Below, piece by piece: positions 1-64,000 of a DNA stretch of 64,000 nucleotides. Source of the stretch: Patescibacteria group bacterium (GTDB lineage: Bacteria; Patescibacteriota; Minisyncoccia; UBA6257; HR35). A model generated the notes under the pieces. That model worked only from the letters and a program-made list of their open reading frames with translations. It did not search any database and was not told the origin of the DNA. How positions within the stretch are numbered: the stretch's first letter is position 1; the number at the start of each line of letters is the position of its first letter. The DNA lies in assembly GCA_030549895.1 (NCBI GenBank), contig JAUQQM010000002.1, positions 1,037-65,036 on the forward strand, given 5' to 3'. Position numbers and translations under genes: made by a program.

Positions 1-80
1 AGTTGCTTTTGAAAAACTAAAAATGCGGCAACAACTAAAACAACAATTAGGATTAAGTAAATTATTAGCTTTTTATTCAT
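1..80 (-). CDS. 5' end of a gene running off the left edge, with an N-terminal membrane anchor or signal (MNKKLIIYLILIVVLVVAAFLVFQKQ...)
   Basis: ATG at 80 on the minus strand, open to position 1. The N-terminus is hydrophobic. It is absent from the ORF track because it is truncated by the window edge. Confidence 0.3.
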   Translation of the reverse strand, partial: MNKKLIIYLILIVVLVVAAFLVFQKQ

Positions 81-172
81 TTTTTGGGGAAAAATAAATT
101 TTATTTTAAGATTATAACCCAAAGTTTAAAAAAATTACACCTAAAATTTGTGGATAATTTTAAAAATTATTG

Positions 173-589
173 CTAAAATTTTAGTTTGCCTTTTTCAAAT
201 TTATAACAAAATAAAAGAAGTAAAAAAATTATTATAAAAATTGTGTCAGTCACAGTGCAATAAAAACAAATAGATTTTAAAACAAAAAATTGAATCCCAA
301 GTAAAATTAAAGCTACAAGAGTGCCACTGAAAGAAATCAATAAAAGAATTTTTCTTTTTCTAAAAGAAAATAAAAAGATAATCAATAAAGCATAAATCAT
401 CCCAAAAATTGAAAGAGGTATATCAAAAATCCTGCTATATTTGCTTTTTAAAACTAAATCACAGCCATTAAAAATTGAACATGAAGATGAAGTTGAATAA
501 GAAAGTTTCGTTAAATATAAAGAAATTAAAAAAGTAATAAAAGCAAGTAGAAAAATCAAAAATTTTAAAATCTTTCTAAGTATAATCAT
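173..589 (-). CDS. Vitamin K epoxide reductase (VKOR) family membrane thiol oxidoreductase (DsbB analogue)
   Basis: 138 aa, multi-TM. It has a loop Cys pair followed by the S-x-Y...G-I-P-type segment (SCSIFNGCDLVLKSKYSRIFDIPLSIFG) and an intramembrane CxxC (CFYC). Confidence 0.75.
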   Translation of the reverse strand: MIILRKILKFLIFLLAFITFLISLYLTKLSYSTSSSCSIFNGCDLVLKSKYSRIFDIPLSIFGMIYALLIIFLFSFRKRKILLLISFSGTLVALILLGIQFFVLKSICFYCTVTDTIFIIIFLLLLFCYKFEKGKLKF

Positions 590-593
590 AATA

Positions 594-1135
594 TTAAATA
601 TTTATTTGAAAATTGGGTACTTCTGAACTAATTTTGTTTTTTTCCCAAAGATTTACCAAACCTAAATATCTTCCTGAATTGGACAAACATAAAACTGCTA
701 TAGTAATAATATAAACAATGTGCTCATCAATTAAAGGTTTATATTCTGGCAAAATAAAACCAGCTAAATACATTAAAGCAAGCATTAAACCAGCAAAAAA
801 AGTTGAAAGTTTCATAAAAATACCAATACCAAGTATTAGTCCTATCCCAATACATAAAAGACCTAACATAAAAAGCCAATCAACAACTGGGTTACCTGCT
901 AAACTTTTAAAAATTTCAGCAAATGGACCTTTGGTAGTAAATTTTAAAAAGCCAAAAATTGGCGAACCTCCATAAAGCCAAGCTTGATTGCAGAAATAAT
1001 TGAACATACCTGTTTTAGCATCTCGAAAGGTTGAAAAACCTAAACCAAAAAGTTTACCGAAAAAGCCCATAAAAATATCCAAACCAAAGCAAGACGCAAA
1101 AGTCCTAAAGAAATTTGGAGATTTTTATTTTCCAT
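594..1135 (-). pseudogene. DoxX/DoxD-family membrane protein interrupted by a 1-nt frameshift in a T5 run
   Basis: The ATG at 1135 gives MENKNLQISLGLLRLALVWIFLWAF, a typical DoxX N-terminus, then runs into a stop at 1040-1042. The rest of the protein (FFGKLFGLGFST...VDWLFMLGLL...IDEHIVY...) is in the -1 frame (tracked ORF 594..1082). The frames rejoin exactly if the coding-strand T5 run (plus-strand A5 at 1060-1064) is T6. Confidence 0.6.
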
Positions 1136-1164
1136 TTTTTAATCAATTTTTAATAACAACCTGG

Positions 1165-1212
1165 CTAAAATTTTTGATAAATTAAAAACTTACATTCACC
1201 TATTTCTATCAT
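1165..1212 (-). CDS. 15-codon mini-ORF (MIEIGECKFLIYQKF) at the predicted 5' end of the doxX-vkor transcript
   Basis: The ATG at 1212 lies 8 nt after a TATAAT box (1221..1226, minus strand), the same geometry as real leaderless genes in this window. The ORF ends 29 nt before the doxX ATG. Confidence 0.2.
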   Translation of the reverse strand: MIEIGECKFLIYQKF

Positions 1213-1220
1213 CAATTTAT

Positions 1221-1226
1221 ATTATA
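1221..1226 (-). promoter_or_regulatory. -10 box (TATAAT), candidate promoter of the doxX-vkor unit
   Basis: This is the only TATAAT in the 1136-1300 gap on the minus strand, downstream of the terminator at 1301-1322. Confidence 0.35.
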
Positions 1227-1300
1227 ATTTATTTTCTAAAAATTTTAAAAATTACATAAAAACTAATAGAAAAAGAGGTGTTTTGATATTTAAATAAAAA

Positions 1301-1322
1301 GCCAGCGCTTTAAAGCGCTGGC
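1301..1322 (-). terminator. Rho-independent terminator of the 145-aa secreted-protein gene
   Basis: Perfect GC-rich hairpin GCCAGCGC-TTTAAA-GCGCTGGC, 25 nt after the stop at 1347, followed on the minus strand by TTTTTATTTA. Confidence 0.75.
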
Positions 1323-1346
1323 CCTCGACCTTTAAAACTTAGTAAA

Positions 1347-1784
1347 TTATTGAGTGGATGTTGTTGTGGTTGGGGTTGGGGTTGATGTAGGTACTCTAAG
1401 TTGCTTACATTCTGTTTTAACTCTCCTCAGTTCTTGATTGAACCACTTGTTTATTTCTTTTATTTCATGAGTATAGGTCTTCTTTATCTCTTTTTTGGCC
1501 TCAGTAGTTGTTGCATTATTATATGCTTCTTTGAAGTTACTTAAAGCCTGTTTTTTCTTGTTCTGCATTTCTTTTGTTAATTCTTGCGCTTTCTTTCCAA
1601 CACAAGCTTTATAAATCCCTGAAGGAGTAGTTGTTGCTGTAGAGATACCCTTTCTAACACCAAACTCTCCTGGTGTTGATGTTGGTCTATAAGAAGGTAC
1701 AGACTTTGTTTTAATAACCAAAGCGAAAGCTGATTGAGTAACTAAGAAGATAGCTAAAGTTATAAGGATAAAGTATTTTTTCAT
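1347..1784 (-). CDS. Small secreted protein: signal peptide, helical Lys/Glu-rich core with 2 Cys, flanked by PTSTP-type Thr/Pro linkers
   Basis: It has a signal-like N-terminus (MKKYFILITLAIFLVTQSAFA) and ends in PTSTPTPTTTTSTQ. It appears monocistronic and has its own strong terminator. Confidence 0.6.
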   Translation of the reverse strand: MKKYFILITLAIFLVTQSAFALVIKTKSVPSYRPTSTPGEFGVRKGISTATTTPSGIYKACVGKKAQELTKEMQNKKKQALSNFKEAYNNATTTEAKKEIKKTYTHEIKEINKWFNQELRRVKTECKQLRVPTSTPTPTTTTSTQ

Positions 1785-1845
1785 GTTAGGGTTAATAAAA
1801 TTTTAATTTTGACTTAGTGAGGGTATTTAAATACTATTAGATTAA

Positions 1846-2151
1846 TTAAACTAAAGGCGGTGAACGAGTGTGAAGTTTACTTGTAAAATTACTTGGCTGA
1901 TATATTTCAAAACACGTAAAGAATTTATCAAAATAATTTTTAAAAATAGTAAGGTTTATTAAAAATAAATTAACTAAAAGAAAAATTAGATAAATTGCGT
2001 TATTATCAGAATAGATAAATTCTAAAATATCATAATTATCAGGATCGAGAGTAAAAATTAATTCTAGGTCTGGATGTTGATAGTTATAAAGAATAACAGA
2101 AAGACCAACAATTCCTGAGATCAATAGAAAGACAACTAAATATTTTTTCAT
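1846..2151 (-). CDS. Hypothetical small membrane protein (2 TM)
   Basis: 101-aa ORF with TGGTATAAT 8 nt upstream of the ATG and two hydrophobic segments. Confidence 0.5.
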   Translation of the reverse strand: MKKYLVVFLLISGIVGLSVILYNYQHPDLELIFTLDPDNYDILEFIYSDNNAIYLIFLLVNLFLINLTIFKNYFDKFFTCFEIYQPSNFTSKLHTRSPPLV

Positions 2152-2159
2152 TATAATTA

Positions 2160-2168
2160 ATTATACCA
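2160..2168 (-). promoter_or_regulatory. Extended -10 (TGGTATAAT), leaderless-type, 8 nt before the ATG at 2151
   Basis: Plus-strand attatacca. There is no SD in the gap. Confidence 0.45.
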
Positions 2169-2197
2169 TAAAATTATAATTAAACCCCGATAATAAT

Positions 2198-2587
2198 ATG
2201 TCAATTCTTACTATAAAAACAAGGAAAAAACGAGAAATAATAGATATTACTGAAGATATTAACAGCTTGTTAAACAATCAAGAAAAAGAAAGTGGTTTAG
2301 TTTACCTTTTTGCCCTTCATACAACTTGTGCTTTAACTACTGCTGATTTAGATCCAGAAACAGATTTAGATTATTTAGATGCTTTCAAAGAAATTGTACC
2401 TAAATTAAAATATCGACATCCTCATAATCCAGAACATTTCCCTGATCATTTTCTTTCTTCACTTGTTGGTACTTCCCTCCTTCTTCCTTTTGAAAATAAA
2501 AGTCTAGTTTTAGGAACTTGGCAAAGAGTAATTTTAATAGAATTTGATGGACCAAGAGAAAGAAAGATTGTTGTCAAAATTATTTAA
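2198..2587 (+). CDS. YjbQ/UPF0047 family protein (secondary thiamine-phosphate synthase-like)
   Basis: 129 aa. It shows the family pattern: I.DIT..I, LFALHTTCALT..DLDPE, HFLSSLVG.SL.LP...L.LGTWQ.V.L.EFDGPR.R. Confidence 0.8.
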   Translation: MSILTIKTRKKREIIDITEDINSLLNNQEKESGLVYLFALHTTCALTTADLDPETDLDYLDAFKEIVPKLKYRHPHNPEHFPDHFLSSLVGTSLLLPFENKSLVLGTWQRVILIEFDGPRERKIVVKII

Positions 2588-3299
2588 TCTCATAAGTAAT
2601 AGTTACTGAAATTTTTATTTCTTGGGAGCCTGGTTCGATTTGAGGTGTTATTCCTGGTACTCCTGCCCCCATCTCTTTTAAAAATACTGGATAAGGTGGC
2701 GGGAAATATCCAGATGATTCTGTTATATTTACAATTTTTCCAAGTTTAAAACCTGCTATTTTAGCAATTTTCTCTGCCTTTTCCTTTGTCTCTTTAATTG
2801 CTTTTTCTCTTGCTTTATCTAAATAGACTTTTTCGTCATCAACTGTAAACTTAGGACCATAGATATTATTAGCACCATTTTGCACTGCCCCACTTAAAAT
2901 TTCTCCAACTTTATTTAAGTTTCTAATTTTTACAGAAAAACCTTGACTAATTGTATAACCAACTATTTCTGTCACTTTATCATATCTATATTTTGGAGTA
3001 ATTGAATAATTTTCTGTTTTTATATCCCTTTCTTCAATCCCTTGACTCTTTAAAAATTGAATTACTTTATTAAACTTTTCACTATTTTCCTTTTGAAGCT
3101 CGATTAAGTCCTTTCCTTCACTAATTAAACCAATATTTAATTCAGCAACATTGGGAAAAATTATTTCTTTAGCTTCACCAGTAACAGAAAAACTTCTTCG
3201 AATTTCTCTACTTTTTGTATATTCATAAACAAACCAAAAACTTACAATAATAAAAAGAAAAATTCCTATAATAATTGAAAATTTTAAAATTTTGCCCAT
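2580..3299 (-). CDS. SIMPL-domain (DUF541) secreted or membrane-anchored protein
   Basis: 239 aa with an N-terminal TM segment. The SIMPL-like repeat pattern includes SVTGEAKEIIFPNVAEL... and ...EIKISVTITYEI. Confidence 0.7.
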   Translation of the reverse strand: MGKILKFSIIIGIFLFIIVSFWFVYEYTKSREIRRSFSVTGEAKEIIFPNVAELNIGLISEGKDLIELQKENSEKFNKVIQFLKSQGIEERDIKTENYSITPKYRYDKVTEIVGYTISQGFSVKIRNLNKVGEILSGAVQNGANNIYGPKFTVDDEKVYLDKAREKAIKETKEKAEKIAKIAGFKLGKIVNITESSGYFPPPYPVFLKEMGAGVPGITPQIEPGSQEIKISVTITYEIK

Positions 3300-3304
3300 T
3301 TTAA

Positions 3305-3313
3305 ATTATAACA
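3305..3313 (-). promoter_or_regulatory. Extended -10 (TGTTATAAT), 5 nt before the SIMPL ATG at 3299
   Basis: Plus-strand attataaca. It overlaps the ndh stop codon. Confidence 0.45.
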
Positions 3314-4508
3314 CCCTCTTAAAAAATAAGAAGGAAATTAAATTTTCTAAAATTTTTATCTTATGAGGAAACGAAATCATCTTAACTAAATAAATAAACC
3401 TTTTAAGAAGAGAAACAAAAAATCCAGAAATAAAAATGTTAAAAATTTGAGCAACAGCATAATAGAAACCAAGAGAAATAATATCGCCGGAATGTTTATA
3501 TTTAAAAGTTTTTTTATTATTTAAATTCTTGATATTGAAAGCAAGAACTTTTGCTTGTTTAGTAGCGACTTGGGCTGATTGACTTAATTGTCTTTGATTT
3601 TCTAAGAAACAAGCAATATCTCCAAGACAAAAGACGTCATTATAAGCCTCCGAATTTGACTTTAAAAGTTGAAGATTTTCATTAACTAAAAGTCTACCGC
3701 TGTTATCTTTTAAAAAATCTCCTATAATTTCTGGAAGATTTGCTTTTATACCTGCAGTCCAAATAGTAGTTCTTGTATAAATAATCTCATCTCCTAATTT
3801 AACAAAATTTTCACCTACCTCAGTAACAATTTTACCTAAAATCAACTTTATACCTTTTTCTTTTAACTTTAATAAAGCTGCTTTACGCATTTTTTCTGAA
3901 AATTGAGTCAATATTTCATTTTTTCCTTCAACTAAAATTATTCTTATCCTTTCTAAAACTTTTTTTGAAATTTTATTTTTCATTATTCTAAAAAATAAAT
4001 CACTTAAATTTCCGACAAGTTCAACGCCCGTCGCTCCACCTCCAACAATAACGAAAGTTAAAAATTCATCAAAGTTTTCTTTATATTTTTCTTTTTCAAA
4101 AATTTCAAAAATATGATTTTTAAGTTTTAAAGCTGAGTCTAAACGTTTTAAAGACCAGCAATTTTCTTTCCCAATAATATTATAGTAATTAACTTCCGCG
4201 CCCAAACAAATTACTAAAATTTCATAATTTATTTCTTCTTGATTAACATAAACAAGTTTTTTATTTAAATCAATTTTATTTACTTTCCCAGAAATAAACT
4301 TAAACCGCAATGATTTTGATATTTCCTTGAAATAAACTCTTACAGCCTCCTCACTAACAAAGCCGCAAACAAAATCGATTAATAATGGAGTAAATAAAAA
4401 ATATTCATTATCGTTTACTAAAATAACCTCATTTTTATTTAAAAATTTTCCAAGATATTTTAAAGTGTAAATACCTCCAAAACCCCCACCTAAAATCAAA
4501 ATTTTCAT
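3306..4508 (-). CDS. ndh: Type II NADH:quinone oxidoreductase (NDH-2), FAD-dependent pyridine nucleotide-disulfide oxidoreductase
   Basis: 400 aa with two dinucleotide-binding motifs (KILILGGGFGG and FVIVGGGATGVE) and a hydrophobic C-terminal membrane-anchoring tail. Confidence 0.8.
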   Translation of the reverse strand: MKILILGGGFGGIYTLKYLGKFLNKNEVILVNDNEYFLFTPLLIDFVCGFVSEEAVRVYFKEISKSLRFKFISGKVNKIDLNKKLVYVNQEEINYEILVICLGAEVNYYNIIGKENCWSLKRLDSALKLKNHIFEIFEKEKYKENFDEFLTFVIVGGGATGVELVGNLSDLFFRIMKNKISKKVLERIRIILVEGKNEILTQFSEKMRKAALLKLKEKGIKLILGKIVTEVGENFVKLGDEIIYTRTTIWTAGIKANLPEIIGDFLKDNSGRLLVNENLQLLKSNSEAYNDVFCLGDIACFLENQRQLSQSAQVATKQAKVLAFNIKNLNNKKTFKYKHSGDIISLGFYYAVAQIFNIFISGFFVSLLKRFIYLVKMISFPHKIKILENLISFLFFKRVL

Positions 4509-4515
4509 AATTAGA

Positions 4516-5316
4516 TTATTCTTGGTTTTGAAACCTTAAAATACAACTATTATATTCTTTAACCTTTAAATTATAATCTTCAATAAAACTTTTTGTTTTT
4601 ATAATAAGCTCATTATAAGAATGAACTTTTCTATTATACTCGTCAATTAAAGAAAGGACTTCATAAGGATTTTCATTTTTTGTTATCCTTTCTAAAAGAT
4701 CATCTAATTCCTTTTTTAAAATTTCTATCTTATTTTTATTTTCATTTATTCTGGTTTGTAAATCTTCTGATGGTTTAGGGCATAAATCTTCAGGACTTCC
4801 AAAATGTTGAACAAAAACATATACTTCTTTTCCTTTAAAATTACCTTTTACAAAACCTACACCAAGATGATAGAAATTTTTATTTAAAATATTTTTTCTA
4901 TGAGGGGGGCTTTCCATCCAATCTCTAACTACTTCCTCCTCTGATTTTGGCCTACCCATAAACAAATTTTCTCCAACAATTATAAACTTGTAATTTGAAT
5001 CAATTATAAAATCTGTAAAATTCTTTCCAGATGGACTTTTATGATCAAAATATTGATTCAAAAGAATATCCTCTGCTTTTCTTTGAGCGCTTAAATCAAG
5101 CTTCTGGTCTGAAATTAAATCTTGAAGACCGTTTTGTCTTCGGTAAAAATTAGTATAGAAAATTATTTTTTCTTTATCAAATTGGTTGTCTTCAAAAGAA
5201 ATTGAGGTCGTTGAAAAATTTTTCTTTAACTCATTTAAAACTGGCTGTAAATTTTGATTATTCTTTGACAATAAGATTAACAATATAAGAATTATTAAAT
5301 TTTCTATTTTACTCAT
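4516..5316 (-). CDS. Secreted CAP/SCP/PR-1 domain protein with a C-terminal coiled coil
   Basis: 266 aa. CAP motifs are present: YFDHKSPSG, GENL, WMESPPHRKNILN..Y.HLGVG. Confidence 0.75.
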   Translation of the reverse strand: MSKIENLIILILLILLSKNNQNLQPVLNELKKNFSTTSISFEDNQFDKEKIIFYTNFYRRQNGLQDLISDQKLDLSAQRKAEDILLNQYFDHKSPSGKNFTDFIIDSNYKFIIVGENLFMGRPKSEEEVVRDWMESPPHRKNILNKNFYHLGVGFVKGNFKGKEVYVFVQHFGSPEDLCPKPSEDLQTRINENKNKIEILKKELDDLLERITKNENPYEVLSLIDEYNRKVHSYNELIIKTKSFIEDYNLKVKEYNSCILRFQNQE

Positions 5317-5663
5317 TAATAAGGGCAGTCAGCTTCTTTGGCTAAAACTTCTAATTTTTGAAAACCTACAAGCCTTTTACCATTTTTAAATTCCCAGGTT
5401 GGTACTGAAGTAATATTAAAACACCTCTCCTTTTCTTTAGTGCACTCAATATAATTTATGTATCTAAAACTTTTTCCAAATGAATTTTTTTGCTTTTGGC
5501 AATAAGGACAATAATATGTACCGTACATCACTACACCTTTTTGGCTAAGACAAATAGCTAAATTTTTTATTTTTTCATTTTCTTTAGATGGTTGAGAAAA
5601 AATAGAAACAAAAATTATAAAAATAAAAATTAAAAAGAAAATTAAAAATACTCTCTTACTCAT
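5316..5663 (-). CDS. Membrane-anchored thioredoxin-like protein, matching the Trx-like domain fused to cyanobacterial or actinobacterial VKOR
   Basis: 115 aa with an N-terminal TM segment. It has VVMYGTYYCPYCQKQKNSFGK...YIECT...C...ITSVPTWEF.NG.R..G...LE.LA, with a CPYC active site. Confidence 0.7.
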   Translation of the reverse strand: MSKRVFLIFFLIFIFIIFVSIFSQPSKENEKIKNLAICLSQKGVVMYGTYYCPYCQKQKNSFGKSFRYINYIECTKEKERCFNITSVPTWEFKNGKRLVGFQKLEVLAKEADCPY

Positions 5664-6132
5664 TACAGCAATCTATTAATTTTTCGATCACCTGTTGAAG
5701 TTTGTTTTTTTCTTTTATCTCCTTTATATCTTCGATTTTAATTATGTTAAATTTTAAACCAAAAAATAAATTAAAAAGTTCATAAGCAGACTCATAAAAA
5801 CTTTTCGCCTCATCTTTTTTTCCTTCGGAAAATAATTTTTCTCCAACTTCGAAAAATCTATAAACTGCACCCAAAATGTGTTTGGAACAGCACCAAAGTT
5901 CTCCTTCTGGTTCTTTAATAATTTTTGTCATTGCATCTTTTCTTATGTTTCTTACCTTTTCTATTAAATCTAAATATTCTTCTTTCTTTGTTTTTTCATA
6001 AGTAAAATAAAAATGTTCTTCTAAACTTATAAGATGCATAATTGCTACAGCTAAATCTTCTTGAGCTTCAAAATTAATTTTTTCTTTTTCTTTGAACTCT
6101 CTAATTTTTTCAATTAGTTCATCCAAACTCAT
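5656..6132 (-). CDS. Hypothetical cytoplasmic helical protein with two vicinal Cys pairs (WCCSKH and C-terminal DCCNE)
   Basis: 158-aa ORF between ccdA and the Trx-like gene. TGGTATAAT lies 5 nt before its ATG, and its 3' end overlaps the Trx-like gene start by 8 nt. Confidence 0.5.
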   Translation of the reverse strand: MSLDELIEKIREFKEKEKINFEAQEDLAVAIMHLISLEEHFYFTYEKTKKEEYLDLIEKVRNIRKDAMTKIIKEPEGELWCCSKHILGAVYRFFEVGEKLFSEGKKDEAKSFYESAYELFNLFFGLKFNIIKIEDIKEIKEKNKLQQVIEKLIDCCNE

Positions 6133-6137
6133 AAAAA

Positions 6138-6146
6138 ATTATACCA
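6138..6146 (-). promoter_or_regulatory. Extended -10 (TGGTATAAT), 5 nt before the ATG at 6132
   Basis: Plus-strand attatacca in the 18-nt gap after ccdA. Confidence 0.45.
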
Positions 6147-6150
6147 TAAT

Positions 6151-6816
6151 CTAGCTCAAAAGCACAAAAAGACCTAAAGCAAAAAATATCAGGCCAGAGA
6201 TAATTCTGTAAGTCTTAATTGATCTTTTTTTAATGATTTCAATCTTTTCTATATATTTTGTTGAAAGAAAAAGAATCAAAATAAGGGGTAGAATAAAAAT
6301 TAAATTGTAAATAAAAAGGTAAAAAAGTCCTTTAATAAAAGTAGTTTTCTCGTTCAAAAGACTAAGAACAAAAAAATAAGGACCCCCAGTGCAAGGAAAT
6401 TCTGTTGAACCAACTAAAAAACCTAAAATAAAACTTGAACTAAATGAAGCTCGACTAATTAGACTAGCAATAGTTTCTTTTGCGCCCTCAATTATTTGAG
6501 GTCTTATAGGAAAATTTTTAAAAATTGCTCCTAACAGTTCAATTAGACCATAAAAAATAAGAATGGCTGAAGTAATTTTTGAAATAATCCTTGGAATTCC
6601 TAAAATATTAAATACTTTTAAAATCCCAACTCCAATTAAAAAATAAGTAAGGAAGATAGCAAAAATATAAACAAATCCAACTTTAAAAATAAATTTTTTA
6701 TCCTCTTTATTTACTAAAAGAAAAGAAAGAGTAATAATTAAAACAGAAATAGCACAAGGATTAATACTATCTAAAAAGCTGCTTATGATGATTACAAAGA
6801 TATCTTTAAATTCCAT
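6151..6816 (-). CDS. ccdA: CcdA/DsbD_2-type thiol:disulfide electron-transfer membrane protein
   Basis: 221 aa, 6 TM. The two conserved membrane Cys motifs are present: DSINPCAISVL and EFPCTGGPYF. Confidence 0.7.
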   Translation of the reverse strand: MEFKDIFVIIISSFLDSINPCAISVLIITLSFLLVNKEDKKFIFKVGFVYIFAIFLTYFLIGVGILKVFNILGIPRIISKITSAILIFYGLIELLGAIFKNFPIRPQIIEGAKETIASLISRASFSSSFILGFLVGSTEFPCTGGPYFFVLSLLNEKTTFIKGLFYLFIYNLIFILPLILILFLSTKYIEKIEIIKKRSIKTYRIISGLIFFALGLFVLLS

Positions 6817-9158
6817 TAAACTCCTAGTAAATAAATAGTCTTTATAACAGCATCAGGTGAAAGAGAAATAGAACCAATGCCAGCTTCTACAAGAAATTTA
6901 GCAAAATCAATAAAAGTAGAAGGAGCATCACCACAGATACCAATATATTTACCTCTTTCATTACATTTTTGAATTACTTCTTTTATTAGTTTTTTAACAG
7001 ATTCGTTTCTTTCATCACTAATTCCTTGCAAAATTTCATTATCTCTATCAATCCCAAGAGTAAGTTGAGTTAGATCGTTAGAACCAATCGACATACCATC
7101 AAAAATATCTAAAAATTCATCCGCCTGCAAAATGTTTGAAGGAATCTCACACATAACATAAACTTTATAACCTTTTTCCTTCCTTTCACCCATTATCTCT
7201 TCAATTATCTCTATAACTTTTCTGCCTTCTTCTGGAGTCCGACAAAACGGAACCATAAGAGTTAAATTATCTAAACCAATTTCTTCTCTTACTTTTTTCA
7301 TAGCTGAAACTTCTAACTCAAAAGCTTTTTTAAAATTAGGATGATAATATCTACTCGCACCTCGCCAACCTATCATTGGATTTTCCTCTTGGGGCTCATA
7401 AAGATCGCCGCCAATCAAGTTTCTATACTCATTAGTTTTGAAATCAGAAAACCTAACAATAACTTCATTAGGCCAGTAAGCTGTACAAATTTTAGCTATT
7501 CCTTCAGCTAATTTATCAACAAAGTAAAGCTTTTTATCATCATAACTATAAGTAAGCTCATCAATTTTCTTTTTAACTTCCTCAGGTAAATTAGGATAAT
7601 CAATTAAAGCATTAGGATGAATTTTTATCTCTTCACTAATAATAAATTCTTCTCTTGCTAACCCAACACCTTTAACTGGTAAATACCATTTTTCCCAAGC
7701 CTCATCAGGAAGACCAATGTTTACATAAATTTTTGTTTTAGTTTCAGGTAATTTCTCTAAGTCGTGTTCGATAATTTCATAATCTAAGAGCCCTTTATAT
7801 ACATAGCCAGTAATACCACCAGTACAATCAATTGTTACTTCATCTCCTGTCCTTAAAACTTCAGTTGCTTTTTGAGTACCAACAATTGCGGGAATTCCAA
7901 GTTCACGAGAGACAATAGCACAATGAGAAGTTCTACCGCCAGCATCTGTAATAATTCCTTTAGCTATTTTCATTATTGGTACCCAATCTGGGTCTGTCAT
8001 CTCAGTCACCAAAATTTCACCTGCTTGAAATTCGTCTATTTTAGAAACATCCTTAATTACTCTAACTTTTCCCGAAATAATTTTTGAACCAATAGCAATT
8101 CCTTTAAGTAAAACTTCGCCCTTTTCTTTTAGTTTGTATTCTTCATAGATATTTTTCTTTTTTGTTGAATAAACTGTCTCAGCTCTTGCTTGAACAATAT
8201 AAAGTTTTCCGTCAATTCCATCCTTTGCCCATTCAATATCCATTGCTTGACCATAATGTTTTTCAATAATCCAGCCCATCTTAGCCAGTTCTAAAACTTC
8301 ATCATCAGTTAAAGAAAATTTTTCTTTTTCTTCTTTACTTGTTTGAATTTCTTTTGTACCGCCTTCTTGAGAATAAACAATTTTTTTAGTTTTATCTCCT
8401 AATCTTTTACTAACAACACTCCTAAATCCCTTCTCCAATCCCTTTTTAAAAACTATCCATTCATCAGGAATAACTCTTCCTTGAACAATAAGTTCACCCA
8501 ATCCCCAAACTCCATTAATAACGATTACCTTATCAAGTCCTGTATCAGTGTCAAGAGTAAACATAACCCCAGAACTAGCCAGATCAGAACGGACCATTTT
8601 TTGTACCCCAACAGAAAGTTTAACTTTAAAATGATCAAACCCTTTTTCTTGCCGATAAAAAATTGCTCTCTCAGTAAAAAGAGAAGCAAAACAAAATTTT
8701 ACTTTTTCAAGTAAATCTTTTTCTGTAACATTCAAATAAGTTTCTTGCTGACCAGCAAATGAAGCTGAAGGAAGATCTTCAGCCGAAGCACTGCTTCGAA
8801 CAGCAACTTGAAAATCTTCACCATATTCTTTCTTAAGTTCTTCAAAACTTTTCAAAATTTCTTCTTCCAAATCTCGAGGAAATTCTCCTTTTTTAATCAA
8901 ATTTCTTATCTCTTCGCCTGCTTGTTGAAGCTCTAAAACATTGTAAATGTTAGTTTTCTCTAATATTTTTTTAATTTTCTCCTCTAAATTGTTAAACTTA
9001 ATATAATATTCATAAGCTTTGGTAGTGATAGCAAAACCATTTGGAACTAAAACTCCTGACTTAGATAAGTAGCGGTACATCTGGCCCAAATTAGCATTTT
9101 TACCCCCAACAAGTTCTACATCTTCTTTTGAAAGATCTTTAAACCAAACAATGTACAT
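6816..9158 (-). CDS. ppsA: Phosphoenolpyruvate synthase (pyruvate, water dikinase)
   Basis: 780 aa with the phosphohistidine motif GGRTSHCAIVSRELGIPAIVG, an N-terminal ATP-grasp region and a C-terminal PEP-utilising domain. Confidence 0.9.
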   Translation of the reverse strand: MYIVWFKDLSKEDVELVGGKNANLGQMYRYLSKSGVLVPNGFAITTKAYEYYIKFNNLEEKIKKILEKTNIYNVLELQQAGEEIRNLIKKGEFPRDLEEEILKSFEELKKEYGEDFQVAVRSSASAEDLPSASFAGQQETYLNVTEKDLLEKVKFCFASLFTERAIFYRQEKGFDHFKVKLSVGVQKMVRSDLASSGVMFTLDTDTGLDKVIVINGVWGLGELIVQGRVIPDEWIVFKKGLEKGFRSVVSKRLGDKTKKIVYSQEGGTKEIQTSKEEKEKFSLTDDEVLELAKMGWIIEKHYGQAMDIEWAKDGIDGKLYIVQARAETVYSTKKKNIYEEYKLKEKGEVLLKGIAIGSKIISGKVRVIKDVSKIDEFQAGEILVTEMTDPDWVPIMKIAKGIITDAGGRTSHCAIVSRELGIPAIVGTQKATEVLRTGDEVTIDCTGGITGYVYKGLLDYEIIEHDLEKLPETKTKIYVNIGLPDEAWEKWYLPVKGVGLAREEFIISEEIKIHPNALIDYPNLPEEVKKKIDELTYSYDDKKLYFVDKLAEGIAKICTAYWPNEVIVRFSDFKTNEYRNLIGGDLYEPQEENPMIGWRGASRYYHPNFKKAFELEVSAMKKVREEIGLDNLTLMVPFCRTPEEGRKVIEIIEEIMGERKEKGYKVYVMCEIPSNILQADEFLDIFDGMSIGSNDLTQLTLGIDRDNEILQGISDERNESVKKLIKEVIQKCNERGKYIGICGDAPSTFIDFAKFLVEAGIGSISLSPDAVIKTIYLLGV

Positions 9159-9164
9159 AATTTA

Positions 9165-9173
9165 ATTATATCA
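9165..9173 (-). promoter_or_regulatory. Extended -10 (TGATATAAT), 6 nt before the ppsA ATG at 9158
   Basis: Plus-strand attatatca. It lies across the rdgB stop codon. Confidence 0.45.
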
Positions 9174-9774
9174 TTTCAAATAATTCTTTTACTTTTAAAA
9201 TAAGTTTTTGGGTTGCTATTTTTCGATGAGAAAAAATTTCTTCATCTTGATTTAATTCATCGTAATACTTATTTAAACCTTCTACTATAAAAACAGACCT
9301 AAAAGGATACCCAGGAATTCTATTTTTACTAGGTTCTCTAGCAATATAGCCTTTAATTTTTTCTTGCTGGCAAATTATATTTTTGCCGTCATAAAAACAA
9401 ACGCAAGTCTCTAAATAAGCAGTTCTTTCTGAGACATTTTCCATCTTTTTAAGTAAAAATTCAATTAACTCTTCATCAGTTGCCTCATACCCCGGCCAAC
9501 GCCTTGATTTAACTCCTGGCTCATTACCAAGAGCAGGAATAATAAGACCACCATCATCTCCAATAGTTGGAATTTTAAACTTTTCATAATAAAATTTTGC
9601 TTTTAAAATTGCATTCTCTTTAAAAGTTTGGCCATTTTCTTGTGGTTTTTCTTTAAAATTAAAATCATAAAGAGAAAGCACTTCTAATTCTGGCAAGAGC
9701 TCATTAATGACTTCTTTTATTTCCTTTATTTTTCCAAAATTACTACTTCCAATAAGAATTTTTTTCGGTCTCAT
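9166..9774 (-). CDS. rdgB: Non-canonical purine NTP pyrophosphatase (RdgB/HAM1 family)
   Basis: 202 aa with a family-typical N-terminus (ILIGSSNFGKIKEI) and an overall HAM1 pattern. Confidence 0.8.
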   Translation of the reverse strand: MRPKKILIGSSNFGKIKEIKEVINELLPELEVLSLYDFNFKEKPQENGQTFKENAILKAKFYYEKFKIPTIGDDGGLIIPALGNEPGVKSRRWPGYEATDEELIEFLLKKMENVSERTAYLETCVCFYDGKNIICQQEKIKGYIAREPSKNRIPGYPFRSVFIVEGLNKYYDELNQDEEIFSHRKIATQKLILKVKELFEMI

Positions 9775-9780
9775 ATTTTA

Positions 9781-9789
9781 ATTTTAACA
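9781..9789 (-). promoter_or_regulatory. Extended -10-like box (TGTTAAAAT), 6 nt before the rdgB ATG
   Basis: Plus-strand attttaaca. Confidence 0.4.
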
Positions 9790-9942
9790 AAGTACTAAAG
9801 TTAAATAAATAGTGATATATTCGCTTGGCCAAATCTGAGCTCAAAAAGTTAGTTTACCAAACTTAGGAAGAATAAATATCTTTTTCGAGAGTAATTTCGC
9901 TTCATTATTTTAAAATTCGCTACTGAAATTAGATTTTTCATA

Positions 9943-9951
9943 TGTTAAAAT
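9943..9951 (+). promoter_or_regulatory. Extended -10-like box (TGTTAAAAT), 6 nt before the argS ATG
   Basis: tgttaaaat followed by taaaat and then ATG. Confidence 0.4.
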
Positions 9952-9957
9952 TAAAAT

Positions 9958-11541
9958 ATGAAAAATGAACTAGAATTAAAGCTTAAGAAATTATTTAAAA
10001 CTAAAGAAAGACCTCAAGTAAGAGTAATCCTAAATGAGTATGGTGATCTTGCTTCAAATGTTCTTTTTATTGCTGCTAAAGAAAATAAAAAAGAACCTAA
10101 AAAAATTTGGGATGAATTTAAGGATGAAGTAGAAAAAAGACTGGCTAAAAATTTCGAAAAAATTGAATTTGTTAATGGTTATTTAAATTTTCACCTAAAA
10201 AAAGATTTGCTTTTCAAAACATTTAAAATTGCGGTAAAAAAACCAAAGCAAATATCTCTTTCTAATTTCGGACATAAACAAAAAGTAATAGTAGAATTTC
10301 TTTCAGCTAATCCGACTGGTCCTCTGCATTTAGGAAATGGAAGAAATGCGGTTCTAGGTGAAGTTATCTCAAGAGTTCTTAAAAAAACTGGATTTTCTGT
10401 TTTTAAAGAATACTATAACAATAACAGAGGCAGACAAATAAAAATTCTTGGTCTGAGTGCTCTTTCTTTTTTAAAACTTCCAACGGAAAACGAAAATGAG
10501 CTTTATAAAGGTAAATACCTCGAAGAATTAGTAAACAAAAACAAGGGTCTTTGTTTTAAATTTAAAGATCAACCAGAATATCTTGGCTATCTTTTAAGTA
10601 AAAAAATATTAGAATTTTACATCAAACCAACCTTAAAAAGTCTTGGCATAAAATTTGATAATTTCTTTTCTGAAAGATCGCTTTATAGTTCTCTTGATAA
10701 AGAAGTTCTTCAAAAAATCAAAAGACATACTTACAAAAAGGATGGTGCTTTATGGTTAAAACTTGAAACTAAAGATGAAGTTTTAATAAAAAGTGATGGA
10801 GAACCTACTTATTTTCTTTCAGACATTATTTATCATTATCATAAATTTGTAAAAAGAAACTTCAAATATGGAATTAATATTCTAGGTGCTGATCATTTAG
10901 ATCATGGAAGAAGACTAAAAGAAGCTTTAAAAATTCTTGGGATAAAAGAAAATAAACTAAAATTCATTATCTATCAGCTTGTTTATGTTAAAAAATTTGA
11001 AAAAATTCTAAAAATGTCAAAAAGAAAAGGAGATATTATCTTTTTAGATGACCTTATAAAAGAAGTTGGACCTGATCCAATAAAATTTTACTTTGTTTTT
11101 CATCCACCAGAAACTCATCTTACTTTTGATCTGGAATTAGCAAAGAAAAAAACAGAAGAAAATCTTTATTGGTACGTAGTCTATACAGGTGCCAGACTTG
11201 AGAGTATTTTAAAGAAATTTGGAAAAATCTCTAAAAAAGAAATTGATGTTAAAAAATGTTGGGAAATTTTCAAAGATAATAAGCAATTTATAGAAATCCT
11301 GAAAAGAATTTATTTTTGGAAAGAAATACTCATCGAAGTAGCTAAATCTTTACAAGTTCAAATTCTTCCTCAATACATTGTTGAAACATGCAAAAAAATA
11401 AATAACTTTTATGAAAGTGAAAAAATAATAGAAAAAGATAGATCAAAAACTTATCAAAAATTACCTGCAATAATTGCTTTAGTTAATTTTCTTAAAGAAG
11501 CTTTTGATACTCTTAATATAGAGTTCAAAGAAAAAGTTTAA
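9958..11541 (+). CDS. argS: Arginyl-tRNA synthetase
   Basis: 527 aa with the HIGH region SANPTGPLHLGNGRNA and the KMSKS-like loop KMSKRKG. Confidence 0.9.
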   Translation: MKNELELKLKKLFKTKERPQVRVILNEYGDLASNVLFIAAKENKKEPKKIWDEFKDEVEKRLAKNFEKIEFVNGYLNFHLKKDLLFKTFKIAVKKPKQISLSNFGHKQKVIVEFLSANPTGPLHLGNGRNAVLGEVISRVLKKTGFSVFKEYYNNNRGRQIKILGLSALSFLKLPTENENELYKGKYLEELVNKNKGLCFKFKDQPEYLGYLLSKKILEFYIKPTLKSLGIKFDNFFSERSLYSSLDKEVLQKIKRHTYKKDGALWLKLETKDEVLIKSDGEPTYFLSDIIYHYHKFVKRNFKYGINILGADHLDHGRRLKEALKILGIKENKLKFIIYQLVYVKKFEKILKMSKRKGDIIFLDDLIKEVGPDPIKFYFVFHPPETHLTFDLELAKKKTEENLYWYVVYTGARLESILKKFGKISKKEIDVKKCWEIFKDNKQFIEILKRIYFWKEILIEVAKSLQVQILPQYIVETCKKINNFYESEKIIEKDRSKTYQKLPAIIALVNFLKEAFDTLNIEFKEKV

Positions 11542-11542
11542 T

Positions 11543-12826
11543 TTATTTTTTCAGAACTAAAATAACATCAGAAACATTTATAGGAAGTCTACCGGTTAGA
11601 ATTCCATCGCCTGTTTTTTGAAAAAATTCAAAACTTTTATTTTCTTCAATAGCTTCGGAAATTGGAAAATTTAATTCTTGAGCTTTTTTTATAGTATTTC
11701 TATCACCTATTGCTCCACCAAATTCAGTATTATCCCAACCATCAGTATTAAAAGCTAAAATAGTAAGTTCTTTTGAACCCATTTTCTCTAAAACTCGTAA
11801 AACTAAATCTTGATTTCTTCCTCCTTTACCAGGTTTTTTAACTTGAACTGTCGTCTCTCCACCATAAATAAATAAATCATAAGGTTCTTTTAAATCCTCA
11901 AAAATTCGATTAGTTAATTTTTCTGTTGAGCAATTAACACTGCTTTCACATATTTTTGTTCTTAAATTCATTTCTTTTGCTTTTTTTAAAATAGCGTTTA
12001 AAACTTTTTGGTTATTCAAAAATAAAAAGTTATCAACCTTGGCAAAAATTTTTGGATCTTTGGGTGTTTCTATTAATTTGTCTTCATCAAGCTCTATTTT
12101 GTAATATTTCAAAATATCAAGAGCATCTTGTTTAGTAGTACTGTCAAAACATGTAGGCCCTGAAGCAACAAAAGAAATGTCATCTCCTGGAACATCAGAA
12201 ACAATAAAGCTTATAACTCTTGCAGGATACAAAAATCCAGCCAAGCCCCCTCCTTTTACAAGAGAAAGATGTTTTCTTACTATATTAATTTTTTCTATAT
12301 TAGCACCACAGGTTAAAAGTTTTTTCGTAAGGTCAATTTTTTCTTCAAGACTAATCTTTGCTGGAAAAACAAACATACTTGAACCACCACCACAAATAAC
12401 TACTATAACTAAATCATCTCCGGTTAGTTTTTCTTTTGTAAGGTAATCTAAAATGTATTTTGTAGCTTTAAAGTTATTCTCACTTAAAAAAGGATGAGTT
12501 CCTTCAAAAAGAACAAAATTTTTATCTTCAAATTCCTCATATTTAAAATCTATCACAAAACAACCATTAATCTGATATTTTTCTTTCAAATTTTTAAAAA
12601 TCTCATAAGCAATAAAGCTTGAACCTTTACCAAAACCTATAATATAAATTCTTTTAAAATCATCAAGAAAATATTCATAGCTATCCGTGATAATTTTTCC
12701 AGAATCAAGGCCAATTTTTTTAAGCTCAGTTTTATAGTCTATTGCCTTAAGACCAACCTCTAAAAGTTCTAAAAGAATCTTCCTTTCATCAGTTATCGCT
12801 AGACTTTGAAAATTTTTTATAATCAT
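11543..12826 (-). CDS. Glycerate 2-kinase / hydroxypyruvate reductase-like protein (DUF4147 + MOFRL)
   Basis: 427 aa with GGETTVQVKKPGKGGRNQDLVL and GTDGWDN. Confidence 0.8.
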   Translation of the reverse strand: MIIKNFQSLAITDERKILLELLEVGLKAIDYKTELKKIGLDSGKIITDSYEYFLDDFKRIYIIGFGKGSSFIAYEIFKNLKEKYQINGCFVIDFKYEEFEDKNFVLFEGTHPFLSENNFKATKYILDYLTKEKLTGDDLVIVVICGGGSSMFVFPAKISLEEKIDLTKKLLTCGANIEKINIVRKHLSLVKGGGLAGFLYPARVISFIVSDVPGDDISFVASGPTCFDSTTKQDALDILKYYKIELDEDKLIETPKDPKIFAKVDNFLFLNNQKVLNAILKKAKEMNLRTKICESSVNCSTEKLTNRIFEDLKEPYDLFIYGGETTVQVKKPGKGGRNQDLVLRVLEKMGSKELTILAFNTDGWDNTEFGGAIGDRNTIKKAQELNFPISEAIEENKSFEFFQKTGDGILTGRLPINVSDVILVLKK

Positions 12827-14070
12827 CTTGGCTCGATATATTCAAAACCACAATAAGGAACTAAAACTCTTGGAATCTTGACGCCTCCATCTTTTGTTTG
12901 ATGATTTTCTATAAGTGGAATCAAAATTCTTGGAACAGCTATAGCTGTGTTATTCAAAGAATAAGGGAAATGAAGGTCTCCTTTTTTATCTCGGTATCTT
13001 ATATTTAATCTTCTTGTCTGAAAATCAAGTAAATAAGAATCAGAGTGAGTTTCTCTATATCTTTTTTGAGAAGGAACCCAAGCCTCAAGATCATATCTTT
13101 TTACCTGACCTGCTGAAAGTTCACCACTACAGACATTTACAACTCGATAAGGGATTTCTAAAAGTTGCATCATTTTTTCAATATTTTCTAAAAGTTTTTC
13201 ATGCCAAAATATAGTTTCATCAAAATCATTTTTATGAATTATAACCTGTTCAGTCTGCCAAAATTCATGAACTCTAAAAATTCCTTTAACATCCTTTCCA
13301 TAACTTCCAACTTCTTTTCTAAAAGCAGTTGATATTCCTGCCATCTTTATAGGTAAATCATCTTCATTTAAAATTTCGTCAGCAAAATAACCCATAAGAG
13401 GCACTTCCGTAGTTCCGGCTAAATAAAGATCTTCATCCAATTTGTAAGCTTCTTCTTTGCCATAAGGAAACATTCCAGTTCCATACATAAGGAATTCTCT
13501 GACAATTATTGAAGGTCTGAAAATTTCAAAACCTTGTTCTTTTAAAAAATCTAAGGACCATCTTAAAAGAGCCATTTCTAAAATTACTGCTTGATTTTTT
13601 ATAAAATATTGCCTAAAACCACCAACTTTTGAGCCTCTTTCCAAATCAATAAGGTTTAAATTTTTCATAAGACTAATGTAGTCTAAATCAAAATTCTTTG
13701 GTTCTCCCCAAAACTTCACTGGTACATTGTCTTCTTCAGTCTTTCCTTCTGGTACATCATCTGATGGTGGATTAGGAACTAAATAAAGAAGCTCTTTTAA
13801 TTTATTTTCTTTTTCTTTTAAATCTTCTTTAAGTTTTTCTATTTTTTCTTTAACTTCTTTTATCTTACTATACAAATTTTCATCTTTTTCTTTTTTATAC
13901 CTTAAAGTAAGTTCTTTATGATTATGTTTTAAAGAGTCTAAGTTTTTTTGAATATCTCTTCTTTCTTGATCTAACCTCAAAATCAAATCTATATCAATTT
14001 CTATTCCTTTTTTCCTCGCCCCCTCTTTAAACTTTTCTGGATGTTCTCTTAAAATTTTTATATCAATCAT
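12823..14070 (-). CDS. serS: Seryl-tRNA synthetase
   Basis: 415 aa with an N-terminal coiled-coil arm and class II motifs (FRKEVGSYGKD, RVHEF.Q.E, NNTAIAVPR). Confidence 0.95.
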   Translation of the reverse strand: MIDIKILREHPEKFKEGARKKGIEIDIDLILRLDQERRDIQKNLDSLKHNHKELTLRYKKEKDENLYSKIKEVKEKIEKLKEDLKEKENKLKELLYLVPNPPSDDVPEGKTEEDNVPVKFWGEPKNFDLDYISLMKNLNLIDLERGSKVGGFRQYFIKNQAVILEMALLRWSLDFLKEQGFEIFRPSIIVREFLMYGTGMFPYGKEEAYKLDEDLYLAGTTEVPLMGYFADEILNEDDLPIKMAGISTAFRKEVGSYGKDVKGIFRVHEFWQTEQVIIHKNDFDETIFWHEKLLENIEKMMQLLEIPYRVVNVCSGELSAGQVKRYDLEAWVPSQKRYRETHSDSYLLDFQTRRLNIRYRDKKGDLHFPYSLNNTAIAVPRILIPLIENHQTKDGGVKIPRVLVPYCGFEYIEPR

Positions 14071-15907
14071 GTTCGCTAATAGCCTCTAAAATTAACTCAA
14101 GAGCTGTTTTTTCAATTGGCTTTATTATTGGCTTAGGCTGAATTCCATAAATTTTATTATACTTCATCTGATACATTCTCCTTCTCTTTGTCTCTTTTAT
14201 AGCTTCATTTATTGAAAAAGTTATTTTATCAGCATAAATTATAACTCTACCCTCAATATGCCTGGAGGCTCTACCTATTGCTTGAATAAGAGTAGTTGTA
14301 TTTCTTAAAAATCCTTCCTTATCTGCATCTAAAATAGCAACAAGGGAAACTTCTGGTAAATCTAATCCTTCTCGGAGAAGGTTTACCCCAATTAAAACAT
14401 CTATATCTCCACTTCTAAGACTCCTTATGATAGAAGGTCTTTTAAGTGTTTTAATTTCAGAGTGAATATAAAAAACTTTAAAACCATGTAAAAGCAGGTA
14501 TTCGCAAAGATCCTCAGCAGATCTTTTCGTTAAAGTAAGTACCAAACTTCGATGACCTTTTTCTACTTGAAGTTTTAGTTCTTTTACAAGATCATTTATC
14601 TGATTTTTAGCTGGTTTTATTATTATCTCTGGATCTAAAATACCTGTTGGCCTTACAAGAAGTTCAACTATCTGGCTAGAATTTTTTCTTTCAAATTCTC
14701 CTGGTGTGGCTGAGACAAATATAAATTGAAAATCTTTTGAAAAAAACTCATCAAACTTCAAAGGCCTATTGTCAAAAGCACTTGGTAGTCTCCAACCGTA
14801 ACTAACAAGATTTTCTTTTCTTTTTCTATCACCTTCAGCCATTGCCTTTATTTGAGGAATTGAAAGATGAGACTCATCTATAAAAATAATAGTGTCTTTC
14901 GGCAAGTAATCAAGTAAAGTATATGGTGGCTCACCTGGTTCCCTAAAAGAAAGATGGCGAGAATAATTTTCTATCCCTGGGCAATAACCTTCTGTCTTTA
15001 AAAGATTAAGATCAAACATCACTCTTTTCTTTAATCTTTCTGCTTCAATTATTTTCCCCTGCTTTTTAAGTTCTTTATACCACCAACTAAGTTCATTTTT
15101 AATATTTCTTAAGACTATTTCCAATTTTTCACTTGAACTAACATAAAATTTTGCTGGAAATATTTTAATCCTTTCAACTAAATTTTCTTCATCTTCTTTT
15201 ATATAAATAACAATTTTTCTTTCTACTTTTTGGATAATTCTCTTAATGGCTATTTTTTCAACTATTTGATCTTTGAGATAAACATCAACAATTTCTTGAC
15301 CAGATGGCAAAATTATTCTTACTTTCTTTTTATCATAGCTAAAAGTTCCAGCAACAATTTCGTTGTCTTGTTTTTTATACTGTAAAAGTTTTAAGGAGTC
15401 AAAAAATTTTTTATCTATCTTTTGACCTTTATAAATTTCAAGGCCTATTTTTTGATATTCTTCAGGATCTCCTATTCCATAAAGACATGAGACAGAAGAA
15501 ACAACAATAAAATCTTTTCGGGTAAGAACTGATTGAACTGTTGCATGCCTCAGCTTATCTAAAATTTCATTAATTCTTGCATCTTTAGCTATATAGATGT
15601 CTTGTTCAGGAAGATAAGCTTCTGGTTGATAATAATCATAATAACTTACAAAAAAATTAACAGAATTTTTTGGAAAAAAACTTTTAAATTCATGAAAAAG
15701 TTGAGCTGTTAAAATCTTATTAGGAGAAAGAACTAAAGCTGGTCTTTTTACTTCTTTTATGATAAGAGCCATTGTATAAGTCTTACCACTTCCAGTAATG
15801 CCTAAAAGAGTTTGAAATTTAAAACCTTTCTTAAGACCATCGGAGATAGCTTTAACAACTTTTACTTGTTCAGGATTTGGTTTAAATTCACAATGTATTT
15901 CAAACAT
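14063..15907 (-). CDS. uvrB: Excinuclease ABC subunit B (lacks the C-terminal UVR domain)
   Basis: 614 aa with Walker A GITGSGKTYTMA, IDESH and QAIGRASR. It ends shortly after the helicase core. Confidence 0.95.
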   Translation of the reverse strand: MFEIHCEFKPNPEQVKVVKAISDGLKKGFKFQTLLGITGSGKTYTMALIIKEVKRPALVLSPNKILTAQLFHEFKSFFPKNSVNFFVSYYDYYQPEAYLPEQDIYIAKDARINEILDKLRHATVQSVLTRKDFIVVSSVSCLYGIGDPEEYQKIGLEIYKGQKIDKKFFDSLKLLQYKKQDNEIVAGTFSYDKKKVRIILPSGQEIVDVYLKDQIVEKIAIKRIIQKVERKIVIYIKEDEENLVERIKIFPAKFYVSSSEKLEIVLRNIKNELSWWYKELKKQGKIIEAERLKKRVMFDLNLLKTEGYCPGIENYSRHLSFREPGEPPYTLLDYLPKDTIIFIDESHLSIPQIKAMAEGDRKRKENLVSYGWRLPSAFDNRPLKFDEFFSKDFQFIFVSATPGEFERKNSSQIVELLVRPTGILDPEIIIKPAKNQINDLVKELKLQVEKGHRSLVLTLTKRSAEDLCEYLLLHGFKVFYIHSEIKTLKRPSIIRSLRSGDIDVLIGVNLLREGLDLPEVSLVAILDADKEGFLRNTTTLIQAIGRASRHIEGRVIIYADKITFSINEAIKETKRRRMYQMKYNKIYGIQPKPIIKPIEKTALELILEAISEHD

Positions 15908-15908
15908 A

Positions 15909-16253
15909 TTAAATTATTCTTATTTTAAATAACCAATCAACACTTAAGTATCCTGGACCTAAAAATGTATAAATTAAGTTAATTAACAAAATTAAAAATT
16001 CACCAATTAAAATGTCTTTTTCCTTAAAAAGAAAAAGGATAACTTTCAAAACAAAAATTACAAGTAAAATAAAAGAGAAAAATTGAAATAGCCATCCAAA
16101 AATTATTCCAAGGGCGCTAAGCAAAATAAAATATCTCAAATATTGATTTTCGCTTAAGTTTTTTTTAAAATAAAACCAAATTAGAAAAAGTCCAAAAAGA
16201 ATCCTTGAAATCAAAAGGGCAAAATCTCCAAAAATATAAAAGTAAGATATCAT
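15909..16253 (-). CDS. Small DoxX-like membrane protein
   Basis: 114 aa, 4 TM. It has a LLISRILFGLFLIW N-terminus and a GPGYLSVDWLF C-terminus, typical of DoxX. Confidence 0.4.
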   Translation of the reverse strand: MISYFYIFGDFALLISRILFGLFLIWFYFKKNLSENQYLRYFILLSALGIIFGWLFQFFSFILLVIFVLKVILFLFKEKDILIGEFLILLINLIYTFLGPGYLSVDWLFKIRII

Positions 16254-16257
16254 AAAT

Positions 16258-17094
16258 TTAATCTAAACTTTTATTTTTAATTATAACATTAATAAGCACG
16301 AAAAAGAAAGCTATAAACATAAAGGTGTAAAGAGCGCCCTCAAAAATACCAATTCCTTTAGTAATTATTAGCTCCTTTAAGTTTGAAAAATCTTTCTCTA
16401 AAGAAAGGGAGAAGACAAAAACTTTTTTCACTGTTTCAACTCCATAATAAAAAGGATTAAATTGAGCTAACCTTATCATCCAAAGAGGAGTAAGCTCAAC
16501 TGGAAAATAAGCACCTGAAAGAAGAATTGCTGGAATAATAACATAAAAAAGTAAAATATCATAAGAACCAGCTTTCTTGAAAAATAAACCTAAAAAAATT
16601 CCTAAGGTTGCTGTTAAAATTCCTAAAACTAAAAGAGCTGGAAAAGTTAAAAATGTAATTGAAATTTCTTTAAAATAAATGAAGCCTAAAAGATTAACAA
16701 TAAGACCCTGCAAAGCGCCGATAAAACCAGCTGAAAGAATTTTCCCGAGAACTATTACCCAATCAGGTGTTGGACTTAAAATTAATGGCCTTAAAAATCC
16801 TCTTTCTTTTTCTTCAACAAATGAATGACCAAAATTAAAAGAAATGAAAATGACGGTAGTTGAAATCATCCCCGGAAAAATAAAAAGAAGATAACTAATT
16901 TCTCCTTGATAGTTAATGGCCCTGGCTATTTCGTTAATATTTACTATTTTTCCAAGACCTAAACCAAAAAATATTGTCCAGATAAAAGGTTGGATAACGG
17001 TGGTAATAACCTTAAATTTATTTCTCCACCACTTTAAAAATTCTCTGTAGGAAATAATTATAATCTGCAAAATTGTAATCTTAAACTTTTCCAT
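16258..17094 (-). CDS. ABC-2 type transporter permease
   Basis: 278 aa, 6 TM, overlapping the upstream ATPase gene by 14 nt. Confidence 0.75.
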   Translation of the reverse strand: MEKFKITILQIIIISYREFLKWWRNKFKVITTVIQPFIWTIFFGLGLGKIVNINEIARAINYQGEISYLLFIFPGMISTTVIFISFNFGHSFVEEKERGFLRPLILSPTPDWVIVLGKILSAGFIGALQGLIVNLLGFIYFKEISITFLTFPALLVLGILTATLGIFLGLFFKKAGSYDILLFYVIIPAILLSGAYFPVELTPLWMIRLAQFNPFYYGVETVKKVFVFSLSLEKDFSNLKELIITKGIGIFEGALYTFMFIAFFFVLINVIIKNKSLD

Positions 17095-17767
17095 AAAAAT
17101 TTTTAATAAATTCTTTGCTCGAACCTAAAAACCTCATCTTCCCGCTATCAAGAACTAAAACTCTATCGCAAAGACTTATCTCTTCTAAATAATGTGAAGT
17201 TAAAATTATTGTCATTCCATTTTTTTTATTTAACTCTTTTATGTAACTCCACAGCTGGTTTCTTGATTCTATATCAAGACCAAGAGTGGGCTCATCCATC
17301 ACTAAAACTTTTGGTGAATGTAAAAGAGCTCTAGCAATTTCTACTTTTCTTCTTGTTCCTCCAGATAGTTCTGAAATTTTCATATTAAGGTAATTTTCAA
17401 AATTAAAAAAGCTAGCAAGATTTTTGATAAGATTTTTAGAGATAGAAGAAGAAAAACCAAAAAGAATCGCATGAAAAAAAAGATTCTCTCTTACGGTAAG
17501 AATTACATCAAGAGTTGTTTCTTGAAAAACAATCCCTAATTTTTTTGCTACTTTTTTTCTGTTTTTAAAATCAGATCCATAAATTAAAACCTCACCTTCA
17601 TCAGGCTTTATTGCCATGGTAAGAATCTTAATTAGAGTACTTTTACCAGCACCATTAGGTCCAACTATCCCAAAAATTTCTCCTTCTTTTACCTCAAAAT
17701 TTATATTCTCAAGAGCAAAAACATTTCCATATCTTTTAGTTATGTTTTTAACTGAGATAAACCTCAT
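17081..17767 (-). CDS. ABC transporter ATP-binding protein
   Basis: Walker A GPNGAGKSTL, signature LSGGTRRKVEIARAL, Walker B VLVMDEPT. Confidence 0.9.
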   Translation of the reverse strand: MRFISVKNITKRYGNVFALENINFEVKEGEIFGIVGPNGAGKSTLIKILTMAIKPDEGEVLIYGSDFKNRKKVAKKLGIVFQETTLDVILTVRENLFFHAILFGFSSSISKNLIKNLASFFNFENYLNMKISELSGGTRRKVEIARALLHSPKVLVMDEPTLGLDIESRNQLWSYIKELNKKNGMTIILTSHYLEEISLCDRVLVLDSGKMRFLGSSKEFIKNFYGKV

Positions 17768-17790
17768 AAAATATTATATAATAGTTATTA

Positions 17791-18807
17791 ATGGCAGACG
17801 AAAACTTCTTTGAAGAAAAATATTTTTTCCATCTTCTGAATCTTAATTTTCATTTCCCAAATAAAGAAATCTTTGATTTATTTCAAAAATTTAAAAGCTT
17901 TAAAAAAACTTTTGAATTTCTCAAAACAAAAATAACAAAATTTCAAAGCGAAGAAGAACTAATTAAAGAATTAAAAGAAAACAATATTGAAATAATTACC
18001 TTTAATGACAAACTTTATCCTAAAACTTTAAAAAATATTCCTGATCCACCATTAGGCATTTACTGCAAAGGAGAGATAAAACTTTTGGATAGCTTTTGCC
18101 TGGCGATAGTTGGTACAAGAAAAGCTACAAAACAAGGAAAACTTTTAGCCTATCAATTTGCTTCATCTTTAGCGAAAATAGGAATTTCTATTGTAAGTGG
18201 ACTTGCTTTTGGAATAGATGAAAATGCTCATAAAGGAGCAATTGATGTTGGAGGCAAAACTATAGGTGTTCTTGGAACAGGAATTAAACTAGCTTTAAAA
18301 GAGAAAAATCTTGCTGCAAAAGTAAATCTTCTTGTTAGTGAGTTTTTGCCTGAAGCTCCAGGTTTGAAGCATCATTTTCCTTTAAGAAACAGAATTATTG
18401 CTGCTATTTCAAAAGGAACATTAGTAATAGAAGCTCCTCTGGAGTCTGGAGCATTAATTACGGCTCGTCTTGCTCTTGAATATGGAAAAGATTTATTTGT
18501 AGTGCCAGGTGATATTTGGAATATAAATTATGCAGGGTCAAATATGCTTTTAAAACAAGGAGCTATTCTGGTGACTTGTCCAGAAGATATTCTTCAAGAA
18601 TATGGTATAAAAATAAAAGAAGAAAAGGTAAACCTTACAGAAGAAGAAAAAGAATTACTTAAAATCATAAAAGAAAATAAATTAGAGGAAATAAATGAAA
18701 TTATAAAATTCTCTAATTTAGATACTGGCCGGGTCTTGGCAATTATCTCGAGTTTAGAGTTAAAAGGTATAATAAAAAACATTAGTGGTAAAATAAAAAT
18801 CTTATGA
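17791..18807 (+). CDS. dprA: DNA processing protein DprA/Smf
   Basis: 338 aa with VGTRKAT...GLAFGIDENAHKGA...PLESGALITA. The conserved dprA-topA synteny is present. Confidence 0.85.
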   Translation: MADENFFEEKYFFHLLNLNFHFPNKEIFDLFQKFKSFKKTFEFLKTKITKFQSEEELIKELKENNIEIITFNDKLYPKTLKNIPDPPLGIYCKGEIKLLDSFCLAIVGTRKATKQGKLLAYQFASSLAKIGISIVSGLAFGIDENAHKGAIDVGGKTIGVLGTGIKLALKEKNLAAKVNLLVSEFLPEAPGLKHHFPLRNRIIAAISKGTLVIEAPLESGALITARLALEYGKDLFVVPGDIWNINYAGSNMLLKQGAILVTCPEDILQEYGIKIKEEKVNLTEEEKELLKIIKENKLEEINEIIKFSNLDTGRVLAIISSLELKGIIKNISGKIKIL

Positions 18808-20744
18808 AAGAAAAAAAATTAATTATTGTTGAGTCTCCGACAAAAAGTAAAACAATAAAAAAAATTCTTAAAAAAATCAATCCTTCTTTTGACGTTATAG
18901 CTTCTTATGGTCATATAAGAGACTTAGCTAAAAATAAATTAAGTCTTGAAATAAAAGAAAATCAAATTTTACCAATTTATGTCGTTCCAAAAAGTAAAAG
19001 AAAAATAGTTAGTGAATTAAAAAAGAAAGTCAAAAAATATAGTGAAGTCATTTTAGCAACAGACCAAGACCGCGAAGGAGAAGCAATAGCTTGGCATTTA
19101 GTTGAACTTTTAAATTTAAAAAATTATCTAAGAATTACTTTTCATGAAATAACAGAAGAGACAATTAAAAAAGCATTGTTGAATCCAAGAAAAATAAATC
19201 TTTCTCTTGTAAATGCTCAACAATCAAGAAGAATACTTGACAGAATAGTCGGCTATCTTATTTCCCCTCTTCTTTGGAAAAAAATAACAAGGGGACTCTC
19301 TGCTGGAAGAGTTCAGTCTGCAGCCTTAAGAATGATAGTTGAAAGAGAAAGAGAGATAGAAAATTTCATTCCCCAAAGTTATTATGAAGTAATTATAAAA
19401 GTCGAAAAAGAAGGAAAAGAATTTGAGGCTAAACTTTTTGAAATTAACGGAGAAAAATTAGAAAAGTTCTCATTAAGCGAAGAAAAATTAGAAAAAATGA
19501 TGATAGAAATAGAAAAGAGCGTTTTTGTTGAAAAAATAAAAACCTCAATTACTAAAAGATCCCCTAATCCTCCATTTGTTACGAGTACAATGACTTCTGA
19601 AGCTTGGAAAAAATTCAAATTCCCAGCAAAACTAACAATGAGTCTTGCCCAAAACTTGTATGAAGAAGGTCTTATAACTTATATGAGAACAGATTCGACT
19701 TCCCTAGCTCAAGAAGCTATTGAAAAGATAAGAAATTACATAAAAGAAAATTTTCCTAATTCTTTACCAGAAAAAGAAAAAATCTATAAAACAAAATCAA
19801 GACTAGCTCAAGAGGCTCATGAAGCTATAAGACCAACAGATATTTTTTTAAGCCCAGAAAAAACAAAACTTCAAAAAAATCATTTAAAACTTTATGAAAT
19901 GATCTGGCGAAGAACTGTAGCTTGTCAAATGAAAGAAGCTTTATTTGAAAAAAAAGAAATAATTCTCTCCTCTAATGGTTACAAATTTAAAGCTCTTGGC
20001 CAAAAAATGATCTTTCCTGGCTTTACTTTAATAGAAAAGATAAATTTTAAAGAAGAAATTTTGCCTGAATTAAAAGAAAATGAAAAGCTAATCATAAAAG
20101 ATGTAAAAATAGAAAAACACTTAACTGAGCCACCACCAAGATACAATGATGGTAGTTTAATTAAAACACTTGAAAGTTATGGCATAGGAAGACCATCAAC
20201 TTATGCAACAATAATTTCAACTCTCCTTCAAAGAGGTTATGTTATTAGAAATAAAAATAAAAATTTAGTCCCAACAGAACTTGGAATGCTAGTAAATGAT
20301 CTTTTGCTAGAGCACTTCCCTTTAATTTTAGATTATGAGTTCACAGCCAAAATGGAAGAAAAGTTAGACTTAATAGCTCAAGAAAAGTTAGATTGGCAAG
20401 AAGTCCTTGTTGATTTCTATTTTCCCTTTTTAGAGATTGTAAAGAAAAAAACTGAAGAAATAGAAAAAATAGAAACAAAAATTGGAAGAAATTGTCCTTT
20501 ATGTGGTGGAGAACTAATTGAAAAATTTTCAAAATATGGAAAATTTATAGCTTGCTCAAATTTCCCTAAGTGCCAGTATAAAGAAAGTAAAACTACGGGA
20601 ATTCTTTGTCCAAAATGCCAAACTGGATTTTTAGTAAAGAAAAAAAACAAAAAAAATCAAATATTTTATGCCTGCTCAAATTGGCCAGAGTGTGATTTTA
20701 CTACAAATCAAATAGAATCAAGTACTAATAATGACTCTAAGTGA
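18804..20744 (+). CDS. topA: DNA topoisomerase I
   Basis: 646 aa with a Toprim N-terminus (IIVESPTKSKTI, DQDREGEAI), the active-site Tyr region ITYMRTDST and two C-terminal C4 zinc ribbons. Confidence 0.95.
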   Translation: MKEKKLIIVESPTKSKTIKKILKKINPSFDVIASYGHIRDLAKNKLSLEIKENQILPIYVVPKSKRKIVSELKKKVKKYSEVILATDQDREGEAIAWHLVELLNLKNYLRITFHEITEETIKKALLNPRKINLSLVNAQQSRRILDRIVGYLISPLLWKKITRGLSAGRVQSAALRMIVEREREIENFIPQSYYEVIIKVEKEGKEFEAKLFEINGEKLEKFSLSEEKLEKMMIEIEKSVFVEKIKTSITKRSPNPPFVTSTMTSEAWKKFKFPAKLTMSLAQNLYEEGLITYMRTDSTSLAQEAIEKIRNYIKENFPNSLPEKEKIYKTKSRLAQEAHEAIRPTDIFLSPEKTKLQKNHLKLYEMIWRRTVACQMKEALFEKKEIILSSNGYKFKALGQKMIFPGFTLIEKINFKEEILPELKENEKLIIKDVKIEKHLTEPPPRYNDGSLIKTLESYGIGRPSTYATIISTLLQRGYVIRNKNKNLVPTELGMLVNDLLLEHFPLILDYEFTAKMEEKLDLIAQEKLDWQEVLVDFYFPFLEIVKKKTEEIEKIETKIGRNCPLCGGELIEKFSKYGKFIACSNFPKCQYKESKTTGILCPKCQTGFLVKKKNKKNQIFYACSNWPECDFTTNQIESSTNNDSK

Positions 20745-21961
20745 TACGTTTTTGGAAAGAAATTGTAAATTTTTAAAAATTTAACTTTATAATAACCTTT
20801 AAGTAAACTAAAATCTCTTGCTTGAGTCGATGGATTACAGGAAAGATAAATTATTCTCTTTGGTAACTTTTTGATAATCTCTTTTATTATTTTCTTGTGC
20901 AAACCTGAGCGTGGTGGGTCAAAAATTACAACTTTTTCTTTTGAAATAAGATCAAGAGAATCTTCTGACTTTTTATTTAAAACTTTAACATTTGAAACAT
21001 TATTAACTAAGATATTTCTAAAAGCAAGCTCTGTTGCTTCATGTTGACTTTCCACCATTGTAATCTCTTTAGCAACATCACTAAGAGAAATTCCTATAGT
21101 CCCAACTCCACTATAAAATTCAACAACCTTGTCATTACAAACGTACTTTTTAATATCGTTTATAGTTTTTTCAAATACTTCTAAATTAACTTGAAAAAAA
21201 CTTAAAAGAGAATGGAAAAAAGTTTTTCCCGCTAATTTTTCCTCGAAAATATCAAGCCCAACTGAATTTATAAGTTTTTGTGGTAGTGAAGCCGGAGAAT
21301 TCTTTGGGGAATAATAAATAAAAAAACCATTTAATTTTTTAAAATTTATCTTTTCAAGATTAAAATTAAAGTCTGGATCAGTAACAAAAAGCCCAGCAAT
21401 TACTCTATCATTGCTATCAGTTTTTAAAATAAGACTTTTATATATCTTTTTGTCTGGAAGTAATCCAATAATTTCCCTTGCGCTTTCATTAATTATCTCC
21501 TTTGCCAAAACACAACCATTTATTTTAACTTTTTCATGACTTTCACGTTTAAAAAAAGCTAAATCTTTACCAATAAAAGAAAATTCCATTTTATTCCTAT
21601 AACCATAAAATCTATTTGTTTTTTCGCAAAAAAGCGGTACACCTAAATCCTCGATTGGAGTTCCAGAAATCTTTTCAAAGGTCTCGATAAAAATTTCTTT
21701 TTTTATTTCATCCTCAAAAGTATCATCAAGAATTTGAAAACAAGAACAAGAAAGAAAATGATCTTCTTTTGGCTGTCTTCTTAACTCACTTTCTTTTATT
21801 ATTCTTTCAGCAATACCAAAAAATACTCCCTTTCTTTTTTTGGTATTTAAAACTTCTACTTTTTCTTGAGGTAAAGAATTCAGTAAAAAATAAGTATTTC
21901 CTTTTTCATCTTTACCAAAACCATAACCACCAAAAACTAACTTTTCAATCTCAACTATCAC
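20708..21961 (-). CDS. RNA (uracil-5-)-methyltransferase, TrmA/RumA (RlmD) family
   Basis: 417 aa with a GTG start and a TRAM-like N-terminus. SAM-MTase motifs: EFYSGVGTIG, VIFDPPRSG, YLSCNP. Confidence 0.8.
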   Translation of the reverse strand: MIVEIEKLVFGGYGFGKDEKGNTYFLLNSLPQEKVEVLNTKKRKGVFFGIAERIIKESELRRQPKEDHFLSCSCFQILDDTFEDEIKKEIFIETFEKISGTPIEDLGVPLFCEKTNRFYGYRNKMEFSFIGKDLAFFKRESHEKVKINGCVLAKEIINESAREIIGLLPDKKIYKSLILKTDSNDRVIAGLFVTDPDFNFNLEKINFKKLNGFFIYYSPKNSPASLPQKLINSVGLDIFEEKLAGKTFFHSLLSFFQVNLEVFEKTINDIKKYVCNDKVVEFYSGVGTIGISLSDVAKEITMVESQHEATELAFRNILVNNVSNVKVLNKKSEDSLDLISKEKVVIFDPPRSGLHKKIIKEIIKKLPKRIIYLSCNPSTQARDFSLLKGYYKVKFLKIYNFFPKTYHLESLLVLDSI

Positions 21962-22003
21962 TTAAATTATTATATTAATTTCAATCTAATTATTCAATTT
22001 TAC

Positions 22004-22183
22004 TCAGAAATTTTCTCTCTTAGAAGGAAGGCATTCAAAGTGGTAGACAGGCCTTCTGAGGCTACCGTCTGGATTTTTTGCTGGAATAAATGGGAGAGAA
22101 TCTATTTCCCCTCCGCATTTAGCGCAAATCCACTTTTCGCCCTCTCTAGGGGAAAATTTCTGAGGTTTTCTAAACCTCTTCAT
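22004..22183 (-). CDS. 59-aa CCHC zinc-ribbon protein (below the ORF-track length cutoff)
   Basis: MKRFRKPQKFSPREGEKWICAKCGGEIDSLPFIPAKNPDGSLRRPVYHFECLPSKRENF. There is a good SD (AAGAGGGATAAATG). The CxxCG..LPF.P...RPVY..C pattern resembles the CxxC-x17-CxxC zinc-ribbon family. Confidence 0.45.
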   Translation of the reverse strand: MKRFRKPQKFSPREGEKWICAKCGGEIDSLPFIPAKNPDGSLRRPVYHFECLPSKRENF

Positions 22184-22207
22184 TTATCCCTCTTTTAATT
22201 ACTAAAC

Positions 22208-22636
22208 CTAATTATAACACAGATTTTTATGGCAATATATTTTTACAATTTTTCTATTTTTAAAATTTGGATGCACCTTAATAATTCCCTTTGATGAGTT
22301 ATTACTTACAAATTTATTATCTCCTACATAAAATCCAAGATGATAATGATTATTTAATTTTGACCAAACAACAACACATGGAGCAATCAAAATTTTACTT
22401 TCCCTCCATCCGCTTCTTTCCATATCTTTTAAAGTACCTTTAACAGTGTAATGAATATTTTCCACAAGATTTACTATTTTTAACAAAGTACTTACATAAA
22501 AAGCACAACTTAATTTACCATTCTTGCAAATATCTTCAACTTTTTTGTTTTTCTTAAAATAAGCATTCCGGAAAAGCTTTATCCCAAGACTATTTTTAAT
22601 TAGAGCATTTAAAAAATCTCTGCAAGAAATTTCCAT
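22208..22636 (-). CDS. Putative NlpC/P60-like (papain-fold) cysteine hydrolase with no signal peptide
   Basis: The start is moved to the ATG at 22636 because the tracked start at 22651 overlaps the tRNA. Candidate Cys (GKLSCAFYVSTLL) and His (HYHLGFYVGDNKFVSNNS) motifs are present. Confidence 0.4.
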   Translation of the reverse strand: MEISCRDFLNALIKNSLGIKLFRNAYFKKNKKVEDICKNGKLSCAFYVSTLLKIVNLVENIHYTVKGTLKDMERSGWRESKILIAPCVVVWSKLNNHYHLGFYVGDNKFVSNNSSKGIIKVHPNFKNRKIVKIYCHKNLCYN

Positions 22637-22642
22637 AAAAAG

Positions 22643-22715
22643 CGCCCCCAACCGGAGTCGAACCGGTGTTTCCGCGCTGAGAACGCGGTGTCCTAGTCCA
22701 CTAGACGATGGGGGC
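22643..22715 (-). tRNA. tRNA-Glu (anticodon CUC)
   Basis: 73 nt: GCCCCCATCGTCTAGTGGACTAGGACACCGCGTTCTCAGCGCGGAAACACCGGTTCGACTCCGGTTGGGGGCG. It has a 7-bp acceptor stem, a 5-bp anticodon stem with loop TTCTCAG, a 4-nt variable loop and the T-loop TTCGACT. No CCA is encoded. Confidence 0.9.
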
Positions 22716-22987
22716 TAAATAACCTCGACAACCTTTACTTTTTTTACTTTTCCATTAAAGCAAACTTTCCTTTTAGTTCTAAAAACTACTTTCCCGTCTT
22801 TAAGAGCAAAAAGAGTATCATCATCACCAAGGCCAACATTTTTCCCAGGCAAAAATTTTGTTCCTCTTTGCCTGACAATTATATTTCCAGCTTTAACAAA
22901 TTCTCCAGCAAATCTTTTCACTCCAAGCCTTTTTGATTCACTATCTCTACCTAATTTTGTTGAACCACCTGATTTTGTATGAGCCAT
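22715..22987 (-). CDS. rpmA: 50S ribosomal protein L27
   Basis: 90 aa beginning [24 protein letters not shown]. Confidence 0.95.
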
Positions 22988-22988
22988 G

Positions 22989-23816
22989 TTACTTTCTTCT
23001 TTTTATTATTAATTTTGAAGACATTTTCTTTTTATTTCTTGTTTTTCTCCCACCAGTAATATTCCCCCAAGGATCTTTAGGTCTTCTTGTCCCTCTTGTA
23101 GTTTTCCCCTCTCCTCCACCATAAGGATGATCAACAGCATTCATAGCTGAACCTCTGACATGAGGTTTTCTTCCACGATGACGTGTTGCTCCAGCTTTAC
23201 CTAAATTTATATTTCGATGATCTGAATTTGAAACTTGACCGATTGAAGCCCAACAATCAGCTAAAATTTTTCTTATCTCACCTGAAGGCATTTTTACAAT
23301 TGCATACTTTCCTTCAACACCCATCATAACCGCAGAACTTCCAGCTGATCTTACAAGTTTTCCTCCAGTTCCAGGTTCAAGCTCTATATTATGAATTAAT
23401 GTTCCGGGATTTATATTTTTAAGTGGGAGTCGATTACCAACTTCTAAAGGAGCATTTTCACTAACTATAATTTGATCACCAACTTTAATTCCTTCAGGAG
23501 CAAGAATATATCTTCTTTCTCCATCTCTATAACAGACAAGAGCAATAAAAGCTGTCCTAAAAGGATCATATTCAATAGTTTCAACTTTTGCTGGAATGTC
23601 TTTCTTTTCCATTTTAAAATCAACTAACCTATAAAGTTTTTTATTTCCCCCTCCCCTAAACCTGACAGTAATTCTTCCTTTACTTCTTCCCTTTTTTTGA
23701 TGCACTCTAAAGGTAAGAGGTTTATATGGCTCTTGAGTTGTAAGAACTTTCTTATAGTCAATTCCAACTTTTCCTCTTTGTCCTGGAGTAGTTGGTTTGA
23801 AAAATTTCAAAGCCAT
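22989..23816 (-). CDS. rplB: 50S ribosomal protein L2
   Basis: 275 aa with RGKVG..., [13 protein letters not shown] and HPYGGGEGK. Confidence 0.95.
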
Positions 23817-23824
23817 ACAACTTA

Positions 23825-23833
23825 ATTATACCA
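23825..23833 (-). promoter_or_regulatory. Extended -10 (TGGTATAAT), 8 nt before the rplB ATG
   Basis: Plus-strand attatacca. There is no SD in the gap (taagttgt). Confidence 0.5.
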
Positions 23834-23847
23834 TAAATTTATTTAAA

Positions 23848-24048
23848 TTATTTTAAGTGTTCCTTTATTAAATTAAAAATTTCTTTTGCTTGAGAAGATT
23901 TTAATTTTTCAAATTCTTTCCAAAATTTTAAACATTTTTTGCATCCTTTTGAATCCTTTAAATAAAATTTTTGAATCCTCCAAAGAGTCTTCTGTTCTTC
24001 AACTAATTGATTAAAAAGATTGTAATAGTGGTTATTTAAGTTTTCCAT
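23848..24048 (-). CDS. Hypothetical 66-aa helical protein with CxxC (GCKKCLKFW)
   Basis: The ORF overlaps the upstream 302-aa gene by 13 nt. I recognise no family. Confidence 0.4.
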   Translation of the reverse strand: MENLNNHYYNLFNQLVEEQKTLWRIQKFYLKDSKGCKKCLKFWKEFEKLKSSQAKEIFNLIKEHLK

Positions 24049-24944
24049 TTCATTTTTGGAAAGAATGATTTAATCAAACCATTCTTTCCAAGATAGTTAA
24101 TTGCTAAAAAAGCTTCAAAATTAACTAAACCAAAGACTGTAAACATAACTTTTTTATCATTAAATTTCAACTTATTCCAGTCAACTTGCCAAATAAAATA
24201 AAAATCTTTCTTATTTTTTATAACCCAATTAAGAACTGAATTACCAGCTAAATAAAGAGAGTCAAAAATAAATAAATCAAAATTTTTTAACTCTTTAAAC
24301 TTAAAACCTTTTTTGTTGATATCAATAAAAATCTTTAAGTTTTTTAATTTAGAAAAATCTAAAAATTTAAAACCAAAAGATGCATCAATAACAATATCAA
24401 CATCTTCTAAATCTTTAAGACTTTCTACTGCGATAAAGTTTTCTTTTACTTTTAATTCCTTTAAAAAGTTTTTAACTCTTTCTTTTACTGATGGAAAATT
24501 TTTTTTATGTTTAGCAAGAACTTTAAAAATTGCTCCTTGAAAGTTAGTTAAAGAAATAATTAGTGATTTACTAATATTTCCTATACCAATTATCCCAATT
24601 TTTAGATTTCTTTTTATCTTTTTCCTAATTTTCTTTAAAAGCCAAAGAAGATAAACACCAATTCTCAATTCTATTAATCTTTCAATATCATCAAAAAAAT
24701 AAGTTTTTCTTTTAGTAAAAATAATCAGATAGCTTTTTCTTTTAGGGTACTTTCTTAAAAATTTAAGCCATGAAAGATCTTTAAAAAATCCATAACTTAA
24801 ACTAAAATGCCCCATGCCTATTTTGACTTGATTTTCAGCAAGTTTTTTGTTATTGATAAAACAATCAAATAAGTTAGTCAGCGATTTAAAAAGTTTAGGA
24901 TTTATTTTATAGAAATTTTCTAATGTTTCTTTTGAAAAATTCAT
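24036..24944 (-). CDS. Hypothetical protein with a central Rossmann-like dinucleotide-binding motif (ornithine cyclodeaminase / mu-crystallin-like layout)
   Basis: 302 aa with LKIGIIGIGNISKSL at about residue 115 and DVDIVIDAS about 60 aa later. The family assignment is tentative. Confidence 0.35.
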   Translation of the reverse strand: MNFSKETLENFYKINPKLFKSLTNLFDCFINNKKLAENQVKIGMGHFSLSYGFFKDLSWLKFLRKYPKRKSYLIIFTKRKTYFFDDIERLIELRIGVYLLWLLKKIRKKIKRNLKIGIIGIGNISKSLIISLTNFQGAIFKVLAKHKKNFPSVKERVKNFLKELKVKENFIAVESLKDLEDVDIVIDASFGFKFLDFSKLKNLKIFIDINKKGFKFKELKNFDLFIFDSLYLAGNSVLNWVIKNKKDFYFIWQVDWNKLKFNDKKVMFTVFGLVNFEAFLAINYLGKNGLIKSFFPKMKWKT

Positions 24945-24951
24945 TGAACTA

Positions 24952-24960
24952 TGTTATAAT
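24952..24960 (+). promoter_or_regulatory. Extended -10 (TGTTATAAT), 8 nt before the ftsX ATG
   Basis: tgttataat followed by tataaatt and then ATG. Confidence 0.45.
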
Positions 24961-24968
24961 TATAAATT

Positions 24969-25883
24969 ATGCTAATTTTTCTTCAAAGAATTTTAAAAAA
25001 CGGTTGGAAAAATTTTATCAGAAATCCTCTTTTAAGTCTAGCAGCAAGTTTTATAAATTCTTTGATGATTTCAACGATGATAGGACTTATAGTTTTTTCT
25101 GCTTTTTCCAACATTTTAATAAAATATATTCAACAAAAATTAGATCTTTCAATCTATTTTAAAGAAACAGTCTCTGAAAATCAAATAAAATCTTTACAGG
25201 CAGAACTTTCAACTTTTGATTTTATCGAAAAAATAAATTACATCACTAAAGAAGAAGCTCTTGAAATTTTTAAAGAAAAAAATAAAGACAATCCCCTAAT
25301 TTTAGATGCCCTTGAAGAGTTAGGTAGTAATCCACTTTCAGCTTCTTTTGCTATTGTAACAAAAAAACCTGAAGACTACGAGAAATTAGCTCAATTTCTT
25401 AGGACCTCTAAATATAGAAATATAATTGAAGAAATTACTTTTTCAAGAAATAAAGAAATAATAGATAGGATTGTCAGCATTACCAATCAGGGTAAAAAAA
25501 TAATCTTTTTTATCATTTTTACCATCTCTTTAATAGCAATCATTGTTATCTTTAACACTATAAGAATAATTATTTTCTCCCAAAGAAGAGAGATAGAAAT
25601 TATGCAACTTATTGGTTCTTCAAAAAATTTTATTAAATTTCCTTATTTAGTTACCTCTACTCTTTATGGAATTTTTGGGATTATCTTTGCCGGAATAATA
25701 ATTTCAATTCTCTCAATGCTTCTTTCGCCATTCGTTGACAAGCTGATAACAAACTTTTCTCTTAAACAATACTTAATTGAAAATTTATCTTTGCTTCTAC
25801 TTTTAAGTTTTGCTTTTTCAGTTATCATCAACAACATCGCTACCTGGATAGCTATAAATAGATACCTTAATCTAAATAAATGA
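24969..25883 (+). CDS. ftsX: FtsX-like ABC permease (cell-division type, 4 TM with a large extracellular loop)
   Basis: 304 aa with the N-terminus L..ILKNGWKNFIRNPLLSLAA, one TM, a loop of about 130 aa and three C-terminal TM segments. No ftsE is adjacent. Confidence 0.75.
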   Translation: MLIFLQRILKNGWKNFIRNPLLSLAASFINSLMISTMIGLIVFSAFSNILIKYIQQKLDLSIYFKETVSENQIKSLQAELSTFDFIEKINYITKEEALEIFKEKNKDNPLILDALEELGSNPLSASFAIVTKKPEDYEKLAQFLRTSKYRNIIEEITFSRNKEIIDRIVSITNQGKKIIFFIIFTISLIAIIVIFNTIRIIIFSQRREIEIMQLIGSSKNFIKFPYLVTSTLYGIFGIIFAGIIISILSMLLSPFVDKLITNFSLKQYLIENLSLLLLLSFAFSVIINNIATWIAINRYLNLNK

Positions 25884-27109
25884 TTGAAAAATCTCAAAAA
25901 GGTTTCACTTTAGTAGAACTTATCGTAAGTGTTGCAATTTTAAGTATTTTAGCTACCTCGGTAATAATAATCACAAATCCAGCGGAACTAATGAAACAAG
26001 CAAGAGACTCACGAAGAATTTCAGACCTTACTGCTCTTTCAACAGCAATATCCTTTTATACAAATTCAGTCTCGCCTCCAAATATGGATGGTGTCGGAAA
26101 TTCAACTTGCAAAGATGGCTCAAATAAAAAAGTTTATGTTTCTGTTCCTAGTAATCAAACACCGCCCTCAAATCTTCCTCCAGGCTGGAGTTATGGACAA
26201 ACTTCTGAAACAAATTTAAAAAAAGTTAATGGTACTGGTTGGATACCTATTAATTTTACTTCAGTTATTGGTGGGCCACCAATTTCAGCTTTACCAATAG
26301 ACCCAGTTAATTCATTTTCAAAAAATCTATTTTATTCTTATACCTGCAGTTCAAATGGTAATTTCGAGCTTACAGCAAGATTTGAATCAAAAAAATATAA
26401 TCTAAATGGTTCTAATCCTCAAACAGTGCTTGACGGTGGCACAGATAGGACAATTTATGAAGTTGGCTCTGATTTAACCTTAGATCCATTTTCTCCTGTC
26501 CTTGAACTTTCCTTTGATGAAAGAACAGGCACAATCGCTTATGATAGCTCTGGAAATAATAATCATGGAACTTTATATAACGGACCTCAATGGGTAGATG
26601 GTAAAGTAGGCAAAGCTTTAAGTTTTGATGGAAGTGATGATTATGTAGCTGTTAACGATCCATTTTCTAACAACGTTAATTTTTCAATTGTTTTATGGGT
26701 AAATACGCGAGTAATAAATGACGGTTTTTATCATGGTTTCATTGGTAAACAAGGTGATGCATGTAGAAAACCAGGAATGTGGTTAGCTCCTAGTAGTAAT
26801 GGTCTCCATTATGATTCTTATGATTCATCATGCTCAAATAGGTTCTATAATATTTACGCTAACTTTTTTGACGGTTCTAATATATGGCATCACATAGTAT
26901 GGGTAAAGAATGGTACTACATATCATTTTTATAAAAATGGCGGTCTATTTGGAACCGCCACTGCTCCAAATAATTTTTATACAGCTAATACAAGTTACTG
27001 GATTGGAAGAGTCGATAATTTTTGGAATGGCCTCATCGACGAAGTTAGAATTTACAATCGCGCCCTTTCTGCTGAAGAAATTAAAGCTATATATGAGGCT
27101 ACTAAGTGA
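25880..27109 (+). CDS. Type IV pilin-like (pseudopilin) protein with a C-terminal LamG/concanavalin-A-like domain
   Basis: Prepilin signal KG/FTLVELIVSVAILSIL. LamG-type tail: GKALSFDGSDDYV...WHHIVWV...LIDEVRIYNRALSAEEI. Confidence 0.8.
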   Translation: MIEKSQKGFTLVELIVSVAILSILATSVIIITNPAELMKQARDSRRISDLTALSTAISFYTNSVSPPNMDGVGNSTCKDGSNKKVYVSVPSNQTPPSNLPPGWSYGQTSETNLKKVNGTGWIPINFTSVIGGPPISALPIDPVNSFSKNLFYSYTCSSNGNFELTARFESKKYNLNGSNPQTVLDGGTDRTIYEVGSDLTLDPFSPVLELSFDERTGTIAYDSSGNNNHGTLYNGPQWVDGKVGKALSFDGSDDYVAVNDPFSNNVNFSIVLWVNTRVINDGFYHGFIGKQGDACRKPGMWLAPSSNGLHYDSYDSSCSNRFYNIYANFFDGSNIWHHIVWVKNGTTYHFYKNGGLFGTATAPNNFYTANTSYWIGRVDNFWNGLIDEVRIYNRALSAEEIKAIYEATK

Positions 27110-27406
27110 ATTCGGTTGCAAGCATTATAACTAATAAATTACCAGAATAAAATTAAAACCTAAAAAAAATTTATAAGAGAAAGCAAAAATTTCTGGGCTC
27201 ATTCTGAATATTCTAAAAATTTTATATTAAACTTCAAACAAAATATTCAGCTATATTTTTACCAAAACCAGAAATATTCAAAAAACTTAAAGATTAAAAT
27301 TATGAGAGCTTTTATTACAGTAAAATTTAATTAAAATGATTGCTCGAGTCTAAAATAAAGAAATTCCTTTTTGCTATAGCAAGTGAATATCAAAAGCTAG
27401 AAAACT

Positions 27407-29296
27407 TTAAGTTAACTTTAAAGAGATAACTTTTGAAGAGTTATCTGAGTCCATTGAAACGCCATAAAAACTTTGAGCTATTTCCATAGTGGCTCTATTA
27501 TGAGAAATTATTATAAACTGACTTGTCTGTGAAAGTTCTTTTATAAGTTGAGAAAATTTAACAGCATTAACTTCATCAAGAGAAGCATCAACTTCATCTA
27601 AAACTACAAAAATTGGCTTTGTAGTCTTAACTAAGGCACAAATAAGAGCAATGGAAGTAAGAGATTTCTCACCGCCAGAAAGAGAATCAAAATTAGTAAT
27701 TTTTTTCCCAGGAATTTGAACAAAAATATCTATAGCTTTTAAATTACTTTTCCAAATAAGCTTTGCTCTACCTCCAGCAAAAATACTCGAAAAATAATAA
27801 GAAAAATTCTCATTTATTGATTTCATAGCTTTTGAAAATTCATTTTTAATTCTTTTTTCAACTTCAATAATAAAATAATTAAGATTAGCTAAGGCTTTTT
27901 CAAAATCAAATAGTTCTTTTTCCAATTTTTCAACTTTTTCATTTATTTTTTTATATTCATTTAGAGCGTCTTCATTAATTTGGCCAAGAGAGGAAAGAAG
28001 AGATTCTTTAACTCTTAGCTCATTTTCTAAAGTCTCAAGATCTTTAAAAGACATTCTGTTTGGTTTTTTTAAATTTTTTATCTCCTCCTTAAAAAATAAA
28101 AGAGCTGACTCAGTATGTTTTATCTCTTCTTGAATTTTTAAGTGCCTATATTGAAGTTCTTTAAACTCATAGAAAATATTCTCTCTTTCAGTTTCTTTTT
28201 CTTTAATAATTGTAAGTAGCTGATTTGTTTTTTCTTTTATATTTTTAATTTTCTCATCTATCTCTTTTATTTTTTCTGACTCTACTTTAGGACTTTTAGA
28301 TTCTTGAATATAAGAAATTATCTTTTGAATCCTTTCTTTTATTTGGTCTAAAAAATTAATTTCCAAGAGCGCGCGGAGCTCACTAACTACAAAATCCAAA
28401 ATGTTGCCTTCATCATATTTTTTACTTACCATCTGAGATAAAATCTTATTTTTTTCCTCTAAAAGTTTTATCTCCTCGTTTTTAAGTTCTTTCAATTCTT
28501 CTTGATAACTTTCGGGCTTGTTTTTTATCAAATTTTCATAATTTTCCAAATTTTGACTTACTTTTTCTTCCTCCTCTTTTAAATCTTTTAACTTTTTCTC
28601 CAACTCTTCAATTTTTCTACTATGATGAAAATATTTTGCTATTTCAATTTCCTCTTTTATCTCTTCTATCTCTTTGTTTAAAGCTTCTATTTTTTCTGCT
28701 TTTTCTTTTTCTTTCTGAAAAAATCTAAGTTGGGGTTTTAGCTCTTGAAGTCTAACTTTTATTTGAGTAATATTCTCTTTAGTCTGCTGAATCTTTTTTA
28801 AAGCTTCCTGTTTTTTAAATTCATACTCTTTTACACCAATAAGTTCTAAAATCATTTCATACCTTTGTTCTGGTGAAGATTTAAAAAAGATATCTGCTGA
28901 ACCTTGATTGACAATATTAAGACCTTTGGGTGAAATTTTCAATTTTGCTAAAGTTAGTTGAAGATCTTTTAGTTTTATAGGCTCTCCATTAAGTAAATAT
29001 TCGTTTGTTCCATCTCTAAAGAGTTTTCTTTCTATCAAATATTCGTCATTAAAATTAAGTTTTACCCAACAAAGATTCAAAGCTTTCTGGGGACTAGTAA
29101 AAATTATATCTTTACTTTCAGAAATTCTTATTGATTTAAGTCCTTGTTCACCCAAAACCCATTTTATAGCATCAACAATATTTGATTTTCCTGAACCATT
29201 AGGGCCAACAATTATGGTAATATTAGTTGGAAATTCTAAAACTGTCCTCTGACCAAAAGATTTAAAACCATATATTTCTAAACTTTTAAGTCTCAT
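27407..29296 (-). CDS. smc: SMC-like ATPase, half-size and with no recognisable hinge
   Basis: 629 aa. SMC N-head: IYGFKSF...IVGPNGSGKSNIVDAIKWVLGEQ. SMC C-head: LSGGEKSLTSIAL...VLDEVDASLDEVN...QFIIISHN. Only about 340 aa of coiled coil lies between them. rnc-smc synteny is present. Confidence 0.8.
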   Translation of the reverse strand: MRLKSLEIYGFKSFGQRTVLEFPTNITIIVGPNGSGKSNIVDAIKWVLGEQGLKSIRISESKDIIFTSPQKALNLCWVKLNFNDEYLIERKLFRDGTNEYLLNGEPIKLKDLQLTLAKLKISPKGLNIVNQGSADIFFKSSPEQRYEMILELIGVKEYEFKKQEALKKIQQTKENITQIKVRLQELKPQLRFFQKEKEKAEKIEALNKEIEEIKEEIEIAKYFHHSRKIEELEKKLKDLKEEEEKVSQNLENYENLIKNKPESYQEELKELKNEEIKLLEEKNKILSQMVSKKYDEGNILDFVVSELRALLEINFLDQIKERIQKIISYIQESKSPKVESEKIKEIDEKIKNIKEKTNQLLTIIKEKETERENIFYEFKELQYRHLKIQEEIKHTESALLFFKEEIKNLKKPNRMSFKDLETLENELRVKESLLSSLGQINEDALNEYKKINEKVEKLEKELFDFEKALANLNYFIIEVEKRIKNEFSKAMKSINENFSYYFSSIFAGGRAKLIWKSNLKAIDIFVQIPGKKITNFDSLSGGEKSLTSIALICALVKTTKPIFVVLDEVDASLDEVNAVKFSQLIKELSQTSQFIIISHNRATMEIAQSFYGVSMDSDNSSKVISLKLT

Positions 29297-29943
29297 GATA
29301 TTTTTAATTTTTTAATTAACTTTCTGGCGCATTTAATCTCTGCTTCTTTAATTGAATTCCCTTTAGCCCAACAAAGTTTTTTACCCTCATGAAAAAGACC
29401 AACGGAAAAAACTTTTTTGTGTTCTGGTCCTTCAATTTTTAAAATTTTATACTCAGGTAAACCCATTCCTCTTTTTTGGAAGTACTCCTGAAGAATATTC
29501 TTTGGGTTTTTTGTTTCTTTAATTTTAGACATTTGATTTTTAAATATGTCAAAAATCAAATCTTTTGTTCTCTCCCAGCCAAAATGTAAAAAATAAGCTC
29601 CTAAAAGAGCTTCAAAAGTATTAACTATGACTTTTTTTAAGGCATCTTGAGAAAGATTTCTTGATTTTATATGTTTTTCTATCTCAAGTTTTTTAGCTAT
29701 TTTATAAAGATTCTCGGTACTTACTAAAGAAGCTCTTATCATTGTAAGTTCCCCTTCTCTTTTATTTGGAAACATTAAAAATAAAATCAAACTTATACTA
29801 AGCTCTAAAACAGCGTCACCTAAAAATTCAAGCTGTTCATTGTTTGTTTTTTTAGACCAAGAGCGATGAGTTGTAGCTTTTTCTAGGAGTTCTTCTGGAA
29901 TTGAAAAAATTTCATCCTTAATTTTTTCAACTAAAGTTGCCAT
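29293..29943 (-). CDS. rnc: Ribonuclease III
   Basis: Signature NEQLEFLGDAVLEL and a C-terminal dsRBD. The start is moved to the ATG at 29943 (MATLVEK...), which has TATAAT 6 nt upstream and avoids overlap with nusB. Confidence 0.9.
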   Translation of the reverse strand: MATLVEKIKDEIFSIPEELLEKATTHRSWSKKTNNEQLEFLGDAVLELSISLILFLMFPNKREGELTMIRASLVSTENLYKIAKKLEIEKHIKSRNLSQDALKKVIVNTFEALLGAYFLHFGWERTKDLIFDIFKNQMSKIKETKNPKNILQEYFQKRGMGLPEYKILKIEGPEHKKVFSVGLFHEGKKLCWAKGNSIKEAEIKCARKLIKKLKIS

Positions 29944-29979
29944 AAAAATATTATACATCAATGGTATATAATAATTTAA

Positions 29980-30420
29980 ATGGCAACAAGACATCTTCTT
30001 AGGCTTATTGTTGTGCAAAGTTTATTTGAGTGGTTTTTTAATGAGAGAAAAGAAAATTTAAAAGATATTTTTGAAAGAAATCTTAAAAATTTTGCCTCTG
30101 ATGTTCAAGATCCGGAATTTGGTTATAGACTAGTCGAAGGAATAGAAAATAAACTACCAGAAATAGAATCTAGAATTATGAAATATGCTCATTCACAATG
30201 GCCTGTGGAAGAAATCCCTCTTATAAATCTTTCTATTTTAAGATTAGGAATTTATGAACTTTTATTTTCTGACCCCAAAGAAGTACCCCCAAAAGTAGCT
30301 ATAAATGAGGCGGTGGAGCTAGCAAGTATTCTTAGTAATGAAGAAGCTGTTAAATTTATAAATGGAGTATTAGCTTCTGTTTATAAAGAAAAGTATGGTC
30401 CTGAGAGCCATCCTTTATAA
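29980..30420 (+). CDS. nusB: Transcription antitermination factor NusB
   Basis: 146 aa with R.L.VQ.LF and a NusB-like helical pattern. TATAAT lies 7 nt upstream. Confidence 0.85.
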   Translation: MATRHLLRLIVVQSLFEWFFNERKENLKDIFERNLKNFASDVQDPEFGYRLVEGIENKLPEIESRIMKYAHSQWPVEEIPLINLSILRLGIYELLFSDPKEVPPKVAINEAVELASILSNEEAVKFINGVLASVYKEKYGPESHPL

Positions 30421-30874
30421 TATAAGATCAGCTTATAATGTAGGAAGTATTTTCAGAACTGCCTGTAGTTTGAATTTTGAAAAATTATATCTTTTCGGAA
30501 TTACTCCAACACCAGAAAACAAAAAAGTAAAAAAAACATCTCTTGGCTCAGAAAATTACCTAAAGTGGCAGAAAGTAAAAAGAATTAAAAAGTTAATAAA
30601 AGAACTTAAAAAAGAAGGTTTTCTTGTAGTTAGTCTTGAACAAACTAAAAAATCAATAATGCTTCAAGATTTTGAACCCAAAAAAGAAAAAATATGCTTT
30701 ATTGTCGGAAACGAAGTTAAAGGAATAAATAAAAATATTTTAAAGATGTCTGATTTTGTTGTTGAAATACCTATCTTTGGTCAAAAAGAATCTTTAAATG
30801 TCTCGACTGCTTTTGCTGTAGCAAGTTATTATCTTGCTCTTAAAGACCGACTAAAAAGTAAAAAACTAAATTAA
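30395..30874 (+). CDS. SpoU/TrmH family RNA 2'-O-methyltransferase
   Basis: 159 aa with N.GSIFRTA, VGNEVKGI and ESLNVS motifs. Confidence 0.8.
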   Translation: MVLRAILYNIRSAYNVGSIFRTACSLNFEKLYLFGITPTPENKKVKKTSLGSENYLKWQKVKRIKKLIKELKKEGFLVVSLEQTKKSIMLQDFEPKKEKICFIVGNEVKGINKNILKMSDFVVEIPIFGQKESLNVSTAFAVASYYLALKDRLKSKKLN

Positions 30875-31448
30875 CAAGAATTTTAATTATTGGCCAAAAT
30901 AGAAAAATAAAAACAAAAATTAAAAGAAGGCCATAAACTTCTAAATAAAACATTAAATATTCTTTTCCTCGAGGTAAAAATAAAAATAAAATTTTTGAAC
31001 CATCAAGAGGTGGAATTGGTAAAAGATTGAAAATCCCTAAAAGGATATTAATATAAACTATCTCTTTTAAAATTTCTTTAGCATAAGGTAGAATTCCTAG
31101 GCGGTAAATTAAAGAAAAAATTATTGCTAAAATAAGATTTGAAATTGGTCCAGCAAGAGCTACTTTTAAAATATCTTTTTTTAAATTTTTGAAATTAAGA
31201 GGATTATAAGGAACTGGTTTTGCCCATCCAAAAATAACAGTCGGAATTCCTATAAAATTTAAAAATAAAAGAAAAAAAGGAAGAGCAATAGAACCAAGAG
31301 GATCAAGATGAGCTAAGGGATTCAAAGTAAGTCTTCCTTGCTGTCGAGCAGTCGGATCACCTAACTTTTCAGCAACTATCCCATGAGTGACTTCATGAAA
31401 GATAACTGAGAAAATAAAAATTATAAATGTAACTATAAAATCAAGCAT
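30840..31448 (-). CDS. Site-2 protease family (M50) membrane metalloprotease
   Basis: 202 aa with HEVTHG and the NLLPIPPLDG motif. Confidence 0.8.
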   Translation of the reverse strand: MLDFIVTFIIFIFSVIFHEVTHGIVAEKLGDPTARQQGRLTLNPLAHLDPLGSIALPFFLLFLNFIGIPTVIFGWAKPVPYNPLNFKNLKKDILKVALAGPISNLILAIIFSLIYRLGILPYAKEILKEIVYINILLGIFNLLPIPPLDGSKILFLFLPRGKEYLMFYLEVYGLLLIFVFIFLFWPIIKILVNLVFYFLVGL

Positions 31449-31731
31449 TCTGAGTTTCTTTTTTAGGTTTGATATTTATTTTTCTTTTTTTACCAGAAAT
31501 AATTCTTTTTTTAATTAAAAGATTCCAAACAGTATCACTTACCTGAGCGCCAACTGAAATCCAGTATTTAATTCTGTCTGGTTTAAAATCACCAACTTTT
31601 TTTATTGGATCCCACCAACCGAGAATTTCTTTTGCTTTACCAGATTTAGGGCTAAATCGAGAATCAATAGCAACAATTCTGAATCTTGGTTGATTTCTCT
31701 TTCCAACTCTTTGAAATCTTATTTTAAGCAT
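31441..31731 (-). CDS. rpsP: 30S ribosomal protein S16
   Basis: MLKIRFQRVGKRNQPRFRIVA. The start is moved from 31767 to 31731, which has TGTTATAAT 6 nt upstream. Confidence 0.9.
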   Translation of the reverse strand: MLKIRFQRVGKRNQPRFRIVAIDSRFSPKSGKAKEILGWWDPIKKVGDFKPDRIKYWISVGAQVSDTVWNLLIKKRIISGKKRKINIKPKKETQNA

Positions 31732-31737
31732 AAAAAT

Positions 31738-31746
31738 ATTATAACA
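31738..31746 (-). promoter_or_regulatory. Extended -10 (TGTTATAAT), 6 nt before the rpsP ATG
   Basis: Plus-strand attataaca. It sits back to back with the promoter at 31755. Confidence 0.5.
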
Positions 31747-31754
31747 CAAAAATT

Positions 31755-31763
31755 TGTTATAAT
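31755..31763 (+). promoter_or_regulatory. Extended -10 (TGTTATAAT), 6 nt before the cysteine desulfurase ATG
   Basis: tgttataat followed by tcattt and then ATG. Confidence 0.5.
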
Positions 31764-31769
31764 TCATTT

Positions 31770-32942
31770 ATGAGAAAAGTTTACCTTGATTATGCAGCTA
31801 CAAGTCCTGTTGATGAAGAAGTTTTAAATGAAATGATGAAATTTTTTAATATTGACTTTGGAAATCCATCAAGTCTCCATTTATGGGGACAAAAAGCTCT
31901 AATTGGTCTTGATAGCGCAAGAATAAAATTTAAAGAACTTTTAAATGCTAAAGAACTAAAGGAAATAATTTTTACTAGTTCAGCAACGGAATCTAATAAC
32001 TTTATCATTAAGGGGCTGGTCTTTGTTTGGTTATTTAAAAAAAGAAAAAAACCACACATTATTTCTACAACAATTGAGCATGAATCGATTGAACAAACTT
32101 TAGAAGAACTTAAAAACTTAGATCTAATAGAGCTTGATTTAGTTAGTCCAAACAAAGATGGCTTTATCGATCCAAAAAATATAGAAAATTACATAAAAGA
32201 AAATACTCTTCTTGTAAGTGTAATTTATGTCCAGAATGTAATTGGCACAATTCAGCCTATAAAAGAAATAGCTCAAAGACTGAAAGAAATTAACAAAGAA
32301 AGAAAAGAAAAAGGACTAAACGAGATTTACTTTCATACTGATGCAGCTCAAGCTGGTCTTACAGAAAATTTAAACATTCAAGAATTAGGAGTAGATTTTT
32401 TGACTCTTTCTTCTCATAAAATTTACGGACCAAAAGGAGCAGCGTTAGTGTACAAAAGAGCTGATATTGAAATCTTGCCTCTCCTTTCTGGACCAGGACA
32501 AGAATTTGGTCTTCGTTCAAGCACAGAAAATGTTCCAGCTATTTATGGTTTTGCTAAAGCATTTGAAAAATTTTATCCAAAAAGAAAAGAAAATAACAGT
32601 TATCTTTTTGAACTTAAAAATTATTTTTTAAATGAAATAAAAAAAATCTATCCAAAAGTTCAAGTAAATGGTGCTCTTGAAAATTCATGTCCTAAAATTT
32701 TAAACCTTTATTTCCCTGATTATCTTTCTCAAGAAATTCTGATAAAACTTGATTTAGAAGGTATAGGAGTTTCTATCAGTTCAGCCTGTTCTGTTCGAGC
32801 ATCAAAACCAGATAAAATAATCTTAGCTCTTGGTCACAGTCAAGAAAGAGCTCAAAAAAGTATTAGATTTTCTTTTGGACTTAAAACAACTTTTGAAGAA
32901 CTTTCTTATGTAATTGAAACTCTAAAAAAAATAATCAGTTAA
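31770..32942 (+). CDS. Cysteine desulfurase (NifS/IscS class V aminotransferase)
   Basis: 390 aa with the PLP-Lys motif SSHKIYGPKG and the active-site Cys loop SSACS. Confidence 0.9.
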   Translation: MRKVYLDYAATSPVDEEVLNEMMKFFNIDFGNPSSLHLWGQKALIGLDSARIKFKELLNAKELKEIIFTSSATESNNFIIKGLVFVWLFKKRKKPHIISTTIEHESIEQTLEELKNLDLIELDLVSPNKDGFIDPKNIENYIKENTLLVSVIYVQNVIGTIQPIKEIAQRLKEINKERKEKGLNEIYFHTDAAQAGLTENLNIQELGVDFLTLSSHKIYGPKGAALVYKRADIEILPLLSGPGQEFGLRSSTENVPAIYGFAKAFEKFYPKRKENNSYLFELKNYFLNEIKKIYPKVQVNGALENSCPKILNLYFPDYLSQEILIKLDLEGIGVSISSACSVRASKPDKIILALGHSQERAQKSIRFSFGLKTTFEELSYVIETLKKIIS

Positions 32943-33949
32943 GGGGCAATTTCTCTTATATCAAGAAAACATTTTTGAGTACACTCTTGGTAAGTAGGAA
33001 AGACATATTTTTCGGTTGGTGTTTTGCCTGGATTACTAATACAGAAACCATAAAAACATCTGTACCAAGTGGTTTCTGTATTTATAGAAACTTCAGAAGA
33101 AATTTGACTTGCTGGGGGACAAGAAATTAAAGTATCAGTGATACTACAATCAGCTGATTGAGCTAAACAATTTATAGTATATCCACCGTATTGATGATAA
33201 AAATCAGGTGAGGTAGTAACAAAAACTAGCCCTGTCGTTGAAGCATCACTAAATAACAATATAGAATTATTATTATTGTTTTTATCTGTAAAAGTAAGAC
33301 TGCAAGAATTTTCAATTAAGTCATTAGAGGTCCAAAAAAGAGCATATTCACTTATTCTTCTTACATCAGCAGCTGTAGTAGAAACTTGAGTATTTGGAGG
33401 AGAGCTTGTGACGTATCTTCCTGCCCAAGCAGTTTTAGTAGCCTTATCATATCCAAAAAAATCAAAAGTAGTACTAGCAACTAACTGACCAGAAATAGAA
33501 AGAGCTGAAGAGGTATTATAATAAACAAGAAAAGAAAGAGAGGGTGTAGTACTTACTATAATAAAATCAAAGGAAGAAACCAAAGCTTTTTGATCAGTTT
33601 CATTTTGTAAGTATATATTAAGGGTAGTAGTTACAAATGTAGACTCAAGTGCACTAATAGTACCAGTTACTAAACTTTCAGAAAAAGTACTTATTTGAGT
33701 AAAAAAATAAACATAACTAAGAGAGCAAGGTACATCGGTACAACTTGTGCTAGTAATCACTAAATTATTTCTTTTTGCTTCCAAATAAATTCCATTAATT
33801 TTAACATTAGGGTCTGTTGTATAGACAATTGAAAATTCATAACTTTTTCCAGCTACAAAAACATAAACAGCTTTTACAAAATTAAAAATGATAAAAGTAA
33901 AAATCAATATTACTCCTATAACAATTAATTTTTTTACAATTAACTTCAT
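32939..33949 (-). CDS. Secreted or anchored Ser/Thr-rich beta-type protein with a Cys-rich C-terminal module; no recognised family
   Basis: 336 aa with an N-terminal TM/signal segment, 13 Cys and the C-terminus YRCFYGFCISNPG...YQECTQKCF. Confidence 0.6.
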   Translation of the reverse strand: MKLIVKKLIVIGVILIFTFIIFNFVKAVYVFVAGKSYEFSIVYTTDPNVKINGIYLEAKRNNLVITSTSCTDVPCSLSYVYFFTQISTFSESLVTGTISALESTFVTTTLNIYLQNETDQKALVSSFDFIIVSTTPSLSFLVYYNTSSALSISGQLVASTTFDFFGYDKATKTAWAGRYVTSSPPNTQVSTTAADVRRISEYALFWTSNDLIENSCSLTFTDKNNNNNSILLFSDASTTGLVFVTTSPDFYHQYGGYTINCLAQSADCSITDTLISCPPASQISSEVSINTETTWYRCFYGFCISNPGKTPTEKYVFPTYQECTQKCFLDIREIAP

Positions 33950-33952
33950 ATC

Positions 33953-35455
33953 CTAAAATCCTAATAAATTAGATATAAAATTCCTAATTGTGTTAATTAT
34001 ATTAGAAAATATATTCCCCCTCTCACTGTTTTCAGATTCAATTTGTTGAGGAATGCTTATTTGTTGTTCATCTTGATTTAAAGTATTCTGCTGTCTTTGT
34101 AGTATTCTATAAGATGAAGGTTGATTTAAGGATGGGATAGTTTGAACTTCTTTGTTTACTTTAGCTTCTACACAGAAATAATTAAATTCACTCATCCAAA
34201 AATCAGGATTTTGACAATAATCTGATCCATCAGTTAAGTTTTTCTTTTTTTCATTACTAAAGAAATAAAACTTAAGTGTACCTGTTGTCGGAATAGAAGA
34301 AGTTGAAAAATTAAGAGTAATACTGTTAGGTGTAGAACTAGGAGAAACTGTAATAAAACTATTACTAGGACTATAACCAACGTTTGAAACATTTGTAGGA
34401 TAAATCCCGCCGCGATTCATAGATGCATTAATACAAGGAACAACTATATAATCATTTTTTATATCTTTTAAAGTTAAACTAAAAGTTTGATTATTCTCAG
34501 TTATAGTTGTAATAAAAACACATTTATTAGGAACTAATTTAATATTACCACCCTGACCTTGAGCTTGTTGAATATACAAAACAAAATTATTGCCTGGTGA
34601 AACTGTACCTCTAGGTGCGCTGGTAGCAATAATGTCAATTGATGAACTAGCAAGAAGATAAGATGAATCTAAAGAGGATGAAGAGTAAATATAAACTTCT
34701 GCTTTCGTTTTATTATCTATCATCCTGTTAAATACAGACGAGGACGAAAAATCATAAATAGCTGTCATTTCTTTCTTTTCTGAATCTAGGTTTATTCTTA
34801 CTGTAGTTGCATAATATTCATTTCCTATTTGAAACTTGTAATAAAAATCTTTATCGCTATAAGTTGAAGTAAGAGAAGAAGTAACATAAAATTTAAAGCG
34901 AAGATAGTTAGGAGTAATAACATTTTGAGCTTGTCTATCCCATATATATTGAGGGGAAACAGCAAAAGACTCAATTGAAGCTAATTTCACTCCTCCTGAA
35001 ACTGGGTTAATTTCAAGTGTAAGAAGAGTATAGTCTTGTAGTTTAATATTTAAATAAAGAGTTTGGAGTTGATCATTTCTATACTCAAAACTTATAGTAC
35101 ATACAGAACTGGTAAGGTTACAACTACCTATCGAAACGGTAAAGTAATTAAAGAATGTATGAGTTGAAGTTGTGGCAGTCAACCTCTTTATAGCTAGAGT
35201 TGTAGTTGAAACTAAGGAAGAAAAACTAGATGAAGTACTAACTTCCAAAATTAGAGGACTGCTTGAAACACTATTAAGGTCAAAATTAAATTCTAATGTA
35301 TAATCAACCTTAGTATAAGTAGGAAGGTCAATATTTGTAAAACCAAAAAGAATTCCTTGACCTTGAGCTAAAAGAAAGCTTAAAGGAGTAAGAAAAAGGA
35401 TTAAAAGGATAAATTCTTCTAAAAGACTAAAAAAATGTCTAGGATAAAGTTTCAT
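33953..35455 (-). CDS. Secreted Ser/Thr-rich beta-type protein with a Gln-rich, amphipathic C-terminus; no recognised family
   Basis: 500 aa with a signal-like N-terminus. It shares the motif S-C-x(4-6)-C-[ST]-[IL]-S-[FY]-x-Y ... LNI.LQ[DN] with the downstream 336-aa protein. Confidence 0.6.
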   Translation of the reverse strand: MKLYPRHFFSLLEEFILLILFLTPLSFLLAQGQGILFGFTNIDLPTYTKVDYTLEFNFDLNSVSSSPLILEVSTSSSFSSLVSTTTLAIKRLTATTSTHTFFNYFTVSIGSCNLTSSVCTISFEYRNDQLQTLYLNIKLQDYTLLTLEINPVSGGVKLASIESFAVSPQYIWDRQAQNVITPNYLRFKFYVTSSLTSTYSDKDFYYKFQIGNEYYATTVRINLDSEKKEMTAIYDFSSSSVFNRMIDNKTKAEVYIYSSSSLDSSYLLASSSIDIIATSAPRGTVSPGNNFVLYIQQAQGQGGNIKLVPNKCVFITTITENNQTFSLTLKDIKNDYIVVPCINASMNRGGIYPTNVSNVGYSPSNSFITVSPSSTPNSITLNFSTSSIPTTGTLKFYFFSNEKKKNLTDGSDYCQNPDFWMSEFNYFCVEAKVNKEVQTIPSLNQPSSYRILQRQQNTLNQDEQQISIPQQIESENSERGNIFSNIINTIRNFISNLLGF

Positions 35456-35492
35456 CTTTTAAAATTTTAATAAAAATTCTAATAAAATCAAG

Positions 35493-36875
35493 CTAATTTG
35501 TGGATTTCCTAACTTTTGGCCCAGAAATTGTATCTATAATTTCATAACCTAAAGATTTTATTTTTTCCCTTATTTTATCTGCTTCAACAAAGTTTTTATT
35601 TTTTCTTAAAATTTCTCTTTCTTGAATTAAATTTCTTATCTCTTCTGGAAGTTCATCAATTTTTTTATATATTTCCTCATCAAGATTAAGGCCGAAAATT
35701 TGATCAAAATAAAGTAGGGTTCCAATTTTTTCTTCTTGAGAAAGATCGCTTCTCAGCATTGTCCAGACATTAGAAAGAGCCTCTGGAAAGTTGAAATTGT
35801 CATTTATTTTCTCTAAAATTTTATTCTTCCAAAAATCATTTACAACCTCTTTTTTTTCGAAACCAGAAACAATCTCTCTTAATCTTTTTAAAGAGTTTTT
35901 TGAACTTTCTAAGGCTTCAAAAGAAAATTCTAAAAATGACTGATAATGACAAGAAAGAACAAGATATCTAAAATCTAATGGACTAAAGCCTCTTTCTTGA
36001 AGATCTTTCACTAAAATTACATTTCCCTCTGATTTGGCCATTTTCTTTTGATTTTTAAGAACAAGAAAATTGACATGAATCCAGTAAAAAACAAAAGGAA
36101 TTTTTTCTGTAGCTGCTTCTGATTGAGCTATTTCATTTGTATGATGAACTGGAATATGATCAATGCCACCACAATGAATATCAAATTGCTCTCCTAAATA
36201 TTTCATCGACATTGCTGAACATTCTATATGCCAACCAGGAAATCCAACTCCCCAAGGACTATCCCATTCCATTTGTCTCTTTTTTTCTTTTGGGGAAAAT
36301 TTCCATAAGGCAAAATCTGTTGGATTCTTTTTTTCGCCAATTTCAACTCTTAGGCCAGGAATTAATTCAATTTTTTTTCCTACTAATTTACCATAATCTT
36401 TTAGTTTAGAAGTATCAAAATAAATTCCATCTGAAGTTCTGTAAGTATATCCTTTTTTTTCTAAAATCTTTATAAGATCAATCATTTCTTTTATATGCTC
36501 AGTAGCTTTAGGCATATAATCTGGCATTAAAATGTTTAATTTTTTAAGATCATCTAAAAATGCGTTTGTATAAAATTCAGCTATTTCCCAAGCAGATTTT
36601 TTTTCTTTTTGAGCAGAAAGTTCAACTTTATCTTCTCCTTGATCTTGGTCATCAGTCAAATGCCCAACATCGGTAATATTCATTACATGCACTACCTTGT
36701 AGCCATTTAATATCAAAGTTCTTTTTATTAAATCTTCAACTATATAAGTTCTAAAATTTCCTATATGAGCAAAATCATAAACTGTCGGTCCACAAGTATA
36801 CATTCCAACAGGATATTTAAAAGGTACAAATTTTTCTACTTTCTTTGCTAAAGTATTGTAAACAAAAAGATCCAT
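35493..36875 (-). CDS. cysS: Cysteinyl-tRNA synthetase
   Basis: 460 aa with the HIGH region [15 protein letters not shown] and the KMSKS region KMAKSEGN. Confidence 0.95.
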
Positions 36876-36881
36876 AAAATA

Positions 36882-37718
36882 TTATAATTGATTTAAACCT
36901 AAATAATCAATTGAATTTTTAAAAATTGTCTCTTTAGCAACTTCAAAATCTATATTTTTAATTTGAGCTATTTTTTCTAAAATTATTTTAACATTTTTTG
37001 GCTCATTAAGAGTTCCTCTTAAAGGCTCTGGACTAACATAAGGAGAGTCAGTTTCTGTTAAAATCCTTTCAAGAGGAACATAAGAAAGAACTTCTCTTTT
37101 TTCATTTGCATTTTTAAAAGTAATTACTCCACCAAAAGAAAGATAAAAACCCAAATCTAAAAATTTTTTTGCATATTCTTTTGAGCCTGAGAAAAAATGG
37201 ATATTTGCTTTAATGGGTAAATATTTTTTAACAAGACTATAAAAGTCTTCAAAAGCACTCTCATCTTTACTTCTTAAATGAATCATAAGACTTTTTTTAT
37301 GTTTTTTAGCAAAAACAATTTGGCTTTCACAAACATCCCATTGTCTTTTTTTGATTTCTTTTATTTTGTCAGCTGAAAGATTATCAAAATAAAAATAATC
37401 TAAACCAAACTCTCCAATTACTAAAGTTTTTTCATTAATTAAACTTCCATAAAAATTTTCATCAAAAAATTCTTCCTTTTCTATTTTACCTTCAAAAGGA
37501 TCTTCAAGATCACTCCAGGTATGATGAGGATGAAGACCTATACCAGCCCAAACACCATCAAAAAGTGCAAGTCTTACAGCTTCTTTTGAAGTACTTTTAC
37601 AAGTACCTATATTCAAAAACCAGACTCCTTGGGATAAATTCTCTTTTATTTTTTCTTCTGGGTTTTGAAAAACTTTAAAATTAAGATGGGCATGAATATC
37701 AAAAAATTTCACTTCCAT
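36882..37718 (-). CDS. tatD: TatD family metal-dependent hydrolase/DNase
   Basis: 278 aa with FDIHAHL, GEFGLDY and a TETDSPY-type motif. Confidence 0.85.
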   Translation of the reverse strand: MEVKFFDIHAHLNFKVFQNPEEKIKENLSQGVWFLNIGTCKSTSKEAVRLALFDGVWAGIGLHPHHTWSDLEDPFEGKIEKEEFFDENFYGSLINEKTLVIGEFGLDYFYFDNLSADKIKEIKKRQWDVCESQIVFAKKHKKSLMIHLRSKDESAFEDFYSLVKKYLPIKANIHFFSGSKEYAKKFLDLGFYLSFGGVITFKNANEKREVLSYVPLERILTETDSPYVSPEPLRGTLNEPKNVKIILEKIAQIKNIDFEVAKETIFKNSIDYLGLNQL

Positions 37719-38818
37719 AATTTTTTTAAAAGTAAGTTTTTTTCTTTCGCCGAAAGAAATCTTGCTTTTTGAAGGGCTTTTTCTAATATCTCTAAAGACC
37801 TGTCATAAACAAAACGATCAACTGGATAGGGTGTCCCATCTTTCCCACCATGGGCAAAAGTGTATCTTGCTGGATCTTTCCAACTTGCTGGAGCTCCATA
37901 TATAATTTCGGCAATTAGACTAAGGGCCCGAATAGTTTTTGGGCCTATTTTTGTTTTTAAAAGATCTATAAAATTTAATGAATCTTTAAGATTAGATTTT
38001 AAAAGAACATTTTTTACTCTTTTAAAATCTATCTTTTCTTTTAAAATAGGATGAAACTTAAACTCTATCTCAGGTAAATCAAGGCTTTTAATTAGCATCT
38101 TTTTATTTCCTAAAATTATCTCAAGTTCTTTAAGATTTTTAAAAACATCCTTTTCTGAAACTATCTTTAAAATAGTTTGCCTATTCTCTAAACTTTCTTT
38201 TGAAGCTAAGTTTAAAACTCTATTTAAAAAAACCTGGCTTGCTATACCTTGATGGAAATCATTTAATAAACTTTCATCATCAACATTACCCTCGCTATAC
38301 CAATGATATCTTCTTGCCTTTTGAATTTGAGGATTCATCCCTTGTTGAATTACTGACCAGTTGCCAAATTTATCAAAAATAAAAACATGATGATACAAAT
38401 TAAATCCATCTTGAATTAAAGAGTTATCTATTTTAGCAACAATTTTTGAAAGCTCAGTAAAATTATTATTAAACCCAAATCTTTCATTAAAACTTATAAT
38501 TTCTTCAGGAGTTTTAAGAGAAGTTTTTCCTTTACCACCACAAACGTAAATACCTAAATCCCACCCCCTTCTTTTCATTGCTTCTTTTATTGCTGCTGTT
38601 GTCACAACTGTAAGACCAGAAGAATTCCAATCAAAAGCTAAAAGACAACCAAAAGATTGAAACCATACTGGATCAGATATTCTTTTTAAAAATTCCTTAG
38701 GGCCAAATTCAATAACAATAGACTCAATAATAAGACTTGCTAGTCTTGTCATTCTTTCAAAAAGCCATCGAGGGCATCTTCCATAATCTAAACTAAATGT
38801 AGCAATACCTGTTCTCAT
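37709..38818 (-). CDS. DUF763 family protein (function unknown; family best known from archaea)
   Basis: 369 aa with N-terminal GRCPRWLFERMTRLA...RISDPVWFQSFGCLLAFDWNSSGLT. Confidence 0.65.
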   Translation of the reverse strand: MRTGIATFSLDYGRCPRWLFERMTRLASLIIESIVIEFGPKEFLKRISDPVWFQSFGCLLAFDWNSSGLTVVTTAAIKEAMKRRGWDLGIYVCGGKGKTSLKTPEEIISFNERFGFNNNFTELSKIVAKIDNSLIQDGFNLYHHVFIFDKFGNWSVIQQGMNPQIQKARRYHWYSEGNVDDESLLNDFHQGIASQVFLNRVLNLASKESLENRQTILKIVSEKDVFKNLKELEIILGNKKMLIKSLDLPEIEFKFHPILKEKIDFKRVKNVLLKSNLKDSLNFIDLLKTKIGPKTIRALSLIAEIIYGAPASWKDPARYTFAHGGKDGTPYPVDRFVYDRSLEILEKALQKARFLSAKEKNLLLKKLWK

Positions 38819-39447
38819 TCTATTAAAGGAACAAAAACAAAACCTGGAAATTCTTCTTTATTTATTTTACCATCTTTTTTAACTACTTTCACAAGAGTAT
38901 TTTCTATGGGAATGACTAAAATTCCATTATCAGCTAACTGATCAACTAAACTTTTAGGTAAAGCCTGAGAAGAAGCACTAACTAAAATTCTATCAAAAGG
39001 AGCGTATTCTTTTAAATCATAAACTCCATTATTGTTGAAAAGATGAACCTCTGGTGGTAGTTCTCTTTTATTGAATTTAACTTCAAAAAAATTAAGAATA
39101 TTTTTAACTCCTAAATCAAATACGTGAGAATTTATCTCAGAAGCATAAGTTGGTCCTCTGGTAACCCACCAAATTAGCATTGTTGTCCAACCAGAACCAG
39201 ATCCTACATCTAAAGATTTTAATCCTGGCTTTAAATCAAGTAAGTCAAGCATAAAAGCAACTGTCCATGGTTGAGAAATAGTTTGTCCCTCTATTAAAGG
39301 CAAAGCTTCATCTTCATAAGCAAAATCTTTTAAATAGTTAAGAACAAAAAAGGCTCTATCAACATTCAAAAAAGCATCAATAAGTTTAGGATCTTTTAGA
39401 ACTCCTTCTCTTTTAAGTTTTTCAACTAGATCATTAAGGGTTTTCAT
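38815..39447 (-). CDS. pcm: Protein-L-isoaspartate O-methyltransferase
   Basis: 210 aa with GQTISQPWTVAFM and the SAM motif LDVGSGSGW. Confidence 0.8.
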   Translation of the reverse strand: MKTLNDLVEKLKREGVLKDPKLIDAFLNVDRAFFVLNYLKDFAYEDEALPLIEGQTISQPWTVAFMLDLLDLKPGLKSLDVGSGSGWTTMLIWWVTRGPTYASEINSHVFDLGVKNILNFFEVKFNKRELPPEVHLFNNNGVYDLKEYAPFDRILVSASSQALPKSLVDQLADNGILVIPIENTLVKVVKKDGKINKEEFPGFVFVPLIE

Positions 39448-39456
39448 TATAAAATA

Positions 39457-39957
39457 TTATACGAAATCTTTAGAGATTATGGGTAAGTATTTGGCAAATG
39501 GTTTTTGAAGAATTGATTGATAAAAAGTAATTCTTTTTGGTTTTACATAGTAATTTAGAGGAACAAAAATTTTGGGTAGCTTTTTAATATTTGTTGGTTT
39601 GAATCTTAAAAGATTTAAATGAGGATAAAAATCATTAACTTTATATTTTTCGAAAATAGGAGTAAAAACATCCATATTTTCATTTTTAAAATGGACCCAG
39701 ACCATTCGCGGAAAATTTCCTGGAGAGTAATCTACTTTCCAGCAAAAAATCTGTGGTTTTTTAATTTCAAGACTTAAGAGAAAATTTTTTGTCTCTTCTA
39801 AAGTTTTTTCATCTATATTTCCTAAAAAAGCTAAAGTAAGATGCCAGTTTTCTCTTCTAATCCATTTCCCTGGTAATTTTTTCTTTATCTTCTTTACAAT
39901 TACCTCTATCTCATCAAAAAATTCATCTTCAAAATCAAGAGCAATAAAAGTTCTCAT
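39457..39957 (-). CDS. thpR: 2H phosphoesterase (2'-5' RNA ligase / RNA 2',3'-cyclic phosphodiesterase, LigT/ThpR-like)
   Basis: 166 aa. The first HxTx motif is HLTLAFLG. The second is HLNLLRF, with Asn in place of Thr. Confidence 0.65.
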   Translation of the reverse strand: MRTFIALDFEDEFFDEIEVIVKKIKKKLPGKWIRRENWHLTLAFLGNIDEKTLEETKNFLLSLEIKKPQIFCWKVDYSPGNFPRMVWVHFKNENMDVFTPIFEKYKVNDFYPHLNLLRFKPTNIKKLPKIFVPLNYYVKPKRITFYQSILQKPFAKYLPIISKDFV

Positions 39958-41267
39958 TTTATTTTCTCTTTTAAAAATTCTTCTAATTCTTTAACGGGTA
40001 CTCTTTCCTGAAAACCACTATCTCTGTATCGTATAGTGACATCTTTATTTTTAAGACTGTCAAAATCTACTGTCAAACAAAATGGTGTTCCAATCTCGTC
40101 TTGCCTTCTATATCTTCTACCTATACTTCCAGACTCATCATAGACAGTGACAAATTTTGTTCTTAATTCTTCATAAATTTGTTTTGCCATCTCTACAAGT
40201 TCTTTTTTATTTGAAAGCAAAGGAAAGACAGCAACTTTTATTGGAGCTATTTTTGGATTTAATCTTAAAACAATTCTTTCGCTTCCATTAAGAGAGTCAA
40301 CATCAAAAGCATCAAAAAGAAAAGCAAAAATAACTCTTTCAACTCCACAAGAAGGCTCAATTACATAAGGAAAGTATTTTTCTTTTGAATCTGGATCAAA
40401 GTATCTTAAATCTTTTCCAGAAAATTCACTATGCTTTTTAAGATCATAATCAGTTCTGTTAGCAAGACCTTCAATTTCTTGAAAACCAAAAGAAAACTTG
40501 TAGTAAATATCAACATTCCTTTTTGAGTAATGAGGTAATTCCTCTTTTGGCACTTCAACCTTTTTAATATTTTCTTCTTTAATTCCTAAATTTAAATACC
40601 ATTTAAATCTTTTCTCTAGCCAATAATCAAACCAATAATCACTTTCTGATGGTTTTGTAAAAAATTCAAGTTCCATTTGCTCGAATTCTCTTAATCTAAA
40701 AATAAAGTGTCGAGGATTTATCTCATTTCGAAAAGATTTTCCTAGAGAAGCTATCCCAAAAGGTAATTTTGCTCTTGTTGAGTTAAGAACATTTAAAAAA
40801 TTCACAAAAATACCTTGGGCTGTTTCTGGCCTTAAATAGCCAGTTTGATCACCAAGAGCACCTATTTGAGTTTTAAACATAAGATTAAATTTCTTTGGCT
40901 CAGATATATTTTCAGAAGAACAATTAGGACATTTATCTTTGACCTCTTCTTCTTTAAATCTTAAATGACAATCATAACATTCAATTAAATTGTCATAAAA
41001 ATTTTCTAAATGACCTGAAGCTTCAAAAATCTTTTCTGAGTTAATTAGGCTGCTATCTAGTAAATAAATATTTTTTTCTTTAAAAACTACGTCTTCGAGC
41101 CAAAGATTTTTTAAATTGATTTTCATTAAAACTCCTAAAGGGCCAAAATCATAAAACCCATTTAAACCGCCATAAATTTCATTAGATTGAAAAATAAAAC
41201 CTTCATTTTTTAAAAATTTAGCAAACTCAGATAAAAAATTTTCACTATCTTTTTTGAAAATTTTCAT
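39954..41267 (-). CDS. glyQS: Glycyl-tRNA synthetase (class II, alpha2 type)
   Basis: 437 aa with SFRNEINPRHFIFRLREFEQMELEFF and an anticodon-binding C-terminus. Confidence 0.9.
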   Translation of the reverse strand: MKIFKKDSENFLSEFAKFLKNEGFIFQSNEIYGGLNGFYDFGPLGVLMKINLKNLWLEDVVFKEKNIYLLDSSLINSEKIFEASGHLENFYDNLIECYDCHLRFKEEEVKDKCPNCSSENISEPKKFNLMFKTQIGALGDQTGYLRPETAQGIFVNFLNVLNSTRAKLPFGIASLGKSFRNEINPRHFIFRLREFEQMELEFFTKPSESDYWFDYWLEKRFKWYLNLGIKEENIKKVEVPKEELPHYSKRNVDIYYKFSFGFQEIEGLANRTDYDLKKHSEFSGKDLRYFDPDSKEKYFPYVIEPSCGVERVIFAFLFDAFDVDSLNGSERIVLRLNPKIAPIKVAVFPLLSNKKELVEMAKQIYEELRTKFVTVYDESGSIGRRYRRQDEIGTPFCLTVDFDSLKNKDVTIRYRDSGFQERVPVKELEEFLKEKIK

Positions 41268-41272
41268 AGAAA

Positions 41273-41281
41273 ATTATAACA
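41273..41281 (-). promoter_or_regulatory. Extended -10 (TGTTATAAT), 5 nt before the glyQS ATG
   Basis: Plus-strand attataaca within a 36-nt divergent gap. Confidence 0.5.
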
Positions 41282-41289
41282 CACTAATT

Positions 41290-41298
41290 TGTTATAAT
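41290..41298 (+). promoter_or_regulatory. Extended -10 (TGTTATAAT), 5 nt before the ychF ATG
   Basis: tgttataat followed by tttag and then ATG. Confidence 0.5.
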
Positions 41299-41303
41299 TT
41301 TAG

Positions 41304-42188
41304 ATGAGACCTAAAATAGGAATAGTTGGTCTTCCAAATGTAGGAAAATCTACTTTCCTGAATTTAATGACAGAAAAAAACATAGCTCAAACAGCTCCTT
41401 GGCCATTTACTACAATTGATCCTAATCGAGGAATTTCTTTTTATGATAAAGATATCTTTTATGAAGTAGCTAAAAAATTTAATTCAAAAAGAATAATTTT
41501 TGCTGAATTTGAATTTATTGATGTTGCTGGACTTATAAAAGATTCTTGGCAAGGAAAGGGTTTAGGAAATCAATTTCTTTCTCATCTTAAAGAAGCAGAT
41601 ATTCTAGTTGAAATAGTAAGAACATTTACTGGTAATGTACCCCATGTTGACGAAACAATCGACCCTCTAAGAGATCATCAAATAATTGAAAAAGAACTTA
41701 AAATGTCTGATTTAAAAATATGTCAGAATAACAAAAAGAAAGAAAAAACTTTAGAGATAATTGAAAAAAAGATTAATTTGAATGAAAAATTAGATCAAAA
41801 AGAACTTGAAATAGCAAAAAAATATGGACTTTTTACTTGTAAAGAAAAATTAATCTTAGCTAATGGAGATGAAAAAGTTGATTTTGCTGATATTTGCTTT
41901 TCATTTAAAGATAACTTTACAAAGAAAATAAAGATAGAGATTTTGGAAAAAATTTTAGAAAAATTAAATCTTACCTATTTTGTCACGGCAAATGAAAATG
42001 AAACAAGAATAAATCTTATCAGAAAAAATGCTAATTTCTCTGAAGCAGCTGAAATTGTTCATTCAGACTTTCCCAAAAATTTAATAAAAGTTCAAGTTCA
42101 TCCTCTTGACGATTTAAATAAAAAATTAATTGTTGGTAAAAATGACAAGATCATTCCTGAAAGTCTATACTATTTCATTTTAAAATAA
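41304..42188 (+). CDS. ychF: YchF/Ola1-type GTPase/ATPase (shortened)
   Basis: 294 aa with the G1 motif GIVGLPNVGKSTFLN, DVAGLIK and a C-terminal TGS-like end (IHSDF...). Confidence 0.75.
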   Translation: MRPKIGIVGLPNVGKSTFLNLMTEKNIAQTAPWPFTTIDPNRGISFYDKDIFYEVAKKFNSKRIIFAEFEFIDVAGLIKDSWQGKGLGNQFLSHLKEADILVEIVRTFTGNVPHVDETIDPLRDHQIIEKELKMSDLKICQNNKKKEKTLEIIEKKINLNEKLDQKELEIAKKYGLFTCKEKLILANGDEKVDFADICFSFKDNFTKKIKIEILEKILEKLNLTYFVTANENETRINLIRKNANFSEAAEIVHSDFPKNLIKVQVHPLDDLNKKLIVGKNDKIIPESLYYFILK

Positions 42189-43667
42189 ATGTTAAAAGGG
42201 CTTTTCAAAAATATCTCTGCTAGGCAAATTGTTCTTAAAAATGTTTTCTGGATTTTCTTTTCTCAAATTGTAATAAGAGTTTTAAAGTTTTTTCTTGTAA
42301 TTTATATAGCTAAATCTTTAGGACCAAGTGGTTATGGTTCATTTCAATACATATTTTCAATTTTAGGCCTTATATATATTTTTGGTGACTTAGGAATCAA
42401 CAACATCCTTATAAGAGATTTTCAAAAAAAAGACATTGAAAAAGAAAAATTTTTAAGTGTAATTGAATTTTTAAATATCCTCCTAGAGTTAATCTTTCTT
42501 TTCTTAAGTCTTCTTGTTTTTTTTATTGTAGAAGAAAAAATAAAAATAACATTTTTAATTCTTTCTTTCTTTTTCTTCTTCCAAAACATAAAAAATTTTA
42601 TTTTTTCTCTTCTGAAAGCATTAAATAAAATGGAAATTGAAGCAATAATTTTAATCTTGGAAAATCTCTGGGTAATTATTTTAGCCTTTCTTCTTTTAAA
42701 AAAATGGCCTCAAGAAAGTACTTTAGCTCTTGCTTATCTTGGAGCTTCAGTTATTTCTTTTATAATCTCCTTTCTTTATATCAAAAAAATCATTGTTAAA
42801 CCTAAAATCGATTTAAATTACGCAAAAAAAATTATCATCAATTCTTTGCCTTTTGTTTTAGGTGGAATAAGTGGCTATATTCTAACAAATACTGACATTT
42901 TAATGATAAAGTGGTTTTGGGATGAATGGTCTGTTGGACAATATACTATAGGAGTAAAGGTCTTTCAATTTCTTCTTTTAATCGCTTTTGCCTTAACTAC
43001 TGCTTCTTTTCCTCTTCTTGCCAGTAAAAAAGAATCTCCAAATATCTCTAAAAGAGTTACAGATATATTGTGGGCTCTTCTTTATCTTGGAGTCCCTTTA
43101 GCTCTTGGAGGATTTTTACTTAAAGAAAGATTAATTTTAAGATTCTTTGGTAATCAGTATTTCTTAAGCCCTGTTCCTTTTGGCATTTTAATGCTTTCAA
43201 TTCCTTTTGCCTTTCTTATAATATTTTTAGGAAATATTCTTTTTATTTATAATCTTCAGCTTAAATATTTTGCGGTTGTTTTTCTGGCTTCAATTTTAAA
43301 TATAGTTCTTAACTTTTTAGTTATTCCAAAAATCTCAATTATTGGAGCTGCCCTCACTACATTTATCTGTAATGTTTTTACCTTTATCTTACTTTTAAAA
43401 ATTGCTGCCAAACTTAACTTAATTTTTCTTGATAGAAAAAAATTAAAAAACATAATTCTTGCTAATTTTTTAAATACAATCCTCGTAATTTTCCTTATGA
43501 AAACTGGAATTTCTTCTATCTTGATAGTTATAGTTTCTGTGCTTTTTTACTTTTTTGTCCTTAAAATCTTAAAAGAAAAACTAATTGAAGAAATTCAAGA
43601 AACTCTTAAGGAGATAATGAGCGTAGAAAAGATTTCACCCCCTCAAGAAAGTTCTTTTCAAGACTAA
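42189..43667 (+). CDS. MOP-superfamily polysaccharide/lipid-linked oligosaccharide flippase (Wzx/MurJ-like)
   Basis: 492 aa with about 12-14 TM segments and a polysaccharide biosynthesis protein-type N-terminus. Confidence 0.7.
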   Translation: MLKGLFKNISARQIVLKNVFWIFFSQIVIRVLKFFLVIYIAKSLGPSGYGSFQYIFSILGLIYIFGDLGINNILIRDFQKKDIEKEKFLSVIEFLNILLELIFLFLSLLVFFIVEEKIKITFLILSFFFFFQNIKNFIFSLLKALNKMEIEAIILILENLWVIILAFLLLKKWPQESTLALAYLGASVISFIISFLYIKKIIVKPKIDLNYAKKIIINSLPFVLGGISGYILTNTDILMIKWFWDEWSVGQYTIGVKVFQFLLLIAFALTTASFPLLASKKESPNISKRVTDILWALLYLGVPLALGGFLLKERLILRFFGNQYFLSPVPFGILMLSIPFAFLIIFLGNILFIYNLQLKYFAVVFLASILNIVLNFLVIPKISIIGAALTTFICNVFTFILLLKIAAKLNLIFLDRKKLKNIILANFLNTILVIFLMKTGISSILIVIVSVLFYFFVLKILKEKLIEEIQETLKEIMSVEKISPPQESSFQD

Positions 43668-43752
43668 AAATATTAAAATTATAAATAAAATAAAGAATAA
43701 GTCCTAAAAAAATTGAAACTAAAATAATTCCCCAAGTTCTCTCATCAACCAT
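43606..43752 (-). CDS. Possible 48-aa single-TM protein coupled to holB (MVDERTWGIILVSIFLGLILYFIYNFNIFSLEKNFLEGVKSFLRSLSP)
   Basis: The ATG overlaps the holB stop (ATGGTTGA). It is a 49-codon open frame in AT-rich DNA and is antisense to the last 62 nt of the flippase gene. Confidence 0.25.
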   Translation of the reverse strand: MVDERTWGIILVSIFLGLILYFIYNFNIFSLEKNFLEGVKSFLRSLSP

Positions 43753-44545
43753 AATAATTAACTAATAAGTTTAAAAATTGAATTTTTGGATTAAGGTTAT
43801 AACTTCTAAGATTATGAAAAGTTTCTAATAAGAATTCAACTCTTTGAAAATTATAATCTGAAAATTCCTTCATTTTCTCTCTTTCTTTTTGAATTAAAAA
43901 AACTATAAGAGTTAAGAGCTTTTCCTTATCGATATCTTCCATTTTATAAAGCTTCCAAATATTACCTTTATTTTTAATATTAAGAAAAGTATCAATAAAA
44001 GCTATAAAATCAGACTCGAGAACCCTTTTTACCATTCCTGGTTGATGAGGATAAATACTTAAAGCTATCTCTAATTTTTTTTCATCATAACCTTGTTTTT
44101 TAAAGAAAATTTTTATTTCTCCTCTATCAACACCAGAAAATTTAAATATCTGACATCTTGATTGAATAGTTTTTAAAACATAACCAAGAAAAGAAACTAT
44201 AAGAATGATTACATTTCTTTTATGAAAGTCTTCTAAATTTTTAAGAAATGCATTTTGAGCTTCTTTTGTTGCTAAATCAAAATTATCTATGATTACTATT
44301 TTTCTATCTTTAAGTGGCTTTTTTAAAAGAAATTCATTTATCTCTTTAATATCATCTATTCCCAGAGAATCTTTCTGAATTATCCTGGTGTCATGAGGAT
44401 CAAAATTCAAGGCTAAAGATTTTGCAAAAGAAAATTTACCTACTCCTTCAGGCCCGTAAAAAATAAAATTACCATCAAAATTTTTATGCAAAATTAAATT
44501 TTCTAGTCTTTCTCTTATAAGTCTATTGCCTAGTAAAATTTCCAT
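43745..44545 (-). CDS. holB: DNA polymerase III delta-prime subunit (short)
   Basis: 266 aa with FYGPEGVGKFSFAKSLA and the SRCQ motif (TIQSRCQIFKF). Confidence 0.75.
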   Translation of the reverse strand: MEILLGNRLIRERLENLILHKNFDGNFIFYGPEGVGKFSFAKSLALNFDPHDTRIIQKDSLGIDDIKEINEFLLKKPLKDRKIVIIDNFDLATKEAQNAFLKNLEDFHKRNVIILIVSFLGYVLKTIQSRCQIFKFSGVDRGEIKIFFKKQGYDEKKLEIALSIYPHQPGMVKRVLESDFIAFIDTFLNIKNKGNIWKLYKMEDIDKEKLLTLIVFLIQKEREKMKEFSDYNFQRVEFLLETFHNLRSYNLNPKIQFLNLLVNYYG

Positions 44546-44548
44546 AAT

Positions 44549-45544
44549 TCAGAAATTAAAAACTCTCTTATAAACATCAAGTTTTTCCATTATAATACCT
44601 GTCCCTCGAGCAACACAAAATATAGGTTCTTCAGCTACATGAACTGGAATTTTTGTTGCGTTACTTATTAAAACATCTAGGTCTTTTACTAAAGCTCCTC
44701 CACCAGAAAGAACAATTCCTTGATTCATAATATCAGCTACAAGCTCTGGTGGGGTGAAAGAAAGTACTTTTTTGATTTCATTTAAAATTTGATTAAGATC
44801 TCTGGTTATTGCCTCAGCTATCTCATTAGAAGTTATTTTTATAGTTTTTGGAAGGCCAGTAGCCATATCAACACCAGTAATTTCATCAGTTTCAAATTTA
44901 TTTTTCTTTACAATAGCCGAACTTATCTTTATCTTTACTTTCTCTGCTGTCTGCTCACCTATTATAAGAGCATAATTTCTTCTAAAATAGTCCATAATAG
45001 AAGCATCAAATTTGTCTCCAGCAACCCTTAGAGAACTAAAAGTAACTATTCCACCTAAAGAAATTACAGCTATCTCAGTAGTTCCTCCACCAATATTGAC
45101 TATCATGTTACCTATCGAAGCATTAATAGGAAGACCAGCTCCAATTGCTGCCAGAAGCGGTTCTTTGATAGGCCAGACATTTTTTGCCCCAGCTTCAAGG
45201 GCTGCATCAATAATTGCTCTTTTTTCTGCTGAACTTATACCAGCAGGAACAGAAATAATAACTTCTGGTTTAGTAAAACTAAAGGGACTTTTTACTTTTG
45301 AGATGAAATATTTCAAAATAGCAAGAGTAACTTTATAGTCAGCAATAACTCCTTCTTTTAAAGGCCGATAAATTTTAATATCGCCAGGGGTTTTACCAAT
45401 CATTTCTTTTGCTTCTTGCCCAACAGCAATAACCCTTTTTGTTGATTCTTCAACAGCAACTACTGATGGTTCGTTTATAACAACTCCTTTTTTGGGAAGA
45501 AAAACAATTGTATTAGCTGTACCTAAATCTATACCTATTTTCAT
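44549..45544 (-). CDS. mreB: Rod-shape determining protein MreB
   Basis: MKIGIDLGTANT and actin-fold motifs. The start is moved from 45568 to 45544, because the longer form would read through the TGGTATAAT box. Confidence 0.9.
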   Translation of the reverse strand: MKIGIDLGTANTIVFLPKKGVVINEPSVVAVEESTKRVIAVGQEAKEMIGKTPGDIKIYRPLKEGVIADYKVTLAILKYFISKVKSPFSFTKPEVIISVPAGISSAEKRAIIDAALEAGAKNVWPIKEPLLAAIGAGLPINASIGNMIVNIGGGTTEIAVISLGGIVTFSSLRVAGDKFDASIMDYFRRNYALIIGEQTAEKVKIKISSAIVKKNKFETDEITGVDMATGLPKTIKITSNEIAEAITRDLNQILNEIKKVLSFTPPELVADIMNQGIVLSGGGALVKDLDVLISNATKIPVHVAEEPIFCVARGTGIIMEKLDVYKRVFNF

Positions 45545-45554
45545 GCTCTTTAAA

Positions 45555-45563
45555 ATTATACCA
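45555..45563 (-). promoter_or_regulatory. Extended -10 (TGGTATAAT), 10 nt before the mreB ATG at 45544
   Basis: Plus-strand attatacca. Confidence 0.45.
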
Positions 45564-45606
45564 TACAAGAGCTAAAAATTTTCTTCTTTAAGATTTATAA
45601 TAAATT

Positions 45607-47040
45607 ATGATAAAGAAGGAAGACTTAAAAAAAATAGATGAGTTAATCTGGGAAATACCAAGATCATTTAGAGAGGATATGAAAGTTGCAGCGAGATTTT
45701 TTGCTTCTGAAAAAATTTTACCTGAAATTTTTAAAGATAAAAGCCTCTGGCAACTTATTAATTTAACTACTTTACCAGGAATCTATAAATATGCCTTAGC
45801 TATGCCCGATATCCATGAAGGTTATGGTTCGCCAATTGGTGGAGTTGCCTGTTTTGATCTTAAAGAAGGAATAATTTCTCCTGGAATTTGTGGTTATGAT
45901 ATAAATTGTGGCGTAAGATTACTTTTAAGTCCATTTTCTTACGATGAAATAAAAAATAAAATTCAAAAAATTACTGAACAAATTTACAAAGAAGTACCTT
46001 CTGGTGTGGGTCAAGGCGGTTGGTGGAATTTAAATGAAAACGAAATGGAAAATATCCTTTACTGGGGAGCTCAATATCTTTTAAAAATTGGTTATGCTCT
46101 CGAAGATGATATAGAAAATACAGAATCAAAAGGTTGTCTTGAGGGAGCTAATCCAGATAAAGTCTCAGATCATGCCAAAAAAAGAGGTAAGGATCAAATA
46201 GGAACAATAGGTGCGGGAAACCATTTTGTAGAAATTCAAAAAGTTCAAGAAATTTATAGTCATGAGGAGGCTAAAGTTCTTGGTTTAGAAAAAGATAGAA
46301 TAACTATTATGATTCACTGTGGCAGTCGAGGATTAGGTCATCAAGTAGCAACTGACTATATAAGAAAAGCAATAAAATATTTAAAAGAAAACAAAATAAA
46401 TCTAGTTGATATTGAGCTTGCTTATTTTCCTTTTGAAAGTAAGGAAGGAAACGATTATTTAGAAGCAATGAAAGCTTCTGCTAATTTCGCTTGGGCAAAT
46501 AGAGAATTTATAGCTTATGAGATAAGAAAAGCATTTAATAAAGTTTTTGGGACTAAACCAGAAGAAATAAAGCAAGTTTATGATGTAGCTCATAACATAG
46601 TAAAAATAGAAGAATATGATGGGAAAAAATTAGTAATCCATAGAAAAGGGGCAACTCGAGCATTTTGGAAAGGTTATGATGAACTTCCTGAAAAATATAA
46701 AAATATTGGCCAACCAACATTAATACCAGGATCAATGGGAACAGCAAGTTATGTTTTAATCGGCCAAATTAAAGCAAAAGAAATTTCTTTTGGAACCGCA
46801 CCCCATGGAGCAGGAAGAGTAATGTCAAGAAATGAAGCTAGAAGAAAAATAGAAGGAAGAGAATTAAAAAAAAGACTTGAGGAAAAAGGAATAGCTGTTG
46901 CTGAGGGAAGTCTTTCTGGATTGGCCGAAGAAGCACCTGAAGCTTATAAAGATGTAAATGAGGTTGTAGAAATTGTTCATCAAATTGGTATTGCCAAAAA
47001 AGTTGCTAAATTAGTACCTCTAGGAGTAATAAAAGGTTAA
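45607..47040 (+). CDS. rtcB: RNA 3'-phosphate ligase RtcB
   Basis: 477 aa with GAGNHF, HCGSRGLGHQ and PHGAGR motifs. TATAAT lies 5 nt upstream. Confidence 0.95.
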   Translation: MIKKEDLKKIDELIWEIPRSFREDMKVAARFFASEKILPEIFKDKSLWQLINLTTLPGIYKYALAMPDIHEGYGSPIGGVACFDLKEGIISPGICGYDINCGVRLLLSPFSYDEIKNKIQKITEQIYKEVPSGVGQGGWWNLNENEMENILYWGAQYLLKIGYALEDDIENTESKGCLEGANPDKVSDHAKKRGKDQIGTIGAGNHFVEIQKVQEIYSHEEAKVLGLEKDRITIMIHCGSRGLGHQVATDYIRKAIKYLKENKINLVDIELAYFPFESKEGNDYLEAMKASANFAWANREFIAYEIRKAFNKVFGTKPEEIKQVYDVAHNIVKIEEYDGKKLVIHRKGATRAFWKGYDELPEKYKNIGQPTLIPGSMGTASYVLIGQIKAKEISFGTAPHGAGRVMSRNEARRKIEGRELKKRLEEKGIAVAEGSLSGLAEEAPEAYKDVNEVVEIVHQIGIAKKVAKLVPLGVIKG

Positions 47041-47863
47041 AAATTAAAATCAATTATCTGGAGTGCTTTATTTTTTAAAGAAATTACAACTTGATTTAAT
47101 ATTTCATAGGGACTATAAGAGGCTGGATTTTCTTGAAGGACTTTTTCTAAAGTTTCTCGCCAGCAAATTCTTAGCTCTGTGTTTATATGAACTATATTTA
47201 TACCACAATCTATTGACTTCTTGATATCTTGACTTGCAATACCAGAACCTCCATGTAAAACTAAAATTGTCTGAGTAAGCTCTTTTATTTTTTTAATTCT
47301 TTCAAAATCAAGATTTGGCTTTGTGATTGTAGAAATTCCATGTAAATTACCTACAGAGATAGCTAAAGCATCCACTTTAGTTTCTTCAACAAAAATTTTA
47401 GCTTTATAAGGGTCGGTTAAATCTTCTTCCTCGATGTTAATTGACTCTTTTATAACTTCTGATTTTCCTTTAATATTCCCTAATTCTCCTTCTATAAAAA
47501 TATCTTTATTTTTTTCTTTAGCATACTCTACAAAATCTTTGGTAATTCGCAAATTTTCCTCAAAAGAAAAATGAGACATATCAAAAGTAATGCTATCATA
47601 ACCTAAAGATAGAGCTTCTTGAGCACTTTCCTTGCTTTTACAATGATCAGCATTTAAAAAAACTTTTGCTCCTTTTTCCCTTTCAAAATCAATTATTTTT
47701 TTAAGTCTTTCGCTTCCAAGATAATTCCTTTCTTTTTCTGAAGCTCCTAAACAAAGCCATACATTTTTTTCTCTTGTAATTTGACAGTAACTTAAAATCT
47801 GTTCTAGAGTAGAAACATTAAAGTGAAAAATATATTTTTGTTTTTTTATTATCTCTTTAATAT

Positions 47864-47867
<4 letters not shown>
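47037..47867 (-). CDS. fba: Class II fructose-1,6-bisphosphate aldolase
   Basis: 276 aa with a TTG start overlapping the atpC stop (TTGA). Motifs: NADHCKS, LHGGSG. Confidence 0.8.
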
Positions 47868-50005
<2,138 letters not shown>

Positions 50006-50012
50006 AAAAAAT

Positions 50013-50021
50013 ATTATAACA
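50013..50021 (-). promoter_or_regulatory. Extended -10 (TGTTATAAT), 7 nt before the efp ATG
   Basis: Plus-strand attataaca. Confidence 0.5.
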
Positions 50022-50040
50022 TAAACAAAATGTTAAAAAT

Positions 50041-50049
50041 TGCTATAAT
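50041..50049 (+). promoter_or_regulatory. Extended -10 (TGCTATAAT), 7 nt before the murC ATG at 50057
   Basis: tgctataat followed by attactt and then ATG. Confidence 0.5.
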
Positions 50050-50056
50050 ATTACTT

Positions 50057-51331
50057 ATGAAAATATATTTTGTTGGTATAAAAGGAACAGGAATGTCTGC
50101 TCTTGCTCTTGTCTACAAAAATCTTGGATATGAAGTTGTTGGCTCGGACGTGAAGGAGTATTTTTTCACTCAAGAAAGTCTTGTGAAAAATAAAATAAAA
50201 TTTTATGAAAATTTTAGTGAAGAAAATATTAAAAAAGAATTGCCCATAAAATTAGCAATAGTTTCAAACGCTTGGCAAAATAACATTGAAACTCAATTTT
50301 TAAAAAAGCTTAAAATAAAAACTTTAACTTATCCAGAAGGAGTAGCAAAAATTTTCAATAAAAGTTTTGGCATAGCTGTTTGTGGAACTCATGGAAAAAC
50401 TACTACTACAGCTTTTTTAGGAAAAATTTTTGAATTAGCAAAAAAGGAAGTAACTGTTCTTGTTGGCTCTCCAGTTAAGGACTGGGGCGGACCAGTTTAC
50501 TTTAGTGGTAAAAAATTCTTTATTTTAGAAGCTGATGAGTACAAAAATGCTTTCTTAAATTACAAACCTAAAGTAATAATTTTAACTTCTCTTGATTATG
50601 ACCACCCAGACTTTTTTAAAACAAAAAAGGAATATAAAGAAAGTTTTTTGAAATTTTTCAGAAATTTAGAAAAACCATCTATTTTGATAAGTTATTATAA
50701 ATTTAAACTGCCAAAAAGAATAAAGCAATTTAAAGTAAAATATAACAAAAATCTGAAATTTGATTTTTTTGCTCCTGGAGATCATTGGCAAAAAAATTTA
50801 CAACTCGTCTATAAGTTCTGCGAGCTTTTTAATCTTCAAAATCAATTTCATTTAGCAACAAAAAATTTTAAGGGGCCATTAAGAAGATTTGATATTTTAA
50901 GCCATGACCCTCTCCTTATTGACGATTACGGTCACACCCCAGAAGAAGTAAGGGCTTTTTATAAAAGTCTTGAAGAAAAATTTAAAAATAAAAAAATATA
51001 TTTTATCTTTCAACCTCATACTTATACCAGAACGAAATTTCTCTTTAAAAAGTTTTTAAAAACATTTAAAGAAATTCTTTCATCAAAAAATATTCAAAAA
51101 TTGATAATTTTTAAAACATTTAGTTCAGCAAGAGAAAAAAGTAATGAAGAAAATAGAAAGGTTGAAGAAAAACTTAAGAATATATCAAAAAAACTTAAAA
51201 AGACGCTTTATTTTGAAAGTGAAGAAAATTTATTAAAATTTTTAAAAAAAATTAAAAATTACAATAACAAACTAATTGCAACTTGTGGTGCTGGCAATAT
51301 CTATAAAGTGCTTTTTAAAATTAAAAACTAA
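50057..51331 (+). CDS. murC: UDP-N-acetylmuramate--L-alanine ligase
   Basis: The start is moved to MKIYFVGIKGTGMSALA. P-loop CGTHGKTTTTAF. Confidence 0.8.
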   Translation: MKIYFVGIKGTGMSALALVYKNLGYEVVGSDVKEYFFTQESLVKNKIKFYENFSEENIKKELPIKLAIVSNAWQNNIETQFLKKLKIKTLTYPEGVAKIFNKSFGIAVCGTHGKTTTTAFLGKIFELAKKEVTVLVGSPVKDWGGPVYFSGKKFFILEADEYKNAFLNYKPKVIILTSLDYDHPDFFKTKKEYKESFLKFFRNLEKPSILISYYKFKLPKRIKQFKVKYNKNLKFDFFAPGDHWQKNLQLVYKFCELFNLQNQFHLATKNFKGPLRRFDILSHDPLLIDDYGHTPEEVRAFYKSLEEKFKNKKIYFIFQPHTYTRTKFLFKKFLKTFKEILSSKNIQKLIIFKTFSSAREKSNEENRKVEEKLKNISKKLKKTLYFESEENLLKFLKKIKNYNNKLIATCGAGNIYKVLFKIKN

Positions 51332-52250
51332 TCTTTTCTTTACCCCTTGGTTCAGCGGTAATTTTTAAAATCTTTGAAAAATAAAGAAGATAAAAAAGGA
51401 AATTAGCTAAAATCCCCAAAATTGTTCCAGCAAAAATAATTATTGACTCATAGAAAAAGAGCAAAATTAAAACAAGAGCGATAAAAATTACTTGTTTTGT
51501 CTTATAAGGAAGTGCTTCGTAATAACTTTTTATAAGAGAGTAGAAAACTTCCTTTAATGGCTCTTTACCAGTAAAATTAGAATTTGTTTTTTTATTGATG
51601 TCTTCTATTATTTCTCTAGCTGGTAAGTGAACATCTATACCAAAAAGATTAATTTTTTTTAAGGAAAGGTATTCTGAAAAACTTTTAGAAAGATCTATAT
51701 CTTTATCTATTTCTTTTAAAAATGGCTGAGAAAAACTTAATAAACTAAAAACTACCTCTTTAGGAAGAAAAAAATTGCCTACCGAGATATCTTTATTTTG
51801 GAAATAAAAAACACTAAAAGCACAGAAGAAAATACCTAAAAAGAGCCATGTCCAAAAATTTTTAAATACTCTTGAAAAAGAAATTTCTATAGTCTTTTTT
51901 TCTTCTCTTTTTGCTAAAGTAAAGGCAAGGCCAAAAAAAATCCAAAATAAAAAGAAACCCAAACTAATTCCAACTGGATTTAATTTTTTAAAATTCAAAA
52001 CAAAAATTGTTGCTGGTAAAATAGCAGAAAAAAGAAGACTTTCCCAAAAACTAAATTGAGGTCCTAAAATCGAACCAATAAAAGATATAAAAAACAAAAG
52101 AATTAAAAGATATAAAAGCGAATCATAATTTAATCTACTTACTATAAAACCGGTTAAAATCAAAAGACCAATAAAGACTATTTCAAATATTAATTTTTTG
52201 ATCAAAGCACTTTCTGAGCTAACCTTGTTGGCCATAAAAGTCTTTCCCAA
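51321..52250 (-). CDS. Hypothetical polytopic membrane protein
   Basis: 309 aa with about 8 TM segments. Its start lies inside the dnaK 3' end. Confidence 0.5.
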
Positions 52251-54027
52251 TTTGACTTATCAAATTAGAAAGTTCTTTAACTAAATTCTCTAAAAGCTCT
52301 AAATCATCTCTATTTTTTGCTTCATTTATTCTCTCTATAACATCTTCTATTTTTCTTTTAAGATCTTCAGAAATTTTATCTTTATACTCATTTAAAAATT
52401 TTCTAGCACTATAAACTAAAGAGTCTGCTTGATTTTTCATTTCCGCAAGCTTTTTTTTCTGAGCATCCTGTTGAGCATACATTTCTGCTTCTTTTTTAAG
52501 TCTTTCAATTTCTTCTTTTGAAAGCTGAGTTGAGGCTTCAATTCTTATTGATTGAGCTTTACCAGTAGCTTTATCCTTGGCTGTGACTGTAAGAATACCA
52601 TTAACATCAACATCAAAAGTCACTTCTATTTGAGGAACTCCTCTTGGAGCAGGTGGAATACCATCTAAAATAAATCTTCCTAAGGTTTTATTGTCACTTG
52701 CCATTGGTCTTTCTCCTTGAACAACATGAATTTCAACTTGAGTTTGGTTATCTTCAGCAGTAGTAAAAATTTCAGTTTTTGAAGCTGGAATTGGCGTATT
52801 TCTTGGTATCATCGGATGAGCAATTCCTCCAAGAGTCTCAATAGCCAAAGTAAGAGGAATAACATCTAAAAGAAGAATATCTCTTACATCTCCTTGTAAA
52901 ATTCCTGCTTGAATTGCTGCCCCAATAGCAACAACTTCATCTGGATTAATATCTTTATATGGTTCTTTTTTGAAAAATTCTCTAACTTTTTGAATTATAA
53001 GAGGCATCCTTGTCTGTCCACCAACTAAAACTACCTCATCAATGTCAGAAGGTTTTAGGCCAGCTGAATCTAAAGTTTTTTTAACTTCTTCTATAGACTT
53101 TTCTATAAGATCATAAGAAAGTTCTTCTAATTTTGCTCTGGTAAGTTTATAGTATAAATGCTTTGGACCAGATGGATCATAAGTTATAAATGGAAGATTT
53201 ATTTCTGTCTCGTAGACGCTAGAAAGTTCTTGTTTTGCTTTTTCAGCTGCTTCTTTTATTCTTTGCATTGCCAAAAGGTCGTTTCTAAGATCTATTCCAT
53301 TTTCTTTTAAAAATTCTTCTATCAAAAAGTTAATAATTCTGTTATCTATATCGTCTCCGCCTAAATGAGTATCTCCACCAATAGCAATTGTCTGAATAAT
53401 ATCCTCTCCTATCTCTAAAATTGAAACATCAAATGTTCCGCCACCAAAATCATAAACTAAAATTTTCTCATGTTTCTTTTTATCAAGACCATAAGCAAGA
53501 GCAGCTGCTGTTGGTTCAGGTAAGATTCTTCTTACATTAAAACCAGCTATCTCACCAGCATTTTTTGTTGCTTGCCTTTGGGCCTCATCAAAGTAGGCAG
53601 GGACAGTAATTACCGCATCAGTAATTCTTTCTCCTAATTTTGATTCAGCATCAAGCTTCATCTTTTGCAAAATCATAGAAGAAATTTCTTCTGGAGTATA
53701 CCAACGATCACCCATTTTCACTACTACCCCACCTGTATCTGACTTTTTAATCTCATAAGGTAAAATTTTAAGATCTTTTTGAACTTCAGGATCTTCAAAT
53801 CTTCTACCTATAAGTCTTTTTACAGAAAATATTGTATTTTTAGGGTTAGCTACAGCTTGCCTCTTTGCTAATATCCCAACTAATCTTTCCCCACTTTTAG
53901 AAATAGCAACAACAGAGGGTGTAAGACGAGATCCCTCTGCATTTTCTATAATCTTTGGCACACCACTAACAATGTGTGCCATTACTGAGTTTGTTGTCCC
54001 TAAATCAATACCTATAATTTTTGCCAT
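52219..54027 (-). CDS. dnaK: Chaperone DnaK (Hsp70)
   Basis: 602 aa with [18 protein letters not shown]-type and [10 protein letters not shown] motifs. Confidence 0.97.
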
Positions 54028-54028
54028 A

Positions 54029-54448
54029 TTATTTCTTTTGAATCTTTATTTTTTTAACTTTTTCTTTCTTTACTTTTGGAAGGACTATATGCAAAATTCC
54101 ATCCTTATAACTAGCTGAAGCACCTTCGTCAGTAACTTTTGAAGGTAAAGAAACAACTTTTTTAAAAGCACCTCTTTTTATTTCTTTTCTATAGTAATTC
54201 TCTTTTTTTTCTTCTCTTTTTTCTTCGACAGAACCAGAAACTCTTAAAAGGCTATCTTCTACTTCAATTTCTACATTTTCAGTATTAATTCCTGGAATAG
54301 CTAAATCAACATAAACATTTTTATCATCCTCATAAACATCAGCAGCTATCTCTGAGACTTTAAGAGCTGGGAAAAATGGTATTAGTTCTTCTTCAGAGAA
54401 AAATTTTTCTAAATCTCTGAAAAATGGTTCCCATCTTATTATGCTCAT
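54029..54448 (-). CDS. Small heat-shock protein (Hsp20/alpha-crystallin)
   Basis: 139 aa with the alpha-crystallin domain ...FKKVVSLP..V....[13 protein letters not shown]. Confidence 0.9.
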
Positions 54449-54462
54449 AATTTAAAAATAAC

Positions 54463-54486
54463 CCCCTCTTAAAATTTTAAGAGGAG
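54463..54486 (-). terminator. 10-bp hairpin plus U-tract directly after grpE, containing the hsp20 Shine-Dalgarno (terminator/attenuator or RNA thermometer)
   Basis: The mRNA sense is CUCCUCUUAAAAUUUUAAGAGGGG followed by GUUAUUUUUAAAUUAUG. The 3' arm, AAGAGGGG, is the only SD for hsp20. Confidence 0.5.
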
Positions 54487-54487
54487 A

Positions 54488-55012
54488 TTATTTTTCATGA
54501 AATATTACTGAGACTTGAGCTGGTCTTATAACTGTTCCATGTAAAGCATAACCTCTGGCAAAAACTGAAACTATCTTTCCCTCATCTTCACCCTGACATT
54601 CTTTAACTTGGCAAGTTTTTCTTGAAATTGCCTCATGAAATCTTGGATTAAGAATTTCTCCTTCTTTTGGTTCTATAATTTCAAGACCATACTTTTTTAA
54701 AATACCCTCTAATTGACCCTTAATCAAACTAAGGCCTTTTAAAATTTCTTCATCTTTTACATTTTCTAAAGCAAGAACAAAGCTATCAAGAACATTTATA
54801 AGTTCTGACATGATATTGAAATTCGCCAAAAGAATGTATTGTTCCTTTCTTTTTTCTTCTTCTTGCTGATATTTAAGAAAGTCTGCTTTTGCTCTTTGAA
54901 GCCCAGCAAAATATTCTTCTTTTTCTTTCAAAGCCTTATTTAATTCCTCTCTTAATTCCTTTATTGTTTGTTCTAAATTCGGCAATTCTTGTTCTTTTTT
55001 TTCCTCTTCCAT
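54488..55012 (-). CDS. grpE: Nucleotide exchange factor GrpE
   Basis: 174 aa with an N-terminal coiled coil and the C-terminal GrpE pattern ...FHEAI...V...GY.L.G.VIRPA.V.V. Confidence 0.9.
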   Translation of the reverse strand: MEEEKKEQELPNLEQTIKELREELNKALKEKEEYFAGLQRAKADFLKYQQEEEKRKEQYILLANFNIMSELINVLDSFVLALENVKDEEILKGLSLIKGQLEGILKKYGLEIIEPKEGEILNPRFHEAISRKTCQVKECQGEDEGKIVSVFARGYALHGTVIRPAQVSVIFHEK

Positions 55013-55019
55013 AATATAT

Positions 55020-55037
55020 ATTATAATCTATTAGATT
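55020..55037 (-). promoter_or_regulatory. grpE promoter: TATAAT (55020-55025, 7 nt before the ATG) abutted by the 13-nt palindrome AATCTA-N-TAGATT (55025-55037)
   Basis: Plus-strand attataatctattagatt. The palindrome occupies the spacer just upstream of the -10 box. Confidence 0.35.
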
Positions 55038-55044
55038 TTTATTT

Positions 55045-55446
55045 TCAATAAGCTTTAGAAAGCTTATCGGCGAGTTTATTTTCTTTTCTAGGAATGTGAA
55101 TAAAATCAACTTTTTTAAAATCTAAAGTCAAATTGTGAAGCTCAATAAAAAGATCTTTTATATCATCATCTTTAATTTTCCATTTACCAAGCATTTGACT
55201 AACTAAAAGTTGACTATCAGAATGAACTTTTACAGTAAAGTTCTTTACATTTTTTCCAAATATTTGTTTTATCTTTTTAAGAGCAAAAATAGCACTTAAA
55301 TACTCTGCCTGGTTATTTGTTTTTGCTTGGACAGATTTTTTGTAAATTCTTTTTTTCTTTCCATCATCAATAACAACTCCTATTCCAGCACCATTAGAAA
55401 ATGAGCCATCAACCCAAACATTTAGATAGCCTTCAGTTTCTTTCAT
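55045..55446 (-). CDS. rnhA: Ribonuclease HI
   Basis: 133 aa with the DEDD-type pattern (VWVDGS, NNQAEY, HSDSQL, N.LADKL). Confidence 0.85.
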   Translation of the reverse strand: MKETEGYLNVWVDGSFSNGAGIGVVIDDGKKKRIYKKSVQAKTNNQAEYLSAIFALKKIKQIFGKNVKNFTVKVHSDSQLLVSQMLGKWKIKDDDIKDLFIELHNLTLDFKKVDFIHIPRKENKLADKLSKAY

Positions 55447-56582
55447 AATCTAATTATCTCATATCTTAAAGAGAGAAGATCATAAATAATTTTTGCTATT
55501 TTAGCTCCAGCATTTTTAAGGTAAAATTTACTAGCATTAATTTTCATTTGGTTATAAATCTCCTTGTTATTAAGAATTTCCTCTATCTGGAAAAGTAAAA
55601 TATTTGGTTTAAGATTTTCTGGATGAATAACTCTACAAGCACCAGCTTCTTGATACAAAAGAGCGTTTGAGACTTGATGAGGGCCAACTACATCTTCTCT
55701 TAGGGGAATAATAATGCTTGGTATTCCAAAGTAAGAAATTTCAAAAATACTACCACTTCCTGCTCTTGAAATAACTAAAGAAGCTAGATTATAAAACTTA
55801 CCTAATTCTTCCTGACTCAGAAAAGAAAAAACATGGTAAGCTGATGACCTTTTTAAATTTCTAATAGCAAAATAAGCAAGATCTTTAGTTTCTTGAAAAA
55901 GACTAGCACCAGTAAGATGAACGACTTGATATTTTTCTATTAACTTAGGTAAAATTTCTATTATAATTTCGTTTATCTCTCTTGCTCCTTGAGAGCCTCC
56001 CATTATAAGAATGAGTTTTTCATCTTTTGATATATTCATTTTTTTTAGTTCTTCCTCAGAAAATTTATAACTTATAATATCTTCAAAAACTGGCTGGCCA
56101 GTTAAAATAAATTCCTTTTTTTCTTTCCTTGGAAAGTAATCTTTTGTTTTTTCAAAGGAAATTAAAATTTTTTCAGCAAAATACGAAGAAACCTTATTAG
56201 AAAGACCTGGTAAAGAATCAGACTCATGAATTATAACTGGAATTCCAAAAATATAAGCAATTAAATTAACAAAAAAACTAACTGAGCCTCCTTTAGAGAA
56301 AACTAAATTTGGCATTTTAATTAAAAGGGCAAAAAATGTCTTAAGAATTATTAAAGGAATTTTTAAAATATCAAGAAATGTCTTTAAAGAAAAATATCTT
56401 CTTATTTGAAAATCAGCTAGCCAAATTGGTTTTATTTCTTCAAAATTAAATGGAAAGCGCGGTTTTGGACCTAACCAATAAAATTCAACCTCTAAATCAT
56501 ATTTTTTAAATTCCCTAACTATTTGTTTTATTGGTATTAGATGACCACCAGTAGCTCCTCCAGTAAAAAACACTACAAACAT
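55443..56582 (-). CDS. murG: UDP-N-acetylglucosamine--N-acetylmuramyl-(pentapeptide) pyrophosphoryl-undecaprenol GlcNAc transferase
   Basis: 379 aa with GGATGGHLIP and the C-terminal GT-B motif ISRAGSGSIFE. Confidence 0.85.
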   Translation of the reverse strand: MFVVFFTGGATGGHLIPIKQIVREFKKYDLEVEFYWLGPKPRFPFNFEEIKPIWLADFQIRRYFSLKTFLDILKIPLIILKTFFALLIKMPNLVFSKGGSVSFFVNLIAYIFGIPVIIHESDSLPGLSNKVSSYFAEKILISFEKTKDYFPRKEKKEFILTGQPVFEDIISYKFSEEELKKMNISKDEKLILIMGGSQGAREINEIIIEILPKLIEKYQVVHLTGASLFQETKDLAYFAIRNLKRSSAYHVFSFLSQEELGKFYNLASLVISRAGSGSIFEISYFGIPSIIIPLREDVVGPHQVSNALLYQEAGACRVIHPENLKPNILLFQIEEILNNKEIYNQMKINASKFYLKNAGAKIAKIIYDLLSLRYEIIRL

Positions 56583-56587
56583 TCAAA

Positions 56588-56596
56588 ATTATAACA
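56588..56596 (-). promoter_or_regulatory. Extended -10 (TGTTATAAT), 5 nt before the murG ATG
   Basis: Plus-strand attataaca. Confidence 0.5.
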
Positions 56597-56707
56597 TTTC
56601 AAAAGAATATTCACAAGACTAACTTGACTTTTTAAAAAAATAGATTAAACTTTTCTTAAAATTGAAGCTTACATTATCCTCATCTTGAGGAAATGTAGGC
56701 AAAAAAG

Positions 56708-56914
56708 ATGGAAATCGTAAAAAAGGTAATTTTACTTGATGAAGAGGAAGAAGAAGAGGAAGAGTGGCAAGAAGAAGAAGAATGGGAAGAAGAAGAGGAA
56801 GAAAAAGAGGAGGAGTGGCCTTCAGAAGAAGAATGGGAAGAAGAAGAGGAAGAATGGGAAGAAGAATGGTCAGAGGATGAAGAAGAACCAGAAAATGAAG
56901 ACTACGAAATTTAG
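56708..56914 (+). CDS. 68-aa hyper-acidic Glu/Trp-repeat protein
   Basis: MEIVKKVILLDEEEEEEEEWQEEEEWEEEEEEKEEEWPSEEEWEEEEEEWEEEWSEDEEEPENEDYEI. Its stop overlaps the GTG start of tsaE (TAGTG). The other two long frames across the GAA repeat collide with tsaE or run antisense. Confidence 0.5.
   Translation: MEIVKKVILLDEEEEEEEEWQEEEEWEEEEEEKEEEWPSEEEWEEEEEEWEEEWSEDEEEPENEDYEI
56773..56854 (+). repeat. 31-nt direct repeat (AGAAGAAGAATGGGAAGAAGAAGAGGAAGAA) at 56773-56803 and 56824-56854 within a roughly 150-nt purine-rich GAA/GAG tract
   Basis: The two copies are exact and 51 nt (17 codons) apart, inside the acidic ORF. Confidence 0.85.
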
Positions 56915-57384
56915 TGAAAAGAATTCTTTTAGCTTCTTTTAACTCTAAAAGTTTAAAAGAAACTAAGTGGGTGACTTTTATTTTTTTTAAATTTTTAGAA
57001 ATTTTATTCGAAAAATTCAACCAGATTTTTGTATTTTTTTCTGGACCATTTGGTTCAGGTAAAACTACTTTTATTAATTTTTTAATCAAACATTTTGGTA
57101 TAAAAGAATCTGCTCGTTCACCTAGTTTTATAATTTTAAAAATTTATCAAGGTAAGATAAAAAATTCCCCCCTAGAAATACTTCATTTTGATTTTTATAG
57201 GATTAAAAAAAATAAAAATATTTTTGATTTTGCCCTAAAACAAAAAAATGGAAAAAAACTTATTCTTGGAGAATGGGGCGAAAAATTTGAAAAAACACTT
57301 AAAAAATCCCCAAAAATAAATATAAAAATAGATTATGGTTTGAAAAAAAACGAAAGATTGTTTAAAATTTATTTATGCTTTTAA
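56914..57384 (+). CDS. tsaE: tRNA t6A37 biosynthesis ATPase TsaE
   Basis: 156 aa with a GTG start and the P-loop FFSGPFGSGKTTFINFL. Confidence 0.8.
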   Translation: MKRILLASFNSKSLKETKWVTFIFFKFLEILFEKFNQIFVFFSGPFGSGKTTFINFLIKHFGIKESARSPSFIILKIYQGKIKNSPLEILHFDFYRIKKNKNIFDFALKQKNGKKLILGEWGEKFEKTLKKSPKINIKIDYGLKKNERLFKIYLCF

Positions 57385-59843
57385 TTTTTGATGCTAATGC
57401 CCTTTTACATAGACTTTATCACGCTCTTCCTCTTTTAAAAGACCAAAAACAAAGAACAGTTAATGCTCTTTATGGTTTGTGTAATATTTTACTTAAAGTT
57501 TTAAAAGAATTTAAACCAGAATATGGAATAAGCTGCTATGATAGACCAGAACCAACCTTCAGGCACAAAATACTGAAAGAATATAAAGCTCAACGACCAA
57601 AAACACCGGATGATCTTGTTTTTCAAATTCAAAATTCTAAAAGTATTTTTGAGGCTTTTGGCTTTAGAACTTTTGAAATACCTGGTTATGAAGCAGATGA
57701 TCTTATAGGTTCTCTAGTAGAAAAATTTAAAAAAGACACTGAAATAATAATTGTCACTGGTGATCTTGATACCCTCCAACTTGTTGAAAACGAAAAAGTA
57801 ATTGTCTTTACTATGAAAAAAGGAATAAGTGAAACTGTAGCTTATAATCAAAAATTAGTAAAAGAAAAATATGGGATTGAACCATATCAAATTCCTGACT
57901 ATAAAGCTCTTGTAGGCGATCCATCTGATAATATTGAAGGAATTAAAGGAATCGGTCCAAAATCTGCCCAAAAAATACTTCAAAAATATAAAACAATTGA
58001 AAATTTAATTGAGGAAGCTAAAAAAGGAAATGTCGAAAAAGACTTAAGAGAAAAAATCCTAGAAAATGAAACAAGGCTTTTGCTCTTTAAAAATTTAACT
58101 TCGATAAAGAAGGATATAAAAATAGAATTTAGTTTAGAAGACCTTAAAGTTAATGAGCTCGATAAAGAAAATCTAAAAGAAGTTTTAAATGAATATAACT
58201 TTATCTCTATAATAAAAAGAATAAGTGACCAGACTTCCGAAGCAAAAACAATTCAGCCAGAAATTATAGAAGCAAAACTAAAAGATCTTTTCGAGAGTGA
58301 TTCCCTTTTTCTTTTTCAAAAAGAAAAAGAAATTTTTTTTACCACAGAAACTAATCAGGAAAATGAAATCTTCAAAATTAACCTTAACGAAATTCCTTTA
58401 ATACCATTTAAAAAGATAAACCTAACTGCCTTTGAAGCAAAATTCATTTTTAAAACTAATCTTAAAAATTTCATAAAAGATTATTTTGACCTCAAGGTTG
58501 GTCTTTGGTTAACTAATCCTGATATAAAAAAAATAACGCCTGGAAAACTTTGCCAAATTACAGTAAATAAACATTTTAGCCAAGATGAGTTCAATGTTCT
58601 TTTCTTTAAAGAAGCTGAAAAAAGAATAAAGGAAAAAATTAAAAATTTTGAGCTTCAAGCTGTTTGGGAGGAAATAGAAAAAAAGGTAATACCAATAATT
58701 GCTAAAATAGAAAATTGGGGTATAAAAATAAATCAAGAAAAACTTAAAAGAAATCTTCTTTATTACCAAACTCAAAAAGAAATATTAGAAAAGAAAATAG
58801 AATCAATTTCTGGAGTAAAAATAAATTTGAATTCTTGGAAGGAAGTAAATTGGCTCTTATTCGAAAAACTAAAAATAAAAGTTCCATTTAAAATTAAAAC
58901 CAAAAGCGGTGCTTATTCAACAAAAAAAGAAGTATTAGAAAAATTAAAAGATATAAGCCCTGTTAAAGAAATAATAGAATGGAGACAAACTCAAAAAATA
59001 ATTAACACTTATCTTGAAAATTGGTTAGGAAGAGAAAAAATTAAAACTAATTTAGATCAGACACTTTCGGCAACTGGTAGGATAATTTCTTCAAATCCAA
59101 ATTTTCAAAATTTACCAAAAAGTTTCAAAAAAGTTTTAGAAGTTATAGAACCAGAAGAAGGCTTTACTTTTGTTTCTTTTGATTATAAACAAATAGAAAT
59201 ATTTTTGGCCGCCTGGCTTGCTAGTGAGGAAAAAATAGTAGAGTTCATTCAAAGTGATGGTGATTTTCATCTTTTAGTTGCTCAAGAAATTTTTAAAGAT
59301 AAAGAAAAAAGAGATTTAGCTAAGTCATTAAATTTTGGAATCTTATATGGTATGGGCATTAATTCGTTTTCAAAAATAACGGGCTTAGGCAAGGAAGAAG
59401 CTGAAAAATATTTAGAAAATTACTTCTTAAAATTTCCAAAACTTTATAAATTTTTAAATGAGTTAAAAGAAAAGGCAAGAACTTATGGTTGGGCAGAAAA
59501 TATATTTGGAAGAAAAAGATTTCTTCCAGGAATTTTCTCAGAAAGCTTTAGAGAGAAAAAAGAATCAGAAAGAATAGCAATTAATATGCCAATTCAATCT
59601 TTAGCTGCTGACATTTTAAAAATTGCTATGATAAATTTAGAACCAATTTTGAACGAAAACTTAAGAGTAATCTTGCCTATCCATGATGAGTTAATCTTTG
59701 AAATAAAAAAGGATAAAAACCTTCAAAAATCAATAGAAGATGTTAAAAATATTATGGAGAATTTGAAAAACAAAAATTTAAATTTTGAGTTAAAATTAAA
59801 AGTTAGAGTAAAAGAGGGAGAGAATTTAGGAGAAATAAAATGA
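57375..59843 (+). CDS. polA: DNA polymerase I (5' nuclease + degenerate 3'-5' exo-like region + family A polymerase)
   Basis: 822 aa. Motif A is SFDYKQIE, motif B is AKSLNFGILYGMG and motif C is PIHDELIFE. The Exo I position reads FTTET rather than FDTET. Confidence 0.95.
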   Translation: MLLIFDANALLHRLYHALPLLKDQKQRTVNALYGLCNILLKVLKEFKPEYGISCYDRPEPTFRHKILKEYKAQRPKTPDDLVFQIQNSKSIFEAFGFRTFEIPGYEADDLIGSLVEKFKKDTEIIIVTGDLDTLQLVENEKVIVFTMKKGISETVAYNQKLVKEKYGIEPYQIPDYKALVGDPSDNIEGIKGIGPKSAQKILQKYKTIENLIEEAKKGNVEKDLREKILENETRLLLFKNLTSIKKDIKIEFSLEDLKVNELDKENLKEVLNEYNFISIIKRISDQTSEAKTIQPEIIEAKLKDLFESDSLFLFQKEKEIFFTTETNQENEIFKINLNEIPLIPFKKINLTAFEAKFIFKTNLKNFIKDYFDLKVGLWLTNPDIKKITPGKLCQITVNKHFSQDEFNVLFFKEAEKRIKEKIKNFELQAVWEEIEKKVIPIIAKIENWGIKINQEKLKRNLLYYQTQKEILEKKIESISGVKINLNSWKEVNWLLFEKLKIKVPFKIKTKSGAYSTKKEVLEKLKDISPVKEIIEWRQTQKIINTYLENWLGREKIKTNLDQTLSATGRIISSNPNFQNLPKSFKKVLEVIEPEEGFTFVSFDYKQIEIFLAAWLASEEKIVEFIQSDGDFHLLVAQEIFKDKEKRDLAKSLNFGILYGMGINSFSKITGLGKEEAEKYLENYFLKFPKLYKFLNELKEKARTYGWAENIFGRKRFLPGIFSESFREKKESERIAINMPIQSLAADILKIAMINLEPILNENLRVILPIHDELIFEIKKDKNLQKSIEDVKNIMENLKNKNLNFELKLKVRVKEGENLGEIK

Positions 59844-61174
59844 AAGAATTTAGCCTTGACGATTTAAAAAATCTCCTAAATAAAGCATTCAAGATCTTTC
59901 TTAAAATTTTTGATTTTTTTTATAAAAACTTTGGGGTTGAAGGTTTAGGAATTTTAGTTTTTATCTTTATTAACCTTATTTCCTTTTTTTATTTCAAAAT
60001 ACCTTCGTTTTTAAAAATCCTTGGAATTTTATCAAACTTAATTTTAATATTTTTCATTTATGATATTTCTGAAAAAAACCTCAAAAGACGAATTGAAGCC
60101 CAAAAAAGTCAAAATATGATTTTAAATGTCTTTGAACTTCTACCTTACGGAATGATAATTTATGATGAATACTTTACGGTAATTCAAGTAAATAAAAAAA
60201 TGTGTGAAATCGTTGGCTTAAGTAAAGAAGAAATTGTAGGACAAAAAGTAAAACCAGAAATGTTAAAATCAGCAAAATTTAAAATTTTAGCTCAAATTCT
60301 TTTTCCCTCACTTTCTGGTCAGATTATTTCAAGAAAACAAGAAGGAAAAGTAGAAATTACAGAAGTTTTCTTTTCAGAACCAACAGAAAGTTATTTTACC
60401 CTTTGGACATTACCCGTTTTTGAGGAAAAAAAGACAGTCACAAAATTAAAAATTGTTCAAGATAAAACCGTTGAAGTTCTTTATCAAAAAAATCAAAATG
60501 AATTTTATTCTATAGCTGCCCATCAATTAAAAACACCTCTTAGCGAGATAAACTGGATAATTGAAACTTTAAAGAATCCTCTTTCAGATTCAGAAAAAGA
60601 AAACTTAATAGAAAGTGGCTTAAGGATAGTAAAAAAGACTATTTGGTTAGTAGAGACAATTCTTAACTCAGTAAAGTTAGAAAGTGGTAAAATTGCTCTC
60701 AATATAGAAAAAATAAAAATAAATGATCTAGTTGAAGAAGTTATTGATCTTTTCAAAAAAGAAATTGAAATAAATAATATCAATGTAATTAAAAACTTTA
60801 AGGTTAATCTCGAAATACCTGGTGACAAAAGCAAGCTCTTTTTAGCTCTAGCAAATATCATTGATAATGCTATAAGATATAACAAACCATCTGGCAGTAT
60901 TGAAATTAATATAGAACAACTTCATGACTATCTTTCAATTTCTGTAAAAGATAGCGGCCTTGGAATACCTAAAAAAGAACAAGAATATCTTTTTCAAAGA
61001 TTTTTCCGAGCTTCGAATGTAAGAAAAATAGGAAAAGAGGGATTTGGTTTAGGACTTTATCTAACTAAAAAAGTAATTGATCTTCATGGAGGAAAAATAA
61101 ACATAGAATCAGAGGAAAATAAAGGAACAAAAATCACTATCACCCTACCACTTCAGGAAAGTCTAATTCCATGA
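59840..61174 (+). CDS. Membrane sensor histidine kinase (2 TM + PAS + HisKA + HATPase_c)
   Basis: 444 aa with the H-box AAHQLKTPLSEI, N-box DNAIRYN and G-boxes DSGLGIP and GFGLGL. SD: AGGAGAAATAAAATG. Confidence 0.85.
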   Translation: MKEFSLDDLKNLLNKAFKIFLKIFDFFYKNFGVEGLGILVFIFINLISFFYFKIPSFLKILGILSNLILIFFIYDISEKNLKRRIEAQKSQNMILNVFELLPYGMIIYDEYFTVIQVNKKMCEIVGLSKEEIVGQKVKPEMLKSAKFKILAQILFPSLSGQIISRKQEGKVEITEVFFSEPTESYFTLWTLPVFEEKKTVTKLKIVQDKTVEVLYQKNQNEFYSIAAHQLKTPLSEINWIIETLKNPLSDSEKENLIESGLRIVKKTIWLVETILNSVKLESGKIALNIEKIKINDLVEEVIDLFKKEIEINNINVIKNFKVNLEIPGDKSKLFLALANIIDNAIRYNKPSGSIEINIEQLHDYLSISVKDSGLGIPKKEQEYLFQRFFRASNVRKIGKEGFGLGLYLTKKVIDLHGGKINIESEENKGTKITITLPLQESLIP

Positions 61175-62535
61175 TAGAGACTCTTAAAATAAAAGTCCAA
61201 AAAATATTACCAAAATCAATTTTAAGAATTATTTTAAAATATTATCAAAGATTCTTAAATCTAATATTAAATTTATTTTTTCATCTAAAATTAAACAAAC
61301 CCTCAAAAAAAATAATTGTTGTTGGAGTTACAGGAACAAAAGGTAAAAGTACAGTTTGCTTTCTTGCTTACTCACTTTTACAAGCTCTTTCAATTAAAAC
61401 TTCTCTTTCAAGTTCAGATTATATATCTTATGGAAATAACCTCGAAGAAAACAAAACTTTAAATACAATGCCAGGGAGAGGCTTTTTGCATAAATTCCTT
61501 TATCAGTCTTTAAAAAATGACTGTAAAATAGCTATTATAGAAGTTACTTCTGAAGGCTTAATGTATGGAAGGGATTATTTTGTAGATTTCGATATTGGAA
61601 TCTTTCTCAATCTCCATCCAGAACATATTCAAACTCATGGATCTTATGAAAAGTATAAAAAGGATAAAAGAAAACTTTTTAAAAAAATTTCTAAATCAAA
61701 AACGAAAAAATATCTTAATGGTAAAGAGATAGAAAAAAGCATTATTGCTAATCTCGATGATATCCAGTTTAATTATTTTACTAATTTTCCTGTAAAAAAA
61801 ATAACTTTTTCTCTCAAAACTCAAGCAGATATAAAACCTGTAAATTGGTCTTTAAATGAACAAGAAACTACTTTCAAACTATGGCAGGAAGAATTTAAAA
61901 GCCCTCTTGTAGGAGAATTCAATCTTTACAACATTTTAGCTTCTTTAGCCTTACTTGTTTGCCTCAATATAGATTTAAATCAAGAAAACATAGAAAAAAT
62001 AAAAGAGGAAATTTCGAAAAATAGAGGTGTTCCTTTAAGAATGGAATTAATTAAGGCAAAGAATTTTAAAATTTTAATAGATTTCGCTCATACACCAGAA
62101 TCAATAAAGCAAGTTTTTGAAACTATAAACAAAGTTTTCGAAAAACCAAAAAGGATAATTTCAATTATAGGAGCAGATGGTGGTTTAAGAGATAAATGGA
62201 AAAGACCAATTTTTGGAGAAATATGCGCAAAATATAGTGATTTTGTTATTATTACCGACGTAAATCCATATTTTGAAGACGGAAATGAAATAATAGAGCA
62301 AATTTTTGTTGGAGCTAAAAGCTATTTAGAAAAATGGAATCTTAAAAAAGAAATAATAAAAATAAAGGAAAGAAAAGAAGCAATTAAATGGGCAGTAGAA
62401 AATGCTCAAGAAGGAGACTTAATTGTAAGCCTTGTTAAAGGAAGAGATCCTTACATAATAACTGGTAAAGAAAAAATTCCCTGGAATGAAAAAGAAGTAT
62501 TTTTAGAAGTCCTTAAAGAATACAACAAAATCTAA
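61171..62535 (+). CDS. murE: Mur ligase, MurE-like (UDP-MurNAc-L-Ala-D-Glu:diamino acid ligase) with a short N-terminus
   Basis: 454 aa with the P-loop VGVTGTKGKST and the C-terminal GADGGLRDKWKRP...ITDVNPYFED, where DAP-type MurE enzymes have DNPR. Confidence 0.7.
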   Translation: MIETLKIKVQKILPKSILRIILKYYQRFLNLILNLFFHLKLNKPSKKIIVVGVTGTKGKSTVCFLAYSLLQALSIKTSLSSSDYISYGNNLEENKTLNTMPGRGFLHKFLYQSLKNDCKIAIIEVTSEGLMYGRDYFVDFDIGIFLNLHPEHIQTHGSYEKYKKDKRKLFKKISKSKTKKYLNGKEIEKSIIANLDDIQFNYFTNFPVKKITFSLKTQADIKPVNWSLNEQETTFKLWQEEFKSPLVGEFNLYNILASLALLVCLNIDLNQENIEKIKEEISKNRGVPLRMELIKAKNFKILIDFAHTPESIKQVFETINKVFEKPKRIISIIGADGGLRDKWKRPIFGEICAKYSDFVIITDVNPYFEDGNEIIEQIFVGAKSYLEKWNLKKEIIKIKERKEAIKWAVENAQEGDLIVSLVKGRDPYIITGKEKIPWNEKEVFLEVLKEYNKI

Positions 62536-63986
62536 TAAATAAAATTAGTAAGATTTTTCCCTAACATTGAATCTGGTTTAGGAATGTCGAAAAACCAAAG
62601 AATTGTTGGAGTTATATCTGCTAAAGTCCCTACAGCAGTTTTAAGTTGATATCTAAATTGAGCTTCAGTTTTTTCTCTTTCAAAACCTTTTTTAACTATT
62701 AAAAAAGGAACTGGATTTGGATCATGAATTTTTTGCACCTTTCCGCTTTCAAGATAAGTCATTCTTTCTATATTCCCATGGTCAGAAGTAAAGATAACCA
62801 TCCAGTTATAAGCTATAGTTTTTTCAAAAAGATCTTTTAAAAGTTCATCTAACTCACTCAAAAGTTTTACAGCAAGATTTATATCACCTGTGTGGCCAAC
62901 AATATCGGTTACAGGAATATTTGCTATTATCAAATCATAAATGCCATCAATTATTGCCTGAACAATGTTGTCAGCTATTTCTCGAGCGCCAGAAAGAAAA
63001 TCACGATAAATATCTGTTGGCGGTATTATCTTCCTGTATTCGTTAGGATAAGCTTCAGTTATCTTCCCATTAAAGTAAAAATTAAGGGGTACAGCTCTAG
63101 AAGTTTCTGTAATTTTAAAAACATTTTTCTCTTTCAAAAATAACTCTCTTATAAGAGAGGTTTGAATATTTATTTTTTCAAGATAAACTTCTATTTGATA
63201 CTTTGGTTCTTTTATAGGAAGATCGACCATTGTAAGGCAATTTAAGTTTTGAGGTAAATTCCTTGGAAAAAAGTTAAAATCTTCATCTAAAATTGATTTT
63301 GCTAATTGAAATATTTCATCTTCTTTTAAAGCTAAAAAAATTAAAACATCATTTTCAGAAAGAGCAACTTCATTGATTACTGTTGGTTCTATATCTAAAT
63401 CTTTAAGATTAAAATTAGAAATTAAATTTTTCTTAAATTCCTCAAGAGTTCTCTTTTTGCCCTCTCCTTTAGTTATAAGATCAAAAGCTATCTTAGTCCT
63501 TAAAAGCCAACTTCTTTCCTTATCAAAAGCATACCTCCCACCTATTATTGTAGCTATTTTCACTTTATCGTTAAATAAACTTTCAACCTCTTGAAGAATT
63601 TTTAAAAATTCTTGACCATAACCATCTGAAATTAAATGAAAATAACTCCTTGCCCCAGATCTTTTTGCGAACTCAACAAACATCTTAAAAACATCTAAAG
63701 GACAGTTATGAAAATCTAAGCTAAGTGGAGCTATAATATGAACATTGCTACTATTGAATTTTGCAAAATCAAATATAGAATTAAGTTTTTCATCACTAAA
63801 AAAATTTTCATCCCTTACTTTCTCTAAAGCTCTTACATAGTCCTGAAGAACTGCTCTTCCAGTACCTATGGTAAAATGACCTACCTCACAATTCCCTGCC
63901 TCATTCCAATAAAGACCAACTGCAGTACCGGATGCTTGAAGAATACCAAAAGGATATCTTCTAAAAAACTCATGCAAGTTTTTCAT
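62532..63986 (-). CDS. gpmI: 2,3-bisphosphoglycerate-independent phosphoglycerate mutase-like protein (alkaline phosphatase superfamily); the 5' end may lie beyond the window
   Basis: 484 aa with metal-site motifs TDIVGHTGD, FTSDHGN and HDPNPVP. The nucleophile segment reads AGNCEVGH. The frame stays open upstream of the ATG as far as the window edge. Confidence 0.7.
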   Translation of the reverse strand: MKNLHEFFRRYPFGILQASGTAVGLYWNEAGNCEVGHFTIGTGRAVLQDYVRALEKVRDENFFSDEKLNSIFDFAKFNSSNVHIIAPLSLDFHNCPLDVFKMFVEFAKRSGARSYFHLISDGYGQEFLKILQEVESLFNDKVKIATIIGGRYAFDKERSWLLRTKIAFDLITKGEGKKRTLEEFKKNLISNFNLKDLDIEPTVINEVALSENDVLIFLALKEDEIFQLAKSILDEDFNFFPRNLPQNLNCLTMVDLPIKEPKYQIEVYLEKINIQTSLIRELFLKEKNVFKITETSRAVPLNFYFNGKITEAYPNEYRKIIPPTDIYRDFLSGAREIADNIVQAIIDGIYDLIIANIPVTDIVGHTGDINLAVKLLSELDELLKDLFEKTIAYNWMVIFTSDHGNIERMTYLESGKVQKIHDPNPVPFLIVKKGFEREKTEAQFRYQLKTAVGTLADITPTILWFFDIPKPDSMLGKNLTNFIY

Positions 63987-64000
63987 TTTACTAATATAAA

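Follow-up and report, generated by a model that had tools for sequence, protein, structure and literature searches.

The 64 kb of a Patescibacteria-type genome analysed here (the window) carries two separately conserved membrane thiol-redox modules side by side (Table 1). Module A (5316–6816), part of a larger operon, consists of the genes for CcdA-like, p158 and TrxL. Module B, which extends from outside the window to position 1135, is made up of a disrupted DoxX-like gene and, after it, the genes for stand-alone VKOR, membrane-anchored cytochrome b5 and DoxX. The systems belong to known thiol-redox types, and one of the two linked modules includes the undescribed p158 family. We put at about even odds (probability roughly 0.5) the reading that TrxL is re-oxidised by VKOR, with CcdA-like and p158 providing a link to the cytoplasm. 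A CPR-type origin, suggested in the first-pass annotation, appears to fit, given the bacterial markers found and relatives that belong to Patescibacteria.

Table 1. Features of the redox stretch (window positions)
Feature	Position	Strand	Basis or remark
Membrane-anchored cytochrome b5, 5′ end only (first 27 codons, ATG at 80)	1..80	-	Continues off window; sequence reading and contigs L001/L002
Stand-alone VKOR	173..589	-	PF07884, 63.1 bits (cut-off 27.5)
DoxX-like membrane protein gene, disrupted	594..1135	-	Frame analysis and homologues
Intrinsic terminator hairpin and U-run	1296..1322	-	3′ of p145; sequence reading and folding energy
p145, predicted secreted protein, 145 aa	1347..1784	-	2 Cys; Thr/Ser/Pro-rich ends
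p101, small membrane protein, 101 aa	1846..2151	-	ORF and Pfam profile search
YjbQ/UPF0047	2198..2587	+	PF01894, 110 bits
SIMPL/DUF541 (YggE-like), membrane-anchored	2580..3299	-	PF04402, 174 bits; closes long operon
NDH-2, type II NADH dehydrogenase	3306..4508	-	Pyr_redox_2, 109 bits
CAP/YkwD-family protein	4516..5316	-	PF00188, 60 bits; 2 Cys
TrxL, membrane-anchored thioredoxin-like protein of VKOR-fused type	5316..5663	-	PDB 3kp9/4nv2 match
p158, cytoplasmic all-helical protein, 158 aa	5656..6132	-	Homologue searches, AF2 model
CcdA-like, distant CcdA/DsbD_TM-family membrane protein	6151..6816	-	DsbD_TM 24.1 bits, below 27.1 cut-off
PEP synthase / pyruvate, water dikinase (PPS)	6816..9158	-	Heads tightly packed operon

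The clustering of redox genes in this stretch is real, since the 64 kb scanned contain no [WFY]CxxC thioredoxin-type ORF besides TrxL and no DsbA-like ORF, and no further redox family appears among 25 of the 28–29 Pfam families listed for the remaining ORFs. Minus-strand ORFs are confirmed for VKOR, p145, SIMPL, NDH-2, CAP, TrxL and CcdA-like. The stretch had been described as a single minus-strand block, which proves incorrect: YjbQ lies on the plus strand, and there are at least three transcription units. The terminator hairpin (1322–1301; −22.4 kcal/mol, z −5.1, with 0 of 200 shuffles equally stable) separates the p101/p145 unit from that of DoxX-like and VKOR. PPS, CcdA-like, p158, TrxL, CAP, NDH-2 and SIMPL follow one another in a tightly packed operon, with gaps of −1, 18, −8, −1, 7 and 6 nt; the PPS stop overlaps the CcdA-like start, p158 overlaps TrxL by 8 nt, and the TrxL stop overlaps the CAP start. 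VKOR and TrxL belong to separate transcription units, with 4.7 kb between them.

NDH-2, as named earlier, is a secure assignment from its sequence, with two GxGxxG motifs, a hydrophobic C-terminus (segment starting at residue 350) and a best PDB match to 5na1 (2e-37), along with YjlD, 4nwz and Ndi1; the enzymes of S. aureus, B. subtilis and C. thermarum are matched at 2e-37 to 1e-33. Three neighbours had been listed as secreted Cys-containing proteins. CAP and p145 (the latter predicted to be secreted) do carry 2 Cys each, but SIMPL has no Cys at all. Neither p145 nor p101 could be assigned to a family by Pfam profile search.

In module B, the identification of VKOR is borne out. The protein has four hydrophobic segments, a loop with Cys37 and Cys43, and C108-F-Y-C111 within the last helix; it aligns with residues 20–152 of Synechococcus VKOR (4nv6/3kp9), both Cys pairs being matched, and the four catalytic Cys are invariant in the alignment of VKOR homologues (A3). 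On contigs L001 and L002, a VKOR 100% identical to that of the window is followed by cytochrome b5 (PF00173, 78 bits; HPGG motif retained) and then by a true DoxX (PF07681, 32.8 bits; cut-off 23.6). Seen from the window, cytochrome b5 runs past position 1 and DoxX lies outside it, out of view of the first-pass annotation.

The DoxX-like gene is another matter. It had been taken for an ordinary DoxX/DoxD gene, yet its 542 nt are not a multiple of three. From the ATG at 1135 the frame closes after 31 codons, and the body (594–1082) lies in another frame; the N-terminal 25 codons and the body are out of frame, and a further shift affects the C-terminal tail. Set against intact orthologues, the gene has lost 1 nt from a T-run, acquired a 6-nt insertion and gained 1 nt in an A-run; both homopolymer frameshifts are absent from the intact orthologues, which in L173 and L174 lie directly upstream of VKOR. 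The A-run reads A5, A6 or A7, varying among near-identical strains, and Gly stands where at least 90% of homologues show Asp. When repaired, the protein reaches no more than 12.7 bits against the Pfam DoxX profile (cut-off 23.6); DoxD gives no match in the Pfam profile search, and the gene is not a DoxD. Its link to the DoxX family comes from its homologues (n = 581, with 25–55 additional N-terminal residues) rather than from its own Pfam score: 11 of 38 match Pfam DoxX. The DoxX-like family is tied to VKOR by two gene fusions (2 of the 38) and by repeated adjacency, in the window, L111, L140, L173 and L174.

The DoxX-like gene beside VKOR is broken here, so decay may be under way in part of module B. 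It could be argued that the VKOR side as a whole is a decaying remnant that contributes nothing, the island being left-over synteny. The two frameshifts, the Gly replacement and the strain-to-strain variation of the homopolymer tract all fit this idea. However, the VKOR gene is undamaged and retains the four catalytic Cys; several independent assemblies have it at 89–100% identity, alongside cytochrome b5 and DoxX genes that are also intact. We therefore hold such a remnant to be very improbable.

Turning to module A, TrxL matches residues 165–276 of 3kp9/4nv2, i.e., TM5 and the Trx domain of the fused Synechococcus VKOR (E 7e-14), in agreement with its original description as a Trx-like protein of the VKOR-fused type. 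That protein is its only strong solved relative, the next-best structural matches being glutaredoxins (2e-3), and TrxL has, like cyanobacterial fused VKOR, a membrane helix as well as a second pair of Cys. The active site is CPYC in the window and WC[PS]HC in most orthologues. CPHC is the DsbA motif, and CPYC that of DsbG; the motif does not decide the direction of electron flow. CcdA-like has about six hydrophobic segments and two motifs invariant among orthologues, NPC (with Cys21) and FPCTGGP (with Cys142). Its earlier naming as CcdA holds at the level of the family but not by the Pfam profile, whose cut-off the protein misses. An orthologue in L013 reaches 31.5 bits on DsbD_TM, and a profile of 32 orthologues has a sole match, to Thermus thermophilus CcdA (5vkv, E 0.0025), with both PC motifs aligned.

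The third component, p158, was overlooked in the first-pass annotation. It has no Pfam or NCBIfam match. A protein search returns 133 homologues, in Patescibacteria and one archaeal genome (Aenigmatarchaeota), and the species genomes hold at least 580 relatives; p158 is thus a widespread, previously undescribed family, usually adjoining copper-resistance genes. Its invariant residues include M32, E38, E39, H40, E76, E78, W80, C81, H85 and a C-terminal Cys-Cys. The AF2 model (pLDDT 89) gives no significant fold match in the PDB; a weak resemblance to di-iron sulerythrin/rubrerythrin is non-significant (E 0.25, TM 0.27).

Of 81 loci centred on p158 relatives, 48 have CcdA-like upstream and 32 have TrxL directly downstream, and the triad genes often share overlapping stops and starts. 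VKOR, for which a profile was included, is found within 10 kb in 0 of the 81. This implies that the triad functions in most genomes with no VKOR linked to it; the constant partners of TrxL are CcdA-like and p158, not VKOR. Elsewhere, NDH-2 and CAP are not conserved neighbours in p158-centred loci, and about 12 other loci have PPS no more than 10 kb from the triad. A CopA-type ATPase is encoded within 10 kb in 33 of 81 p158-centred versus 4 of 86 VKOR-centred loci. CsoR-like genes (15 of 81), DUF1573 and genes for other Cys-rich membrane or secreted proteins also abound near p158; the window has neither a CopA nor a CsoR-like gene.

It is possible, though on balance doubtful, that TrxL serves only CcdA-like and p158, in a reducing or copper-defence path akin to CcdA–ResA, CcdA–Etrx/MsrAB or ScsB–ScsC, and that VKOR uses another oxidase encoded elsewhere. 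Exported cysteines or copper-binding proteins would then be kept reduced, and the closeness of the modules would have no mechanistic meaning. The conservation of the triad without VKOR, the stop/start overlap that binds TrxL to p158, the short distance from CcdA-like to p158, the copper-related neighbours, and the placement of VKOR in another transcription unit are all in line with this. So is the outward reducing role of characterised CcdA proteins, which mostly carry reducing power in that direction. In S. gordonii, for example, CcdA1 and CcdA2 reduce Trx-like lipoproteins that feed MsrAB (PMC7034828). On the other hand, TrxL is specifically of the VKOR-fused type, its orthologues mostly have the DsbA-like CPHC, and no DsbA-like gene lies within the 64 kb.

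The comparison of VKOR loci also speaks against such a division. Across 66 evaluable loci with a related stand-alone VKOR, a DsbA-like gene is directly upstream in 57, and of the 9 loci without the DsbA-like gene, 4 place the triad close to VKOR, versus 1 of the 57 with it (Fisher p 0.0008; 0.005 leaving the window out), with small counts and several loci that are short. The DsbA-less loci with a triad are the window, L105, L127 and L140; the DsbA-bearing one is L103. In L105 and L127, VKOR is 400–500 nt upstream of CcdA-like on the same strand. L140 has, on one strand and in this order, DUF1573, CcdA-like, p158, TrxL, CsoR-like, CopA, VKOR, DoxX-like and SIMPL, with genes for proteins of 296 aa and 171 aa and a 402-aa FAD-type oxidoreductase also lying between TrxL and CopA, and one 126-aa membrane gene separating VKOR from DoxX-like. 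The absence of a DsbA-like gene holds for the 64 kb of the window, and the rest of the genome may contain one.

The preferred reading, in which VKOR re-oxidises TrxL, would work as follows. TrxL would be an extracytoplasmic dithiol/disulfide carrier. VKOR, lacking the adjacent DsbA-like gene of most related loci, would re-oxidise TrxL and hand the electrons to a membrane quinone pool, which would also serve NDH-2 and the DoxX proteins. CcdA-like, with p158 as its cytoplasmic partner, would connect the compartment of TrxL to the cytoplasm, forming a branch for reduction or isomerisation that belongs to copper-stress clusters in other genomes. The split VKOR proposed earlier, a stand-alone VKOR with a separate TrxL, still has support as a sequence-based proposal, in that the stand-alone VKOR, the type of the Trx domain and the enrichment at DsbA-less loci agree with it; constant partnership and a shared transcription unit do not hold. 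The earlier interpretation overall is thus partly supported. If VKOR oxidised and CcdA reduced a common carrier, a futile cycle would result unless the two were kinetically separated, which counts against the arrangement.

The features of p158 bear on two further schemes. In the first, module A would be a quinone-free oxidising path, from exported cysteines through TrxL and CcdA-like to p158, a cytoplasmic metalloprotein that passes electrons to oxygen, peroxide or another acceptor. If true, this would fit organisms without respiratory quinones. The DsbA-type CPHC prevailing among TrxL orthologues, the restriction of p158 to this module, in Patescibacteria and the one genome labelled Aenigmatarchaeota, and its helical bundle, which bears invariant Glu, His, Met and Cys and weakly resembles sulerythrin/rubrerythrin, point this way. 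In S. gordonii, the oxidase SdbA is described as having CcdA2 and SdbB for redox partners (PMC7034828), which would also favour the path. We nevertheless regard it as quite improbable: the fold match is non-significant and the metal or cofactor site putative; VKOR, NDH-2 and DoxX in the same genome argue for an available quinone; and a main route running inward is not known for any characterised CcdA.

In the second scheme, module A would relay a thiophilic metal ion (copper or similar), not electrons, from the outer CxxC of TrxL through the two membrane cysteines of CcdA-like to the C-terminal Cys-Cys of p158. A possible model for such transfer across the membrane is the Mer system, with MerP, MerT and the C-terminal Cys pair of MerA. 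In p158, the adjacent cysteines at the C-terminus and the invariant Met, His and Cys would suit such a role, as would the strong co-location of p158 with CopA, CsoR-like, DUF1573 and Cys-rich membrane or secreted genes. Yet both PC motifs align with an electron-transferring CcdA, TrxL is clearly homologous to a disulfide-exchange domain, and the window is without CopA or CsoR-like genes, and we find a metal relay quite improbable.

Finally, two flanking genes recur in relatives. YjbQ adjoins VKOR on the opposite strand, with a YjbQ fragment upstream of VKOR in L089–L092. SIMPL is found near VKOR in L140, L151 and L154, and directly 3′ of the Trx-like gene in L070.

The region of the window that holds the redox genes shows high coding density in its open reading frames, and it had been described in the first-pass annotation as a single minus-strand block. 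We find at least three transcription units. The genes from PEP synthase to the SIMPL/DUF541 protein are separated by gaps of -1, 18, -8, -1, 7 and 6 nt, and so read as one operon. YjbQ lies on the opposite strand, and a strong hairpin with a U-run follows the gene of p145 (a predicted secreted protein of 145 residues), which makes the DoxX-like/VKOR pair, with its 4-nt gap, a separate unit. The CAP and SIMPL family calls were both upheld by profile search.

Genes and a predicted terminator-like hairpin in the redox region of the window
Feature	Position	Strand	Remark
PEP synthase	6816-9158	minus	
CcdA-like membrane protein	6151-6816	minus	
p158, 158 aa	5656-6132	minus	
TrxL, 115 aa, membrane-anchored thioredoxin-like	5316-5663	minus	
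CAP-family protein	4516-5316	minus	family confirmed
NDH-2 flavoprotein, 400 aa	3306-4508	minus	
SIMPL/DUF541 protein	2580-3299	minus	family confirmed
YjbQ	2198-2587	plus	
Small protein	1846-2151	minus	
Small protein p145	1347-1784	minus	
DoxX-like region	594-1135	minus	
VKOR	173-589	minus	
Hairpin and U-run 3′ of p145	1322-1296	minus	-22.4 kcal/mol, z -5.1

The assignment to the VKOR family stands, with a PF07884 profile score of 63.1 bits against a cut-off of 27.5. The protein has four hydrophobic segments, with the CxxC in the last core helix; its loop pair C37/C43 and C108-x-x-C111 align with the Cys pairs of the solved Synechococcus core and are invariant in our VKOR alignment. TrxL, the membrane-anchored thioredoxin-like protein, aligns with residues 165-276 of the Synechococcus VKOR (3kp9), that is, with TM5 and the Trx-like domain (E 7e-14). 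The alignment begins within the transmembrane segment (query residue 7 to chain residue 165), and both the CxxC (C52/C55) and a second pair (C74/C81) are matched. Compared with E values of about 1e-13 for 3kp9, 4nv2 and 3kp8, the next class, the glutaredoxins, reaches 2e-3 and DsbA 0.13, which bears out the proposal that TrxL is of the type fused to VKOR elsewhere. Like the Synechococcus fusion (3kp9, 4nv2, 4nv5 and 4nv6; Trx-like domain alone, 3kp8), the window encodes a four-helix core with a loop Cys pair and CxxC, and a TM5 and Trx-like domain with CxxC and a second Cys pair. Unlike that fusion, the window has the two halves in separate genes, which lie 4.7 kb from each other and belong to different operons, the Trx-like half is embedded in an operon with the CcdA-like gene and p158 (a 158-residue undescribed protein), and the active site reads CPYC where Synechococcus has CPHC. 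TrxL orthologues mostly carry CPHC. CPHC is the motif of DsbA and CPYC that of DsbG; the active-site motifs leave the direction of electron flow undecided.

Single-sequence protein searches, whose reach is limited by a word prefilter, returned only 11 proteins for VKOR and two for TrxL, and we therefore drew the genomic contexts of both from pattern scans and the p158 family. In metagenome contigs, such a scan located 80 stand-alone VKOR loci, at 30-40% identity; together with contigs retrieved by exact-protein look-up, 66 loci had enough upstream sequence to be counted. In 57 of these 66, the gene immediately upstream of VKOR, on the same strand, is DsbA-like (Thioredoxin_4/DSBA), once as a fusion. 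This neighbor is absent from the VKOR of the window and from its close relatives; a profile of 59 DsbA-like proteins finds no such gene in the 64-kb window, within which TrxL is the only open reading frame with a [WFY]CxxC motif. The triad of CcdA-like, p158 and TrxL genes is found near VKOR at four of the nine loci that lack the DsbA-like gene (the window, L105, L127 and L140), versus one of the 57 that have it (L103). Fisher's exact test gives p 0.0008 for this enrichment, and 0.005 with the window left out. The VKORs of the triad-linked loci share at most 55% identity, and hence represent separate lineages. In L105 and L127, 400-500 nt separate VKOR from the CcdA-like gene downstream, and adjacency of TrxL and VKOR is seen only in L105, L127, L103 and L140. 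The notion of a split VKOR thus survives in part: TrxL is a VKOR-type domain that tends to adjoin VKOR where DsbA is missing, but its constant companions are the CcdA-like protein and p158.

In Mycobacterium tuberculosis, Rv2968c/Rv2969c comprise a stand-alone VKOR and an adjacent DsbA-like oxidase (PMC3792642, PMC3853704), and Rv2969c interacts with VKOR-derived peptides (PMC3792642). This type, a stand-alone VKOR serving a separate membrane-anchored thioredoxin-fold protein, is the arrangement of the 57 loci with a DsbA-like gene. The window differs in having no DsbA-like gene, and its candidate partner, TrxL, is small, lacks the helical insert of DsbA and is non-adjacent. In L130 (7914-9437), one open frame of 508 codons contains an N-terminal DsbA-like domain and a VKOR domain, a fusion distinct from the cyanobacterial VKOR-Trx type.

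The CcdA call for the first gene of the triad holds only as a distant relationship. A profile of 32 orthologues finds Thermus thermophilus CcdA (5vkv) as its only relevant PDB match (E 0.0025), and two motifs invariant among them, NPC (C21) and FPCTGGP (C142), align with the Pro-Cys motifs of CcdA. The window copy, with about six hydrophobic segments, falls below the Pfam cut-off (DsbD_TM, PF02683, 24.1 versus 27.1 bits), an orthologue in L013 scores 31.5 bits, and the single sequence has no match in the PDB. CcdA proteins with membrane-anchored Trx-like partners include CcdA-ResA/StoA in Bacillus subtilis and CcdA-HCF164 in thylakoids. As in such systems, the gene of a small membrane protein of CcdA type, whose two PC motifs contribute one Cys each, adjoins that of an extracytoplasmic Trx-like protein. 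The differences are the very distant family match (under the Pfam cut-off for the window copy, E 0.0025 by profile), the conserved third gene, p158, between the CcdA-like gene and TrxL, the VKOR-fused type of the Trx-like partner, and the lack of a cytochrome c or MsrAB gene next to the module. In Streptococcus gordonii, CcdA1 and CcdA2 work with the membrane-anchored Trx-like partners SdbB and Sgo_1177, and CcdA2 with SdbB serves an oxidase as well as a reducing pathway (PMC7034828), a precedent for one CcdA acting in both.

No Pfam or NCBIfam family matches the middle protein, p158. Its 133 homologues in the protein collection come from named Patescibacteria lineages and one Aenigmatarchaeota archaeon (P0066), and at least 580 relatives are found among species-representative genomes. 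Complete Patescibacteria genomes with the triad include OY970290.1, OY970216.1 and JBAZVG010000001.1. Among 81 loci centered on p158, the CcdA-like gene is directly upstream in 48 and TrxL directly downstream in 32. The predicted structure is a helical bundle (pLDDT 89), with no significant match among solved folds. Invariant residues include Met32, Glu38, Glu39, His40, Glu76, Glu78, Cys81, His85 and a C-terminal Cys-Cys. We infer, as a reasonable reading and nothing more, that the CcdA-like protein may have in p158 a cytoplasmic partner with metal or redox activity. In L063, three short neighboring fragments match p158 in different frames (4703-5225, minus strand), with an intact copy at 10001-10528; the fragments look like a degraded second copy.

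The surroundings of p158 point to copper. A CopA-type ATPase lies within 10 kb in 33 of the 81 p158-centered loci versus 4 of 86 VKOR-centered loci; other neighbors are a CsoR/RicR-like repressor (15/81), a DUF1573 protein (18/81) and a membrane protein with an HCPLC motif (20/81). Copper tolerance of the Scs type also relies on a DsbD-like membrane protein, ScsB, with the Trx-like proteins ScsC and ScsD. The p158 module resembles Scs in pairing a DsbD-family membrane protein with an outer Trx-like protein in a copper setting, here the CopA/CsoR-like clusters of many genomes; it differs in having no ScsB-type periplasmic domain, p158 has no counterpart in Scs, and the window itself contains no copper gene. 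In L007 (3579-6717), CopA, a protein with a CGCC motif and the HCPLC membrane protein precede p158. An operon of CcdA-like, p158 and VKOR-type Trx genes with a copper association was not found in the literature searched.

How, then, is TrxL connected to VKOR? We consider it most likely, with a probability of about 0.5, that TrxL is an outer dithiol/disulfide carrier that would be oxidised by VKOR in this lineage and would be connected to the cytoplasm through the CcdA-like protein and p158. The locus L140 offers an informative parallel to the window. On one strand it encodes DUF1573, CcdA-like, p158, TrxL, two unknown genes, a CsoR-like repressor, a flavoprotein and CopA, and then, 4 nt beyond CopA, VKOR, followed by a small membrane protein, a DoxX-like protein and SIMPL. 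This copper cluster (200-10299) repeats the CcdA-like, p158, TrxL, VKOR, DoxX-like and SIMPL genes of the window, without NDH-2 or the CAP gene. In the main rival, which we regard as possible but less likely, the CcdA-like/p158 branch would be the only one that TrxL serves, as part of a reducing pathway or a defence against copper, and VKOR would have its partner elsewhere. It would fit the finding, by single-sequence search and VKOR profile, that none of the 81 p158-centered loci has VKOR within 10 kb; NDH-2 is likewise found at none of them. A relative of 46% identity has the same order of CcdA-like gene, p158 homologue and TrxL, with the same 8-nt overlap, and neither VKOR nor NDH-2 beside these three genes. 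The association of the triad with VKORs that lack the DsbA-like gene, in separate lineages, argues for oxidation of TrxL by VKOR.

It is also conceivable, but quite improbable, that the CcdA-like/p158/VKOR-type-Trx operon by itself provides a complete pathway of disulfide formation or editing, typical of Patescibacteria, in which p158, perhaps a metal-binding and copper-linked protein, replaces thioredoxin or even quinone as the partner of a CcdA-type protein, and electrons may flow inward. If so, organisms without respiratory quinones could oxidise exported cysteines. Extracytoplasmic disulfide formation is known mainly from DsbA/DsbB and DsbA/VKOR pairs, which depend on respiratory quinones. 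To our knowledge, little is known about the handling of exported cysteines in the vast group of small-genome bacteria and archaea thought to lack quinone synthesis. The components seen here are of known kinds. What the locus offers are leads: a stand-alone Trx domain of the VKOR-fused type that tends to adjoin VKOR where VKOR lacks its usual DsbA-like neighbor; a conserved module of three genes whose middle gene belongs to an undescribed family with hundreds of members, found in copper-resistance clusters; and physical linkage of VKOR to DoxX-like proteins, gene fusions included, and to cytochrome b5, a hint of an unusual outlet for electrons.

The gene upstream of VKOR, called DoxX/DoxD in the first-pass annotation, fares less well. 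Its length is no multiple of three; the frame that starts with the ATG at 1135 stops after 31 codons, and the body of the gene lies in another frame. Two contigs (L173 and L174) have an intact orthologue, of 82-85% identity, immediately upstream of VKOR, and relative to these and L007 the window copy has two frameshifts. At the DNA level, a T-run (1060-1066) has become one T shorter in the window, six in-frame bases have been gained, and a 3′ A-run (around 630-640) has become one A longer. We considered sequencing error: the A-run is A7 in both the window and an independent assembly (L001, 125-150), yet A5 in L002, which has an identical VKOR, and A6 in L173 and L174. The length of the run either truly varies or is error-prone across several data sets, and possible explanations for the frameshifts are slipped-strand variation, a decaying gene or an assembly error made repeatedly. 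An alternative genetic code was rejected, since the other open reading frames are long and intact under table 11 and the break corresponds to a homopolymer-length difference from the orthologues. An ATG-started version of 158 residues is not on record. The 581 relatives among 1.8 billion representative proteins carry 25-55 more N-terminal residues than the window reading frame. Once repaired (180 aa), the protein scores 12.7 bits against the DoxX cut-off of 23.6 (PF07681) and does not match DoxD (PF04173), and among 38 homologues 11 match DoxX at E<0.01 and two match DoxD at 0.007. At best, judging from these matches, it would be a distant relative within the DoxX clan.

Members of the DoxX family include M. 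tuberculosis DoxX, part of the SodA-DoxX-SseA complex, and DoxD of thiosulfate:quinone oxidoreductase. The DoxX-like protein resembles them as a small membrane protein of several helices, with those 11 homologues reaching Pfam DoxX; unlike them, the window copy is frameshifted and under the Pfam cut-off. Two homologous proteins, P0166 (304 aa) and P0184 (306 aa), combine a DoxX-like domain at the C-terminus with an N-terminal VKOR that has both the loop Cys pair and the CxxC, and a DoxX-like gene follows VKOR in L111 and L140. These fusions and adjacencies indicate that the link between VKOR and DoxX-like proteins is real, although the window copy is damaged.

On the other side of VKOR, the window begins inside a cytochrome b5 gene (1-80, minus strand; ATG at 80). 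Contigs from other sequencing runs with an identical VKOR continue with a membrane-anchored cytochrome b5 and then a true DoxX (L001, 653-1488). The cytochrome b5 scores 78 bits against a PF00173 cut-off of 23.7 and contains HPGG and a downstream KHGG in the L001 translation; the DoxX scores 32.8 bits against 23.6. Relatives with a VKOR of 89-96% and 70% identity (L089, 2485-3368, and L090-L093) show VKOR, cytochrome b5 and DoxX in the same order. The cytochrome b5 has an acidic linker, and the start of the DoxX gene overlaps its stop. Cytochrome b5 proteins are known in CPR bacteria, co-located with genes resembling ferric reductases (bioRxiv 10.1101/2021.11.17.468889). In the literature searched, we found neither VKOR with DoxX, by fusion or adjacency, nor cytochrome b5 next to VKOR, nor a unit of all three. 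Overall, what the gene neighborhoods support is not a single island but two conserved modules: the CcdA-like/p158/TrxL triad, and a module of DoxX-like, VKOR, cytochrome b5 and DoxX.

The NDH-2 call is secure, with a full-length match to solved enzymes: S. aureus 5na1 at 2e-37 over residues 2-372, with B. subtilis YjlD, C. thermarum 4nwz and yeast Ndi1 in the range 2e-37 to 3e-25. As in 5na1, 4nwz and Ndi1, there are two dinucleotide-binding GxGxxG motifs (GGGFGG and GGGATG) and a hydrophobic C-terminus, here a segment from residue 350; against the profile of the C-terminal membrane-anchoring domain, NDH2_C (PF22366), the protein scores 14.2 bits, under the cut-off of 27.7. Unlike those enzymes, the window gene shares an operon with thiol-redox and secreted-protein genes. 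NDH-2 is reported to be present in CPR bacteria, though rarely (bioRxiv 10.1101/2025.10.14.682086), and in oral Saccharibacteria VKOR belongs to the core genes (PMC9040727). The Pfam matches listed for the remaining open reading frames of the 64 kb (the best 25 of 28-29 families per list) include no men, ubi, haem or oxidase family; the 64 kb are part of a genome assumed to span several hundred kb by analogy with complete relatives of 680-900 kb. The quinone puzzle is real, and it is not new. New at this locus is how many membrane proteins with a link to quinone or haem are encoded near one another: NDH-2, VKOR, the products of two DoxX-type genes, and cytochrome b5.

A VKOR 68% identical to that of the window is found in L087 (10001-10429), a 13.4-kb Logan contig from SRR27730045 that carries the archaeal markers SecY, PCNA, Spt4, Rpb7-like and Nre. 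This similarity suggests that VKOR may have been exchanged recently between small-genome bacteria and archaea. It also raised the question of an archaeal origin for the window, which we rejected because PolA (with its 5′-3′ exonuclease), UvrB, bacterial TopA, Mur ligases, MurG, MreB, EF-P and L27 are present; NusB is found as well. The relatives of the window are Patescibacteria, with best matches of 68% for PEP synthase and about 54% for p158.

Several other genes recur at these loci. PEP synthase, whose stop overlaps the start of the CcdA-like gene in the window, is a neighbor of the p158 module here and in L009, L015, L029, L034, L043, L044, L048, L066 and L071. A family of 137-residue membrane proteins ending in LALHENSPA, with no family match, is encoded upstream of the p158 module in 14 loci (e.g., L017, 8068-8478) and directly upstream of VKOR in L127 (1-273). 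SIMPL/DUF541, a YggE-like oxidative-stress protein, lies within about 3 kb of VKOR in L140 (9496-10299), L151 and L154, and directly after TrxL in L070 (5869-6657). In L039 and L051 its distance from p158 is about 5-8 kb. SIMPL may thus be part of a shared stress theme.

Follow-up and report, generated by a model that had tools for sequence, protein, structure and literature searches.

The window analysed here is the whole 64-kb stretch of DNA under study, a sample of about 30 transcription units from a Patescibacteria/CPR bacterium with a tiny genome; no rRNA genes lie within these 64 kb. The genome has a G+C content of 28.5% and TATAAT-like strings are frequent. A first-pass annotation had listed 25 genes with such a box shortly before the start codon and had read them as leaderless first genes of their transcription units. 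All 25 boxes are present with the sequence and spacing it gave, and its gene names are backed by Pfam or orthologue calls. As it had counted, 16 of the 25 carry the TGn extension, 14 as TGnTATAAT and two as TGTTAAAAT, and the remaining nine are plain TATAAT. Among the 25, the gap d between the end of the hexamer and the start codon is 5 nt in nine cases, 6 nt in six, 7 nt in five, 8 nt in four and 10 nt in one. We find three further boxes with d of 6-8 nt, which belong to orf500, polA and iPGM, the start of the latter lying just beyond the window. The box genes discussed below are the 28 genes in which TATAAT or TAAAAT ends 5-10 nt before the start.

Among the extended boxes, TGGTATAAT precedes the divergent first gene orf101 (2160..2168, minus strand, d 8 nt, ATG 2151), orf158 (6138..6146, minus, d 5 nt, ATG 6132), rplB (23825..23833, minus, d 8 nt, ATG 23816) and mreB (45555..45563, minus, d 10 nt, ATG 45544), for which the relatives have d of 6-7 nt. 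The sequence TGTTATAAT stands before the SIMPL gene (3305..3313, minus, d 5 nt, ATG 3299), with a hairpin at 3314-3334 directly upstream, before ftsX (24952..24960, plus, d 8 nt, ATG 24969) with TTGAAA at 17-nt spacing, and before murG (56588..56596, minus, d 5 nt, ATG 56582) with TTGTGA at 17-nt spacing. The ppsA box reads TGATATAAT and lies within the 3' end of rdgB (9165..9173, minus, d 6 nt, ATG 9158), and TGTTAAAAT is found before rdgB/Ham1 (9781..9789, minus, d 6 nt, ATG 9774) and argS (9943..9951, plus, d 6 nt, ATG 9958). Plain TATAAT precedes the rumA-like gene (21969..21974, minus, d 7 nt, GTG 21961; TTGAAT at 17-nt spacing), cysS (36881..36886, minus, d 5 nt, ATG 36875; TTGATT at 18-nt spacing), pcm (39456..39461, minus, d 8 nt, ATG 39447), where the box is kept at 7-9 nt in three relatives, rtcB (45596..45601, plus, d 5 nt, ATG 45607) and grpE (55020..55025, minus, d 7 nt, ATG 55012; TTGAAA at 17-nt spacing). 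The variant TAAAAT occurs before orf500 (35464..35469, minus, d 8 nt, ATG 35455; TTGATT at 16-nt spacing) and polA (57363..57368, plus, d 6 nt, ATG 57375; TTGAAA at 17-nt spacing). The latter box is situated within the end of tsaE and is a possible internal leaderless promoter.

Divergent gene pairs fit two putative promoters into 23-51 nt, and the five short spacers reported before are correct (23, 36, 38, 36 and 51 nt). They separate the gene of an ABC ATPase (TATAAT at 17773..17778, minus, d 5 nt, ATG 17767) from dprA (TATAAT at 17777..17782, plus, d 8 nt, ATG 17791), with boxes that overlap on opposite strands; rnc (TATAAT at 29950..29955, minus, d 6 nt, ATG 29943) from nusB (TATAAT at 29967..29972, plus, d 7 nt, ATG 29980); rpsP (TGTTATAAT at 31738..31746, minus, d 6 nt, ATG 31731) from the cysteine desulfurase gene (TGTTATAAT at 31755..31763, plus, d 6 nt, ATG 31770), both boxes being kept in the relatives L083 and L085; glyQS (TGTTATAAT at 41273..41281, minus, d 5 nt, ATG 41267) from ychF (TGTTATAAT at 41290..41298, plus, d 5 nt, ATG 41304; 5-7 nt in relatives); and efp (TGTTATAAT at 50013..50021, minus, d 7 nt, ATG 50005) from murC (TGCTATAAT at 50041..50049, plus, d 7 nt, ATG 50057). 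In relatives the glyQS box lies 13-21 nt from a start that is 7 codons further in, and the glyQS start codon may have moved up to the promoter via a 7-codon N-terminal extension.

Position and sequence context of the boxes

All 4096 hexamers were ranked by how often they lie at d of 5-8 nt before ATGs opening ORFs of 80 aa or more, and TATAAT takes rank 1. Of 120 TATAAT sites 21 lie there, compared to 1.1% of the sites of A/T-only hexamers (binomial P = 4e-19), and shuffling of the upstream 45-mers leaves on average 0.95 box genes (maximum 6) where 22 are observed. The distance histogram has a single sharp peak at 5-8 nt, a bin with 0.33 TAnAAT per ORF, while all other bins to 48 nt hold 0.015-0.045. 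The extended form TGNTATAAT (TGnTATAAT) occurs 16 times in the window compared to 4.2 expected from dinucleotide-preserving shuffles; all 16 sites face a gene start 5-27 nt downstream, 14 of them at 5-10 nt, and none is located away from gene starts within the window. The two sites outside the narrow range are leadered exceptions, both TGTTATAAT: one at 16280..16288 (minus), 26 nt before ATG 16253 and without a Shine-Dalgarno (SD) sequence, the other at 22211..22219 (minus), 27 nt before ATG 22183 of a 59-aa ORF, with an SD-like AAGAGGGATAA in the leader. Plain TATAAT occurs about 90 more times in the window, and hence the hexamer alone is not able to define a promoter.

The boxes are concentrated at genes that open a unit. 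They are present at 17 of 20 divergent first genes, at 9 of 23 co-directional genes with a gap and at 2 of 24 overlapping internal genes (divergent versus overlapping, Fisher P = 9e-8). In total, about 72-76% of the unit-first genes have a box (21/29 to 26/34). The surroundings of the hexamer are of promoter type, with T at -17 in 21, R at -16 in 19, T at -15 in 22 and G at -14 in 17 of the 28 box genes, giving the consensus T-R-T-G-n-TATAAT; the TGn extension as such is present in 17 of the 28. The -35 region is weakly marked (mean best match to TTGACA 3.04 of 6, versus 2.57 at random positions), and many of the plain boxes are accompanied by TTGnnn at a spacing of 16-18 nt. A generic two-hexamer promoter scan of the window gave no excess over shuffles. 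The 5-10 nt gap before the ATG is nearly pure A/T, a pyrimidine directly before the ATG is no commoner in box genes than in the remaining genes, and, in line with the earlier claim, none of the 28 box genes has an SD-like sequence between box and start. The sole GAGG among the box genes belongs to gene 3299 and is located on the upstream side of its box.

Could such a pattern be a by-product of A/T-rich intergenic DNA? At 28.5% G+C TATAAT-like strings are common, however the binomial and shuffling statistics above speak against chance, and the peak is absent in the equally A/T-rich relatives L094 and L095 (24-27% G+C). These controls refute chance as an origin, and we give it practically no credence.

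The boxes are also conserved. In syntenic relatives (70-73% GlyRS identity) the spacers have diverged, yet about 19 of 22 orthologous or first genes retain a box at 5-9 nt, and TATAAT is again the top hexamer (11/107). In a strain with 97.1% identity no substitution is seen in ten hexamers, their discriminators and ATGs, where the average rate predicts about 4.4 (estimated Poisson P about 0.012). The relatives without the peak share about 66% MreB identity, and it vanishes in more distant Patescibacteria. Applied to Clostridia loci as a control, the method returns SD hexamers as the top signal.

Start codons and internal genes

A different concern is that the starts of the box genes are mis-assigned, so that the true starts lie downstream and an in-frame ATG is found near the beginning of ordinary leaders by coincidence. 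A few genes do have a second start codon 2-12 codons downstream, and murC has rival candidates, since the automatic gene call favours ATG 50030 (433 aa) over ATG 50057 (424 aa). For most genes, however, another in-frame start follows only after 20-120 codons, the Pfam domains of the proteins set in at residues 1-7, and the orthologue lengths agree (rnc 216 aa versus 214 aa in relatives, mreB 331 aa, the same length as in every relative); RpsP opens as MLKIRF, with the universal N-terminus MLKIR. In 24 of the 28 box genes no start codon of the ORF lies 5' of the box-adjacent ATG, and an in-frame stop precedes it by 0-12 codons. Judged by these features the start assignments of the box genes are solid, and wholesale mis-assignment appears very improbable. 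The previous statement that the box picks the sensible start is borne out for rnc, rpsP and mreB, whereas for murC competing candidates are left.

Internal genes show another picture. A strict SD (AGGAG or GGAGG at 3-9 nt) precedes 4 of 39 genes where 0.6 are expected (P = 0.003), and loosely defined SD-like sequences are not enriched before internal genes (P = 0.3-0.4). SD use in the window is marginal. The first-pass annotation had assigned SD sequences to the internal genes, and this holds for 4-7 of about 40; the rest mostly overlap or abut the upstream stop codon. At 20 of 47 co-directional junctions the genes overlap by 1, 4, 8 or 10 nt or exactly abut, and 11 of these are of the 4-nt ATGA type. 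This arrangement of the junctions suggests that coupling, not SD pairing, is the main second mode of initiation.

Marginal SD use also bears on what the boxes are. The 16S rRNA 3' end had been named as a place to look; in the relative L094, which is not the window organism and which lacks the 5-8 nt peak, it reads GGACCAAUUCUGUU where E. coli has GGAUCACCUCCUUA, and the anti-SD (CCUCC) is absent. With this loss in a relative and few SD sequences in the window some SD-independent signal is needed, and the A/T-rich motif could be a non-SD translation signal on leadered mRNA, of the Bacteroidetes type (GeneMarkS-2 group B), in place of a promoter. Such a signal should also mark the internal genes, yet its frequency drops from 17/20 at divergent to 2/24 at overlapping genes. 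Moreover, the TRTGn extension is a sigma-factor contact and not a ribosomal one, and the TTGnnn hexamers of plain boxes are a promoter feature. We regard a translation signal as highly unlikely.

A leaderless reading of the first genes

All sequence tests that were run agree with the leaderless reading of the first genes put forward in the first-pass annotation, and we consider it likely, as the best explanation, that extended -10 sigma-70 promoters give leaderless mRNAs or mRNAs with 0-3 nt leaders for the first genes, with the downstream genes mostly translated by coupling. The boxes would act as -10 elements in promoters of the housekeeping (sigma-70 family) type, mostly in the extended form T-R-T-G-n-TATAAT, which needs little or no -35 element. 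RNA polymerase begins about 6-9 nt beyond the hexamer. With 5-8 nt between the end of the hexamer and the start codon, transcription is predicted to begin at the A of the ATG itself or 0-3 nt away. The first cistron would then be a leaderless mRNA without SD, the 5'-terminal AUG of which ribosomes would recognise directly, and the downstream cistrons, which mostly overlap or abut the preceding stop, would probably depend on termination-reinitiation coupling, a few of them having a real SD. A caveat applies to the nine boxes at d of 5 nt, which require initiation at the sixth base after the hexamer. In E. coli start-site studies this is a minor start position. At this distance, the AUG would be lost if transcription began one or two bases later. 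Boxes with d of 8-10 nt probably produce leaders of 1-3 nt, hence not strictly none.

The boxes might also be real promoters of little weight, with leadered mRNAs dominating through promoters further upstream in neighbouring genes or through read-through, and box-proximal starts being minor. Read-through is likely because the window shows no enrichment of terminator-like hairpins, and the boxes of genes 3299, 9158, 36875 and 39447 lie only 6-9 nt past a co-directional gene with no terminator between. On the other hand, 17 divergent first genes have no co-directional gene upstream, the window holds no other TGnTATAAT and the TAnAAT density is flat further upstream, and the exact spacing is kept in relatives, which together make dominant leadered mRNAs improbable.

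If promoters fused to start codons serve the first genes, the consequences reach beyond this locus. We tentatively propose, as a reading of the genomic pattern that is plausible but far from secure, a lineage of genus or family rank within the Patescibacteria (Parcubacteria/Minisyncoccia-like) in which leaderless initiation is the default, downstream genes are reinitiated, SD pairing is nearly or fully dispensable and the switch is recent. That it would be evolutionarily recent follows from the equally A/T-rich relatives, which lack the peak. Dispensable SD pairing is consistent with the anti-SD loss in the relative. About three quarters of the units would then start at the AUG, a share equal to or above the 64% leaderless among mapped genes of Deinococcus deserti, the highest bacterial figure found in the literature searched (PMC6028130). 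The clade would offer a natural series for the shift from leadered to leaderless mRNAs in a bacterium, and a third bacterial lineage, A/T-rich and genome-reduced, would join the leaderless-dominated examples from Actinobacteria and Deinococcus. If confirmed, the arrangement would provide a start route for lineages lacking the anti-SD, namely promoters fused to start codons plus downstream coupling. Gene expression in Patescibacteria is almost unstudied. Gene callers that assume SD sequences mis-place starts, as seen for rnc, rpsP and mreB in their longest ORFs and for murC in the competing calls, and the box can be used as a start-site marker in annotation. For CPR genetic tools, TRTGnTATAAT placed 5-7 nt ahead of an ATG would serve as a minimal expression signal.

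Relation to known systems

As a promoter class, the boxes resemble extended -10 promoters, which share T-R-T-G-n-TATAAT with a weak or absent -35. Examples are the galP1-type promoters of E. coli and Mycoplasma promoters with a weak -35, and Voskuil and Chambliss reportedly described in 1998 the TRTG motif of the Gram-positive '-16 region'. The class as such is silent on leaders, and in model organisms its mRNAs are usually leadered. The overlapping stop-start junctions (ATGA and the like) have the geometry of known coupling, which is generic to compact genomes, and here the likeness is one of geometry alone. Among archaea, haloarchaea and Sulfolobus (GeneMarkS-2 group D) likewise have most units leaderless (60-80%) and internal genes otherwise served, however, unlike in the window, their promoter, a TATA/BRE box, lies about 22-26 nt upstream and is used by another polymerase with other initiation factors. 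Closer in descent are the Parcubacteria, about half of which lack the 16S anti-SD motif (Tsurumaki et al., 2022; PMC9297842). They belong to the same broad group, and the anti-SD loss in the relative L094 and the marginal SD use in the window are in keeping with them. That study describes only the rRNA change and proposes no alternative initiation route (PMC9297842).

The two-mode layout had been called not textbook for a reduced, AT-rich genome of this kind. It is in fact published as GeneMarkS-2 group C, assigned to 1028 of 4769 bacteria (PMC6028130), while for Patescibacteria we found no report of a leaderless box layout in the literature searched. The group C layout is an accepted leaderless signature with dRNA-seq validation in Mycobacterium tuberculosis and D. 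deserti (PMC6028130), and its members also include Streptomyces and Corynebacterium (PMC6028130; PMC9581028). Like the window, these genomes have a Pribnow box 6-8 nt from first-gene starts without an SD there and different signals at internal genes, a dual start model in one genome. Box position, restriction to first genes and the lack of an SD between box and start agree with group C, whereas the same motif before all genes, as in group B, is not what the overlapping internal genes show. Group C genomes are mostly high-G+C Actinobacteria and Deinococcus-Thermus with a looser TAnnnT, while here a near-consensus TGnTATAAT is found at 28.5% G+C. Their internal genes use SD-type sites, while those of the window mostly do without. 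Finally, 25-50% of operons are predicted to be leaderless in group C, compared to a predicted 72-76% of unit-first genes here, a share that is high and unusual.

Start-adjacent -10 boxes of first genes

The 64-kb window has a G+C content of 28.5% and encodes about 68 tightly packed genes and one tRNA-Glu. Among reference genomes the nearest GlyRS sequences reach only 56% identity and belong to Parcubacteria, Minisyncoccia and other Patescibacteria MAGs, which places the window in an uncultivated CPR bacterium. We show here that a -10 hexamer (TATAAT or TAAAAT) ends 5-10 nt before the start codon of most genes that open a transcription unit. All 25 such boxes listed in the first-pass annotation are present with the sequences described there, 14 as the extended form TGnTATAAT, two as TGTTAAAAT and nine as plain TATAAT. 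The distance from hexamer end to start codon is 5 nt (n=9), 6 nt (n=6), 7 nt (n=5) or 8 nt (n=4), and only mreB has a gap of 10 nt. Three further genes carry a box: orf500 (start 35455), polA (start 57375) and the iPGM gene, which shows TATAAT, 6 nt, ATG and has its true start a little past the right edge of the window. The earlier figure of 25 in roughly 30 units is fair, since our own counts are 21 of 29 for objectively defined first genes (divergent, or with an upstream gap of at least 20 nt) and 26 of 34 once box-bearing co-directional genes with short gaps are added. Pfam or orthologue calls uphold the gene names used: SIMPL, ppsA, rdgB, argS, ABC ATPase, dprA, rumA-like, rplB, ftsX, rnc, nusB, rpsP, cysteine desulfurase, cysS, pcm, glyQS, ychF, mreB, rtcB, efp, murC, grpE, murG, atpD, atpC and hsp20.

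The gene content has further features. On the minus strand at 22642-23816, rplB (L2) heads a small unit with rpmA (L27) and tRNA-Glu, outside any S10-type ribosomal protein cluster, and the tRNA shares its first base with the end of the rpmA stop codon. Also on the minus strand, efp, atpD (F1 beta), atpC (epsilon) and a class II fructose-bisphosphate aldolase gene (47037-50005) overlap successively by 17, 4 and 4 nt, and the other ATP synthase subunits are absent nearby. The 409-aa protein encoded at 25880-27109, whose gene overlaps the preceding ftsX by 4 nt, has an N-terminus like a type IV prepilin (GFTLVELIV...). The two largest non-coding stretches, 27110-27406 (about 297 nt, with convergent genes on either side) and 1071-1346 (276 nt), have no Rfam match, and the former holds no ORF of at least 25 aa.

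The box pattern far exceeds chance. TATAAT ranks top of all 4096 hexamers at 5-8 nt before the ATG of ORFs of at least 80 aa, where 21 of its 120 occurrences fall compared to 1.1% for A/T-only hexamers (binomial P = 4e-19), and the next-ranked hexamers are shifted forms of the same motif. Shuffling of the upstream 45-mers leaves 0.95 genes with a box (maximum 6), while 22 are observed. Plotted by distance, TAnAAT has the proposed peak, with 0.33 per ORF at 5-8 nt and 0.015-0.045 in all remaining bins to 48 nt. The motif TGNTATAAT occurs 16 times against 4.2 expected in dinucleotide-preserving shuffles, and every copy is directed towards a gene start, at a distance of 5-10 nt in 14 cases and of 26-27 nt in the other two (genes 16253 and 22183); in 128 kb of two-strand sequence the nine-base motif is not found away from gene starts. 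A depletion of TATAAT in the window, estimated from single-base composition, did not hold, as dinucleotide-preserving shuffles show mild enrichment (120 vs 90). Generic promoter and terminator scans of the window gave counts no higher than in shuffled sequence and are thus uninformative in DNA of 28% G+C.

The distribution of the box among gene classes indicates its nature. It stands at 5-10 nt before 17 of 20 divergent first genes, 9 of 23 co-directional genes that follow a gap and only 2 of 24 genes overlapping their upstream neighbour (divergent vs overlapping, Fisher P = 9e-8). A ribosome-binding signal would be expected before internal genes as well, and the motif behaves like a promoter rather than a ribosome signal. 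In line with the original description, the 5-10 nt between box and ATG are nearly pure A/T and contain no Shine-Dalgarno (SD) sequence. Aligned by hexamer, 28 sites yield the extended -10 consensus TRTGnTATAAT, also called the "-16 region" form: position -17 is T in 21/28, -16 a purine in 19/28, -15 T in 22/28 and -14 G in 17/28. A -35 element is only weakly present, the best match averaging 3.04 of 6 compared to 2.57 at random positions, and several plain boxes have a TTGnnn hexamer at 16-18 nt. Compensation between TGn and the -35 element was considered and not retained, because the numbers are too small (TTGnnn by eye at 5 of 12 plain and 3 of 16 extended boxes).

The spacers of the divergent pairs measure 23, 36, 38, 36 and 51 nt, as claimed before. 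In the 23-nt spacer the -10 hexamers of the ABC ATPase and dprA genes overlap each other on opposite strands (17773-17782), and the boxes of the remaining pairs are 11-25 nt apart. Since a pair of this kind has no room for two polymerases at once, its genes may compete for expression. The rdgB/argS spacer (9775-9957) is, at 183 nt, long for this genome; its identical 18-nt ends TGTTAAAATTAAAATATG carry two tandem TAAAAT hexamers, and the spacer, about 150 nt of which lie between these ends, has no Rfam match.

The start codons of box genes are secure, with murC less certain. In 24 of 28 box genes no start codon of the ORF lies 5' of the ATG, and an in-frame stop is found 0-12 codons upstream; in the other direction the next candidate start is mostly 20-120 codons away, and Pfam domains begin at residues 1-7. 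Where the longest ORF is over-extended, the box had been said to mark the sensible start, and orthologues bear this out for rnc (216 aa, 214 aa in relatives), rpsP (96 aa, 94-95 aa in relatives, N-terminus MLKIRF) and mreB (331 aa in both). For murC the claim is less certain: the box-adjacent form of 424 aa has its Mur ligase domain from residue 2, but the automatic call on a near-identical contig picks the ATG at 50030, 27 nt upstream of 50057, giving 433 aa and placing the box TGCTATAAT inside the coding sequence. A pyrimidine at -1 was dropped as a start-site signature, since box genes do not differ from other genes in this respect.

Conservation and lineage range

Relatives with 70-73% GlyRS identity (loci L083, L085/L086 and L087) have gene order in common with the window. 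In about 19 of 22 cases they keep a box at a distance of 5-9 nt, the genes concerned being mreB, ychF, pcm, rpsP and cysteine desulfurase, plus rnc wherever it opens a unit. Between rpsP and cysteine desulfurase the two boxes are invariant, while spacer and discriminator vary. TATAAT is the top hexamer in these loci too (11/107), with the same histogram peak as in the window (0.31). A strain of 97.1% identity has 601 differences over 20.9 kb, yet in the 10 shared promoters there are none in hexamer, discriminator or ATG, compared to an estimated 4.4 or so expected (Poisson P about 0.012). Three changes lie nearby, each within the 3 nt that directly precede a plain box. The organism, or a strain of 97% identity, is represented in the reads SRR27730028 and SRR21619497 and in the JGI contig Ga0105160_1000287.

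The 5-8 nt peak is lineage-specific. It is absent from two equally A/T-rich loci at 66-67% MreB identity, L094 (0/55) and L095 (1/68), in which the mreB box lies 11-12 nt from the start, and 13 other A/T-rich CPR loci have no sharp peak. We therefore reject a trait general to CPR, for which seven distant CPR loci (5/207) and L094 and L095 give the relevant counts. The same analysis of Clostridia loci returned AGGAGA and AAGGAG as top hexamers; these SD hexamers validate the method. The GlyRS N-terminus is 7 residues longer in the lineage of the window, with 437 aa compared to 430 aa in relatives (L083 3982, L085 5385, L093 about 3917). The relatives have the same glyQS box, TGTTATAAT, 13 nt from the start (window start 41267), and it looks as if the start codon has moved up to the promoter.

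Initiation at first and internal genes

The best-supported mechanism is that mostly extended -10 promoters of the sigma-70 type give rise to leaderless first cistrons, with downstream cistrons translated by reinitiation. Transcription would begin at the A of the ATG or 0-3 nt before it, so that the first cistrons would lack a leader. The DNA itself shows the motif, its preference for certain gene classes and its conservation; the transcription start, leaderless translation and coupling are what we infer, and the first-pass interpretation is supported in its core. A real uncertainty for the mechanism comes from the nine promoters whose gap is 5 nt: initiation would have to occur at base six past the hexamer, a minor start position for E. 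coli polymerase.

The second half of that interpretation, SD use by internal genes, stands only in part: the five examples quoted are present, but they do not generalise to other internal genes. Under a loose definition, SD-like strings are no more common upstream of internal genes than elsewhere on the coding strand (P = 0.3-0.4), and under a strict one (AGGAG or GGAGG, 3-9 nt from the start) they precede 4 of 39 genes vs 0.6 expected (P = 0.003). Thus, SD as a second mode of initiation is unsupported with loose motifs and marginal with strict ones. Internal genes mostly overlap or abut the upstream stop, 11 by 4 nt (ATGA type) and others by 1, 8 or more nt. Together with the failure of the SD examples to generalise, this makes translational coupling the likelier main route.

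No rRNA gene was found in the window or in close relatives. A complete 16S rRNA is encoded in the L094 relative (67% MreB identity; 1814-3332, minus strand), with GGACCAAUUCUGUU at its 3' tail in place of the GGAUCACCUCCUUA of E. coli; CCUCC is absent, so that this relative has no anti-SD. SD hexamers and the promoter peak at 5-8 nt are both missing from the L094 locus. Its lack of an anti-SD agrees with the detection of the motif in only 48% of Parcubacteria (PMC9297842).

Between grpE and hsp20 (54440-54500, minus strand) lies a strong hairpin of -24 kcal/mol (z = -6.9) in which CUCCUCUUAAAA pairs with UUUUAAGAGGGG. As the outer stem includes the hsp20 AUG, the hairpin is predicted to sequester the start codon together with the SD-like GAGGGGG. 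The element, which has no Rfam match, could act as an RNA thermometer on the small heat-shock gene, or as a grpE terminator, because UUAUUUUU comes after it.

Relation to known leaderless systems

Our analysis confirms the observation of start-adjacent boxes and corrects its interpretation on SD use and on novelty. Within the literature covered, nothing was found that links leaderless mRNAs to CPR, Patescibacteria, Parcubacteria or Saccharibacteria; the TM7x transcriptome paper (PubMed 35975994) lies outside this coverage and may mention them. Such a layout within Patescibacteria, a near-consensus extended box in a reduced genome of 28% G+C and so high a share of affected units appear to be undescribed. 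The two-mode layout itself had been described as no textbook feature of such reduced, AT-rich genomes, but was already published as group C of GeneMarkS-2, with a Pribnow box 6-8 nt from the start of operon-first genes and other signals for the remaining genes (PMC6028130). Of 4769 bacteria, 1028 were placed in group C, for the most part Actinobacteria (90%) and Deinococcus-Thermus (97%) (PMC6028130). Leaderless operons are predicted at 25-50% in this group, and in D. deserti 167 of 262 mapped genes are leaderless (PMC6028130; PMC9581028). The architecture of the window matches that of group C, and the two-mode system is thus of a kind already known.

Follow-up and report, generated by a model that had tools for sequence, protein, structure and literature searches.

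The window we analyzed is a stretch of 64,000 nucleotides of DNA from a CPR bacterium (Candidatus Paceibacterota), an affiliation that bears out an earlier note on this DNA. Within it lie two co-oriented genes, A and B, a promoter-like block upstream of A and, much further away, a VKOR homolog. The features are as follows (pLDDT and helix limits are from AF2 models; an arrow marks a predicted cleavage site).

33953..35455, minus strand: gene A, an ORF of 500 aa
35357..35455, minus strand: signal peptide of A, approximately aa 1–33; the sole hydrophobic segment, AF2 helix at 11–30
34154..35356, minus strand: mature β-rich body of A, aa 34–434; collinear with residues 21–313 of a fused relative, L004 (E 7e-19)
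34019..34153, minus strand: Q-rich, low-complexity linker of A, aa 435–479; seen in the sequence, AF2 pLDDT 21–29
33956..34018, minus strand: C-terminal amphipathic helix of A, GNIFSNIINTIRNFISNLLGF, aa 480–500; from its hydrophobic moment, AF2 helix at 473–498
33950..33952, minus strand: spacer between the A stop and B start, 3 nt, GAT
32939..33949, minus strand: gene B, an ORF of 336 aa
33869..33949, minus strand: signal peptide of B, aa 1–27, MKLIVKK-LIVIGVILIFTFIIFNF-VKA↓V; the sole hydrophobic segment, AF2 helix at 2–23
33554..33868, minus strand: domain 1 of B, aa 28–132, an Ig/FN3-like β-sandwich with a C70/C75 hairpin, from AF2 and Foldseek
33188..33553, minus strand: middle region of B, aa 133–254; conserved over four lineages, AF2 pLDDT <50
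32942..33187, minus strand: C-terminal Cys-rich module of B, aa 255–336; a near-invariant motif in all lineages and the fused form
35464..35504, minus strand: promoter-like block, TCCACAAATTAG-C-TTGATT-N16-TAAAAT, conserved in 6/6 loci
173..589, minus strand: VKOR homolog (Pfam PF07884, E 3.9e-17, 63 bits against a cut-off of 27.5)

The earlier note had described a co-oriented pair encoding 500 and 336 residues, 3 nt apart. Both genes are confirmed as minus-strand ORFs, and all the peptides it quoted (VSIGSCNLTSSVCTISFEY, LYLNIKLQD, ITSTSCTDVPCSLSYVY, TLNIYLQNE, NIFSNIINTIRNFISNLLGF and YRCFYGFCISNPGKTPTEKYVFPTYQECTQKCF) are found in the proteins. L001 has a longer spacer, of 19 nt, than the window and the lineages of L002, L005 and L008, where it measures 3 nt. 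No Shine–Dalgarno sequence is conserved at this position among the compared loci; translational coupling of B to A is probable. The −10-like hexamer of the upstream block ends 8 nt before the ATG in the window and 8 to 12 nt before it across all six loci and four lineages, a proximity that would make the A transcript near-leaderless, judging by promoter consensus. Mean column identity in the block is 81%, even though the A proteins are just 23 to 32% identical across lineages, and the block persists in L004 despite an inverted upstream gene. Promoter-like hexamers are common in this 28% G+C genome (21, with 14.5 expected), and the window has a single copy of the extended motif.

Both proteins have exactly one hydrophobic segment, at the N terminus, and we judged their signal peptides by sequence features alone. 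Small residues occupy −3 and −1 of the candidate cleavage sites in both A (LLA↓QGQG) and B (VKA↓V); in A, cleavage probably follows LLA or AQG. The signal peptides of A orthologs have canonical n, h and c regions ending in FAQ↓Q, FS↓QQ or SS↓Q, those of B orthologs end in LFA↓QQ and AFA↓E, and canonical sites among orthologs of the pair include VFA↓QQ, IFS↓QQ, LFA↓QQ and AFA↓E. These features agree with the signal or anchor sequences claimed for both proteins. A and B are acidic and stand out in composition as S/T-rich, K/E-poor outliers: Ser plus Thr make up 22.8% of A and 24.7% of B against approximately 10% in most other ORFs of the window, and Lys plus Glu approximately 8% against approximately 20%. 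The description of the pair as tandem, exported β proteins that contain Cys and are rich in S/T is supported.

No relatives of A or B were found in Pfam, NCBIfam, PHROG or the PDB, whether by sequence or by profile, in keeping with the view that they belong to no recognizable family. Pfam profiles of the Ig, FN3, Big and CARDB type gave no match at E<=10 in 12 family members, and those of NCBIfam none. The type IV pilin/pseudopilin motif PF07963 matched neither protein, in a search that does detect another protein of the window (25880..27109, E 7e-9). The family amounts to four clusters among 1.84 billion representatives and one of 185,579 species genomes. Its total spread is four Paceibacterota lineages, so the pair is as lineage-specific as had been proposed. 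A and B are real genes and appear to encode exported, disulfide-bonded, β-rich proteins of a tiny orphan family, whose function we infer.

The rapid evolution expected of exposed proteins is borne out, both genes changing several-fold faster than their neighbors. Between the window and L001, CysRS is 71% identical, B 41% and A 25%; the larger neighbors have dN/dS values of 0.01 to 0.15, whereas A reaches 0.61 and B 0.36. Within B, block-wise pN/pS is 0.13 at residues 301–336 and 1.03 at 251–300, with few substitutions per block. Overall dN/dS stays below 1, and relaxed constraint could also explain such values in place of diversifying selection.

Three Cys pairs are conserved in the body of A (C112/C119, C312/C341 and C414/C428). 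The AF2 model of A has all-β secondary structure at low pLDDT (mean 40), and the only Foldseek matches to that model are tandem Ig-like architectures at TM 0.1 to 0.3. Beyond the body, A ends as the earlier note had described, in a Gln-rich segment followed by an amphipathic helix. The linker has P/Q-rich counterparts in L001, L005 and L008. In all five orthologs, the terminal helix exceeds every other segment in helical hydrophobic moment (muH 0.52 to 0.81), a value reached by 4 to 146 of 5000 shuffles, and four of the five orthologs have GF at the C terminus. This tail, linker plus helix, is kept in all split forms of the family and is missing from the fused form. We consider the helix a candidate in-plane membrane tether or a B-binding element; it might also serve oligomerization or B binding instead of tethering. 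Any tethering would be inessential to family function, because the fused relative lacks the tail altogether.

In B (whole-protein mean pLDDT 47), residues 30–132 are the only confidently modeled region of the pair, with nine strands at pLDDT 70 to 88. Against the PDB, Foldseek returned FN3 and IgV-type domains at E 5e-5 to 1e-2, led by the FN3 pair 2ha1 (5e-5), with the IgV of NKp44, the FN3 of CbhA and others at approximately 1e-3; TM normalized to target is 0.45 to 0.6, and approximately 0.5 for single-domain targets. Against BFVD the matches were Ig-like proteins (E 1e-5 to 1e-3). As modeled, this segment is an Ig/FN3-like β-sandwich, a generic structural class to which that domain alone can be assigned, and a multi-domain Ig-like architecture is firm for residues 30–132 only. 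Structure prediction and fold search, both suggested in the earlier note, thus yielded one confident domain. The middle region contains the conserved blocks ADVR+I..YA.FW....IENSCSL.F.D and VTT.P.FYHQ.

The compact Cys-rich module claimed for the end of B is present, with seven Cys (eight counting C216 upstream) and a near-invariant closing motif, WYRCFYGFCI...KY.FPT..C.QKC.LD..E.AP-COOH. Profile and sequence searches gave no family match for it. Its pattern FYGxC...F.T..EC...C locally resembles the Kunitz/BPTI type, an aromatic-Y-G-x-C followed by F-x-T-x-Q-[ED]-C-x-x-x-C where a small disulfide-rich module ends. Kunitz/BPTI domains have six Cys, spaced C-x8-C-x15-C-x7-C-x12-C-x3-C. The B spacing is C261-x6-C268-x8-C277-x20-C298-x4-C303-x19-C323-x3-C327, of which C298-x4-C303-x19-C323-x3-C327 departs from the corresponding Kunitz half, C-x7-C-x12-C-x3-C; PF00014 gave no match at E<=10 in 6/6 members, nor did any PDB profile, and we rejected this assignment.

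Cysteines are even in number throughout the family: six in A (eight in L001), 10 in B and 16 (6+10) in the fused protein, at positions conserved across the orthologs of A and of B. The VKOR homolog, with its four hydrophobic segments and CXXC motif, confirms that VKOR-based disulfide machinery is encoded in the window and is the likely source of A and B disulfides. Its gene lies approximately 32 kb from the pair, has no specific link to it and serves all exported proteins.

What connects A to B is the fused relative. In L004, a related MAG, one ORF (3126..5246) occupies the same slot, between CysRS and a class-V aminotransferase (Aminotran_5). The ORF contains a 100-N scaffold gap with 44-nt duplicated in-frame flanks; collapsing the gap gives a protein of 658 aa, which aligns first to A 28–346 (E 7e-19) and then to B 29–336 (E 9e-52). 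The A proteins of L005 and L008 align to its residues 21–382 (E 2e-29 and 6e-26). The fused protein lacks the P/Q-rich linker and terminal amphipathic helix of A as well as the signal peptide of B, and its B-like part starts exactly at the predicted mature N terminus of B (RYYKFETRKNY, compared with VYVFVAGKSYEF). The split arrangement, with its synteny, is found in three further lineages. On these alignments, A and B represent successive parts of the same protein, a fission/fusion pair that L004 encodes in a single ORF. On the simplest account, the fused form may have arisen through one in-frame deletion of approximately 95 codons, taking out the tail, stop codon and signal peptide.

Our preferred reading, to which we give a probability of about one-half, is of a single lineage-specific, Sec-exported, disulfide-stabilized, multi-domain β-sandwich protein that is made as two chains, A and B, is confined to a narrow clade of Candidatus Paceibacterota and is tethered by the A helix. 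The pair would be transcribed as one unit, with B translated by coupling. Both chains would cross the membrane by Sec, be cut by signal peptidase I and be oxidized by the VKOR-based system to form three plus five disulfides. A would then be anchored to the cytoplasmic membrane on its outer side, by a C-terminal amphipathic helix at the end of a flexible P/Q-rich stalk, and mature B would dock non-covalently on the end of the globular body of A, at what is the interdomain junction of the fused form. Exposed and variable, the Ig-like domains would serve as spacers; the functional end would be the conserved C-terminal half of B with its terminal Cys-rich module, binding a conserved ligand carried by a partner cell or by the cell’s own envelope. 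A surface or adhesion role, as first suggested, is plausible.

The strongest competitor, though an unlikely one, is that A and B are released as soluble exoproteins (an effector, toxin or scavenging binder), the A helix serving in oligomerization or insertion into a target membrane. Neither protein has a known wall-anchoring signal, be it an LPXTG sorting signal (A ends in ...NFISNLLGF and B in ...CFLDIREIAP), a C-terminal hydrophobic or TM segment, an SLH domain or a lipobox [LVI][ASTG][GA]C, the first Cys being residue 112 in A and 70 in B. The tail-less fused relative points the same way, and many secreted binders and toxins contain small disulfide-rich modules. Against release, the P/Q-rich stalk and terminal helix are conserved in all three split lineages, and such a tail resembles peripheral membrane tethers, for example, the C-terminal helix of E. 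coli PBP5. Nor did we find a toxin or enzyme motif, or a small immunity-like gene adjoining the pair.

Somewhat less probable still is a purely structural role in the envelope, as part of a wall-associated scaffold or an S-layer-like lattice that takes no part in partner recognition, with the fast evolution put down to phage pressure or weak constraint. The pair would have its own transcription unit behind a strongly conserved promoter-like block, and the tight coupling of the two genes suggests a fixed stoichiometry. Many S-layer proteins are, like A and B, acidic, S/T-rich and β-rich. However, SLH and other S-layer family profiles gave no match for the family, which is restricted to four lineages, whereas sister Paceibacterota should also have a core envelope component.

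The earlier note had read A and B differently, as divergent paralogs that share an N-proximal module. In this view, a gene with such a module, a Cys hairpin, would have been duplicated in tandem, which we regard as improbable. Each family does conserve a C-x(4-8)-C hairpin and a later T-L-x-[IL]-x-[IL] strand, the two compositions are alike, and both proteins are probably built from β-sandwiches, so a very ancient homology at the domain level is possible. Yet statistical similarity between A and B is lacking, an outcome that the note itself had named as refuting. By BLASTP the two window proteins match at E = 2.6, and an all-against-all search over orthologs reached 0.34 at best, with inconsistent registers. 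The HMM–HMM comparison the note had proposed, which we ran with hhalign, found no relatedness: probability was 1.7% with three-sequence profiles and 5.9% with six-sequence profiles, where the signal peptides alone aligned. The shared module fares no better, since the segments matched by eye score 35 by Smith–Waterman against 25.6 +/- 5.0 in composition-preserving shuffles (p ~0.05 for a hand-picked segment) and the N-domains reach p = 0.3 against such shuffles. Hairpin and strand are 16 residues apart in A and 35 in B, and in the single-ORF relative, A and B are consecutive, non-equivalent parts. Least credible of all is that A and B are unrelated neighbors and the L004 ORF an artefact of assembly. 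The fused form is known from a single MAG contig and that very ORF holds the scaffold gap, but the sequence around the A/B junction is uninterrupted, the junction falling within the called gene P0007, approximately 600 nt downstream of the gap. The junction removes exactly the tail, stop codon and signal peptide in frame and joins the globular end of A to the predicted mature N terminus of B, which a mis-join would not do, and the A–B order and pairing are kept in all other lineages.

The two-chain surface protein we favor can be set beside three known systems. PBP5 and PBP6, low-molecular-weight penicillin-binding proteins of E. coli, are anchored to the membrane by C-terminal amphipathic helices. 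Like them, A is exported, with a signal peptide predicted to be cleaved, and has an amphipathic helix of approximately 20 residues at its extreme C terminus; it shows no homology to them and has no enzyme domain, its putative anchor follows a long P/Q-rich linker, and a fused relative does without the helix. Ig/FN3 surface proteins (Big, FN3 and SrpA-type adhesin regions) offer a likeness of fold. The predicted sandwich of B 30–132 has Foldseek matches to FN3, IgV and the SrpA adhesin, the weak model of A matches tandem-Ig proteins, and A and B are likewise exported, S/T-rich and fast-evolving. They differ in lacking Ig/FN3/Big profile membership and LPXTG or any other known anchor, in having domains predicted to be disulfide-bonded, in being split into two chains and in their unique Cys-rich end module.

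Episymbiotic Paceibacterales carry lineage-conserved arrays of hypothetical genes with signal peptides, for which a role in host interaction has been proposed, not demonstrated (Kuroda et al. 2022, PMC9600506, PMC9763046). A and B differ from these arrays in forming a two-gene unit that encodes one split protein, with no pilin-type signal peptides and no adjacent pil genes. What they have in common is the same bacterial class, adjoining unannotated genes with Sec signal peptides and conservation within a narrow lineage, and it is by this description, rather than by sequence homology, that the A–B pair can be likened to the Paceibacterales arrays.

What can be said firmly of A and B, the 500- and 336-residue products of two adjacent genes, is that together they make up one beta-rich protein, specific to its lineage and fast in its evolution, whose two chains are exported and probably disulfide-bonded. 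The most ambitious reading of the pair, to which we would give roughly one chance in seven, is a hitherto undescribed adhesin, built of two chains and tethered to the membrane, in a narrow clade of Paceibacterota. A conserved, disulfide-knotted module at its C terminus (WYRCFYGFCI...C.QKC.LD..E.AP) would then be a new ligand-binding fold by which these episymbionts recognise a host or partner cell, and the split into two genes an adaptive change of display, giving a tethered stalk (A, having acquired a linker and an amphipathic helix) and a detachable head (B, having acquired a signal peptide). The adhesin role is putative and has two rivals: a soluble exoprotein and a structural envelope protein.

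The pair and its neighbours in the window
33953..35455, minus: gene A, an ORF of 500 aa
32939..33949, minus: gene B, an ORF of 336 aa, co-oriented with A
Between A stop and B start, minus: a 3-nt spacer, GAT
35493..36875, minus: cysteinyl-tRNA synthetase (CysRS), upstream of A on the same strand, then TatD and DUF763
31770..32942, convergent with B: class-V aminotransferase, downstream, its stop codon overlapping that of B by 4 nt

Parts of the two chains (all on the minus strand)
A, N-terminal: signal peptide, by its features
A, body: ~400 aa, beta-rich, with three conserved Cys pairs (C112/C119, C312/C341, C414/C428)
A, after the body: Q-rich linker, P/Q-rich in orthologues
A, C-terminal: 21-aa helix with the highest hydrophobic moment of the protein
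B, N-terminal: signal peptide, by its features
B, residues 28-132: domain 1, Ig/FN3-like sandwich, the sole confidently modelled part (pLDDT 70-88)
B, after domain 1: conserved middle region
B, C-terminal end: Cys-rich module, near-invariant WYRCFYGFCI...KY.FPT..C.QKC.LD..E.AP

Every peptide string quoted in the earlier note is found in these proteins. Its observations hold, the shared module excepted, and its picture of a secreted pair is supported by signal-peptide features at both N termini. Each chain has one hydrophobic segment, N-terminal, and none at the C terminus. The cleavage sites are acceptable (LLA↓QGQG in A, VKA↓V in B), and textbook ones occur in orthologues (VFA↓QQ, IFS↓QQ, LFA↓QQ, AFA↓E); from these sequence features we infer export of both. 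The two are also outliers in composition, with S+T of 23-25% and K+E of ~8% against ~10% and ~20% in most ORFs of the window. N-glycosylation sequons are not in excess (7 observed versus 9.5 expected in A, 3 versus 4.6 in B). In five of five orthologues no segment of A exceeds the terminal helix in helical hydrophobic moment (muH 0.52-0.81), and four of these helices end in GF. Longer A orthologues, of 570-574 aa, occur at L005 469-2181 and L008 511-2235; their extra beta-rich insert of ~100 aa (residues ~410-520) follows the conserved YYC...W.I that closes the body and precedes the P/Q linker, so that domains are gained or lost at the stalk end of A.

Structure prediction and fold search, a check the earlier note had proposed, gave a confident result for part of B only. 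Models built from shallow alignments were poor except at B residues 30-132, predicted to be the Ig/FN3-like sandwich, for which Foldseek gave a TM of ~0.5 on single-domain targets (E 5e-5 to 1e-2 in PDB, 1e-5 to 1e-3 in BFVD). The A model is poor (pLDDT 40) and matches tandem-Ig architectures only, at TM 0.1-0.3. A Kunitz-like reading of the C-terminal motif of B was excluded by Cys spacing and the absence of a profile match.

How are the two chains related? The earlier note saw a shared N-proximal module and, from it, divergent paralogy. Both chains may well consist of beta-sandwich domains, and an ancient kinship at the domain level is possible, but neither that kinship nor paralogy finds statistical evidence in BLASTP, hhalign or shuffle tests, and paralogy is unlikely. 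A against B gives a BLASTP E of 2.6, and all orthologue pairs a best E of 0.34 with inconsistent registers. Sensitive HMM-HMM comparison (hhalign) detects no significant similarity between A and B, at a probability of 1.7% with three-sequence profiles and 5.9% with six-sequence profiles, where only the two signal peptides are aligned. The module itself scores 35 against 25.6 +/- 5.0 in composition-preserving shuffles (p ~0.05, uncorrected for its choice by eye). Such shuffles put the N-terminal domains at p = 0.3, and the 'LNIyL' strand follows the Cys hairpin after 16 residues in A but after 35 in B. For the A protein of L005 against B, a Smith-Waterman z-score that looked high was rejected as a long, low-identity, composition-driven alignment, its register differing between lineages.

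What does join A to B is a relative in which they are one. In L004 (GCA_964621695.1, CAZUNJ010000015.1) a single ORF, 3126..5246, sits between CysRS and the aminotransferase. With a scaffold gap collapsed it encodes a 658-aa protein collinear with A and then B: its residues 21-313 match A 28-346 (E 7e-19), its residues 375-658 match B 29-336 (E 9e-52), and the L005 and L008 A proteins align as far as its residue 382. This single-ORF relative proves collinearity and, judged by sequence, A and B are one functional unit. Could the ORF be an artefact of assembly? The 100-N gap (3632-3731) has identical, in-frame 44-nt copies at its borders, a case of contig ends that overlap and were not merged. 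The A/B junction (...YYCVSALLNFGTTVPSRYYKFETRKNYSF...) falls within the called gene P0007, in uninterrupted sequence ~600 nt beyond the gap on its downstream side; an artefact is unlikely. Because of the gap and the unmerged duplicate, the public call P0007 is cut to 378 aa, and the fusion is thereby hidden.

The fused protein is without exactly three parts of the split form: the low-complexity linker of A, its terminal helix and the signal peptide of B. Its B-like part starts at the predicted mature N terminus of B. The split arrangement is found in all three other lineages, with a spacer of 3 nt except in L001 (19 nt). On whether fusion or fission came first the flanking genes conflict: L004 is the outlier by aminotransferase identity (69-72%) and nearest the window by CysRS (78% versus 71-72%). 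One in-frame deletion giving the fusion would be mechanistically simpler than the coordinated gain of tail, stop, start and signal peptide, which is an argument, not a result.

The four known lineages are the window with L002, L003 and L006; L001 with L007; L005 with L008 and L009; and L004. CysRS and the class-V aminotransferase (cysteine-desulfurase-like) border the pair in every lineage (window 31770-36875; L001, L002, L004, L005), with CysRS inverted in L004 and still adjacent to the A/B slot; the cysteine association of these flanks is probably coincidental. Window G+C is 25-33% throughout. The verdict of 'no recognisable family' holds: scans of single sequences and of 12 family members against Pfam, NCBIfam and PHROGs assigned none, and PDB sequence and profile searches gave nothing (best single-sequence E 0.07-0.1, unrelated proteins). 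Weak profile matches (LBP_BPI_CETP at E 0.23, OprB, Arrestin_N and others) were dismissed, each occurring in one member only. A word-indexed search of 5.8 billion protein clusters, queried with A, B and an A-family profile, returned for A itself and a 90% variant, and for B itself, a variant at 88% and a single relative at 41%. Exhaustive HMMER scanning, run with the B profile only, found 4 proteins among 1.84 billion representatives. Loci numbered 1 in 185,579 species-representative genomes (the MAG Candidatus Paceibacterota bacterium isolate RSWP11), 4 in JGI metagenomes and 0 in IMG/VR, the last leading us to reject a viral origin. Elsewhere in the window neither gene has a paralogue. Literature searches on Patescibacteria with VKOR and on Cys-rich surface proteins gave nothing relevant.

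Both genes evolve fast. Identity between the window and L001 is 71% for CysRS, 41% for B and 25% for A. Against the strain L002, A and B have dN values of 0.047 and 0.069, where those of 13 neighbouring genes span 0.002-0.020. The dN/dS of A and B is 0.61 and 0.36; larger neighbours have 0.01-0.15, and the short genes SpoU and NusB 0.32 and 0.26. Blocks at A 201-250, A 401-500 and B 251-300 come near or above 1, and the extreme C terminus of B is constrained (0.13). As counts per block are small, these rates show fast evolution rather than proven positive selection.

A has 6 cysteines (8 in L001), B has 10 and the fused protein 16; the numbers are always even and the positions conserved, as 3 + 5 disulfides would predict. 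These counts fit the earlier reading of chains that are probably Cys-bonded. The L001 A (8572-9981) gains its additional pair as a C-x-x-C at residues 323-326, parity staying even. The note had tied these cysteines to VKOR disulfide machinery, which is present and right as context. The extracytoplasmic thiol-redox neighbourhood to which it belongs (window 173-6816, minus) lies 27-32 kb from the pair and has no specific link to it.

The thiol-redox neighbourhood
173..589, minus: VKOR homologue (Pfam E 3.9e-17)
2580..3299, minus: SIMPL/DUF541 protein
3306..4508, minus: NDH-2-like Pyr_redox_2 protein
5316..5663, minus: exported CXXC protein, weakly thioredoxin-like (Thioredoxin_2 E 2e-4, under the cut-off)
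6151..6816, minus: DsbD_TM/CcdA-like membrane protein with 6 TM segments

Two ORFs of the same stretch have no Pfam family: one of 162 aa (594-1082, minus) with three hydrophobic segments, directly upstream of VKOR, and one of 145 aa (1347-1784, minus) with a signal peptide and 22.8% S+T.

Upstream of A lies a non-coding, promoter-like block, TCCACAr-N5-yTTGATTTT-N14/15-TAAAAT, kept in 6/6 loci at a mean column identity of 81%, where the A proteins of the same lineages are 23-32% identical.

Positions of the promoter-like block
Window 35464-35504, minus, overlapping the last CysRS codons
L001 ~8520-8571
L004 ~3075-3125
L005 ~418-468
L008 ~460-510

The window has a single copy of the extended form, and the block is still present in L004 despite the inverted upstream gene. 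The block suggests that the pair has its own transcription unit, possibly near-leaderless because the -10-like hexamer ends only 8-12 nt before the A ATG; a regulator might bind the conserved TCCACA that precedes the -35-like hexamer. For B there is no conserved Shine-Dalgarno sequence, and its start lies 3 nt past the A stop, which suggests translational coupling. No intrinsic terminator or terminator-like hairpin was found after B.

To our knowledge, little has been learnt of how CPR bacteria (Patescibacteria) attach themselves to partner cells and exploit them, and candidates for attachment are mostly lineage-specific exported 'hypothetical' proteins. To these the pair adds a testable domain plan (Ig-like spacers, a Cys-rich end that is invariant and, in split forms only, a stalk and amphipathic tail that are conserved), together with a conserved promoter-like block and exposed parts that evolve fast. 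New and useful are the conserved tail and the split/fused relationship, and the pair is a tractable target for experiments in Paceibacterota enrichments. The family is narrow (four lineages) and its function still putative, so its wider significance stays limited until a host ligand is identified. A better-founded adhesion candidate than the pair is a 409-aa protein elsewhere in the window (25880-27109, plus), adjoining FtsX (24969-25883, plus); its N terminus carries the methylation motif of type IV pilins (PF07963, E 7e-9), and a LamG/concanavalin-like domain (PF13385, E 1e-20) lies at its C terminus.

In our interpretation of the pair, the stalk and amphipathic helix of A would tether it to the outer membrane face, that is, the external side of the membrane, B would dock on A through what is the interdomain junction of the fused form, and the conserved C-terminal half of B would be the functional end. 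E. coli PBP5 uses a C-terminal helix as its membrane tether; the tether of A may work likewise, with no homology between the two. Lineage-conserved arrays of signal-peptide hypothetical genes occur in episymbiotic Paceibacterales, with a proposed role in partner contact (PMC9600506, PMC9763046), and by analogy such a role for A and B would fit that proposal. The A/B family is new as a sequence family; its kind is known, that of the lineage-specific exported Ig-like surface-protein candidates of CPR bacteria.
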